Shown piece after piece: positions 1 through 64,000 of a stretch of 64,000 nucleotides of DNA. Origin of the DNA: Aplysia californica. Its lineage: Eukaryota. Both the position numbers and the translations under genes were made by a program. Each line of letters starts with the position of its first letter. Position 1 is the stretch's first letter. Below the pieces are notes generated by a model. The model saw only the letters and a list, made by a program, of their open reading frames with translations, made no database searches and was not told the DNA's origin. The stretch spans positions 844,379 through 908,378 of the forward strand of contig NW_004797441.1 of assembly GCF_000002075.1 (NCBI RefSeq). Reading direction: 5' to 3'.

Positions 1-1796
1 GGGGGGGGCGGGTTTTGTGTAGTAGGCCAGGTCAAGTAAGTTCGGAATGGAGGGCTAAAGTTTGGAGGACTTGCTGTAGCTGTTAGTGCTGGTTGGACCC
101 AGTTGCTGTCGCTTTTGCCATTATTAATTACCGGTATGCCTTTTACTGCTGCTGTAACTTCTGCGTTGACATGCAGTCTCATTCACGTCCATTTATTCTC
201 CTTAGGCGGTCAGGGGTCCTGTTATCTGGAGTAGGGGCCTAAACAACACTGTAGCTATAAATGGCTCCTTAGCAATGTCCGCATAACTTGTTTTGATAAC
301 TGAGCAGTGGGCATATATTACACGATACGCTCAAATTGGGAAGTCATTAATTTGTTATCCCTGCGTTGTTTAAAAGAGCAAACGAAAACGAACGCGTTTG
401 ATGACAATTAGAAATTTCTCCATATCCCCCATTCCAAACTGTCCTTTTGAACCTTACATTATTGTACTTTCTACGTATTATTGAACGTTATTTCGTTGGG
501 GGCACGAAGATCCCACGTGCTCACAAATTCGTCCTCAGCTGTCAGTACCCTGGGATTCCCTACTTAAAGGTTATATTATTATGCCTCCCACTCCTACCTC
601 TAAATAAAGTACGTGTACTTTTAGTTTTAGGCGTACGCCTATAATTATTTAATTTGGCTATACTATAAGCTAATAACAAACAAAAAACCGTTGCATTTTA
701 ACGCAGTAGACTCCCTTGCGAAATCAGCAAAGGGGGGGGGCTCGATGCTCAATGATGATAAACGTTTTAAAATAGTAGTTTTAGTGCTCACTTTTTAAAA
801 TGTAGGCTACTTTAGTTGGCTTGAATACCGTAGTGTAGTGAACAGTATGAACGATGAGAACTCAAATCGTAGGCCTACAGCTGAGAGGAGGTTCGATCAG
901 TGAGTTTATTATGGATGTGCCTAAGGATGGGATTCTGATGACATTCATTTCAAGTGAAATAGAGGGAGTATTTCAAGTTAGGCGTTGAGTCCTCTTGTTT
1001 AAGTAGGCTTCTATCATATACTCTTACAAAACACGCTGTAGGCACACTGATTTGGAAGGCCTCCGGAAACAGGTGTAAGATCTAGACAGGTGGCATGTGG
1101 GAGGGCAGCGTGGTGGTAGCCTGTATATATATGTAAAAGAGGGCGTGGCTGTGCTCATGATCAGTGTAGACATGACATTTTTAATTAATACTATTTAGAG
1201 AGACACAAAATGGCGCTGTCTAGACCGAGTGAGAGGAGGAGTTTTCACAGATAATCATCATCGGTTGGCTGGCCTACTTATTAACGGCTCCTCATGAACA
1301 ATTCACTTCAATTTAGTCCCCCCCCCCCACCCCTGCTTCCCTATTGTTTTGTTCCTCTGAAATTCATACACATATCTACTGTCAATTTTAAAACTTAGAA
1401 GGACATATTGTAAGATATCTTGGTGATCCTTAAACATCAGCAACATTCCTATTGGTTCTCAGTGTCAGTTGTTTTTTTATGTCAAATTGTGTTCTTTATT
1501 TATTAATTAAGCCGAGATAGTGTCATAATAGGCAGGTAGGAAGACATACAGATATGCAAACAGTCAGGTAGGTAAGTAGCCTTACTGGCTGGTTGACTCA
1601 CTGACTGACTGACTGACATGCTGTATATACAAAGAGCAGAACTGAACCAGCAGACAGGTATTTTATAACATTATGATGGATAGTTGACTCACTCGTAAAG
1701 TTATATAAATCCCTACATATTTTATTCATCCTGTTCCAGGGAGGAGTTCGAGCCCCGAGGTCAGCCAAGCCTTTCCTCGCCTAGCGTTCTGCCACA

Positions 1797-4700
1797 ATGG
1801 ACGCGCTGATACTCAAGACAGACTTTAACCACAATGATGAGGAGAAACATGAGAACTTTAGGTAAATGCATTGTTATTCATATTACATATTTTGTTTTAT
1901 GATTTTTGGGGGTTAAAAAATCAGTAATAAGTCAACCAAATGCTGGCAACCCCATACCCAGAAAGACTGATTAATTTTTCAAGAGTCATCATCCGTGTCG
2001 GTCATCCTTCTGTAATCCCAGTATTTCTCCTGAATGAGGACAGCAAAATGGTTTACCTAGAATAGAACCGAATAGCCCAGTTGATTCAGAATACAACAGA
2101 ACTATGTTCTCAACTCTGACTCTGGTGGTTGCAGTGGCAATCTATATGTAAACATGTCATCTTGTAATCAAAACACAAGGTATATATATATAGGAACTTC
2201 AATAAAAGTAAATTTTCACCCATTGTTGAAATAGGCTAAATCATCTTTCGCACTTGGCGTCACAGCGACCCAATTGTGGCTTCACAGAGAGATGAGAGCC
2301 CGGATGTCCATGGTCAAAAAAGTTCTGAGTCCTAGTTTACTTTTACCGAAACTTCATGTTTTCTTTCAAAGACCCCCCCCCCCCCCCTGAACATCTCTTC
2401 GTTTTCCGACCCCTCAACCCCCGGGCCCTTATTCTAAACCCCCCATACCCCCCCCCCCCCCAACTCCCTCTCCCAACATAATTAAGGTTCGAGTACTTAT
2501 CTGATGCTAAGTAATTAGAGAGCCTTGGAAAACTCCTCAAATAACTGATTGAGGTTCAAGCAAGGATCATCCACACCATAGCCCAGCACGTTACCAACTG
2601 AGCTAATAAATAAATGTGAGATTTTAAAAAAGCTGGCTCTGTGAATATCATATATTATTGTAGTTCGAAGAATGGAAGGAAGTAGATACCATTTCTCCCC
2701 CCTGACCTCCCAAAAGCCACTCTATGTGTGTCTTTAGCCCTTACACATACCCATCAGGTTATATATTATGTTATAAGCGCCATAATAGAAGGCGAGTGAG
2801 AAAAAACCAAGAAGCAAATATAGTCAGTATTTCCTTATTTCAGGGATGCCATGGATGAGTGGTCATCTAGTCACATGGAGGAGTCAGGCTTGAAAGATCT
2901 GGTGAAGGGGCTGAATGCTCTCGCTGACCGACTGACTGGCAAGGACATTCCTGATCTCGGCTCTGAGGGTTGGGAGCAAGCCGAGTATGCCTTTAATGAG
3001 ATCAACAACATTGCAATGTGAGTACCGCTAAAAACAATGAGTGTTTACTTTTGAAGGAGAAATGGTTGGGTGGGGGGAAGGTAACAGAAACGGCTGTGTG
3101 CGAACTTTAAGGAATTATAGTATCAGAGGTGTTGACACTCTTTTGGGGAGACCGTGAGATGTATTTGTTTATCCACATATTACAGGTGTTTCTGCATAAT
3201 CAAACTGACAATATTTTTGTTCTGAGAGAGGAGGGGAGTAGATGACATTCCCTCTCCCTGACCCCTCGAGAACCCATCCTTATGCCTAATATATTCCTTG
3301 AAAGTATCTTTTAAAAATTCCCTTTTGGACTGTTTTTCCAGATTGGTGTTGTTACCAGTTTCATGTACATTTAGAAATTCATAATTTGATATGCCCTCCC
3401 TCACGCCCCCCACTCCTCCCATTTTGTACACATTACAACCCCTATTAAACAACTAATCAAGTAAGACATTTCTTCAACATATACCCATTTGTCTCAGTTG
3501 CACAAAGTTTTCATTATTTCATCCTTTTGCTGTACCGGTAACATTGCCATGGATGCTGCAACAAACTCAAGCCAGCAAACTTTAGAAAAGAAATTATGTT
3601 TCTCTCATCTGCATAAGATATCTAGTGATACAAGGAAAAAACTCTGAAGTTAGAATTCAACTTGAGTCCTTATTATAACTTTCTTGGCCTTCTCTGAGTA
3701 TTTTGTGCCAACCCTAAATATTGTCAGATGATATACTTTTCAACCTGGTCCGAGTCAATTAAGATATTTAACAACATCAAAAGAGTAACACGCTGTATTT
3801 GTTTGGATTTTTTCATTGTATAAAACAGCCACAATATCTCTCGAGAAGCGGTACAGGCCAGTGAGTTCCACGAACCATACTACAACTTTATCCTTCGCTA
3901 TATGGAATTTGGGCCCGGCACTATTCACATGCGCATTATCTCAGAGTGCCTTGAGGACAGTTACTTGGAACTTAACACCTATCTGAAGGTGAGCGTATGC
4001 ATCATGTCATTATCAGAGGCAAGTTCTGTAAGGTACATGAGAATGGTAGTATTTGTTGGGTGCAAAGCAGACTTTATGTCCTAGAACGACTGTGATTTTT
4101 AATTGGAACAGACAGGCGAAAAAGCTTATATTGTGAAGTTGTGGAAGTCTTCAAATGAAAGAAAAACATGAATTTGATTATTTTCTCAGACTTTTGAAGA
4201 CTCACGATTGTGAACATCACATATCCAGTCTAAGCTGATATTATCAAGGCCTAATTATAAACTAAAATGGGGGAAAGTGCAAGAGTTTGATATTATATAT
4301 ATATGTATTTGGCATGATAGCAATCTTGATNNNNNNNNNNNNNNNNNNNNNNNNNNNNNNNNNNNNNNNNNNNNNNNNNNNNNNNNNNNNNNNNNNNNNN
4401 NNNNNNNNNNNNNNNNNNNNNNNNNNNNNNNNNNNNNNNNNNNNNNNNNNNNNNNNNNNNNNNNNNNNNNNNNNNNNNNNNNNNNNNNNNNNNNNNNNNN
4501 NNNGAGGGGTGTGGGAGGGTGGAAAGGAAGGAAAAGTAAATATTACCAGAAATGTTACTTTTTAGACACAGAATAAATCTTGTCAAATCATGATGAAATA
4601 TGCAATTTCCATGAATACAGATTAAACTTGGTTTTGATGCATATTAGTGAAACCATATTTTAGATATATTATACAGTTTGCACTGTAATGTTATGACAAT

Positions 4701-5199
4701 GTATTGATAATGTGACAAAATTGTTTATGCTCAGTCAAATCCATGTGTTTCTAGGTGCACTTGTTCAGTGTTCAGTTAATTCCAAGCCCAGAGTTCAGCC
4801 TTTCTTGATGGTGCTCAAGTCAAGCCATGAATATTGTATCATTAGAAAGCTATCTATAAACTCCAAAAATAATGTGTTTGGTTGTTTTTTTTACAGGTTT
4901 TGATTGTCTTCAAAACTCTTACATTAATCTATTTTGTTCTGGGGTTTTTTCTTCTTCAGTCTCTCAAAGGACAAAAACTTAACAGGCTTTTGGCAGCTCT
5001 AACCAAAGACATTAGGCCAAAAGAGATGGTGGGCAAGTCAGAATTTGCAGAAAAATATGATCAGTACATATCACAGTTTGAACGAGAAGTTTTTACGTAA
5101 GTACATTCCCTTCAACCCCTTCCTCCACCAACCCCCATAGATGTTTCTCCCTTTTCTCTCCCTGTCTTTGTTTCTTTATCTCTCCTTCCCTCCCCCCCC

Positions 5200-5233
<34 letters not shown>

Positions 5234-8200
5234 TGCTCTTTTCCTCTCTTTCTCACTTTCTCTCTATCCTCCCACCCCCACCCCCATAAGACTTCTACAA
5301 AATTGTGGATGGATTATTGAGAGCACTTTTTAAAAAGTGAACCCCCTCCTAGGGCAGCATCTTTGATACCCGCATAAGAAAATACATTAAAAATGTTGTG
5401 TACCTTTGTGGAAAGGGGAATAAAACTTAATGAATTAGCACCATCATTTTTGAGGGTTGCAATTTCGCCTTACTACTTGGGGCAGCTATGTATTACCTCA
5501 AGAGATTTGCTCTTATTGTATGAGAGCTTATCAGCTCCTATTAGACACTTTGATTAAGCAAGTAGTATCGGAAAGTCGAAAGTCCTTCACAACATGGATG
5601 ATTTTGGATTGATTATTATTTTAGTGATAGTAGAGGACACTCCATACAGAGATGAGGAGGGTTGTCTTTAAAAAAAAAGCCCAACAAAATTCAAACGCAT
5701 TCACACAGATCAGAGATGATCCAGGAAAACCTCAAAGTGTTTTTAGACTTCTACACCCATCTGAGCCTGGACTTCCTCGATGAAGAGGAAGATGCCTGTG
5801 AGACGATGGGCAGTTTGGGAGAGCAGATCTATCGTGCTTTGGATGACCCATGGGAAGTAAGTCATAGCTAGGTCATCTACTTTTTTTCTGAGACAAACAC
5901 ATTTACATATCTACTGACAACTTAGCCTGCAGGTACCCATATTGTGTTCTGCAAGTAAAACTCAAAGCAAAGGGTGTTTCAAAGTGAACATGACTTCCAA
6001 AATATATTATGTCAAAGACTTCGTTAAAAAAAATATTACTATTAATAAAGAAATTATTTGGTCTCTCTGATCTCATGCTTTTGTTGATACATGCACTGTT
6101 GCTTTCATATTTTGTGCACTGATCACACTGATTTCTATACAGATAAGAGAGAGATGTTCTGTTTTCATTCAAAAATCTTTCTGGTGTCCACATAGAGCAA
6201 AGGCTTGTTAATGTTAACATGTATCTGTGATGCTTCTTTTCTTGTGAGAATGTTATTATTTTTTTAAACTGTCGCTGTCAGCAACAGAAGGCCAATATCT
6301 TCTCATTAACTTCTGTTGTCTTTTTTTCTAGAAATTCAAAGACATCCCAGTTATCAAGTTGTACTTCCAACGGCTGACTACGCTCTTCAAATCACCAAAC
6401 TTTCCCTCACATGAAAGAGCTCTTAGGGTTGTGAAAGAGTACACTAGTAACATCTGCCCCAGTCTCGGGTAGGTCTTGCATTTGCTCATCATTATTCATC
6501 ATCTGTCCATATTTTCTTGTCTGTCGTTCTTTCTCAGGTTTTCTTTTTTTCTTTTCTGTTCTCTAATTCTTTTATAGAAGGAATGATACAATAATTAGTA
6601 TGTGAGACAGCGTGGTGAAATCAGGCGCTCGTGAAAATAATGAAAATGAAGAAACTGGCATTTTTCTGCAGGTTTCGGAATTTTTTTCAAATGTTTGTTT
6701 TTGGCTCAACACCTTCTATGTCCATTAAAGAACACATTTCTGTGTGGATTTTTATTGAAAAACATTGATTGGAGGCACAAAAATGTAAATTTTCAGTTTC
6801 CACGGACTTTCAAGCAAAGAATAACAAACTTTGGTGGCCATTTTCTTGCAAATTTTACCTATGAAACCATGTGACCGCACTTCCTTCAATTGCCAATATC
6901 TTGACTTGTATCCAAGATAAATGGATATTCTTTTCATCAAAAGCAAGACAAATGCACAAGCTTTAAGATGATACCAATAACTCTGCGTGCCCAAAAATTG
7001 ACAAACGCCTGACTCCACCTTGTCGCGACACATATGCCTACAAAATGCAATAAAACTACCTATTTTCCTCCCTCTGTCTGTTTTTCTTTATTTTTTTCTC
7101 TGCCTGCCTATCTGTCTGTTTCTCTCCTCCATATCCCCACTCTCTTTGGCACTCCCTTTCTTACCCCCCTCTCTTGTCTCTCTCATTTTCATTGCCCCCC
7201 CCCCCCCCCCCCATGTGTGGTCCTCTTACAAACATTTTAACACTGACCACACAATATATTCTTCCTGTTATCCATCTTGGGAAACAGAAAGCCCACAAGG
7301 GGCCTTCGTAGCTCACTGGGTTTTTTTTAACTTTAACTTGAATGAAGAGTTGAATAATTCATCCTCCTGCTTGTGTACTGGGATCTGAAGTGGGGTTTGA
7401 AAAGGGCTGAGGTGGGGGTGAGGGGTGGGGGTAGTTTGCAGGTGCATCATCCTGGAGTTTTCATCACACCGTGTCCTTCTGTCAACCTCTTTTTCTTTCT
7501 TCTCAAGTTCTAACTTGGGATTTGTAAAATGTGGGATTGGTGTTCCATAGATTCCACTGACACACACATATTTGTGATTGTTATTTTTTGTCTTATAACA
7601 GCACACAAGGTCTGGTGTTAGAGCTGTATGAAGACATCATTGATCTTGCTGTAGCCGTTTCTCACTGCTCCTTCAGTGATAAGGACCTCTTGGTTAGGAT
7701 ATTCAACTCCTGCGTGGACTTTTTCAGAAAACTTGAGGATCAGCACATTGCAGTATGTCATGAAACACTTGCTAACCTAATGTTTTCTTTTTGTTTTGTT
7801 CGTTATAAAAGGCCGCATTCATAGTCTTTTTAACCTCTACAGTCAAGCTGGCTATGTAATTGGATTTTATTTTACTTTACATCAGTAACTGTATTGGGCA
7901 GATCCCATACAGCAATGTATTCCATCACTGTTACTGTTAGTAAAGATGGGTATAAAAAATTCTATAAAGACATAGATCTACCTCTTCTTTTTTTACTTGA
8001 ATAAGGTGGGTGACTATGAGTCATGTGTTACTTCCATAAACAACTGGTGGTAATTATTTACAATTTGCATCATTAGTGCAGTACACATTTGGATTAGGTA
8101 CTGGCCAAGATGCTCTGTGTTTATTTTAAAAAATGAAAGACTTGCATGAAATGTTGAAGATACTCTAACAAAAGACAAAGAACACGAACACACTTTATAT

Positions 8201-11200
8201 TTTTCTTTATCATACACTAATAAATTAGTCTTTATGGTGTTTTGTTCAAGTCTTCCAACCCTCTCCAGTTTTTGGAATTAATTAAATGTGATGTCTATCT
8301 TTAAAATTTCATATGATTTTCCTCAAGATTTCCAATACAGCACATCCAAGTACGTCTAAACCCCTGATCTATAGCCCCCTTTTTAAAGACTACATCAGCT
8401 GAACCATGAGAGAAAGAAGCCAATCCCATAATGGATCTTGTTCATTTTCCACAAAGGTCCACAGACTTTAAGTCATGCAAAGAGAAACAACCATAAAAAA
8501 ATATTATGTTATTAACTTTTCTCTTTTCTTTATTCCTTTCACAGAAGAAACCAGATGTATTCAAGGCTGTAGCCAAGAAGTACACGGAAGCAATAGAAAA
8601 ACTAGACTTCCAGTTCCTGTCTGAAGAAAATTTCGCGGACAAGATAGCGGATGACGTTTTGAGAAAAGCATATGCAAAGTAAGGTAGTTTCTGTAGGATG
8701 TTTATACAGAAATCCTCAACAATTGTGTAATAAAAACATTTTCCTGTTGATACAGGAATTTCCAATAACTGTGTAATAAAATGGTTTCCTTAAGCTGTTA
8801 TTGGGGATTGCACAGGGGGGGGGGGGGATTGTTTTGTAGAGAATATATTTTATTTGTGTGGCTGGTGTTCGACCCTACCCTCCCACTGCTCTGCCTGTAA
8901 ATGGAAAATACACAACATCAGGCCTACAATTAACGGGTGTGGCTGTAGGGCTGAGTCTGATGAGACAAGTGGGTCCACTTACAGACTTATACCTTGTCTG
9001 TTTTATTTTAATTGTTCACGACTATGCGGTGCATTATAAAAAACTTCATGAATAAGTCCAGTGATGTAGGGACAATGAAGTGTTATCTTATCTTTCCCTG
9101 TCTTGGCTTATCTTATCTCATCACATGTGCATTTGAGCAAAACTGTAGAGAAGAAGAACTATGCTATTGCCCTTTTTTAATCAATATCAATAAGCATAAC
9201 AATTAATATTATTTAAAGAAGATTCATGAACTACTTTATTTACTATCTCATTTATGTTCATTTTGTTTTGAGGAGAGCCACGATGCTCTGTAGCTCAATT
9301 GCTGTCACTGAAAAATATGTTGAGTAATGAAGGCAACTAACTGCTTATTCTTACATTAGACATTCTATGTTTGATCATCTTTATAACAAAGTTTCAATTT
9401 TGAAATTGACATTCTTTTGAAGGCATTGCATTGTGTGGGACATTATATGTTTTTGGTTTTTGCAGACATATTTTTTTTGACTAACTGAATGAGCTATGCC
9501 CAATTATGTGTGTGTGTGGGGGGGGGGGGGGGTGCTTTTTCTTACAAGGAAAAGAGTTTGAGGAAGGCAGGGGGCCACTACTAATAATAAAGTGAATGTG
9601 GTTTTCTTTGGTTAAAAAGAAGACATGCTGAAGCAAATGATACATTTTGTTCCAGGAACAAAACACTTGATGGCCTTTGGGTGAGTCTGATAGTGCCTCT
9701 TTTGAAACGGCCATGCATCGAGACAATGCGTGCCTGTCAAACAATAGTCTCTGAAAGTGACACAGTCAAGTGGAAGGTGAGTCAAAGAGTGCAGTTATTC
9801 TTTTCTCTAAGAGATTAAACAGACTCTCATGCAAACAGCTCCACTTTCAATTAAAAGTGCATTTAGCTAAGAGACACTAAATTTATTCGAATGTTGAATA
9901 GGTTTCATGACAGCTTGCAGCACGAAATTGTTTCATTATTATAAACTATTTATCATTTCCACGTAATGGAACTTCTTACTAGACGATCTCAACCATTCAT
10001 TGATGCGAACAGATTATACTAGAGGATGTCGTCTGTATACATGTATACGATTTATGAACTTAAATAAGATGCTGAATAAAGTAGTTGTCAAATCTTTTAC
10101 TCTGCCACACCTAATCAAAAACTTTTGGAGAAATTAAATCTTAGTATCTTCCAAAATATCTGAATGTTCTTTTACTGATGAATTAAAGAATCAACAGTTG
10201 TAATTACGGTTGTGAATAAAACAGTTTGAGACAAAAAAAGTGTTTAACGTAATATGGCGCAAACATGGTTAGAATCAAACACTGACGATATATATGTATA
10301 CATATATTACAGCAGCATTATACAGTACCTTTTTTTATTCTTTAAACGAACAGTCTGAATTTTTTCTTCGTAGGAACACCCTGAAACCGCCAGAGAGTTG
10401 TTTGATGTGATTGCCTCTCTGCACCTCCCAGAAAAATATAAAGATGACGAGAATAAGAAAGAGCGATATCTCAAGACAGTTATTAGCATCACCAAGGCTT
10501 TCCTAGAGGGGCTCAAGTCAGTACAAGCTTCTCACACTCGGGATCTCACAATATATGTACTGTACTGTTTAATTATGCATAAGTTCTTGGCAGCTCAGGT
10601 CACAGTAGAATATGAGCTAGGCCTGCCTCAGAGATGTTCAATGTTTCATTTTGAGTGGATCATCTATTTCTACCATCTCACATTGTATTTTCCTCTCACC
10701 ATGGTGCCAGTTAAAGGGAATCAGTGAAAGGGAATCAACTTCAATTGAAATCTTTTAATTGATTAGGGGAACAATATCTTATAATAATATAACTAGAAAA
10801 AGCAAGCAATTATGTGCTGCACTTAATAAGCATCTTACTCACACATTGAAGGCATTTTGAAAGGTCACGCCCTTTCTCTTTTTGGTTTAATAAGTAATGG
10901 ATATCTTGATGTGGAGAAAAAAATTTGAGATAGGCATGAAATAGGGATGCTGAAAAGCTTTCATTATCTTATATAGGAAGCCAACATGTGCAGTTTTTTT
11001 TTGAAAATATACGCTCAGAACCAGATTCTTAGTCAGGACTGCTCTAGCTGCATGTTAATGGCTTCAAAGATGGTTATTGTTCTGCATCATACAACATGTA
11101 TATGATTATTGACAGTTCCAAATTATGTATGTGAGTCCAATAATAGAAAAAACTACTAGTGCCCATCCCTCTTGTTGTCTATAACTCCAGCTTGATTTTT

Positions 11201-13375
11201 TTTTTACTTCTTAGGTTGTTTTTTTTAACACCCCCATCAACACAATTTATCTGATCATTTAGGTGGTGGGCTGCTGACCCTGCTATCAGGCCAACCTTAG
11301 CTGAGAGGGACACAATGGCATAGCAGAAAGACTGAGATACTTGATAAAACTTTCTCCCCACCTGGGGATCAAACTTGGGTCTTCTGCATGCAACACTGAA
11401 GCACATAACTACAACACTATAGGCATTGTTGTTTGTTTGTTTGTTTTTCTACTTCAATCACATTGCTCACAAACAGAGATGAAGTAGAATTTCAAGATAC
11501 CCCCAATCCACCCACCCCTCTCTTGCTGAGCAGTTGTTTTTCCTATATTAATAATTGCATCCATCGACCTCCATTCGACCTTTCTGTTTGTACTTATAAT
11601 TTATTGTTCATCTAGTGCCACAGTTCATACTATTAATCTATAGCTTTGTGAACTGCATGGTTGCCTAATATGATTGAACCATACTTATTCTTTTTGGCTC
11701 CAGTCATGTAATTCCCTAGCCCTATGTGTTTGCTCTAGTTTATTTTACAATGTGCCTATTGACGCCCAAGGTGCGATCTATGAAAATACTATACAGATTT
11801 TCTAAATTATGTTCATGTCTTCTTGGTGTTTTTCCTGCTGTTGAACAATGATGAGGAGGATAATGAGGAAGATGATGAAGATGAAGGGGTTTTCCAGATG
11901 AAAAGTCAGGCACCTTGCGCTGAAAATCTTTCAATATTTTGCTTATGTATTGTCTTTTCAAGATTTTGTCTTACGTTACAACAAATGATTATAATAATGA
12001 TGTGGATTGATTTATTGCAGGAAAGCTAAAATGCTCAAAGAATATGGAGAAAAGATGTTGTCCCTGGTTCTTACATGCATCGAAATGAATGACGTCCTCA
12101 TGTTTGAACTTGGGGAAGAGATTGGGGACAGAACAGAGCTCAACATAAAGGTAAAATTTCAGTAGTGTCCTTTTAGTGTTGCTGCTTTTAAGAAAGTTAA
12201 ACATGTTTTGATGTATGCTCCTCATATTGTATTGTTGAAAGCAGTAACGACCAAAAATGATAGCAGTGGTTAAATATTATTCATTCCTCTTTTTCTTCAA
12301 ACTGTCTCTCATTTTTATTCTGTAGTTTTAAAAAAAGGATAGGAACTCTCGGACACTTTTCATTTTAGCTAATGTTAGTGTTGTTGCTATTGTTAACTCT
12401 TTCAAGCTGGGGTGAGCCTCTTTCTACTGGCCGTAACATGAAAAAACACTTTCTCAGAGGTGAACTTGCCTTTGGCAAAAGACTTGAAGGACACCTCCTG
12501 ATGCAGTACAAACATATCTGAGCATCAACACAGATAGCTGGGGAGACACTGCAGCCAAAAACATCCACTGGGCTGCTTAAGCTAGAAATAGCTGAAGAAG
12601 TGTGAGGAGAAGCTCCTGGACTCAGAAGAAGAGAAGAGAGCCAGATGGAAGACACTGGCACTTGCAGATGTCCTCATACTTTAAGAATAGCCATATCTGC
12701 GCCTTGTTGTGCTGGGATTGCCACTCCTGCATTAGTCTCGCCAGCCATTAATTATGCTGCTCTAGTAGCAATACCATGAACTTTTAAGGCACAATTCGCA
12801 TGGTCTACAAGCTATCCAAGGAGACCTGCTACTGTGCAGTGAAAAGAAGGATCAAGATTCAAATGAGACTTTTACACCAAAGCAAGCAATCTATTTATCA
12901 ACGTACCAGTCTACCCAAACACCCATCCACTTACCTACCTATCTAAGCTATCTATTTGTCTGTCTGCCTGCCTATCTGTCTGTCTGTCTATCACTGGGAG
13001 CAAAGAACATTAACCCACAATGCATTGATAATTTACAAAGTACTTGTTATTTATGTACCTTGGTACAAATACAAATGTGCTTAGCAAATACCTTGCCTTG
13101 TAGATAATTTTGCCCTTTGTGAACCTCTTCCTGGCAGTAAAAATCTGAATCCTACTTTTTTTTACTTTTCCCCCTCCACCTCAACCCCAACCCTTTTCCC
13201 GCCTATCCCTCCCTTTGTATTCCTACCAGGAAAGCAAAAAAGCCATCATGGATGCAATGAAAAGATTCCTTGCTATTATCAAGAGTGAGGAATATCCTTG
13301 GGAGGAGGAGTGGGATCTTCAGAGAGCTGCAGAGAAGGTGGTGGACTGTGTTGTTGGACCTGTCAAGTAGGTTTA

Positions 13376-13428
<53 letters not shown>

Positions 13429-13698
13429 CTGTGATCATCATCATCAGGGTCATTCCTGTCAGTGTCAGTAGTAGCAGTAACAGTTGCAGTTGCAGTTGCA
13501 GTGGCAGTGGCAGTGGCAGTATCTGTAGCAGTAGGCCTAGTGGTTGCTGTAGTATCAGAGAACTTCCGATAAGGTGGACTGTGTTATTGAACCTGTCAAG
13601 TAGGTATACATAATTACAGTGCAGCTTCCCTATAACGACCTTCGATATAACGACATCCTCCGTATAGCAACCGGGTGCCCTGGTCCCAATTTTTTCTT

Positions 13699-13729
<31 letters not shown>

Positions 13730-14846
13730 GTATATAACCACATTTTTTTCTAGTCCCGACAATGTCGTTAAAGAGACTGCACTATATTATCATCATCGTC
13801 ATCAGCATCAGTAGCAGCAGTAGCAATGGCAGTGACAGTTGCTGTAATAGTAGCAGTTGCAATAGCAATAGCAGAAGCAGTAGCAGTAGTAGGCCTACTG
13901 GTAGTGTAGAATAGTGGTGGTGGTAGTGGTAGTGATGGTGGTGGTGTAAGTTATAGTGGTGGTGGTGATGTTGTTAGTGGTGGTGGTGGTGGTGTTAGTG
14001 GTAGTAGTTGTAATAGTAGCTGCAGCAGAAACAGAAGTAACAGCAACAGCAGCATTTGTGTTGTTATCATTTGTATTTTACCTGTCATTTCTGTTATTTC
14101 ATATCATCATAGTCCTTGCTATCAATACATTTCTTTTTATTCTTGGCATAGGGATTTACAAGAAAGGGGGTGGAGGGGATATTTAAATATTATTTTATTA
14201 TAATTGACTATTGTTTATTTTTTTGTTGTTTCAACTTTTTTACCAAGGGATACGAAGACATACACCATTGAAGAGATTAAGGTATTTTTGTCTGTGTGCG
14301 AAGCATGCCAAGAGTATGACCCCATTGCTGCCGACTCAGGAAAATTTCCATCTGCCCGAGGACTCATATACATGAAAACTATGAATGGAGTAATTGAATG
14401 GGTAAGTAAAGTCTTGCTGCTTCATGTTTTAAAACACCCAAACACACACACACACAGAGACACACAATCACACACACACCCAATCACANNNNNNNNNNNN
14501 NNNNNNNNNNNNNNNNNNNNNNNNNNNNNNNNNNNNNNNNNNNNNNNNNNNNNNNNNNNNNNNNNNNNNNNNNNNNNNNNNNNNNNNNNNNNNNNNNNNN
14601 NNNNNNNNNNNNNNNNNNNNNNNNNNNNNNNNNTATACACAACATTGCACATACAATCGCACTCAAATACACTCCAGTACATGCACATATACAAACACAT
14701 AGAAACACACATAGACACACACAAACACACACGTACACACACACATACTCACACACACACAGATATTATGTGTGTGTTTGTGTATAATGTTATAACATAT
14801 TTTTTGAAAATTGTAATGTAAAGCGATAGATAGACTTAACGTACAC

Positions 14847-14911
<65 letters not shown>

Positions 14912-17900
14912 GGGCACAAGGGAAAAACCAGCGATGTCATTTTTTTTCATTTTCTGGATTATTGTCTCTGCATGATGCCTGGCGGGGTCTGCTTTAGTCC
15001 ACCTAAGTCACTTAAGGAAAAACTGGTGCTGCAAGTCTCTGAGATGGTTAAAAAATATAGCCCACAATGGAAAAACCAGTGATGTCAAGCATACTTTTCT
15101 TTGTTGCGTCCCTTTGTGACCAATCAGTGATCGTATTTCAGTGAAAAATGGTGAAATGGTATAGGCTTAACACCCCTGTCAATAGTATTAGGTTATTTAA
15201 GAGGCAGGACATCCGAGTTTAAAGTCCATCCCCGAAAGGACCAAGCCAAATAAGAAATTCATGTATAGTGCCTTTCCCCTTTCACAATGCCGGACTGAGC
15301 TGAGACTTGAACCCCGGCACTGATGCTATTATCACTGCTAAACTGGAAAATCATTCATCAACACCCATGTTATGTTCACCTTTGATTTTTCGAACAACTT
15401 GGGCTGTCCAAACATCTCGACAAACAATTTGCACATTCGTTGGCAGCAATCTTTCTTTTCCTTATATCTACCCTCAAAGGGATGAAACTGTACTGTTTCG
15501 AGACAGTCGGCAAAAAAGGGGGGAGACGATGTGGCCAGCATGCTGCTACATTACTTTCTACACATTCTGCCTGCTCATGTAACTCGTGCACAGGCCAGAA
15601 CAAGAACTAGACCATGATCTGGTTTCTCTGTCATGTAGTTGTCCACTAGGGAAGGTACGAACAAGTGAAAATCTCATTTCCAGCCAGAGACCACAGCTCA
15701 TGGAATGTGACAGAGACCTGGCAGTGGTGAATGAGATGGTCACTGTAGATATGCCAATCAGTTGGGTGGAGCAATTCGAGACAACTCTTTGGAAACCCTC
15801 GCTGCTCCAGATGAAGGAGATGACACAAGCCGTATTCCAGAATGTGTTAGAAAACTTTAAAGCGTACTACCGTGTCTTCTGCCTTATACCCACTCCATCT
15901 CTGATTGAAATCTGCATCTCACAGGCCCAACCACAGCTAATGCAGTATAGAGAGAGCTGGAATGGTCCGTTTCACACAGCAATCATTATGAAGCTGGAGG
16001 AAAAGAAACAAGCTGCAAGACTCCAGCCTATGAAACCCGTCTATAAGAGCCCACTGACCATCAAAGCTGCCAAATATGCAGACATGAAGGTCTTAATAGT
16101 GATCTTGCCCAACAGCTTTTCTCTGAATTGTCCCATGCTGGAAGAAAAAGTGCATACAAGATTCTGATGACTCAGAGTCGTCATCCAAAAATGAATATGA
16201 AATAAAATTAAAATAAACATAGTGTACAAAACGGTGTGCTATTTTTTTGCTTGAACCATTTAGTTTTGTTTGTATTCACAAATGACTAAAGTAACTCACA
16301 AGTCATTGACTTCCTAGAAGATGAATATCTTGCCAATATTTTACAAGGGAAAAACCAACGCTGTCAGTTTGCTACATAATTTTTCTACTTTGCTCTTACC
16401 AAAACACTCATAACACGGGGACTGCAAAAATTCTCATTGTCAACACAAATGGTCATACTTGAAGTCAGTTTAAACAGTGGAGAGATCATTGTAGCAGAAA
16501 AAGAGTAATAAGTCTTTAAAGTTCTTCAATTATCTCCGAACTGCAAAAACTTGACATGGCTGGTTTTTCCCTTGTGCCCTTCATATAAAATATATTATCC
16601 ATCCGAAAAAGGTACAAACCGCAAATGTTTGATGGGTTGTTTTTTTTTGTTTCAGCTGAAACCCGTGGATAGATATGATCTCCTGTCCAAGCTTTTTCCT
16701 GGCATGCTGAAATCTTTTGAGGAGAACGATGAAGTGTTCACTATGATCAATTCAAAATATTTTACGGATTTTGGAGAGGTCAAGTCTGGTCAAGTTATTG
16801 CTGCCCCTCATCTTGGACAAATAATCCAGATATACCTGGATCAGGACTGTGAACCTCTGATCCGTAAGTGTCGGCTATACGGGTCACAAGGAGACCCATT
16901 GCACACCAACAGGAGGTGCAACCTTTCTGATAGTGGAAGGACACACAGTGTCTCGGTGTTTGTGTATGTTTGGGGGAGGGGGGAGTGGGAGGAGGTATCA
17001 GCAACAAAGGAGTTGGTTGGGAAGACTGAGGAAGATTGGGCTGACTTTTTTCAGATCAAACAATGAAAGCCAAAAGAATAAGAAGCTTTGTATGTGCCAT
17101 TTACCAACCTTCAGCAGTACCTGCCTCAGTTAAAGTTGTCTGTGCTGTTTATATTTTGATGGTTATTTGAGAAATGCATGTAATTTGAAACTTCTTCCAC
17201 CTTTGTTTCGTAGCCTAATCGGTGAAGCACAAAATTACTTTAACTTAATCATAGAATGTATTTTGATGGGTTGAAAAAAATGTTATAGCCTCCCTTCCCC
17301 TTGGAAAAAAAAGTTTCAAGATCTCTCCATATAGGGACAAAACCATAAGCTGTAGCTTATTTTGCTTATCTAGATATTGGGTTCCTCTTTTTCTTCATTC
17401 TTGAAGACAGTAAATCTGATTGTGTGCACAGACTTTGTGGTTCACTTTAGATCCCCAAGGCTGCCATACAGTTTCCTCACCATTGATGCAGCATATTGCC
17501 ATGTCTATGCTGCTGGGTTTGTGAAGTGAGTGCAGTGCTGAAGGATGTGCTGGCTGTAAGATATGAGTATGACTGTAAGCACTCTGTTGATTTTGTAATT
17601 TATCCTTTTTTTTCAGGAGCAATTACGGCCATCTACCCATCCAACCCGAAGGCACTGACACTTCACTACTCACAGCTGATGTCACAGATGCTGGACAGTG
17701 GAGACACCTCGAAGGTCACGAATCTGGCCTTGCTGTTCCACATAGCTTCAAAAATGCAGCCAGATGTAAGGGCAATGTAGGACTGGAGTAATAAGTTGAT
17801 CAGCTGGAATAGATTTTTTAGTGTCATTGATGCACACAAAGGTACCTCAATATTTGACATGGAAGAAGTTTTGTTTGTCATTCAATTCCATCTCATGTAC

Positions 17901-20530
17901 GTATTAGTAAAATATATTAAGATATTATAAAGCAAACTTAGTTGCAGATTTTCTTTTGTGTTTAGGCTACTGGACTCGTAATCGTGAGGTTGCGGGTTCA
18001 GGGGTTCGAGCCGTGGGCCTGACGTTGTGTCCTTGCGAAAGGCACTTTAAACTAATTTTCCTCACTTCACCCAGGTGGAAATGGGTACCCTGCCATAGAC
18101 AGCGAAAGATCTTGTCAGTATGTTAGTGTTTTAGCGCCTATAAATGGCTGCTTGCTCTGAGAAGTAAAGGCAGTTAGATGTGTGGGGTAACTTGGGAAGA
18201 AAACATCCTCTTAAATTGGTTAGTTTTCTACAGAAGAATAGATGATGTTCTACTGTCTCTGAGGGGTAGTCCCATAGTGGGCAGGCAGCAGACTGCCTTA
18301 CTCCAATTCGGTTGAGATGTTGATTGAGGGGTACATGTTGTGTTCTAAGTTGGAAGATTGTGGATTGATCTCCCCTCCTCAACTCATAGATTGGATCTTT
18401 GACCAGTGGTTTATTCATGTGGCCATACATCATCCTTCCTGTCGTACCTGTGGCCTAATCGTTCATCCAGTCTTCTTAAGGTTTGACTTGATCGTTTGGC
18501 AGCAGGTGGTGTAATCAGTAGGAGTATCATGCTGAGGGAGGCTAGCTCCTTTCTTTGCTAGAGCATCAGCTCTTTCGTTTCCCGGTATCCTAGTGTGGGC
18601 AGGAATCCATTGTAGGACTACTCTGATCTGGTGCCTACTTATCAAATTATGTAGACTCCAAATCAAGTGTGATATATCTTTGTTCACATCAGTCCCACTC
18701 TCAAGTGTCTCTAGTGTTGAAAGGCTGTCTGTAAAGATAACGATGTCTGTGGTAGCAAGTGGGTTAGTGTCAAATGAGTAGTTGATGTAGTTTGCTGTGT
18801 TGGTGATAGCCTGTTGTTCGGCAATAAAATTGGAGCAGAAGGACCCACTGGAATTAATAAAGACTTCTTTTTTTATCCGGTTGGGCAAGTTGATCACTGA
18901 CCCATATCCAGCGTTGATCGTTGCCTTAAAGGCAGATCCATCAGTGTATGAGTGGATCCATGTTGGTGGATAGGAATCGATTGTTTCAAGGGCTGAGTAT
19001 TTAGTGCCACAGGATATGTGTTTTTATTGCTCTTGTCCAAAAGTGTTTTCCTAATTTCTGGCTTTGCTATGGTGAGATGTGGTGGGAGAGTTGAAGGAAC
19101 TCTTTCCAGAGGTTCTCGTCTTTAAGGGAGGTAATGTTTTTCTTGGAGATTGAGGACGGTGTCAAGTACAGATTTTGTATTTTTTAGTCTTTAATTAAAT
19201 TTCCACTTGTCAACAAGAATTCTATTTGGGTGGTTATTTTCTAGCCTTTTAGATCTTTCGTATACTTCTAAAGCTGCCCGTTTTCTTTGAATTTCTAATG
19301 GCTCAATATTTGTGTGGATTTCCAAGGCCGCTGACATTAGGTGATTAGGAAGCATTTTAACATCCAGAGTGCAACTTTCCTTCCTACATTACATGATACC
19401 TGCATTCTGAAAAAAAGAGGCTCTTAAGCTGTGCTGACNNNNNNNNNNNNNNNNNNNNNNNNNNNNNNNNNNNNNNNNNNNNNNNNNNNNNNNNNNNNNN
19501 NNNNNNNNNNNNNNNNNNNNNNNNNNNNNNNNNNNNNNNNNNNNNNNNNNNNNNNNNNNNNNNNNNNTTACTAGGCTCTGTCTACCCTATTGAAGTCCTT
19601 ATCAACAAAACAATAATTACATATTCTGGCTGGACCAGTTTGGTCCAGTACATTCAGTCAGTCGGACACAGACAAGCGTGACATCCTTTGTTGTCGTCGT
19701 TCCGCCAGTCACGATCTTCGTATGTGTGTGGCATGGTAGTGAAATCAGACGCTCGTCATAAAATTCAAATCGAAAAGGCCGACAATTTTCCTCCAGTTGG
19801 GCAATTTTGTTTGAATTTTTTTTTGTTTTTTGGGGCTCAACACCTTTTATGTCAATTTGAATACCATATTAATGCATGCGTTTTACTGATAATCGTGAAC
19901 AAAGGCACAACNNNNNNNNNNNNNNNNNNNNNNNNNNNNNNNNNNNNNNNNNNNNNNNNNNNNNNNNNNNNNNNNNNNNNNNNNNNNNNNNNNNNNNNNN
20001 NNNNNNNNNNNNNNNNNNNNNNNNNNNNNNNNNNNNNNNNNNNNNNNNNNNNNNNNNNNNNNNNNNNNNNNNNNNNNNNNNNNNNNNNNNNNNNNNNNNN
20101 NNNNNNNNNNNNNNNNNNNNNNNNNNNNNNNNNNNNNNNNNNNNNNNNNNNNNNNNNNNNNNNNNNNNNNNNNNNNNNNNNNNNNNNNNNNNNNNNNNNN
20201 NNNNNNNNNNNNNNNNNNNNNNNNNNNNNNNNNNNNNNNNNNNNNNNNNNNNNNNNNNNNNNNNNNNNNNNNNNNNNNNNNNNNNNNNNNNNNNNNNNNN
20301 NNNNNNNNNNNNNNNNNNNNNNNNNNNNNNNNNNNNNNNNNNNNNNNNNNNNNNNNNNNNNNNNNNNNNNNNNNNNNNNNNNNNNNNNNNNNNNNNNNNN
20401 NNNNNNNNNNNNNNNNNNNNNNNNNNNNNNNNNNNNNNNNNNNNNNNNNNNNNNNNNNNNNNNNNNNNNNNNNNNNNNNNNNNNNNNNNNNNNNNNNNNN
20501 NNNNNNNNNNNNNNNNNNNNNNNNNNNNNC

Positions 20531-20583
<53 letters not shown>

Positions 20584-21923
20584 GGATGGATGGATTACAC
20601 AAATAAATGCATTGTAATACATTAGTATTAACTCAATCCAAATACCTTCTGTTGGAGCAGATTTTCATAGAAAAAGACATGGGTGCTATACTGGTGAAGT
20701 CTAAAGAAGACATGGGCAACCAAGTGACATTGCTGCAAATATTGGAAGAACTGTGTAAGCGACGTCCAGAGGCCATGGTCAAACACATAGATAAGTTAAT
20801 GGACACCTCAGGACTGAACCCGATGCTGTCTTCCTGGATCAACAACATGATCAGCTCTTTGGCTCTTCACGATAAGGTCAGAGTTATAAAGAATTTATCT
20901 GTATAGTTTTATTATTGGGTTGGTGAATTCTCATAAATTATATAAATGGAAGCCTATAGAACATATCACAGATAATTCTAATAATATGTCTCTGGCAGGA
21001 TAAAGAACATGGATACCATTCTCACATGAACATAGATTCCAACCAGACATGTAACAAATTAAAGCTGAGCTTACCAAGACATATGAGTGACAACAGCGAA
21101 TGGATAGAAACCTGTTAGCCAAGGATGTACCTATGTCTTTTATATTAGTTTGTTGTTTTCTGTGTTGCTTGCAGTTGATTAGGTTCAGTGGCAGATTCTG
21201 TGTGGTTAGTTAGCTATTTTGATGATTGGATTAAATTAACAAATCTCGTGATGTACTGGGGACACATTTAGCTGAAGAAAAGCTCTGGCTATTCTGACAA
21301 TTACTGAAAGTGTATGAGACATAAAAGAACTTTCATTTCTCTTTAGTTCAAGCTCTGTTTACAGGATCTGTTCAAGTCTGCAAAGCATCTGATCATGTAG
21401 GTTAGTCCTTTTTACATCCTGACAGAAAGAACTTGACCTCTGAAAAGAGTGCTAAAAGTGTTTATGAAATCTTTTGGTTTCTCGTCTGAATGCAGAAAGT
21501 TGCCCCCAAGGCCCTGGACTTTCTCTTTAAAAGTGTCAGGACAAACCAGGACAAGGCAAATCTACTGACCTCTTTGAATGCAGCTCGTATCATCGGCTTC
21601 AAGTATCCAGACTTACTGAAGCCACGTCGGTCTGAGGTGGAGAATCTGCAGATTGCTGATGCTGATGGTCAAAGCTTGCAGCAAACCATACTGGATATGA
21701 TTGACGGAAAAACGTAAGCCTTTCTTCAGTGCTCTCATTCTTTTTTTCTGTTTTTTTCTATCTATATAATTTATGTGATACAAGTCTTAGTGATACTTTA
21801 TAAAAGAAACCACCCTCTTCAGACCTAAAAAAATTAAAGAAAGGTAGCACTGAATATTCCAAAGAACATGACAGCGAGATTTTCATGATTCTGAACGTAT
21901 ATATATATTTATCCACTGATACC

Positions 21924-22009
<86 letters not shown>

Positions 22010-23779
22010 CAACCAGGGCAGAAGGGCATAGAGCATGCATTAGTTTTGGAGAAAGGGGAAGGGGGGGTGGGGGCAAGGATTGCGAAATGTTTTTGTTTTT
22101 TTCATTCGGCCCTCATTATTCATGAATTCTTTGTTGATTAATTCTTCAAAGTACTCAAGTTGTAGTGCTGTTTGAGAAAAGGCAGCATCTTGTTTCATGG
22201 AGAAAAGCAAACATAGGACAAATCATTGGTGTCACAAGCTATCCACTCAAGTCCATTTGGGTAATCTTTATACCAGAGACAAAAAACTAGTTTTGTTGTG
22301 TTGTTCCTATGAGATCAGGAATCATTAAAAGCAAGAACATTGTAAGCTTTGACCATAACATTAAACTGCATTTTGATAATGTTGAAAGGTGCATCTTTGA
22401 TAGAGCTTTGGGATGGTTAAAAAAAATTTTAAATTCTAAACATTTGGACTAAAGTGGATTGCTTACGATGATATGTGAGGCAGTGTAATGAAATCAGGCG
22501 CTCATCAAAATAAATGAGATAGGCCTACTAAAAATCGGCATTTTTCGGCCAGTTTGGAATTTTTTTTCAAATTTGTGGTTTTTTGTTCAACATCTTGTAT
22601 GTCCATTTAAAAACACTGTTATGTGCGAATTTTATGGAAAAACATTGATTAAAGGCTTTAAAAATTTGAATTATTTGCAGTTTCCAAGGACTCTTAAGCT
22701 AAGGAAGTCACCAAACTTTGACTACCATTTTTTCGCTAATTTTACTTCTGAAACCAGGCGACCCCACCTCCTTCAATTGCAAATATCTCGAGGTATATTT
22801 GAGATAAATGGATATCTTCTTCATCGAAAGCAAGGCAAATGAGCAACCTTTAAGATGACACTAATAACTCCTTAGGCCCAAAAATTGATGAGTGCCGGAT
22901 TCCACCGCATCAAGACACATATATTTGTTGTTTATTTGTTTATTTCTGCTTCCAGCCCTGATGACTTACGCAAGCAACTGGAAGGCCAACAGGATGAACT
23001 GAATGACCTCGTAGGCAGAGTGGAAGAAACAGAAGACGCCATTGCCGAAGTCCGCAGTGACGTTGATCGACAAGGACAGGAACTGGATACTGTAAAAAAT
23101 GAGGTCAATGAACAGGGTCAAAAGTTAGACCAGGTTGAGGAGACAGTAGAGGAGACAGTAGCCAAAGTGGAAGAGATTGACCAAAAGGTAAATATTTAGA
23201 GTTTTGATGTGTTTGTGTGTGTGTGTGTGAGCATGTGTTTACATGTGTACATTTTTGCTTGTGTTTGTTTGTGAGTGCGGATGTGTGTTTGCACTTGTGT
23301 GTTTGTGAAAGTGCACATTCATGTATGTGCTTGCATACCTGTGTGTGTTTGTGTGTGTAAGTGTGTGTGTGTGCATATATATGTGTGCACATGTGTGCGG
23401 GTATGTGTTGGTGTTGGAGGTCTTTTGTATGAAAGTTGAGGGGAGAGAGGGAGGAAGAGACAGAGGTACAGAGAGACAGAGAGAGTGAGAGTGATGTTGA
23501 AGATGGTTTTCTCTGTTCTTTTTGCCATTATAAGTGACTGGTAGTATCATGATGTTGGTGCTGTTGTTTGGATTACTGGAATTGTTTGACTACTTTTGAC
23601 ATTGTTGCTGTTGATACAGTAATAATATGAATTCAGCAGGGAAGTGAAGGTATCAGCTGTGAGCATCAAATCACGCATCAATTAAAACTTCACCTTTTAC
23701 CAGTTTTAATGAGAGGAATGATTTATTTTTAGAATATATGTGCATTTGTAGATTTTCCATGTGAAACCATCTTTCTCTC

Positions 23780-23820
<41 letters not shown>

Positions 23821-26800
23821 GGTTTTAAAGCTAAAAAAGCTGGGTTTTTATTGCATTTCTTACCATGTTTCCTCCTCTTCAGACGCTAAGCCATGCTCCA
23901 TATTGGTCACGTGATGTGTCCAAGTTGTTGAACCCTGAGTCTGAGCATGACTGGCGTCTGCTAAGCTCTCGACTGGGCTATAGCAATGATGACATCAGAA
24001 GCTGGGCCCAGCAGGCAGACCCATGTATGGCAATGCTCAATGAATGGTGAGTATATCCGATAAGCATGTTTTTATGATCTTTTGTTTCTACCCCTGCCCT
24101 CACCTCTTGCAGGTGGTAGAAGCACACTACTGGTCTGTCCTGTTCCCTTCCTTTCCCTCTTTTATGTTTGCTTGCCTTTCTTGCATCTTACCAGTGATAA
24201 ATGAAAGATCATTGTGTTGATTTGTGCCTCTTTACGCAAATGAACAACAAAAAATCAAACGCCTTTTTCAGTTTTGTTGCTAGTCACTTGCATCTATTGA
24301 AGAAACTTGATTCATCTTTAGTTTTCTTTCAGTACTAAGAATGATTCATAACATCATCTTTGGGTCCTCGCTGACACTCCTGAACCATGTCACAACTCTT
24401 TTTGTAATATAATTGTAGGATTAGTGTTCAGAGAAAAGACATTATGTTGTAGTAATGGCTTCTTCATGTATTTGTAACAGATTTTGTCAGGTTCATTTGA
24501 ATGCTTTTAATCAGTAGCTAGTTAGAAATTAGCATCACCATGGGGACTCTTCCCTAAAGACTTTCCGATTCAGCTGTAAATAATTTTTCTACTTGTTTCA
24601 TATAGTATAGCGAATGGTTCGAGTACCAGGTACGTGTACTCATGATTCTTTCTTAAATGGAAGCCTAAATATATGCATAAGTACTTTAAAATGCATTCCA
24701 ATTCAGTATTGTGGGTAGAGTTATTGCAGTGCGAAATGACTTGGGCTAAGAGTTCTGGAATGATTACAATAATAATGACTACTTTCCCTCTTGTCTCTGT
24801 AATGATGGGGGTCGCAACCATTTCTCATAAAGTTTCTCTGATATATATGTACTTGTTTACCCTGATATACACCCAAAACCAGTGTGTCTACTTTTGTAGC
24901 GAAAATTTTGTTTTTTGTTGATTGACCACAATGCTAAGTGGATTGTGTTGGATGCAAGCCTTTTTGTGCCAATGTGTGGTTTAAACCAAACTGCCTTTAC
25001 TTCAGGCATTCCATTACTCAAGTATACTGTGTACTCTAACGTAAGTGTGGGAAGTGATAGAAAAGAGAACAGACAGATAATCCGAACTCCTTGTCTTATA
25101 GGCCTAATTTTCTTGTCTCTATAACAGGTATGCCACTCGCAAAACTAGTGAGGCAAGCTTTGCCATCCTGACACAACTGCAAGAAATGAACAGGATGGAT
25201 GCAGCTATCATTGTGGAGAACGCTATGAAAAATGCTGGTTTGTCATCTTTCTCTTCTTCTCATCTTGTGGTTCTTATCATAGATGATCTTCGTTATTGTA
25301 GAAGATCATTTCGCTCATTGGCTTGAATTGAGCTTCATGTAGGCTACTTGTCGTCTTAAAATTTCGGTGTCAATTCCAATTTTTAAGGACAAACTCCAAG
25401 CCCTTTTTCTCTAAACATTATTTGTTTCCAGTACCTGTTTCCATGATCATCCATTTTCTTGAAAATTGATTTTTTTTGGACATATGTTCATATTACTTTC
25501 TTTAATTTCATGTTTTCCCCTTGGGAAACATAACTTTAACATTTCTGCCCCAACTGGAGATTAAATGCTTGAGGAAGCAAAGCAAACAGTTGTATTCAAT
25601 TGTGTTCACAGAGGCGGTGGTGGAAGACGAGGACTTTGAGTACGCCTCCCCTCCCCCCATCTTCATCAGCTACCAGTGGGGTCACCAGGAGGAAGTGAAA
25701 CTACTCAAACAGCACCTGGAGATGGCGGGCTATGAGTGCTGGCTGGACATCGGTCAGATGGGTGGAGGAGACAAACTGTTCGAAAAGATTGACAACGGTA
25801 TTCGGGCCGCCAAAGTTGTCATCAGTTGTGTAACAGAAAAATACGCCAAATCACCAAACTGTAATAGGGAGGTGAGTATGAAAAAATATTTTTGTAAAAA
25901 AAGAGAATGTGATAAACTCAAACAAAACTTATCAAACCAGTTTGGAAGGGTTGAGGGAGGGGGGGGGGTGTACTTAGAATGTTGTTAATTGTCTCGTTAT
26001 AGTTTGTTAGTTGAGCGTCAATACTCAGTTGTTTTTTTTCACATCCTAACTTTCAAGAAAGGCAGTGTGTGACAAGTCAAAGAGTCCTAATAAATAAACA
26101 GGGAGATTTCCTGCATTGTACCCAACATTGTGCTGTGATGTCCAGTTATATAATCTTGTTTTTGGAGAACCTCTAGATCAGTTGATAACACATTGGGTTT
26201 CAATATTAGATTTGTCTAAATCAAGGCAGTTTGGCAGTCCCACCATGTCTTATCAAAATGGAAGTTCGTTGCAAAAACTAGCCTCTTACAGAATTTCATT
26301 TGTTGAACAAGACATAGAAATCGTTGTCAAAGTCAGCTTGCTGAGATGCATGTTTTTGATCTGTGTATCTTTTTCTCTTATTGTTATTCTCCCTCAAACA
26401 TTCTTGATCTCCAGTATCCAGTAAATAAATCTATCTGCAATTCAGTTAGCAAGTGTTACATGTGCATAATGCATACTTAAGCATTCCAATACCTTAATTA
26501 TATGATTATGTGCCTTGAATCTGTCCATAAACACATGACATGTGTAGTTCTTCCTCTTACCAATGTATTTCCTGCCTGTTCAAGAAGCAATGTACCGTAA
26601 CGCTTCATCACCACATTTCCTGGGTTAAACTGGAAGGCTGCCAGTGGCAATGTGGTAAAGGGTTTGGAGTAGGGCTGGATCCTGCTCGTCAAATTTGAGA
26701 GTGGCGATTCACGATTCAGTCGGCTTCAATGAATCGCGAGTACGCGAGCGCTCATGGAGCTGTGGCGGAACACTGACTGAAACGGAACAGTGTCATTTCA

Positions 26801-29800
26801 ACGCCACTTGGCGAGCGCGAGTCCCACTCTTGTTGTTCCGCCATCCTCTCCGCCCCACACCCTTTGTTGCGCTGCTCTATCAACTGACCTCAATTAGTGA
26901 CCCCCATAAATTCACCCCCCCCCCCCCAACCCCATGATTCGCTAAAACAATGGCTCCATAAAATTCCTTCAGTCTATTGTTTGGACCCCGTTCATTTTGT
27001 TTTAATAGGGGGGTTAGACTATACCATCTTTTGTAAAATAAGGGGAGCCATACTAAGTGTTCTGTTCCGTTCTTGCGCTCATGACTCGACTCAGCAGTAG
27101 GTAAAACAAGCGACATGGTGGTGACAGCGACAGGGGAGTGAATCGGGAATCGTTTGGCGATACTGTTCCGTGTTCCGCTGAAGTGAATCGTGAATCACGT
27201 TCCGCAGGCAAGAGTGGCGATTCAGTTCCGTTCTCGTGCTCGGGACCCAGCTCTAGTTTGGAGTCTCTTTTAGAAATGTTTATGAGGTCATAGTATCAAA
27301 AGTTCCCAATGGAAAGAGCTGCATCTCCCCTCAACACTTAACAGAAATCATACATTCCTTTGATTTGTAAATGGTACTTGTGCTTTTGTATTTCGATCGA
27401 CTGTTACCCTAGTTTCACTTTTTCACTTTCACTCTCATGTTCCAGGTGAACCTATCTGTTGGCCTAAACAAATCTCTGATCCCACTACTGATGGAGAAGT
27501 GCGTGTGGCCACCTCCTGGCTCCATGGGTCCCATCTTCTCCGAGTTCCTGTTCATTCGTTTCTATCAGCGGGCGGGAGAGGAACTAGATGACCAGCGCTA
27601 CTGGCCAGGGGACAAGTTTCAGGAACTTCTCATGCAGCTCTCTATGCTTGGTCTGCCCCCCGATGAGGGAAAGATACAGCCTGGTAAGTTGTAGCATGAA
27701 TTATTAAGTTATTTAAGGAACTGTAAAGCAAGGACAAATGGGAGGAAAAGGGCATGTGGAGAACTGGTGCTTATATGTTTGCATCCATGTTTTAGCATAA
27801 CAAAGATGTACTGCATCCATTACAGTGAAACTAGAGTCTGATGAAGTCATTGGGCCTGACCCTCAATTTTATTGAATGCGAGTGTTGTTTTATGGCAATG
27901 TGAGCAACAAATTGTGTTACAATGTAGGGTTTAGCATACGGCAACGTCTGTTTCCACAGACGAGCATACAATTCAATATGTAGATTTACATCTCATGTCT
28001 AGATTTTTCCCTTCCGACACACGCACTAACAACCACCTGTCCGACCTCTCTTAACCCTGGCACACACTAAGATGCGTCATGTTGTACACATGTATCGAAA
28101 ACGCACTTGTTAGTGCTAAAGGAAGGCTTCTAATTGGAAGTATAAATTGTATGCAATAAGTTAGGCTAAATGAATAATGATCCACAGTGCAAGTGCAATT
28201 GATGGTTTCTTTGAATAGAGTTGATATGGTACAATGTGACTTCATTGAATTAGAATTTGCTCATTTATGTGTTCGAATTGAAGTTATTTTGTTGATTTCA
28301 ATTAATTTTTAAAAAATAGGGAATCTATCACATTTCGTTGAATCACAAGTTTTCGTTAAATCCGAGTTTGCTGAATCGGAGATACATTATTTATTCTTAC
28401 AAGGGTAAGTTTTAGAAATACTCTTTAGTCATTATCTTGTGAGGAGAATCATGTTCCAGCAAGACTGACTAATGTTTTCCAGAGACCAGTTTATGTTTCT
28501 TTTCTTTTCTTTTGTTTGGGTTTCGTTGTTATAGCAAGAGTTAGAATTATTTATGCTCTTTGTCTCAGTCTACCTGTATTTTGTCTTAATCCATTTGTCC
28601 TTCCCTGTTGTTGAACATTAGTTAGTTTCTTTTTCATACCTGTTCTGTGTGAACCAAATTTTTTTTAATACTGTGGGATTTATTCTTCATGTTGAGCCAG
28701 TCACTGCTCACTCAACATAATTTGTTTCCATTAGTGTACCGAAACTGGTGGATGCCAAAAGTGGAAGAAATCAAGATTGACAAGAGCAAGACACGTGGCG
28801 GAGGCAAAGGTTCTCAGAAGCAACAAGAAGAACTCGATAAACAGGTAATATGAAAGTTGAAATATTTGAACCCAATAAATCCAGCAACAAATAAACAAAG
28901 AATGGTACAAATTTTTATATAATATTACATCAAAGGTATGAACCTGTGTCTGAGGAATTTCAAGACATAGGACAAAAAGGGTTTTTTGTGGATCATAGCT
29001 TGTTTAGGCAAAGAAGAAGAGCAGAGTAATTTTTACCCTTTCACTTTCAGGCATTTTGCTACCTTAAAAAAGCTACAAAGTTTTACCTGCTCAGCAAATT
29101 TTTATTGCTTTCTTTTCTGTCAAGTTTTTAAGAATACAGACCGATGTATTTTTAGAAAATTACCTGTGCACAAATTTTCTAAAGTAGTAATCCCTGTTTT
29201 CTCTCTGTGTACTTGCACTTCCACACCCCTTTGCCCCTCTCTAGGCAGCCGAGTCCCCAGACGTGTTCATCTCCTACCAGTGGGGAAAACAGCCAAATAT
29301 CATCAAGCTCTATGAGCGACTCACCTCCTTGGGCTTCACCTGCTGGCTGGACATCAAACAGATGGGTGGTGGCGACTCCCTTTACGACAAGATTGACCGT
29401 GGTGTACGCGGCAGTAGAGTGGTCCTATCGTGTGTGACCCAGAAATATTCTCTGTCCGCCAACTGCCGGAGAGAGGTCAGTCTGGCAGACGCGCTCAAGA
29501 AACCGCTGGTTCCACTTCTCCTGGAGAAGATGACGTGGCCGCCAGCTGGACCAATGAGCATGGTCATGACGCAACTGCTCTATATCGATTTTGCACAGGT
29601 ACCTGGAGGTCACACGTGTTAACAATGCGTCACATCTGTGTCAGATATTTCTACATGATATCCACTTTTTAAAACGTTTTATCTTGTAGCATGCTGTGCT
29701 CAAAGAATTTATTTCCTTGCATTCCACTTTATTTTCAAAATATAATCTTTGAATAGAAAATTGCTATAATATTTTCAGTAAGTATCATAAATTGCGTAGT

Positions 29801-32252
29801 TTCTTCCAAAAATCCCAGAAAGATGTTGTTACACGAGTAGATTTGATATATCCACTGGTAATTCCATTCCTTTTTTTTTGTTACAGTAAAGTACTTTTCA
29901 TTTGTCTACAAACAGGACATCTGCATAGTAGTAAAATTGTAAGAGAAATATGAATAGAGGTGAATAGTGATGGTTAAGATGTCGTAGCTATTTTTCCTGC
30001 AATTAATCTGTTTATGATTTTTAAACTCTTTAGCAACTTCATAAATTTATTTTATTATTCAGAAGTTAATTCATCATGTATCATTCCTAAGTTTGAACAA
30101 TGCAGATAGTAAGGTTAGAATCAATTATTCTCTCGAGTGTTTTACATGAAATAGATAAGTTTTAGCCTTTTCCTTTCTTAAAATGAAGTTAAAAAAGAAC
30201 AAAACTGTTTTTATTTTTTTAGATGTTAATAACACAAATCCACAGAACATATAAATGCCAGCTCCTTGTTCCCCAGGAAAAGGCTCAGACAGAATGGAGT
30301 GGTCCAAAGTTCCAAGAGCTTCTAGACAAGATCAACGAGCATGCTCCAGAACTGGCAGCCAAAACAGAAGAGAAGAAGGAAACAACATCAGAAAGTGACA
30401 AGAAACCAGGCCCTACGTCATCAGACACGGGTAAATCAGTGCAATTTAAATCAGGCAAGAGGGAGCCAAGTCATGAAAGTATTGATAATAAAAGTCAAAA
30501 ACGAGAATTTGAACCTGAACCTGCCAATAAAGCTTTAAAAAGTGACCAGAAAGTAGTGGTTGAACCAGTTCAGTCTAAATTGGATAATGAGGACTCAAGT
30601 AAAAAAAGCAGTAAAGAACAAAGAGAGAAAGAAAACATTGTACCCTTTGGTAAAGTGCCTGAGAAAGAGGAAAGGATGACTGTAGAAGAAAAGTCAGCAA
30701 CTCCTGCTGCAGCATCCGTCAGAAGGACAACGGTGAAGACCAAGCAGCAGAAGCCTCATGAACCTTCCCCTCCACCATCTCGGCAAAAACTAGTAGAGTC
30801 TCACCCTCCTCCATCTCAACAAAAACCTGAAAGACCCCGCCCTCCACCATCTCAACGAAAACAGGAAAAACCCCGCCCTCCGCCATCACAGCAAAAACAA
30901 GAAGGGGGACTCCGCCCCCCTCCATCTCAGCAAAAGTCAAATAGTAAACACACACAACGTCCAATCTCTCAGCAATCCTCCTCTTCTCAACTGTCAAAAA
31001 CGTCATCTGGAACTGCTGCAAGGTCGAACAAAACTGAATCCAAAACTTCTGAGAATGGGAAAGGAGCAATACGTCCTCCCCCTTCGCAGCAGTCATCTCA
31101 GGGTGGACCATGGTCACGCCCATCTGCAGTTTTCCAGTCAGGTAAAACTCTGATTTCAGCAACCAAAAAAAAAGGGTTCACAATGAGAGTGAGCTCTAGC
31201 ATTGGCTTTTTTCGTTTCTTGTGTTTGCATCTAGACAGGTGAGTGTAATCGGAAGTCCAGAATCATATTCTTCCTTTGTTGTCTAGATGAGTTCTTTCTT
31301 TGACACTGATACTGACACAAACATGTACAGGCATGTGTGTGGATGTGCACACATACACATATATATAAAACAAAGATCATTTGCTCAACTCAAATAGATG
31401 GATGATGACATAGGCAAACAGACACACATGAACATTCTCCTTCTCCTTCACCTAGTCTGTAGTCTGGCTTACGTTGGGGCACAACTAGATTTTGCGACCA
31501 GCTTAATTCATTCCTCATTGTTCTCAGCTTTCCACAGTATGATGTTCTAGTCACTGCTAGTCCATTCTTTGATTGGTCTTCCCATCGTTTCCTCTGTTTG
31601 CCTCTTATTCTCCATTCTTGTGTTGCTTGCTGTAGAATTGTCCAGTTCGGATAATCGTATGACGTGCTTGCATCACCTCAGTTTGTGTCTTTTTATTGGT
31701 CAGGAGGTCTTTCACAGCCAAATGGCATTTCCAATTTTGGTTCTCACAGCCTCATTAGTTGTGTGATCTCTGTACAAGATATCGAGGAGTTTGCGAACAC
31801 ATCTCATCTCCAGTACTTGTATCCTTCTTTGGATGTCCACGTTTCACAATACATAATACAGCCAGACAGAAAATCATATGCTTGTAGATAGGCGGATGAA
31901 TGGATGGATGGATCAATAGATGGATGGATGGACAGCTGCTTAACGCAATGGTAGATAATGGGACCTGTGAAAAAAGGCTCCCAAGAGAATGAAAGCAACA
32001 CAAATGACAGTGCCTTGTTGAAGAAGTGAGTATTCAGCCTTTGTTGAGCGTCGAGGAAAAGCTCTTTTTTGAAAATTTACTGAACTGCACCCTTCCCCCT
32101 TTTTTAACAAATTTGTGCTATGAGAATCCGTTATGAAGATTGTTTATTTATAGTTATTAAACACCTGTATAAAAACATACATGGATATTATATATAGACA
32201 AACCCATGTGCGTGCGAACACACATACACACACACCAACACGTACACACACA

Positions 32253-32331
<79 letters not shown>

Positions 32332-32838
32332 AAACACACTCACACATTCGTATAATGCATTGGATATTTCTCATTTCTATTCATCTCATAAAGCTTGAAG
32401 ACCCTCAGCTCTGGGAAGGATTCAGATAAAAAAGATCCTTGAAAAAGGAAACTACAACAACATATGACATACATTTTGGCTAACCCTTCACGCAGCTGCT
32501 TATCCAGAATTTGTGTTATTGAAATCTGTTCTGCGGTGAGGAGGGGGGGGGGGGTTGTTGTGTGGTGGCTATTTTTAATGTATGACCACTGCGTTTTTCT
32601 ATCGGCAGGTCAATCTCGCCCTCCACCACAGAAAGCACGTTCAGTGAGCCCCAGGAAAGCAACAGAAGCAAAAAGTTCACCTCAGAGTAAACCGGCTTCA
32701 GGCAAAAACCAGGAAAGATCTGAACAGACACCTTCACCTGAGAAGAAGGACATTTCTTCACCTTCAAAACAAGAAAGATCACCTTCACCCCAAAAGCCTT
32801 CAAAGCCTCCCAAAAGTTCTTCTTGCACCACTTTGTGA
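1797..32838 (+). CDS. Spliced gene, 1682 aa: ARM/HEAT-like solenoid - coiled coil - Death domain - TIR_2 - TIR_2 - disordered tail - CaaX
   Basis: Coding exons, all GT-AG with matching phases: 1797-1861, 2844-3017, 3829-3988, 4960-5096, 5709-5856, 6332-6468, 7602-7752, 8545-8678, 9656-9680, 10374-10516, 12021-12150, 13230-13366, 14248-14401, 16656-16863, 17617-17765, 20661-20876, 21496-21713, 22956-23187, 23883-24046, 25128-25237, 25612-25871, 27446-27683, 28735-28844, 29245-29598, 30277-31141, 32609-32838. Total 5049 nt, open to TGA at 32836-32838. Start codon in strong Kozak context (gccacaATGG). Exons hidden in N-gaps cannot be excluded. Confidence 0.88.
6599..7034. mobile_element. MITE family A, copy 1
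   Basis: Imperfect TIRs TATGTG...GGTGAAATCAGGCG / CGCCTGACTCCACC...CACATA. Homologous copy at 22472-22921 and fragments at about 19721-19870 and 35495-35545. Confidence 0.75.
13377..13440. repeat. (CAT)n microsatellite
   Basis: Read directly; it accounts for the poly-Met ORF on the minus strand. Confidence 0.95.
13617..13784. mobile_element. Tc1/mariner-pogo type MITE
   Basis: TA-flanked TIRs CAGTGCAG...ATAACGAC / GTCGTTA...CTGCACT. Confidence 0.65.
14911..16582 (+). mobile_element. Degenerate DNA transposon with transposase remnant (possibly Sola-like)
   Basis: TIRs AGGGCACAAGGGAAAAACCAGCGATGTCA / TGACATGGCTGGTTTTTCCCTTGTGCCCT; subterminal copies of the motif at about 15062 and 16342; ATAT flanks. 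Internal ORF 15586-16167 ends in [15 protein letters not shown]. Superfamily uncertain. Confidence 0.65.
16656..21713 (+). CDS. Exons 14-17: ARM-like helical region resembling the VEPH1/Melted N-terminal domain
   Basis: Segments [66 protein letters not shown] and [16 protein letters not shown] appear to align colinearly with my recollection of human VEPH1 N-terminal helices. No alignment was computed. Confidence 0.5.
17965..18160 (+). mobile_element. tRNA-derived SINE with conserved central domain (Deu/Nin-like)
   Basis: B-box GGTTCGAG followed by GTTGTGTCCTTG...GGCACTTT...CACCCAGGT...AAATGGGTACC. Confidence 0.6.
18160..19340 (-). mobile_element. Non-LTR retrotransposon 3' fragment with RNase H (I/Nimb/Ingi group)
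   Basis: YTDGS, IFTDSLS and [19 protein letters not shown] RNase H motifs, then QLRTQH..LNQHL..CP...[10 protein letters not shown]; frameshifted. Confidence 0.85.
22472..22921. mobile_element. MITE family A, copy 2
   Basis: Colinear similarity to 6599-7034 including both ends. Confidence 0.75.
22956..23187 (+). CDS. Exon 18: coiled-coil segment
   Basis: [74 protein letters not shown] shows clear heptad L/V/I periodicity and is acidic. Confidence 0.85.
23883..25237 (+). CDS. Exons 19-20: Death domain
   Basis: [44 protein letters not shown]|[30 protein letters not shown] matches the Death-fold pattern DWxxLAxxLG...P...LLxxW...L...L..MxRxDA. Confidence 0.85.
25612..27683 (+). CDS. Exons 21-22: first TIR_2 domain
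   Basis: [46 protein letters not shown]|V, LIPLLME, WPP: the SARM1/bacterial-type TIR_2 pattern with Glu in the alphaC helix. Confidence 0.92.
26670..27255. mobile_element. hAT-type MITE
   Basis: Ends TAGGGCTGG / CCAGCTCTA with a perfect 8-bp TSD GTTTGGAG (26662-26669, 27256-27263). Confidence 0.8.
29245..30345 (+). CDS. Exon 24 and start of exon 25: second TIR_2 domain
   Basis: [64 protein letters not shown], then W..PKFQELL as in TIR1. Confidence 0.92.
31435..31900 (-). mobile_element. RTE-type LINE 3' fragment
   Basis: Minus strand encodes degenerate LYYCETW...RLRWCKH...GRP..EW and ends in a (GAAGGA) tail. Confidence 0.6.
32609..32838 (+). CDS. Terminal exon: S/P/K-rich tail ending in CaaX motif CTTL
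   Basis: Phase-1 acceptor at 32608 matches the donor after 31141; the ORF ends ...[14 protein letters not shown]-stop. Confidence 0.8.
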
Positions 32839-33685
32839 ACTATTTTCTTTCTTTTAAGATAAAAGAACCTTCACACTATACCAATAATGATGTGAGGAAA
32901 TTTTTAGTGTGAATGAACACTTTTAATGTACCCTTATTGATTATTTCTGCAGTGATAGCTTTGGTTTTGTTATCTTTATATAATTTTGAAAGCCAGACAC
33001 TTGATCCAGCTATTTGAAGTAAGGGAAAAAGATAAAGTAAGTAAGTGTCATTCATTTACATGTGGGTACAGATATTTGTTGATGTTAATAACCCCAAGAA
33101 ATGACGCAGCTGCTTATATTCAGCGGGGCTGTAATATAATCTTATCGCTACCCAAGTTGCCCACTAAAATTCATTGCTATGGTTTTCCAATTTCATGACA
33201 GCATGAAAACCAGTTTCAAGAGCAATGGATGTGAGACAAATGGATTGTAGCACGTCTGTGTGTTGGCATCAACACTTTTCAGCATAACGTTCTTAGCGGT
33301 GATATTTGATGCCTTCCAGAGCTCCCATGCTGGCGTTGATATCAGGCACAGACTGGGTGGTAAAGTTTTCAATTCCCATAGGCCGCAAGCAAAAACAAAA
33401 ACTAGCTTGATTCCTGTCTGTGAACTGCTATTTGCTGATGACTATGCATTGCTTGCTCATGAAGAATCCAGCATGCAAAACTGTGTTGATCTTTTTTAAC
33501 ATGCATGTGAGAACTTAGGACTGACAATAAGCACAATAAAGATGGAAGACCTCTTCCAGCCTGTCCTTGGTGATTTGCAGACTCTCCCTTATGAAATCAA
33601 AAATACATAACGTATCGCTGAAAAATGTTGATAGCTTAAAATATCTTGGTAGTACGCTATCTTCAAATGTTCTCATCGATGCAGA

Positions 33686-34783
33686 GGCTTCCAGTTAATT
33701 CGTCACACGATAAAGTTGTCTCACACCTCCAGTGATCTCGTCACAGTTATCTCATCACATAGGCCTACTCATACTTGTGAAAAACGTGTGGCTAGTCACC
33801 TTGGATTGGCAGGCAAACCCACACATGTCAACCTTTAATTAATAATATAGAGGGTGATAAAAAAACAACTGTACAACCTTTTTTCTGAATATCTTGCACA
33901 AAAATTGTTTTTTAGAAGGCTGTAATTTGGAATAGACATAGTTCATTCAAAAGGAATTTGTTTGACATAAAATCCATGAAGAAGAAATTTTTTTTGAAAA
34001 CGGAAAAGGCTTACAGAAAAAAGCACCCAAAAACGCCAATTTCGCTAATTTTTAAAAATCTTGTAAAGGAAGTGAAAAGGTTGGTTGACTTCTTTCTATC
34101 TTTTCTCTTTGACATTTAATTTTCCATCCCTGTAACATTTAAACAATGATTAATTTCTTTTACAGAGTTTAAAAAAACTGTCAATTTCATTCTGAAATTC
34201 CTAGAAGTAGTGCTCTACATGCCCCCCCTTTGGACTCGACACTTTTTTAACGAGTCGTTCGAAATGTTCAATGGTGTCCAAACACAAGGACCTACTAAAC
34301 CATGAGTGTTTTAAGCCACATACACTGTAAATATTCAGTACATATTCTAAAAATAATATCAGACAAATTCCTTTTGGCTTCCAAATGATATTCAAATCTG
34401 AAACACAAAACTTCAGTATAGAGGAAGATATTTACAAAACAATTTGTACAGTTTTTGTTTTTGGATCACCCTGTATTTAAAATACAAAACCAGAGTTTAT
34501 TCAATCAAAATCTACACATGTCATCCTTTCTGTTTCAACTTTTTGAAGAGAAAACAGACACATTTTTGGGTGCAATATATAAAACCTGTTAACTGTTAAA
34601 ATTTGCATACCCTTACTGTATGCAATAAAACAAATCTAAAATGGTACAAGATGGCTGGTGGCTTTACACGGGGGAGGTGGTGTGACGAGTTCACTGTTAT
34701 ATTTGGATACTTTTTTTTCGATGAACTCGCCACACGTTTTTCAGCTGTGTCGACTTTACCGTGTGACAAGTTCACTGATTCCC
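33686..34783. mobile_element. MITE inserted in the RTE
   Basis: About 35-bp imperfect TIRs CAGTTAATTCGTCACACGATAAAGT / ACTTTACCGTGTGACAAGTTCACTG. Confidence 0.7.
33850..34473. mobile_element. Tc1/mariner non-autonomous element nested in the previous MITE
   Basis: TA-flanked TIRs AGGGTGAT...AACTGTACAA / TTGTACAGTT...ATCACCCTG. Confidence 0.75.
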
Positions 34784-35583
34784 GCTGCAGGAATAGCTTT
34801 GTATATGAATAAACTGGTGCATATTGTGGAAGATTCGGAGCAAGGGTTTGGGAATGCTGTGGCATTCACCTAGAGACAAAGTTGAAAGTTTACCCAACCC
34901 TGTTGTACGATGCCAAGATCTGGACAGTGCACCAAAGTCATGCAAAGAAGTTTAATAATTTCCACAAGAAATGCCTCAGGAGAATTCTTGGCATCAAATG
35001 GCAAGACAAAGTACTAGACACCAAAGTTTTCAAAAGGATAACTGCAGAGAGTCTGTTTTCTAAGCTCTGAAGGACTCAATTTCGCTGGGCTGACCATGTC
35101 ATTAGAATACCTGATTTCAGAACCTCATTGGCTGTATTCTTTTCTTGTCCTCAGGGAAGCATAAAGTTGGCGTACTAAAAAAAGGGTAAAAGTCACCTTG
35201 AAAACATCTTTGAGTGATTTCATTAAAAAATCCCTGGATATGGGAAAGCCTGGTTGCTGACAAACTCTCTTGGAGGGCAGCAGTCAAAGTAGGCGGCAAG
35301 TCATTTGAGACTTCACGAATAAGAAATGCTTAAGTGTTTGTTGTAGACAGATGGCCTCCTACACAGTGACATTGTAATGTTTAAAAAAAAAACCCAAAAA
35401 TGAAAGGCTGGAAATGGGAAATGGCTGTTTGTACAATTAATTACCTTATACAGGTGGTTGTTAGAGTAAGCTTTAAGATTGTACCAATAATTTCATCTGC
35501 CCAAAAATTGACGAGTGCCTGATTCCACCTCCACGGTGTCATCACACACACGCACACACACACACTCACACAAACACACGCAC

Positions 35584-35618
<35 letters not shown>

Positions 35619-37329
35619 CACACACACAATCCTTCCCCTACTTTTATGATTTTCTTTCATTTAAGTGACCTGTGATGAGGGCTGGAGTTTCAAGTGTTCA
35701 GCTTTGTCTGAAATCTGTTATTTATCCGTCCATGTTGAATATTCTGTGATAATATATTTATACAATGAGGAGTCCCCTTAAAGGTATGCTGACAGCTTGG
35801 AGACCTATAAACCACATGACTATGCACATGTAGGCTACATGATGTATTTCTAGGTGCTCATCACTTTCAGCAAAGTGATTTATGATTATTATAAACAAGC
35901 CACCACCCTGTCAGTTCTGTTCTTGCACTGTGTTACTTAGTTAAAATTATCTTTTTTTAATGTTTCTTCCTCTTAAATGTATGCAGATTAATGGACTTTC
36001 TTTAGGTTACCAAATATTACAAAAGAGGTTTGTAACTACTGTGTTCACACTAGTGCTTTACACCCTGTTTGCTTGCCGTCTCAAAAGCAAATGAAAAAAA
36101 AAGAATTGCACTATTAATTAATAATCATTCTTTCAGTTTCTTTATCCTCTCCTCCTCTATAGCAGCCCTCACTTTTTCTTTCTAGTTTGATATTTTCAAG
36201 GTTTTGTTTTATCTGTTTCAAGCGAACATCAATTGCATTCAAACAAACTCTTAATGTGCTTAAAAGATGGGTTTCACTATCTGACCTTAAAGTATTTTTT
36301 AAAAATTAGACCAACATTCAGACATTCCTTTTATATTGCAATATTGTCATACTGTTTCTTTTAGTGAGCAACTTACTTGTTACATTGCGTCATATTTTTT
36401 ATTAAATGCACAACTAGGCCTATATTAAAAGTAATAAATAAGAATATTTTTCCAATGTTTGTTTTCATGCTTTGGAGAATTTCCAATTCATCTGTTTTGT
36501 TTAAGATTGGGCATTGTTTCCACATTAAGATAGTATGGTTAAGTTGTCTTGTCGTGTTTTCTTTCAGACTTCTCGACCATGTTTGCCTTAGCTTCCGTGT
36601 ACTTCTATGTTTCACTATTGTACTTGTGCGTCAATGCTGTTGTTACTATTGCCACCCCTGTTGATGTGGCTAATGTTACCTTCTCTTTTTCTAGTTATTG
36701 CTGTTACTTTATTGGGGAAAGGTGCGTGTTCTTCTACATTTGTTTGTTTTCTTTCGTGCTTAAGATAGACAGAGGCACCCGGACAAACGAGGAAAGAGAA
36801 TGGAAGAAATTGACAAGGAAATAAGGTATACAGTAATTTCGTATAGATGGGGGATCAAAAGTAATCAACCAAGGCTATAACTATATAATTTAGATCTGTA
36901 CGTGATTGCACTGCCCTCTGACACTTCCGATCGTACTTGCTTAGGCAGACATAATCTTTTAGATAGAAAAAGAAAACGTTTAGATGCTATACCCTTTGGC
37001 AGTGTCTAACCAGCAATGAATCGAGGAATAATCAGACCTTCAAACATAGTTTTGGGGGAGGGGGATGCGCCCTCCCATGTCCTCCACGTATGGTTGCTTA
37101 AATGGATCATGAGACATCAAAAAAGAAAGTGAAAACGGGCATGTTATGGTGAGCTAGATAGAGTTCTTTCATTATGGTTAATTGTGTACCAAGTCCCAGA
37201 AAACCCACCCTCTTTGAGAAAACCTTTGAAGGTATTACTTTTTGGGTAGTTAGATCTATTTCTTTTGAGGTATCTTCTGCTCGCCAAACTTATTGTATTC
37301 ACCCAGAGACAACACTGTGAAAGTATATA

Positions 37330-38583
37330 TGTTACAGTAAGAATGCGTACCTAGTGAATACGCGTAATCACTGAATATTTTAGTGAATACACGTAATCAC
37401 CGTTTCACTCAGGGGTTTCACGTAATCACTGAAATTTCTAGTGATTACGCGAAATCCCTTAAATTAGACCTATCATTTTACGTGTTCTTACTATTGAGCA
37501 TTCAGTGAATTCACGTAATAGCCCCGCCACTGTGCAGGGATTACGCGTTTTCACTGAAATATTCAGTGATTACGCGTAATAACTAGATTGATCTACGTGT
37601 TCTTACTGTAACATAGATGGGAAACTAGGAGACATCGTTTGTATGCCAGTTCCACTTGTTGATCGAGGGAGAGGCGATCCTAGAAATATCCTTGGTGTCA
37701 TAATTGACAGACAAGAAGATAGCCGTAAAAGCTGGTTTGTATTCCAGAAATCATTTCGATTTGTGCCATGAGCGTCTTCTGAACACTGACGACATAAACA
37801 CCGAACAAATAGTTTCACTGCATTCGGCGGTGATTTTTCAATCCTCTTCTGGTGGACAAGGCTTCACAAGATGCAACTGTACTGATGCCAAAAAGTGTAG
37901 TTCCAGGCGATGTAAATGCCGTAAAGCAGGTCTTAGGTGTAACTTACGCTGTCATAGCAGCCTCAATTGTTGTAACAAGTGACGACGTCGATGGATTTTA
38001 GTCTTAAGTATTTAACTGAAAACTGAAACAACAACAACAACAATGGCGTCTGCCATTTAAAAAAATTTAATGCTTTGTTTTTAGANNNNNNNNNNNNNNN
38101 NNNNNNNNNNNNNNNNNNNNNNNNNNNNNNNNNNNNNNNNNNNNNNNNNNNNNNNNNNNNNNNNNNNNNNNNNNNNNNNNNNNNNNNNNNNNNNNNNNNN
38201 NNNNNNNNNNNNNNNNNNNNNNNNNNNNNNNNNNNNNNNNNNNNNNNNNNNNNNNNNNNNNNNNNNNNNNNNNNNNNNNNNNNNNNNNNNNNNNNNNNNN
38301 NNNNNNNNNNNNNNNNNNNNNNNNNNNNNNNNNNNNNNNNNNNNNNNNNNNNNNNNNNNNNNNNNNACTATTTAAGGAATAAACTTTTACAAAAGTATAT
38401 TATACTACACATGTCTGATCAGGGATTACGCGTAATTACTGTGACCATTTTTCAGGGATTTCACGTAATTCCTGATTATTTCAGTGTTTACGTGAAATCT
38501 CCGAGTGAAACAGGGATTACGCGTTTTCACTGAAATATTCAGTGATTACGCGCATTCACTAGGTACGTGTTCTTACTGTAACA
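37330..38583 (+). mobile_element. Ginger2/TDD-like DNA transposon, internally deleted
   Basis: Long TIRs beginning TGTTACAGTAAGAA and ending TTCTTACTGTAACA, 4-bp TSD TATA. Internal remnant VPLVDRGRGDPRNILGVI...GGQGFTRCNC...C..RRCKC...CN.RCH...CCNK is typical of KRBA2/SCAND3-like integrase C-termini. Confidence 0.8.
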
Positions 38584-38844
38584 TATACAAAGCACAATCA
38601 AACAGTTACGTGTCATCTTTGGCCTACCACCATGCTTAAGAAAGACATTATTTCTTTTAGGATGCCAGTCTGCTAATTACCCAAGCTCGACGGGATCGAT
38701 AAAAGGACAAAATGAAGGCGAAAAACAGGAGGAAGAAAGGTCCGATGTTGTAAAAGGTGAGGGAGGGGGGGGGTGATGCTTTAAAGGAGGACGAGGGAAA
38801 ACAGGCATGAGCAAAAGGAGAGGATATTTTGAATTCTGATGGTA

Positions 38845-39545
38845 TACAGCATGGAAATCAGTGCTGAGAAGACCAAACTGATGCCTAACAGCTTCAAGAA
38901 CATCACAAAGGACATCCAGGTCAACAACCAGATGCTTCAGATCGTACGTAGCTTCAAATACCTGGGTGCAATAGTGACAGACTAAGGATCAAAATCAGAA
39001 ATACTGTTCAGAATATCGCAAACTTCTGCAGGAATGACCAAGTTGAAAACCATCTGGTATGACAGAAATATCACAATCAGATCAAATATCAGACTGGTCT
39101 TGTCAATATTTTTGTAGGCCTGTGCATGTGAATCCTGGACCTTGAACGGAGACCTTGAAAGAAGGATCAAAGCTGTGGAGATGGCTATCCAACAATTCTT
39201 GGTATCTCATCCATACAAAGATCACATCACAAATGATGAAGTCAAACAACGAATCAAAAATGAAATTATGCTGACTCACTCTGGCCAGGAAACGCAAACT
39301 GCAATGGTATGGACACATCTCCCGTTCATCCGGTCTTGCCAAGATAATCCTGCAAGGCAGCGTCCAGGGAAAAAATAGCAGAGGCAGACCGGGGAAGAGT
39401 TGGGGGGACAACATCAAGGATTGGACAGGCCTGGACCTCAACGACACGCGCTCAGGAAAGCTGAAGACCGGAAGGAGTGGAGGAAGCTGGTGGCCAAATC
39501 TTCAAAAGCGTCCCGACGGACATCCAGTCTACGGAATAGGTGAAG
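38845..39545 (+). mobile_element. RTE LINE 3' fragment
   Basis: MEISAEKTKLM, FKYLGA, ACESW, WYGHI and ILQG motifs with stops and frameshifts. Confidence 0.8.
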
Positions 39546-40914
39546 GTGAAGTATAACAGTATGGTTGGGGGGGGGGGGGGGGTGGAGATACGTGTAGAAG
39601 AATGCGGAAGACGTTGACTTACAGGAAGAGGAGTGGGGAAAGAGGTATTGGAGGTGAGGAGGAGGAGGAGGGATTGTGGTGGAGGGGGGAGAAATTAAAA
39701 TATGATGAGGGAGGAATCCGCTTCGACCAATCTTGCTTGGGGGGCGGGAAAGAGGCGAGTCTAAGTGACAGTTGAAAGAAGAGAAGTGGAAATTGAGAAA
39801 TCGTTGGTGCATTTAGAGATGAACGAAAGAAGGTGGGGTGAGTGTGGGGTCACGTTCGGAAATTGTGGGAGGGGGTGGTGGAGAGGTGGGGTTGGGAAAA
39901 AACCGCAACAGGCAGGTGCTTGTGCAGCAGAAATTGCAGCAACAACCACAACAGTGTACACGTTCCTGATCGTCAACGAGATTTTCAAATTTATTTTATT
40001 CTCGAAGTAGGAGTCCAGGAGAAACGAACAGTAAAATATTGTTATGATAGCTGTTACTATTCAACAAGACAGCCAATAACGATGCTAGTATGGTGATACT
40101 GAAGGAGATATTATTCTCTTTAAGGTCTAGTATTGCAGTGCACATTTTTATAACTAATATTTAGTCACTTTTAGGCACAAGGGGGCTATCCCGAAAATAC
40201 TGTTTGAGAAAATCGAAGTTAAAGTTTTTGGACCCATTGTTCAGGTTTTTTTTAAGTCGAGGAGAGTTTTCTCTATAACCAAACAAATATACACACCAAT
40301 GAAACCAAACTTCTCCTATAGGTAGAGCAATGTCCACTTTTGGTGTAGGTAAAGATTTCTGGAAACACCCGAAATCTGGTTTAGCCCGCTTGTCCTTAAA
40401 AGCGACCATTTCAAGATCTTAAAAAAACTGGGCACAGGACAATCACATACACAAAGGCACTCTTCTTTTAAAGAACATTGTACTTTTAACGTTTTTAATA
40501 TAACCAACTAAAAACGCCTGTTTCTCAGAGCTAAAGAAGCCGCAAGACATTTACCATGAAACATAGTGAAATAGTTACCGTTCTTCATATTGACTAGCTT
40601 TTACTAGATCAATTGCAACGCAAGACTTCCAAAAAGTATGCCATTTATACAAATGTTGAAACCAGATAAAATACATTATACAAACTCCGACTTTTAGCCA
40701 TGGGGTCTTTTCAATCAACTATTAAATTAAATAGAAAAATTACCACCAGCATGGTATGGNNNNNNNNNNNNNNNNNNNNNNNNNNNNNNNNNNNNNNNNN
40801 NNNNNNNNNNNNNNNNNNNNNNNNNNNNNNNNNNNNNNNNNNNNNNNNNNNNNNNNNNNNNNNNNNNNNNNNNNNNNNNNNNNNNNNNNNNNNNNNNNNN
40901 NNNNNNNNNNNTAC

Positions 40915-41381
40915 GGCGCTCGGGACACACCTAATATTTTCAGTTGGTAGGAATATTTGAATTTTGCCCGGGTGGCGGCCGAAGCCTACTCTTATCGATT
41001 TTAGACCACCAAGGGATCTTTAACGTGCGCAACTTGCACACGGGCCCTCCGAGATTTTTCGCACTTGTCTGAGAAGGCTCGGTGTAGATCTTTCCTACCA
41101 GAAGATCAGGGGTGTGGCAGAAAGACAGCAGTAAGGAGGAGCCAAGGAGTAGCAGTAGAAAGGCTGCAGAAAGAGTTAGGAGCCCAGAGGAGGGGGCAAA
41201 GGAGGTGAGGGGGTGGGGGAAGAAAGTGGAAATGAAAGCAGACAACAGAACATTGCTAGAGAACAGGAAAGAATGTGAACGGAGACAATTTTAGAGGAGA
41301 AAATTTTTCGGTCGCTACCCGGATTCGAACCCGGGACCTTTGAATGAGAGGCCAACACCTTAACCTCTAGGCCACGAGAGC
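40915..41381 (-). mobile_element. tRNA-derived SINE (Meta/MESC-like core)
   Basis: tRNA-like head at about 41310-41381 with A box TGGCCTAGAGG and B box GGTTCGAATCC. The body contains GGGATCTTTAACGTGC...GCACACGGG on the opposite strand. Confidence 0.65.
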
Positions 41382-41383
41382 CC

Positions 41384-41421
<38 letters not shown>

Positions 41422-41439
41422 ATATATATATTTATATAG

Positions 41440-42700
41440 GCAGAAGCGAATGCAAGCAGAACAAGAGGATCAAGAGTGGATGCATTGGAGCAGTACAGGA
41501 CAACAGCTAAGGATGTCAAGAAATCACAAAGAAAAGACAAGGAGGAATTCATGAACAGGCTGGCAGAGAAGGCAGAGGAAGCCGCGGTAGAAGGGCACAT
41601 GCGAAGCCTTTACCAGACCACAAGGACACTTGCTGGAAAATCCGGGAAACCTGAAGTACCAGTAAAGGACCAAGAGCGGAAAAATTTTTGAAAGGAAGCT
41701 CAGTCCAAACAATAGGTAGAGCATTTCAACAGTCTCCTGAACAGACCACCACAGAGTAACCTGCCAAACATCTGCCAGCAAGAAATGAGTTACCAATCTG
41801 CTGTGAAGCTCCTTCAAAACGAGAGATTCTGGATGCCATTAAGAAGCTGAACAAAGGTAAAGCGGTCGGTCCTGATCAGATTCCACCTGAACCCCTAAAA
41901 GCAGATGCCGATGTAACGGTAGACCTCCTCCTCCAACTGTTTACCAGGGTCTGGAATGAGAACAAGTTCCCAAAGGATTGGAAAGAAGGGCACCTCGTGA
42001 AGCCTCCAAAAGAGGGGGATCTCAGAAACTGCAGAGGGATCACTCTTCTCTCAATACCAGGTAAGGTCTTCAACAGAATTATTCTGGAGAGAATCAAGAC
42101 AGCAACGGATCCAAGACAACGGGATGAACAGGCTTGTTTCCGAAAAATCGCTCAACCACAGACCAGATTGCCACGCTGAGGATTATTATAGAACAGTCCC
42201 TGGAGTGGAACTCCCAGCTGATCGTCAACTTCCTTGACTATGAGAAGGCCTTTGAGCAACACTATTGAAAATAATGAGACACCACGGAATCCCACAGAAG
42301 TTGGTGAACCTCATCAAGAGCATGTGTGAAGAGACAAGTTGCAGGGGTGTACATTATGGCCAGCTCACTGACAGCTTTGACATCAAGACTAGTGTGAGAC
42401 AGGGATGTTTACTATCACCTTCCTCTTCATATTGGCTGTCGACTGGCTGATGAAGGAAACCACAAGAAAACACAGAAATGATACACAGTGGACAAAAGGG
42501 ACACCGTTGGACGATCTAGATTTTGTATATGACTTGGCGCTTCTGTCGCACACCCAGGAACGGAAAGTCAAAGGTCCTAATGACAGATGCACAACGAAAG
42601 GAGCAGGTCACAATAGAAGGAAATGCACTAGAAAACGTTTGAATCCTTCTGCTATCTTGGGAGTGTAGTTGACAGAGAGGGAGGAACAGGTGAGCAGAGT
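41440..42700 (+). mobile_element. RTE LINE reverse transcriptase fragment
   Basis: KEGDL.NCRGITLLS.PGKVF, DYEKAF, VRQGCLLSP and LDDLDF motifs; many stops. Confidence 0.88.
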
Positions 42701-42939
42701 AAGCCTGATTCCCTGTTTGGACTTCTCTGTTGATATCCACCCCTTGGCGCTTATATGACCTTATACAGTTGCGAGCGCCGTAAAACCTTACTAAAACTAA
42801 ACTAAACTAAAGCATTTGACTCGAACCAGTCTTACGACCTTCTGGAAAATAACGCGAAGACCCACAAGCGAGTTATTCTTTTAAAATAAATATATGAACA
42901 CAGTGTACACGCTAATTGCTTACTGATCCCATAATCCAC

Positions 42940-43420
42940 GAGGATCGACGATAGAGAGCCTCGCCAGGTGCCTCCACTTATCACAGTTTTTTTGTTTTGT
43001 TGTTGTTTAGTTTTGCGAGTGAGCGCCTGAGTTTGGGCGAAGGATTCCCTGCCCATTCCGCAATGTTGTCCGTCTACCTCTTTCTTTGCCTTCCTCTCTT
43101 TCTTCTCTCCTGCACAGTTCCCTAAAGAATGGTCTTGGATAGGCCACACGATCTTGTGACATGTCTATACAAGTTTAAATAGTGACTCGTGTGTTGTTTC
43201 ACTCTGCTGTGCACTTTCTCATTTAATTTTGTGACGTGGTCAGTGTATGGGATGCCAAGCAACCAAAGAGTCGTCCAAAGCGTCTCATTTCGGCTGCTGA
43301 GATCTTCCTCTGCAGCTCTGCTGTCAAGGTCCATGATTCACAAGCATACAGAAGGATGAAGATGACGGAGGGCGTAGAGTAGTTTGATTTTGGAATTGAC
43401 TTAGATGTATCTGTCTTCAT
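42940..43420 (-). mobile_element. RTE LINE 3' fragment
   Basis: LLYACESWTL..AEMR..LLGIPY.DHVT. Confidence 0.75.
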
Positions 43421-43509
43421 TGACAAAGGCAACAAAAAAAGACGTGCTGATCATTTAGGGCTACTGGAACGCAGAAGTTAAAAGAGACACACTGAAAGAC
43501 TTAAAGGAA

Positions 43510-43945
43510 ATCTGCGGCCCATCTTGCAATGACAAAACCAATGAAAGAGGGCTACGTCTGCTATAGTTTGCCAGCTACAACAACATGGTGCTAGCAAATA
43601 CACACGGCAAGCACAAGGCATCAAGACGATGGACTTGGCATGCGCCAGACGGATTCCATCACAACCAGATGGATTATATCTTGATGCAGAAACGATTTAG
43701 GTCAGGTATCAAAAGAGCTACCGTAAGAACGTATCCTGGTGCAGATGTCGGAAGCAATCACGCCATGGTTCTGCTGAACTTTAAAGCCAGATTAAAGAAC
43801 AACATCCTTGCAGAACTGATGAAGTATGGAGGAGAGACAGTGATGGGCATCCTCACTAGCATTTGCAATAAAATACGGGTGAATGGCCCACATCCTGGAC
43901 GCAATCTCTTATCATCACTCTCCCAAAGAAAGGCATGAATCTGCA
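43510..43945 (+). mobile_element. LINE apurinic endonuclease fragment
   Basis: WTWHAPDG..HNQMDYIL and YPGADVGSNH. Confidence 0.8.
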
Positions 43946-45196
43946 CTTCTTCTACTTCTAGTGTGGAAACATACCCTCTCACATCTAGGCCTAGATCTAC
44001 ATAAAGTAAAGGCGGGAGCTTGGACTTTCTGATCAGGGGAAGAAAAGAATTTGTAAAAAAGAAGGTTTCTATCTAGGCCATAGAGTTATCTCATAGTGTA
44101 CATCTATGATCTAGACCTACCCATCTGGAGTTCATCCTGTTTCACACAGCCCGCATCACGTTCCCACACACCCCCTCCCATCCCTACCGTAGGCTAACCC
44201 TCGCCCATCCTCTTGGCGTTTGGGCCCTTATTAAGAGGCACACTAGATCTAGCAATCAATGATTTAGGAATCGAGGATGGGCCTTGTGCTTCGCGTGAGA
44301 TGGAGAGAAAGGAGAAATAATATTCTTCGCTTTTGGGGCCGCTAATTGCTTTTATTTGTTTATAGCGACCTCGTTGAAAGCGACTTCGGTCTGTTTGCAA
44401 CCTCGTTGGAGCTGACGTGCATTTACAAAGAGATACAGAGGAAAAAATTGGGGATTAAGGGTTGCCTCGTTGGAGTTGACTTCTCGTTGAATGTCACCTC
44501 GTTGAATGCGGCACCGACTGTACAACAAAGTGCAGTGAACTACTAACGCTAATTTCTTGCATGTACAGTAGTAGATCTATATCTTATCAAATATAGCAAC
44601 TATCATATAATAGAATAATGGTTAAAGAAGTGCGTATTGAGTCATTTTCTACATGACAAAAGCTAGAATCCTACCAAAATATTTTTTTAAAAATGATTTT
44701 GTAGGGCGAAAACGTAATTGAGTATAAGGAAGGGAGGCGAGACTCGCCTCAGTAGGAAGCATTAAAGACATCGCTGGTGTAGTCTGTTTTATGCGGCCAT
44801 ATAATTGAATCTGGAAGACCAGCCACGTCCAGGGCACCCGTTAATTTCAATGACGCTCTATTAACCAAACAAATACCAATGAAACCCAACTTCTCCTCTT
44901 TGGTAGGGCAATGCCCACTTTTGGTGTAGGCCTAGGTCAAGATTTCTGCTGGAAACCCCCGAAATGTGGGTTGGATCTAGCATGTTTGTCCTTAAAAGCG
45001 AACAATTATAGTATAATTCTTGCTATGTGCAGCTGGGTAAGCCCACCGTAGCTTGCTGTCTCGATGGGTCCCAAATTTAAAGCATAAATGACAGAAGTTA
45101 TTATATTGTCATGGTGTGTTACATAGACCAACAATTATGTACCTCGGGGAAACAACAACAAACAAACAAATAAATATTATACACACACAAACATAC

Positions 45197-47683
45197 TGTT
45201 GAATGGGTACTAGATCTAATTTGACTAGAAGTTCTGCTGTATCTGAGTGGAATGAAACACTTGCCCCCTCGTCAGTAGCGGCCTGAACCAAAAAAATATT
45301 CTGAGGAAAAGTTGGTACTTACCAGAGCATTTTTCAGAGTAACATCTACACAGTTACCATCAGAATCCTTAAATTTCATATTCGCATTTCCTCTTTTCAC
45401 AGCAACATTCACTCTCTCTCCATATTTGCTGGCTCTATGGAGTGTTTTTCAGATCTGAACGTCTTATCAAATGAACGAAACTTTGACATATCTTTCAAAA
45501 TATGGGCAGTAGCCCCACAATCAACCAGTAAGTCCGCTTTGAATTTGATTTTCTCATCAATGTTCGTTTTCACTTTGAATGCGAATGTAGGCCTATGTTC
45601 TTGGTCATCTGTGCGTAGTGCATTCGCAGCCTCATTGTATCTGTTGTGTTCTTCCTCTGATATCTGCACGTGTAATCAGAGTGATTATTCTTTCTGCATA
45701 GTTTGCACCACAGTTTCTTTTGCCTGCAATTCTTTGAGAAGTGTCCGGGTTGTCCACATCTGAAACATGTGGGTGGACTCTTGTTGTCACCCGTAGAAGC
45801 TCTAACAGTAACACTGCCGATACCTTGCCTGGCTGCTCGTTGCGCACTCTTCAGAAGAGAATCACCAGACTGGACCCTTGATCTTCCAGTCTCTTCGAAA
45901 CTCCTCAAGGCGATCTTGAATTTTGTTATCTGTTGTTTCTTTTCACTCTGCATGATCACATGCACATCGACAAACGATTGGAAGGTGTCAGGTAGACCTT
46001 TTAAGATCATATAGCTATAGAAGGCTATCTGAGACAGTCTCACCAGCATTTTTCAGCGCTGCTGCTGCTGTTTCTGCTCTGATGATAATAGTCTGTCACA
46101 CCTTCTTCATGTTTCTTCACGAGTGAAGTCAGTTCTGTGTACAGACTAATGATTCTTGGAGTGCTTGAGCCTGCATAGTGTTGGCGTAAAATCTTGAGAG
46201 CTGCTCTTCCATCATCTACAGCATCTCGCATAAATAACCAAATATAAACTCTTGTCATCTGAAAATTGGATACGCTCAGCATATTATGCTTCTTCATTTT
46301 GAGAAAGGTCAACTTCTTCATCATCCCCTGCCAATACGACGTCTTTCAGTTTCTGCAGTCTCATGTACCCTAGAAACTTCACCTCCCATTGTTCATATTT
46401 ATTCTCATCCCCATCGAATAAAAGTCTACTGTACCGTGAACTGGGCCCATTTAACCTGTTGAATGGGTACTAGATCTGATTTGACTAGAAGTTCTGTGTA
46501 TATAGTCAAAGATGGTTTTGTAAGCTTTCCAATCGAAAAGCGGGGAAAATTATATTCTCTCACAAACAGTTCAGATGATACTTTTGACAAAATGAATTAT
46601 ACTCAGGATATTATGGGTTGGCATGAAACACTTGGTCACTGCAATTTTGATGATGTTTTGAGGCTTGAAAGTGTTGTTGATGGCATGAAGATAAGTGGGA
46701 AGGCGAAGAAGAAGGAATGTGAAGTGTGTGTGTGTGAAGGGAAAAATGACGAATGAGAGAAGTAAGAATCCACGTGAACGTGCCACTTCTCCGTTGGAGT
46801 TGGTGCACACTGATCTTACAGGTCCAATTAACTCTTACTTCACATGAAGGCTTTAAGTATGCAACTGCATTTACAGATGATTTTTCAGGTGCCATGTTTG
46901 TGTACTTTTTGAAAAGTAAAAGTGAGACTATGATGGCAACAGAAAGGTTTTTGCAGATTCAGCCCCCTATGGGAAGGTAAAGACAATAAGATCAGATAAT
47001 GGGACGGAATTCACTTCAGGAGAGTGTAAGGCACTCATCAGGAAGAATCAGATTAAGCAAGAAATGTTTTCTCCTTACTCGCCCCACCAAAATGGGACAG
47101 CTGAAAGGCAGTGGCGTACCATTTTTGAAATGGGGAGATGCATGCTCCTTGAAGGTGAGCTGCCAAAAGCGTTGTACGGCCATATGCAGTGCACACAGCA
47201 GTGTACAATCGAAACAGATGTTTCAATGCAAGGCTGAAACAAACACCAATACAAGCACTGACAGGGCGCAGACCAAATATTTCGAACATGCGAGTCTTTG
47301 GCTGCGACTGTTATGTGTACATAAGAAAAAAATTAGACGAGAGATACAAAAAGGGAGTTTTTGTTGAATATGATAGGCTAGGTGCAGTCCAGCATATTTG
47401 GTATATTTTTCTGATACTGGGAAATGATAAGATGTAAAGTGGTACACTTTGTCCAAAAGAAAGCTTTTGATTGTGTAGAAAGTGAAACTCAGACCATTGA
47501 TTTTTCAGATGATGATGTTTTTGTAAAACGTCCTATTCCTATTGTTGAAAATGTTCCTGAAGAGAGGTCAGATTGTAAACAACCGATCAGCTGTTTGGCC
47601 GTTGTCTGCTAAATTTTGTTCCCTCATCATGGCAAGTCAAATCAGATCTAGATCTAGTACCCATTCATCAAGTCCATTCAACA
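45197..47683. mobile_element. Rearranged Ty1/Copia LTR retrotransposon remnant
   Basis: Minus strand: copia-type PBS GGTT(AA)ATGGGCCCAG at about 46441-46456, gag with zinc knuckle CFRCGQPGHFSKNC, protease LVDCGATAH. Plus strand: WH..LGH, CEVC, LELVHTDL.GP, SDNG.EF and NG.AER integrase motifs. TG...CA termini with CATAC on both sides. No RT/RNase H seen. Confidence 0.88.
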
Positions 47684-47686
47684 CAT

Positions 47687-47724
<38 letters not shown>

Positions 47725-48010
47725 TGGTTTACATAAAACAGATTCTAGTAGAGTAGAGAATCTTTGGTAATACGAGGCTACGTTGCACAATCATGACAAT
47801 TCCTGTCCTAGCATAGGCCTAGTTTCATAAATTGATCCAAATTCCAAAGTTTCCGAGTAGTGTCCCTTGGAGATTCAACCGGAAGTTAATCAGCCTGATG
47901 CAAGCCGAACTGACCTTGCCCGACAGTTATCATCATTACATAGTCCACACGTGCGAGAGGAAGGGTACCCTTGAAGATCGTTCAGCTGTAGTTGGAAAAT
48001 TTCATTCAAA

Positions 48011-48031
48011 ATGCCTGGAATTTCTAAGAAT
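48011..48031 (+). CDS. HSPA9: Candidate first coding exon of HSPA9 (MPGISKN)
   Basis: caaaATG followed by a perfect phase-0 donor GTAAGT at 48032, matching the phase-0 acceptor at 50963. E-box CACGTG lies at 47948-47953. Confidence 0.5.
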
Positions 48032-48630
48032 GTAAGTTGCAATTGAATGGATGAAGCTCCTGCTCCGTAAAAAATGAAGTGAAACTCAATTTAAATTAGA
48101 TTCTAGAGCTCTGTGGTCTCCTTATAGCCTTGTGCCTAGTCTTGGCTTGCTTCTTGTGAACTGCGTAAATTACACAAAGTACAAGTACTACAAGTGCCTG
48201 CTAGCTGGACTCGGAAGACTGAGAATCTACTAGATTTCTAGATCTAGATTCTGGATCTAAATCTAGATTCTTCTAGATATTAGATCTAGATCTAGATATC
48301 TAGAATCTAGAATCATTCTTAATGCAGTATGACTATTACTATTGACACTAAATTGCCATTTATGATTTCAAGAGTTGTTCTCCTTATTCTGCTCCCCATT
48401 TATTTTATAATATAGATCTAGATTCTAGATTAGATTCTAATAATAAAGTCTTATAATTTGATGATTGTTGAGAGTTGAGCATTTCCTTTATTACTTTGCC
48501 TTTATTTTATTTCCTCTTTAATTTTAAGCGTTGTGTGGACTGAACTGAAGTAATTGAAGAAGGGTGTTTTTATTCATGCTGAATGATGGACCTGTCTCAT
48601 GCTCACTCATTTGGTACTCTGCCTGCCTTT

Positions 48631-48835
48631 GGGAAGGACTTTCGTAATGAGCGACCACCCCATCAAACACAATAAAGAAGAGGCCTAACCCTAACCCTAC
48701 CCCAAACCCTAACCCAACCCCTAACCCTAACCCTAACCCTAACTCTAACCCTAACCCTACCCCTACCCCTACCCCTACCCCTAGCCCTCAATTCTGCTCT
48801 GTCTCATTGTGGTCGCTCGTTACGGAAGTCCTCCC
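48631..48835. mobile_element. MITE carrying a (CCCTAA)n telomere-like array
   Basis: TIRs GGGAAGGACTTTCGTAATGAGCGACCAC / GTGGTCGCTCGTTACGGAAGTCCTCCC flank CCCTAA/CCCTAC repeats at about 48685-48786. Confidence 0.75.
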
Positions 48836-48882
48836 CTCCTTTGATATGGTGGTCCTGACTTTTGTGACAGAGAAATTTATAA

Positions 48883-50368
48883 TGGCGCTTTTTCGGTAGT
48901 TCCCACCCCCCTTATTGAGCCTGACCTTCATCTAGATCTATATGTTTGATTCGCGGCGAGTTAAGATATGGCCACCTCTATTCTCTTCGCGCAGGCGAGT
49001 CTTTTGGCTATTCTCACCCGGTGGGCGTTCTCCGTTAGCCTAGGCCAACCAGTGAAGCGTTCACCCTGAACCACAGAATTCTACACTGTGATAACAGAAT
49101 TATAGAATTCTGTGCTGTCAACAAACGTTCTAGATCTATTACTACTGTTAGTGTTAGCCTAAAAGCGTGCAATTTTGTTTGTGGGCAGTGGAGAGAGAGA
49201 AAGAGAGAGAGAGAGATTAGTGTTAGCCTAAAAGCGTGCAATTTTGTATGTGGGCAGTGGAGAGAGAGAAAGAGAGAGAGAGGAGTAGCGCGAGAACTTT
49301 CGGGCAAAACAAAATGGCGACCCGCGTAGTTCGGCTCGATTCAGAAAGTTAAATAGCCAGCATCTTTGTAGATGTAAATGGATGCCTACGAAGGATAGTG
49401 GGGATCAAGTGGTACGATCGAGTCACGAATGCTCAACTGTGGGAGAGAACAAGCCAAAGGCCAGTAAAGGAAGATATTCAGGTGAAGAAATGGAAATGGA
49501 TTGGACACACCCTGAGGAGACCCCGGACAAGCATCATCAGGCAGGCCTTAACATGGAACCCACAAGGAAAGCGTAAAAAGGGAAGACCTAAGATGACATG
49601 GAGGCGAGCGGTATCAGCGGAAATTGAAGAAGCGGGGACATCATGGAAACAGATAGGAAAGGATGCTCAGGACAGGCTTCGCTGGAGTAATGTTGTTGAT
49701 GGCCTGTGCTCCACTGGGAGTTAAAAAGGGCAAGAGAGAGATCTTTGTAGACAACCAAATTAATTTAGTTTTCTTTTTTAACATCATTTTTTAACTTTGT
49801 TTTGGTCAATTTGATCGTCCACACCGATAGACAGTATACGGAAAGAGACAGAGAGAGAGAGAGGGGAGGAGTAGATCTTGCGAGAACTTCCGGGCAAAGC
49901 AAAATGGCGACCCACTTAGTTTGGCTCGATTCGAAAAGTGAAATAGCCATAGCATCTTTGAAAACGATCAAATTAGCTTACTTTTGTGCTATAACATAAT
50001 TTTTTCTTGGCTTTTATCAATTTAATCATCCACACCGATAGACAGTTTTCCAAAATTAAGAAAAACAGGTCTTGTTTCACGTCGGGTGAGAATAGCCTAC
50101 GCTGGCAAGTCTCACCCGGGGTGAGAGGTAGATCTAGATCGTATTTTTATTCTCACCCCTGGTGAGAATAGCCACTTCCTAAGATATTAAAACTAACAAC
50201 CTCAAAACATTAAATTGTGGTAAAATTCAGGGGTGCATCCCCCCTGAAACCCCCCACCTTATTTTTATTAGGCAGGTCAGGGGGGCAAGCCCCCTTGAAA
50301 CCCCCCTACTCTTGGGGCCAAATCCCGTGAATAACAATTGCGGGGTGGGAACTACAGAAAAAGCGCCA
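48883..50368. mobile_element. Composite non-autonomous DNA element with nested insertions
   Basis: Inverted repeats TGGCGCTTTTTCGGTAGTTCCCACCCC / GGGGTGGGAACTACAGAAAAAGCGCCA, with internal duplicated units. Confidence 0.6.
49373..49740 (+). mobile_element. 5'-truncated RTE insertion with TSD
   Basis: ORF ...WKWIGHTLR..ALTWNPQGKRKKGRPK.TW, flanked by an 11-bp direct repeat ATCTTTGTAGA (49362-49372, 49741-49751). Confidence 0.85.
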
Positions 50369-50962
50369 AAATAACAAGGAGAAAATCTAGATCTAGAATC
50401 TAGTTTTGACCCCACCGACGATGAGATCTAGTCTTTCTGGTTCAAAACTAAGACTAAGACTAAACGATTACTTTTTGATGCGCGTGCCGATATAGAGAAT
50501 AGCTTATCAAACCTAATTGCAAAACATCAAATCGTGGTCAAAATCAGGGGAGCATGCCCCCCTGAAACACCCCATGTTTTGGTGTGTTTTTTAGGTCGCC
50601 CCCCCTGATACCTCCCTTGCCTTGTTAAAAAGTGAAATTTTACTGCTCATTTTGAAGGCTAGATTTAGATTCTAGATCTAGGCTACTGATATTCTAGATC
50701 TAGGCTACTGATAAAACACCATAGATCTAATCTAGATCTAAAACATTGATACCGACTATTTGAATCAGTATCGATATCCAGTAGGCCTACTTACACAAGT
50801 CGGGACTGCCATATCCAAGATAGAATCTGTGTTTTACACGAGAATTTTGTCTTAATATCCACCACAAATTAGGCCCTATGATCTTGTAGTTCCGTTCGTT
50901 GAAGTCCACCACCCATTTTTTGTTTTTTGTATATATATGTTTTTTTCATCTGATCTTTGCAG

Positions 50963-62972
<12,010 letters not shown>

Positions 62973-63411
62973 GTAAGTAATTAAGCTTTCTTTGAAAATA
63001 TATCGTGTGCTGTTTGACAATGCTGTGAAAAGTGTTAATGAAAAGTGATGGTCACTATTTCACACTGCTGGGTAACACAGAAGTGAACCTTGCTTTTTGG
63101 ATATATTGATTTGTTCAGCAGAGGTTAGTTGTATTGGTTAAGTTTGGTTGTATGCAATAAAAGTACTGATTAGCTCAATGGCCAGAGTTGCAGGAAGTCG
63201 GAGGAAGAGTGATTGTTGGGATTTACCCCCTGCACATTGACCAGTGTTCTATCAAATGACTATTTTTTGTCAAAAAAGTGTGTCAAACACAGTGGAATCC
63301 GTAGATAGATTACTTGCACCGACAGGGTACACATCAGTCAAATATTAAGTATGATGAGAATTTTATATAGTCCTGTGCAATATACAAAAAGAAAAACGAG
63401 CACATTCAGTA

Positions 63412-64000
63412 CAGTAGAACACAGCTATAGCAGGACATTTTGTTCCAGAAGAAAAATCCTGCTGTAAGCGAGTTCCCGCTATAGGAAAGGAAAGGGGAAA
63501 TTACTGAAAAAATATTTTTTGAATCCACATGAATACCTCCCTTTCGTGTCAGTAAAATTTGCCCTTTTGATTAGCCTTCCTTTTCTTGTCAACTTTGTTG
63601 ATTATCTCGGCTTTTAATTTGAGTGAGAAACATTTCCTTTTGTCCTTGTTGGAAGCCATCTTTTTCTCGGTTTCGTTCCTTGTGCTGTCTATCGTACCAG
63701 AAGGACAACTGTAGAACTGGTGAAGTGGATGCGTCCGTATGCGTATGAGCATCAATGATTGCATTTCAATGAATGAGGAATCACACACTGCACGTTCTCC
63801 TCTTCTTGAGTCTCGAACTCTAAGCTAGGATACATCACTTTTGGTGTGGCTCACGTAATGCGTCTCTTCGCACCATCTCTCTCTGCCACCTGCCCCACCT
63901 CACTCATTCACAACGCCGCACAGCTGACTGCCTGTTCGGAGCCCACCTACAGGCCCCCCCCCCCCCCCTCCAACCCCCTTAACCCCAGCTAGAGCTCGCT
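63412..64000 (-). mobile_element. pogo/Tigger-like element with truncated HTH ORF
   Basis: TA|CAGTAGAAC terminus. The minus-strand peptide MASNKDKRKCFSLKLKAEIINKVD resembles the CENP-B/psq N-terminal HTH. Confidence 0.65.

Follow-up and report, generated by a model that had tools for sequence, protein, structure and literature searches.

A locus in the Aplysia californica genome combines exons for a long helical solenoid, a Death domain and two TIR domains, which raises the questions of whether they belong to one gene and whether the product is an enzyme, an adaptor or a receptor. We addressed these questions computationally in a 64-kb stretch of genomic DNA (hereafter, the window).

Gene structure

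The gene spans 1797-32838 (+) and has 26 exons, all preceded by AG and followed by GT, which join into one open frame from the ATG at 1797 to the TGA at 32836-32838; an in-frame TAG lies upstream at 1782. The frame encodes 1714 aa, not the 1682 aa first reported, and is letter-for-letter identical to RefSeq XP_012937829.1 (LOC101855561). The presence of a splice acceptor at ~1740 implies an untranslated exon upstream of exon 1. The exons are organized as follows.

1797-1861, + strand: exon 1, start codon, aa 1-21
2844-14401, + strand: exons 2-13, aa 22-597, six related helical modules of ~95 aa, each from two exons
16656-21713, + strand: exons 14-17, aa 598-860, HEAT-like repeats
22956-23187, + strand: exon 18, aa 861-938, coiled coil
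23883-24046 and 25128-25237, + strand: exons 19-20, aa 939-1030, Death domain
25612-25871 and 27446-27683, + strand: exons 21-22, TIR1, with E1116 (codon 25869-25871) and W1137
28735-28844, + strand: exon 23, flexible TIR1-TIR2 linker
29245-29598, + strand: exon 24, TIR2, with E1309 (codon 29473-29475) and W1330; the last helix is at the start of exon 25
30277-31141, + strand: exon 25, end of TIR2 followed by a tail rich in Ser, Pro, Lys and Glu, with short Pro-rich repeats
32609-32838, + strand: exon 26, end of tail, CaaX CTTL (32824-32835), stop codon

Four assembly N gaps fall within the gene, all of them intronic (introns 3, 13, 15 and 15). Their presence is compatible with a prediction artefact, in which the solenoid and Death-TIR exons would be separate genes or exons would be hidden in the gaps, and RNA reads provided no junction to counter this: in three poly(A) RNA runs examined over 17550-23200, reads were found only on intronic repeats, with almost none on exons 15-18; a fourth run consisted of DNA. 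However, when exons were scored singly against the family profile, exon 3 ended at position 107 and exon 4 started at 109, exon 13 ended at 567 and exon 14 started at 568, and exon 15 ended at 683 and exon 16 started at 684. The exons flanking every gap thus adjoin on the profile, and therefore no coding exon is missing. The identical RefSeq model, the presence of the same exon series in two paralogues of the Aplysia genome, and the collinearity of more than 100 single-chain homologues (including an urchin protein that is 35% identical across 1088 aa) likewise make an artefact very improbable. The original prediction of 26 phase-consistent exons in a single ORF is thus borne out by splice sites, RefSeq identity and exon-level profile matches, and at the sequence level the solenoid-to-CaaX gene is confirmed as a real, single gene with predicted splice junctions. 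An additional 194-aa open frame at 15583-16164, in intron 13, has no Pfam match and was left out of the gene model. An Rfam scan of the window produced no match at the gathering score.

Domain order and N-terminal solenoid

Exon-by-exon Pfam analysis identified a Death domain (PF00531, E 4e-6) and two TIR_2 domains (E 2e-18 and 8e-22), and a coiled coil was also found. Together with the structure model, these matches support the order originally proposed: alpha-solenoid, coiled coil, Death domain, two TIR_2 domains, low-complexity tail and CaaX. The N-terminal 860 aa are predicted to fold as an all-helical solenoid with a pLDDT of 94.6. The structure model has a pTM of 0.38, at which the inter-domain arrangement is not reliable.

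Matches listed for the solenoid include CAND1, karyopherins, adaptins, INTS4/7 and generic ARM repeats; SARM1 is absent among them, with no specific similarity to its ARM region, and the ESM Atlas neighbours are generic HEAT only. Of the proposed ARM solenoid, the helical solenoid is therefore retained, but it is HEAT-like and without specific likeness to the SARM1 ARM. Exons 2-13 are the least conserved folded part of the protein (17% mean identity to homologues) and exons 14-17 the best-conserved part of the solenoid, whose alignment has not one nearly invariant column. Three exons elsewhere in the Aplysia genome (G000:C73) match aa ~650-850 with similar exon borders and represent a TIR-less relative. 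These exons may resemble the armadillo-like region of VEPH1, and the relative is possibly VEPH1/Melted.

The coiled coil of exon 18 has V, I or L at its a and d positions and is probably trimeric. The closest solved relative of the Death domain is p75NTR, with MyD88 farther. No SAM domain was detected in the Pfam scan or the structure model, and the coiled coil and Death domain occupy its place.

TIR domains: enzyme or adaptor

TIR residues were compared with those of SARM1 (E642, D594, and W662, the Trp that the partner TIR contributes to the composite active site). Glu is present at the E642 position, which also aligns with the Cat1 Glu, in 133/138 homologues for TIR1 (E1116) and 138/138 for TIR2 (E1309). 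The position of W662 is occupied by Trp in 138/138 (W1137) and 135/138 (W1330) homologues, and both the box-1 FxSY and the Asp matching D594 are nearly invariant. These residues agree with the enzyme-type TIRs originally predicted, with one absence: the WxxxE Trp is replaced by Asn (133/138 in TIR1, 136/138 in TIR2), and the motif reads NCxRE. The aromatic residue of WxxxE is needed for ADPR cyclisation. Changing this Trp to Ala abolished NADase activity in plant L6 and ROQ1 and lowered it in SARM1 and AbTir (10.1101/2022.05.07.491051). The Asn would make linear ADPR, with NAD+ depletion, a likelier product than cyclic ones.

Among the matches listed, the closest solved TIR sequences are the NADases Cat1, SARM1 and AbTir; no MyD88 TIR chain appears among the sequence matches listed, and MyD88 was matched via its Death domain only. 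Box 2 reads WxDIxQMGGG, in contrast to the RDxLPG of MyD88/TLR-type domains. In per-domain Pfam scoring, PF01582 was below the cut-off and PF13676 far above it; matching TIR_2 does not in itself tell one TIR subtype from another (PMC13142454). In shape comparisons the modelled TIR scored Z 18.2 with Hydra TRR-2, 16.8 with SARM1 and 16.4 with MyD88, and in the model it is as close to scaffold TIRs (TRR-2, MyD88) as to SARM1.

The protein could instead be a non-enzymatic, membrane-anchored adaptor, in which the TIRs would pair with those of receptors or adaptors while the Death domain would engage IRAK- or FADD-like partners leading to NF-kB or caspases; alternatively, the protein would dampen that pathway. 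This is consistent with the MyD88 layout of Death followed by TIR, with the match of the model folds to MyD88 and TIRAP structures, with the missing WxxxE Trp, and with the label 'MyD88-like' in a published survey (PMC9334734). Nevertheless, the TIR sequences match NADase TIRs, the Death domain is nearer p75NTR, and if the TIRs were not catalytic, it would be difficult to account for a Glu that is nearly invariant in both, making an adaptor fairly unlikely. The sequence favours an enzyme over an adaptor, and the protein is probably NAD-cutting. The description 'SARM1-like' is appropriate for the logic and TIR active-site residues only, and not for the solenoid.

C-terminal tail

The protein ends in CTTL-stop. 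The CaaX end of the original prediction is conserved across the family, being present in 127/148 long homologues, 95 of which end in Leu; Thr at the a2 position, as in CTTL, is atypical (1/117). The Ser/Pro/Lys/Glu-rich tail between TIR2 and the CaaX is not conserved. Prenylation and a membrane tether are predicted.

Family and divergence pattern

As had been considered likely, uncharacterised invertebrate homologues exist: more than 100 were found in molluscs, annelids, nemerteans, flatworms, rotifers, echinoderms, hemichordates and amphioxus. Mean protein identity to homologues is ~17-20% for the solenoid, 72% for the Death domain and 71-75% for the TIRs (~73% for Death-TIR-TIR). Paralogues are expanded in many species, and the N-terminus is far more divergent than the core in 14/14 tested. 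In Aplysia, LOC101850562 and LOC101858605 are paralogues of LOC101855561. Compared with the head-to-head neighbour paralogue, 57/80 fourfold sites (71%) differ in exons 1-16 and only 21/167 (13%) in exons 19-24 (p 4e-20); compared with the distant paralogue, 68/95 differ in exons 19-24. This silent-site contrast suggests that gene conversion has homogenised the Death-TIR-TIR exons of the neighbouring paralogues. The neighbour was rejected as a haplotype duplicate, since its N-terminal exons are 42% identical and most intron sequence is unalignable.

The same active-site evidence applies to a TIR enzyme gated, like SARM1, by an internal cue (metabolite, stress or injury), in which the solenoid would not sense pathogens but would act as an autoinhibitor or scaffold. 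Retention of the family across many phyla, the better-conserved C-terminal solenoid and its TIR-less relative are in keeping with this. A metabolite pocket should be conserved, however, yet no solenoid column is nearly invariant, and receptor families are the better fit for tandem expansions that recur and leave the effector homogenised. An internal cue is thus a rather improbable explanation.

In a sister family from amphioxus and a nemertean, Neuralized-Roc-COR precedes a related Death-TIR_2-CaaX module. The EDC3-like N-terminus of P0070 was taken as a probable gene-model fusion. Gerdol et al. 2017 reportedly numbered ecTIR-DC families that probably cover the solenoid-Death-TIR-TIR family. 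No clade for it was found in the supplements of a TIR atlas (PMC13142454).

Proposed mechanism

We give an even chance to the protein being an invertebrate innate-immune receptor-enzyme that is cytosolic, is tethered to a membrane and couples a variable sensor to TIRs that cleave NAD+. The Leu-ending CaaX is predicted to be geranylgeranylated, and the long flexible tail would tether the protein to the membrane. The fast-diverging solenoid would bind a pathogen or damage ligand and keep the enzyme off until then, with paralogues differing in specificity. The coiled coil would pre-assemble a trimer, and the Death domains would drive higher-order assembly, the role of SAM in SARM1; the Death domain may additionally recruit a downstream partner. 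The TIRs would align head to tail to form SARM1-type composite active sites that cleave NAD+, a putative activity for residues that are observed. That the protein acts as an NADase, is autoinhibited and takes part in cell death is our inference.

Counted for the receptor-enzyme are the conserved Glu and Trp, NADase-type TIRs, CaaX, divergent solenoid, paralogue expansion and Roc-COR sister family; counted against it are the missing WxxxE Trp, a TIR shape near scaffold TIRs, the atypical CTTL and the pTM of 0.38. HEAT solenoids often diverge fast without an arms race, which also counts against the sensor reading.

More tentatively, the family may possibly form a class of intracellular immune receptors that has gone unrecognised in invertebrates. 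Its members would be prenylated trimers in which the HEAT-like sensor diversifies while gene conversion homogenises the Death-TIR-TIR enzyme, whose intramolecular tandem-TIR active site would generate NAD+-derived signals or kill the cell. In animals this would parallel the logic of plant TNLs with other building blocks, within a modular family fronted by either a solenoid or Roc-COR.

To our knowledge, very few animal TIR enzymes have been tested, SARM1 and oyster TIR-STING among them. Several widespread animal TIR clades are called uncharacterised in a 2026 atlas (PMC13142454). The present family ranges from flatworms to amphioxus, is expanded in farmed molluscs and is filed as 'MyD88-like'. 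If it is indeed an enzyme with a variable sensor, a receptor class has been overlooked in invertebrates and MyD88 counts are inflated in mollusc and echinoderm immune surveys.

Comparison with known systems

The original prediction named no characterised protein with such an architecture. The homologues are uncharacterised, but both the gene and the ARM-Death-TIR layout have been catalogued before: LOC101850562, LOC101855561 and LOC101858605 appear in a 2022 Aplysia survey as 'MyD88-like with Armadillo-type fold' (PMC9334734). The passages of that survey examined here give this domain label and do not mention that the TIR is doubled, nor the active-site residues, the CaaX or the coiled coil. 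GenBank UZG77129.1, deposited for S. purpuratus as 'MyD88-like protein L1', is homologous, has its domains in the same order and also ends in a CaaX, although its solenoid is shorter, without ~310 N-terminal residues.

As proposed, the protein is not an orthologue of SARM1 or of MyD88. It shares with SARM1/TIR-1 (ARM-SAM-SAM-TIR NADases) a helical N-terminus, an oligomerisation module and a TIR with the catalytic Glu and W662 equivalent. Unlike SARM1, it has no SAM, a HEAT-like, fast-evolving solenoid, two TIRs, NCxRE for WxxxE, multiple gene copies, and, in place of a mitochondrial peptide at the N-terminus, a prenyl signal at the C-terminus. With MyD88 it shares a TIR directly after the Death domain, but its TIR is of another type and doubled, and it has 940 extra N-terminal residues, a CaaX and a Death domain nearer p75NTR. 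Separate SARM genes and a plain MyD88 (LOC101855709) are reported for Aplysia in the survey (PMC9334734).

Plant TNLs and bacterial sensor-TIR NADases (Cat1, AbTir) share the proposed variable sensor with a conserved TIR enzyme, as well as TIR sequence similarity, whereas the Aplysia protein has a C-terminal TIR, a Death domain, and no NB-ARC, LRR or nucleotide sensor. Finally, the Neuralized-Roc-COR-Death-TIR_2-CaaX proteins (a TIR of such type is at G000:C298) share the related Death-TIR module and the CaaX, but have a GTPase switch in place of the solenoid and coiled coil, and one TIR.

Gene structure and homologues

The rebuilt window gene comprises 26 exons on the + strand (1797-32838), all with canonical AG/GT borders, and reads in a single frame of 1714 codons ending in CTTL-stop, with an in-frame stop immediately 5' of the ATG. 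Continuity across its four runs of N (introns 3, 13, 15 and 15) was checked indirectly, by scoring single exons against a profile of homologous N-termini. The exons fall in order on this profile, and those flanking the N runs abut (107/109, 567/568 and 683/684). The reconstructed protein is identical to the public RefSeq protein XP_012937829.1 (LOC101855561, Aplysia californica). These results bear out the one long multi-domain frame originally predicted, although its length of 1682 aa was 32 aa too short, and make a split gene very improbable.

Two Aplysia paralogues have the same exon series. LOC101858605 lies on another contig (C35), and the second is head to head with the window gene, ~8.5 kb away:

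Contig C171 (that of the window), 806136-837632, - strand, upstream of the window: LOC101850562

Because window-gene exons 1-3 match DNA upstream of the RefSeq start of LOC101850562, its RefSeq model looks 5'-truncated. Precisely these three genes are listed in a 2022 survey (PMC9334734) as MyD88-like proteins that carry an Armadillo-type fold in addition, so the window gene and its rough architecture are already catalogued. Within incomplete literature coverage, we found no paper on the doubled enzyme-type TIRs, the CaaX anchor or the sensor-effector divergence.

A conserved-core search returned 262 proteins. Almost all of the 120 matches listed are labelled 'uncharacterized', in keeping with the expectation of uncharacterised invertebrate orthologues. 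Across the searches, homologues come from gastropods, bivalves, annelids, a nemertean, a flatworm, rotifers, echinoderms, hemichordates and amphioxus, and among the top matches listed no vertebrate, arthropod, nematode or cnidarian homologue names appear. One named homologue, sea-urchin 'MyD88-like protein L1' (UZG77129.1; 35% identity to the window protein across 1088 aa), reportedly traces back to a 2023 study of MyD88 homologues in urchins. Several scallop homologues (P0216, P0222, P0232, P0236, P0240) have an extra PF00397 (WW) match.

Domain organization

Residues 1-860 are predicted with high confidence to form a continuous all-helical solenoid (pLDDT 94.6, pTM 0.80). The matches listed for it have low global TM-scores and belong to HEAT-type proteins or generic ARM repeats; SARM1 is absent from the list. 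Thus, of the predicted ARM-type helical solenoid, the helical fold stood, but a SARM1 match did not emerge. The solenoid is bipartite. The first part (residues 22-597) consists of six related modules, each ~95 aa long and encoded by an exon pair in alternating phase (profile-profile probabilities of 54-94% for 13 of 15 module pairs). Fewer such modules are present in deuterostome homologues. The second part (residues 598-860) is a distinct set of HEAT-like repeats, and a relative of it without a TIR occurs in the Aplysia genome:

Contig C73, 103926-113325: three exons (L033, L041, L040) homologous to aa ~650-850

These exons and the solenoid exons of the window gene have similar borders, and no TIR match was found on contig C73. 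The relative may be VEPH1/Melted, which we take this solenoid gene to resemble. VEPH1 has no known paralogue, according to a review (PMC6734325).

For the Death domain, the closest solved relative is p75NTR. Two TIR_2 domains come next, then a tail that is rich in Ser, Pro and Lys and not conserved, and finally a CaaX box, which is found in 127 of 148 long homologues, mostly with Leu last. Before the Death domain, exon 18 encodes a coiled coil of 77 residues. Both of its core positions carry Val/Ile/Leu, as is typical of trimers, and the proteins that it weakly matches in the PDB (gp26, Lpp and sigma-1) are trimeric. In a sister family, Neuralized-Roc-COR stands ahead of a related Death-TIR-CaaX unit, so this unit acts like a module whose regulators can be exchanged. 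One Aplysia locus resembles this family:

Contig C298, 404134-405475: Death and single TIR_2 exons (L007, L008)

It is possibly the ROCO 'MyD88' of the 2022 survey (PMC9334734).

Predicted TIR activity

Both TIRs keep box-1 FxSY and the Asp matching SARM1 D594 (138 homologues). The catalytic-position Glu is kept in 133/138 homologues for TIR1 and 138/138 for TIR2, and the Trp matching SARM1 W662 in 138/138 and 135/138, respectively. The nearest solved TIR sequences among the matches listed (Cat1, SARM1 and AbTir) are all NADases. Against this, the WxxxE Trp is replaced by Asn in both TIRs; formation of cyclic products requires this Trp, and two plant TIRs depend on it for any activity (10.1101/2022.05.07.491051). 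Fold comparison alone does not tell enzyme and scaffold TIRs apart, nor does the TIR_2 label (PMC13142454). On these residues and nearest sequences, the TIRs are predicted to be likely active enzymes despite the Asn. A non-enzymatic MyD88-like adaptor or inhibitor would suit the Asn but not the kept active-site residues, and is considered unlikely.

Evolutionary pattern and proposed mechanism

Mean identity, computed by domain against 77 full-length homologues, is 17-20% for the solenoid, 35% for the coiled coil, 71-75% for Death and TIRs and 5% for the tail. In each of the 14 species with paralogues tested, divergence is far greater in the N-termini than in the cores. Against the adjacent paralogue, LOC101850562, fourfold-degenerate sites differ at 57/80 positions in exons 1-16 and at 21/167 in exons 19-24 (p = 4e-20). 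The latter exons are not intrinsically slow at silent sites, since 68/95 differ from the distant paralogue, LOC101858605. Most intron sequence is unalignable between the window gene and the adjacent paralogue. The simplest reading would be an old duplication with effector (Death-TIR-TIR) exons later homogenised by gene conversion.

As predicted, membership tests place the window protein with neither SARM1 nor MyD88; we rate it as a candidate sensor-gated TIR protein. Given its directly established domains, residues and conservation pattern, about half of our confidence goes to a model in which prenylation would anchor a receptor already trimeric before activation, and the variable solenoid would sense a ligand, releasing inhibition. 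Death domains would then assemble, and NAD+ would be cleaved at composite active sites built by the TIRs. An alternative in which an internal cue gates a TIR enzyme would draw on the same active-site residues, and is considered as unlikely as the adaptor.

Other features of the window

Candidate intronic snoRNAs in the Hsp70-family gene, which is probably mitochondrial HSPA9, had no Rfam support at gathering score. Features outside the window-gene exons are:

15583-16164 (+), intron 13 of the window gene: 194-aa open frame without a Pfam match
18466-19023 (-), intron 15 of the window gene: LINE-like remnant, RNase H piece
33251-44000, 49289-49573 and 59554-60478: degraded LINE-like fragments, retroelement-like by eye
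45412-47532: broken LTR retrotransposon pieces (zinc knuckle, gag-pre-integrase, SH3), copia-like by domain set
52064-58242 (+): exons of the Hsp70-family gene

Follow-up and report, generated by a model that had tools for sequence, protein, structure and literature searches.

We analysed a 64-kb window of the Aplysia californica genome, in which a spliced animal gene of ~20 exons spans a region encoding tandem TIR domains. The product of this gene, ~1,400 aa or longer, is ordered as a HEAT/ARM solenoid, a coiled coil, a Death domain, TIR1, TIR2, a disordered tail and a CaaX box. The gene was queried exon by exon, and its paralog P0001 (XP_005098116.2, LOC101850562), a separate A. californica gene lying head-to-head on the opposite strand, was used in its place for folding. 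The features are listed below by their positions in the window.

5713..21713, + strand: at least 11 exons of the all-helical solenoid at the N-terminus (HEAT/ARM-like, about 700 aa); collinear open exons, 30-70% identity in tblastn with P0001
22956..23187, + strand: exon of the coiled coil, with regular heptads; V/I/L at one position in 10/11 repeats
23883..24046, + strand: Death domain exon 1; 94% identity to P0001 786-841
25128..25237, + strand: Death domain exon 2; similarity to P0001, spliced joint 25237>25612 in contigs
25612..25871, + strand: front half of TIR1 with betaA FISY, the BB loop and alphaC up to the catalytic-position Glu; Pfam TIR_2 E 2.2e-18, splice seen
25869..25871, + strand: TIR1 Glu codon (SARM1 E642 equivalent by alignment), the final codon of its exon
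26670..27255, no strand: interspersed repeat of about 590 bp (genome matches) within the TIR1 intron, outside the protein
27446..27683, + strand: back half of TIR1, the EE surface, with betaD, WPP (SARM1 W662 equivalent), betaE and alphaE
28735..28844, + strand: inter-TIR linker exon, a YxNWWxP helix followed by low-complexity sequence of low pLDDT
29245..29598, + strand: TIR2 from betaA to betaE, with the BB loop; Pfam TIR_2 E 7.5e-22, splice seen
29473..29475, + strand: TIR2 Glu codon (SARM1 E642 equivalent by alignment), family-invariant
30277..31141, + strand: TIR2 alphaE, then a Pro/Ser/Gln/Lys-rich disordered tail
32609..32838, + strand: last coding exon, a basic stretch and then the CaaX box KSSSCTTL-stop

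The original prediction had located the tandem TIRs at 25612-30345. The motifs do lie in frame there and both TIRs are covered, but the region consists of spliced exons, not one ORF, and the HEAT solenoid, coiled coil and Death domain lie outside it, as does the CaaX box. A single-ORF or bacterial reading was ruled out by the splicing: each TIR is interrupted by one intron, and the V of SPNCNREV is encoded by the following exon. GT-AG joints of the gene were present in public contigs in 5/5 cases, four in three studies and one in two. The RNA origin of the runs showing them is presumed, not on record; their exon-only coverage and spliced joints fit transcripts of an expressed gene whose TIR exons are joined by splicing. 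An alternative donor at 30430 in the tail exon skips 711 nt in frame, and in runs X7 and X12 loose ends at 30437 carry on into the final exon. In the poly(A) run X21, almost no reads fell on exons of this gene. The repeat in the TIR1 intron has 358 candidates genome-wide, the best 40 at 93-95% identity. Note that tRNA and Rfam scans of the 64-kb window gave no matches.

We then compared the two TIR domains with each other and with solved TIRs. FISY, SPNCNRE, SANCRRE and the shared BB loop WLDI(G/K)QMGGGD were all found in frame where they had been described, and the two domains, said to be about half identical, were 53% identical when compared exon by exon (43/76 + 19/41 + 9/17 = 71/134). Each TIR scored above the Pfam cut-off for TIR_2, as proposed, and PF01582 stayed below its cut-off on both TIR exons. 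The Glu aligned with SARM1 E642 in both domains, for TIR2 by phmmer against 6o0u (E 5.5e-4) and for TIR1 by the family profile against 10ra/6o0u (E 3e-8), and the equivalents of SARM1 D594, G601 and W662 were also present in both. Thus, the sequence features of an enzymatic TIR NADase (alphaC Glu, BB-loop Asp/Gly and EE-surface Trp) occur in each domain. The position of SARM1 W638, the Trp of WxxxE, is Asn in both TIRs, and those of R569/R570 are Q/W. An aromatic residue at WxxxE (SARM1 W638, AbTir W204), a feature of 2'/3'-cADPR producers, is therefore absent. The background that had been invoked on Glu-dependent TIR NADases, with a composite site at the BE interface, is right (PMC8635717, 10.1101/2022.05.07.491051); however, cADPR-isomer production is less likely than was implied, since neither domain has the alphaC tryptophan, Asn standing in its place.

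The catalytic-position Glu by itself is ordinary and a weak predictor of activity, since it is found in most animal TIRs outside the TLRs, and just 12/61 assayed in E. coli showed activity (10.64898/2026.04.20.719644). The sequences in Table S4 of that study were compared with the window TIRs by eye only. By this comparison, a similar SYQW...S.xC..E pattern occurs in the active TIRs of Latimeria, Clupea, Magallana and Adineta, and the Latimeria TIR, which also has Asn at WxxxE, depleted NAD+ with no cyclic product; look-alikes are also found among the 49/61 inactive Glu-bearing TIRs (rows 147-152, 154 and 155), and the MGGGD sequence is absent from the table (10.64898/2026.04.20.719644). The catalytic non-TLR TIRs from animals described in Hurieva et al. 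2026 (Latimeria H2ZXV5, Clupea A0A6P8EVF3, Magallana A0A8W8J0Z4) resemble those described here by eye in SYQW / WxD / S.xC..E and in a WxxxE position that is non-aromatic or Tyr, but they belong to other proteins, were assayed as isolated domains, and none has the MGGGD loop.

The architecture of the gene matches ecTIR-DC family 6 (Gerdol et al. 2017, PMID 28109746) as quoted in PMC6836662, namely a long ARM-like N-terminus, a central Death domain, two TIRs and no transmembrane segment, in invertebrates only; the window gene has the ARM-repeat-like N-terminus, the central Death domain and both TIRs downstream of it. By fold search its N-terminal region is HEAT rather than strict ARM, and neither the coiled coil nor the CaaX box, nor the catalytic Glu with its asymmetry, figures in the family description of PMC6836662. 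The AlphaFold2 model of P0001 1-790 was all-helical (pLDDT 85.7), and Foldseek returned generic HEAT solenoids (SF3B1, CAND1, importins) at TM about 0.3; no specific relative of the solenoid emerged, Atlas scores being <0.9 (MMS19/HEAT) and the other matches generic HEAT. The family profile of the coiled coil matched coiled coils including gp26, sigma-1 and Lpp. Pfam Death matched P0001 799-873 (E 2.5e-10), to which the Death exons of the window gene are 92-96% identical.

With SARM1/TIR-1 the protein shares a helical-repeat N-terminus, an oligomerisation module and a TIR with equivalents of E642, Y568, D594, G601, L603 and W662. It differs in having two TIRs, a Death domain and coiled coil in place of the SAMs, a C-terminal prenylation signal, and the above changes of W638 to Asn and R569/R570 to Gln/Trp; its solenoid is HEAT-like, unlike the SARM1-type ARM, and SARM1 is not among the Foldseek matches listed. 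An ARM-SAM-SAM-single TIR order, as in a SARM1 ortholog, was not found: Pfam detected no SAM, and Death plus two TIRs stand instead. SARM1 is among the top solved relatives of the TIRs by both sequence and fold, the TIR model of the near-identical paralog superposing at the level of the fold on the SARM1 TIR over 129 residues (Z 16.8, rmsd 2.1 A).

To place these TIRs in their family, we compared their relatives. The Glu is present in 39/39 family members in TIR2 and in 31/39 in TIR1, being missing in 8/39, and E-to-Q changes occur in TIR1 only. The invariance of the TIR2 Glu spans molluscs, annelids, a nemertean, a flatworm, a rotifer, a crinoid and hemichordates. Equivalents of Y568, D594, G601 and L603 are conserved in the family TIRs, and that of W662 is W in 36/36 TIR1 and in 33/36 TIR2, with Y in the other 3; the WxxxE Trp position is Asn in 30/39 TIR1 and 37/39 TIR2 and aromatic in none. 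In a clade with a short linker (22-25 aa), TIR1 retains the EE half alone and TIR2 chiefly the BB-loop/Glu half (clade vs core: TIR1 front 0.28 vs 0.82 and back 0.72 vs 0.71; TIR2 front 0.70 vs 0.79 and back 0.47 vs 0.68). This complementary decay is one evolutionary event, and the remaining losses of the TIR1 Glu are general decay. The pattern suggests one polar composite site built by both TIRs. The idea that the linked TIRs form one composite site thus gains comparative support, with a polarity that had not been foreseen, in which TIR2 contributes the BB loop and Glu and TIR1 the EE surface on which they pack.

In a quick tree, TIR1s and TIR2s formed separate groups across phyla (SH-aLRT 96), and a recent TIR duplication was rejected on this basis. 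The gene is under strong purifying selection (pN 0.06-0.19 and pS saturated against Bulinus). All relatives whose names were looked up, a minority of the matches, are invertebrate. A bacterial origin was rejected, as were close prokaryotic relatives: a scan of genome contigs gave one match, on a 'Sedimenticola' MAG contig of 3.3 kb, where a lone TIR2-type stretch shows 65-68% identity to animal proteins and is most likely host DNA.

A CaaX box is common across the family: the C-terminus is CaaX in 89/100 relatives, with Leu as X in 63, against a background of 0.3% Cys, and the product of the window gene terminates as CTTL-stop. The paralog P0001 has the same architecture, and its Death-TIR-TIR exons agree with those of the window gene at 92-100% of amino acids, but its N-terminal exons are just 31-70% identical and its tail is unlike. 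We read the near-identical Death-TIR-TIR exons next to a diverged N-terminal half as gene conversion. Control comparisons ruled out that low synonymous divergence is an inherent trait of TIR exons. Conservation of the head-to-head pair in other snails was likewise rejected; the Bulinus pair lies on the same strand and is uniformly 88% identical. Our literature search did not find CaaX or tandem-TIR catalysis in the ecTIR-DC 6 family, and the TIR1/TIR2 Glu asymmetry, the family-wide CaaX and the converted head-to-head paralog pair were found in no paper searched.

On balance, the ecTIR-DC 6 protein is probably, by a modest preference, a membrane-associated NAD+ hydrolase of the SARM1 kind, gated by oligomerisation. 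This reading is supported by the Glu counts in TIR2 and TIR1, the conserved Y568, D594, G601, L603 and W662 equivalents, the complementary decay, the kinship to SARM1, the low pN, the activity of TIRs with a similar pattern and the CaaX counts. The CaaL end would be geranylgeranylated and, with nearby lysines, would anchor the protein to the cytosolic membrane face, where the fast-evolving solenoid may sense a ligand or partner and/or hold the TIRs apart. Upon activation, chains would be brought together by the coiled coil and Death domain, and the TIRs would close head-to-tail, the obligatory site being that of the TIR2 BB loop and Glu on the TIR1 EE surface, in cis or between chains; where the TIR1 Glu is retained, as in the window gene, a second kind of site could lengthen the strand. 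The active site would be inducible rather than pre-formed, and NAD+ would yield mainly nicotinamide and linear ADP-ribose, perhaps canonical cADPR, but not 2'/3'-cADPR. Against this reading stand the Asn at the W638 position and Q/W at R569/R570, given that W-to-A at alphaC lowered or abolished activity in SARM1, L6 and ROQ1, as well as the inactivity of 49/61 Glu-bearing animal TIRs, the lack of a TIR1-TIR2 interface in AlphaFold2, the single occurrence of complementary decay and the MyD88-like adjacency of Death domain and TIR.

A less probable but substantial alternative is a non-catalytic, MyD88-like scaffold. In this reading, the TIR pair would engage the TIRs of receptors or adaptors and nucleate a TIR filament, downstream kinases would be recruited through the Death domain, and the Glu would persist for structural reasons or by descent. 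A Death domain beside a TIR is the layout of the MyD88 scaffold, and here the Death domain lies immediately upstream of TIR1. Among structural matches of the TIR model, the scaffold-type TIR of Hydra TRR-2 ranks first (Z 18.4), with MyD88 (Z 16.7) level with SARM1, and the WxxxE Trp is missing; TLR2, IL-1R9 and IL-1R10 carry the Glu and are nonetheless inactive. In bivalve gills the family is co-expressed with TLRs and MyD88, and it has been proposed as a TLR adaptor (PMC6836662, PMC5549309). However, the invariance of the TIR2 Glu across phyla and the restriction of E-to-Q to TIR1 fit a chemical role, and in sequence comparisons with solved TIRs the enzymes SARM1, Cat1 and AbTir come out ahead of those of MyD88 type. 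A MyD88 ortholog would be a short protein of Death domain and PF01582-type TIR; the window gene instead encodes TIR_2-type sequence with the catalytic-position Glu, a second TIR, 790 extra N-terminal residues and CaaX.

The original prediction also held that a covalent pair could pre-form its composite site, and a cis site active or primed without higher-order assembly and making cADPR isomers as a signal now seems quite improbable. The ancient, fixed duplication, with its separate TIR1 and TIR2 groups, and the complementary decay in the clade with the 22-25 aa linker would fit a closed pair. However, AlphaFold2 of TIR1-TIR2 (36 sequences) folded both domains well (pLDDT 86.7) without confidence in their relative packing (pTM 0.54), giving no support to a fixed interface, and the linker here, some 55 residues long, is in part disordered. 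In addition, such a pair would have no need of the coiled coil and Death domain, the cyclisation position has no aromatic residue, and a constitutive NADase would presumably be toxic. Least probable of all is catalysis on another substrate or reaction (hydrolysis of cADPR as by Raw, base exchange, or an action on nucleic acid), which would explain an unusual SYQW / MGGGD / NCxxE pocket that is unlike SARM1 but near-invariant in the family. Raw is a reported precedent with a TIR fold (PMC13455253), but active TIRs of similar pattern used NAD+.

The favored hydrolase reading bears on the immune role of animal TIR enzymes beyond SARM1, which is an open question (10.64898/2026.04.20.719644); ecTIR-DC 6 proteins, predicted here to be enzymes, are old, widespread in invertebrates and raised in bivalve gills. 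In a linked, asymmetric TIR pair, point mutants can separate the two halves of a composite active site, and natural Glu-less TIR1 variants provide a built-in control. The lipid-anchor signal across the family gives a concrete prediction on protein location, and a gene pair with diverged sensors and homogenised effectors one of receptor-like evolution. In a bolder and, as a whole, unlikely extension, these proteins would be prenylated, intracellular pan-bilaterian invertebrate immune receptors, in which the variable HEAT solenoid senses danger, the linked TIRs come together in cis as one polar site that cleaves NAD+, with the TIR2 BB loop/Glu on the TIR1 EE surface, the head-to-head paralog pair of this genome diversifies the sensor, and gene conversion keeps Death-TIR-TIR matched for co-assembly.

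On its architecture, the window gene is a further member of the named family ecTIR-DC 6, with a predicted function. This family, which is described as restricted to invertebrates, has an ARM-like region, a Death domain in the centre plus two TIRs (Gerdol et al. 2017), and the layout of the window gene is that given in PMC6836662; expression of the family is raised in bivalve gills (PMC5549309, PMC6836662). Two-TIR relatives among the named matches came from gastropods, annelids, a nemertean, a flatworm, a rotifer, a crinoid and hemichordates. A 3.3 kb contig of a Sedimenticola MAG also bears a stretch of the TIR2 type (L010:506-886) that shares 65-68% identity with animal proteins and is probably host contamination.

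The window DNA holds an intron-rich animal gene on the plus strand, whose exons were placed by tblastn from at least 5713 to 32838. The spliced model, searched exon by exon, gave the order helical solenoid, coiled coil, Death, TIR1, linker (56 residues), TIR2, disordered tail and CaaX box. The N-terminal solenoid (~700 aa) is helical, and the model of this region from the paralog P0001 (pLDDT 85.7) matched generic HEAT structures.

Exons and Glu codons of the window gene (window positions; exon boundaries all AG..GT and in phase)
25612-25871, plus strand, exon
27446-27683, plus strand, exon
28735-28844, plus strand, exon
29245-29598, plus strand, exon
30277 onward, plus strand, exon
25869-25871, plus strand, TIR1 Glu codon
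29473-29475, plus strand, TIR2 Glu codon

The joints 25237>25612, 25871>27446, 27683>28735, 28844>29245 and 29598>30277 were seen in public contigs (three studies show four of them, two studies the fifth), and coverage in the same contigs was exon-only; that their source runs are RNA is guessed, not recorded. The tail has long and short splice forms, with in-frame donors at 30430 and 31141 both leading to 32609, and either form ends in the CaaX exon, the long one being 237 aa longer. The short-form joint was seen in the contigs, and the long exon was covered as far as 31040. In addition, the TIR1 intron carries an interspersed repeat of ~590 bp (26670-27255) with a 14-nt direct repeat near both ends; the genome has hundreds of candidate copies of it, the best 40 at 93-95% identity, and its depth in the contig sets is high. 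Intronic ORF fragments at 18131-18897 on the minus strand resembled, by eye, a non-LTR retrotransposon's RNase H end. Rfam at gathering thresholds gave no match in the whole window, including 56375-58617, where U63-like snoRNAs in HSPA9 introns have been proposed.

The C-terminus of the window gene is the CaaX box CTTL. Among 100 matches with this type of TIR plus 70 or more further residues, 89 have a Cxxx end (background Cys 0.3%), 63 of them ending in Leu, usually after K-S-K-S-like residues. CaaL predicts geranylgeranylation and membrane anchoring. A second family from lancelet and tick (P0111, P0114, P0117, P0139 and P0147, one of them labelled protein kinase by its source) combines a Death-like region and a single related TIR with double-Cys/CaaX C-termini.

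Both TIR exons scored above the Pfam TIR_2 cut-off (E 2.2e-18 and 7.5e-22), and the motifs of the original prediction were found where it had placed them. The two domains, which it judged by eye to be roughly half identical, share 53% (71/134) exon by exon. Its equation of both Glu residues with SARM1 E642 also held, as the TIR2 Glu lines up with that of SARM1 HKEIV (numbering counted from the alignment) and the TIR1 Glu takes the same position in a family-profile alignment (E 3e-8). The Glu is expected here, because animal TIRs other than those of TLRs and IL-1 receptors mostly retain it; 12 of 61 tested animal TIRs were active in E. coli (Hurieva et al., 10.64898/2026.04.20.719644). The full test table of that study held no sequence with the family's MGGGD loop, and its entries of similar pattern by eye (rows 144-155) comprised four active and eight inactive domains. 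The protein could be a MyD88-like scaffold, which we consider doubtful. The TIR2s of 39 tandem relatives all carry the Glu, and Gln or Leu replaces it in eight of the TIR1s.

In a quick tree from a short alignment, midpoint-rooted and omitting two truncated TIR2 rows and one near-duplicate protein, all TIR1s split from all TIR2s (SH-aLRT 96), so the TIR duplication is old; well-supported branches of this midpoint-rooted tree require the TIR1 Glu to have changed three times or more. Enzymatic TIRs build the site from one domain's BB loop and Glu and the following domain's EE surface, the latter giving a Trp for adenine (10.1101/2022.05.07.491051). TIR1 keeps this Trp, SARM1 W662 by alignment, in 36/36 cases, including those that have lost the Glu. 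One clade of small animals from metagenomes has an inter-TIR linker of just 22-25 residues; in P0040, a member, a Runt gene adjoins.

Identity to the family consensus, short-linker clade and core
TIR1 front half: 0.28, core 0.82
TIR1 back half: 0.72, core 0.71
TIR2 front half: 0.70, core 0.79
TIR2 back half: 0.47, core 0.68

This complementary decay fits the trace expected of a single polar site, with the TIR2 BB loop and Glu placed on the TIR1 EE surface; the remaining TIR1 Glu losses show general decay. On balance, we lean towards a membrane-anchored NADase gated by oligomerisation, in which the obligatory Glu would come from TIR2 and the partner surface from TIR1, all catalytic steps being inferred. 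The decay is one evolutionary event and is compatible with a cis and a trans site alike. The original prediction had suggested a pre-formed composite site, which was unsupported by AlphaFold2: for the window's type of pair both TIRs were confident, with pTM 0.54 and a low-confidence linker from an alignment of 36 rows. A pre-formed cis site producing cADPR isomers is accordingly improbable to us. Separately, the distant proteins P0083, P0090 and P0038 carry three to seven TIR_2-like repeats per chain, so multi-TIR chains exist also outside this twin-TIR family.

As for the product of such an NADase, all cyclase TIRs analysed by Manik et al. have an aromatic residue at the WxxxE position (10.1101/2022.05.07.491051), which is Asn in both window TIRs and aromatic in no family member. 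Since this aromatic is missing, linear ADPR would be the more likely product, perhaps with canonical cADPR. The aromatic rule is not strict, as a Clupea domain with Ser at this position makes cADPR (10.64898/2026.04.20.719644). A Latimeria domain, which like the window TIRs has Asn at the fourth residue before its Glu, depleted NAD+ and gave no cyclic product (10.64898/2026.04.20.719644). Catalysis on another substrate seems very improbable.

The best relative of the window gene is A. californica XP_005098116.2 (P0001, 1422 aa), which maps just upstream of the window on the minus strand with 95-100% identity for most exons and is therefore a paralog.

Position of the P0001 gene
G000:C171:806136-835632 (L002-L004), minus strand, running 835632 to 806136, head-to-head with the window gene

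Amino-acid identity between the two genes is 92-100% in the Death, TIR1, linker and TIR2 exons, where synonymous differences are 0.07-0.38. In the N-terminal and coiled-coil exons it is 31-70%, synonymous sites there being saturated (0.47-0.93), while most of the flanking introns cannot be aligned. Compared with a third paralog on contig C35 (0.65-0.83) or with Bulinus (0.74-0.97), the TIR exons too are saturated at synonymous sites. This pattern is consistent with an old duplication in which exon-limited gene conversion has acted on the effector half, as one would predict for a receptor that pairs a variable sensor with a shared output. The Bulinus pair is same-strand, so the head-to-head arrangement looks lineage-specific. 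The third paralog (P0031, XP_012946843.1; G000:C35 about 377900-385500, L006) keeps both Glu residues, has a very long TIR2 branch and is annotated without a CaaX end; at G000:C298:404134-405475 (L007, minus strand), a single related TIR has a QMGGGD loop and HLCNRE (Leu at the WxxxE position).

The literature searched for this family contained no report of the TIR1/TIR2 asymmetry, the CaaX conservation or the concerted evolution. The Glu itself is common and the family already named.
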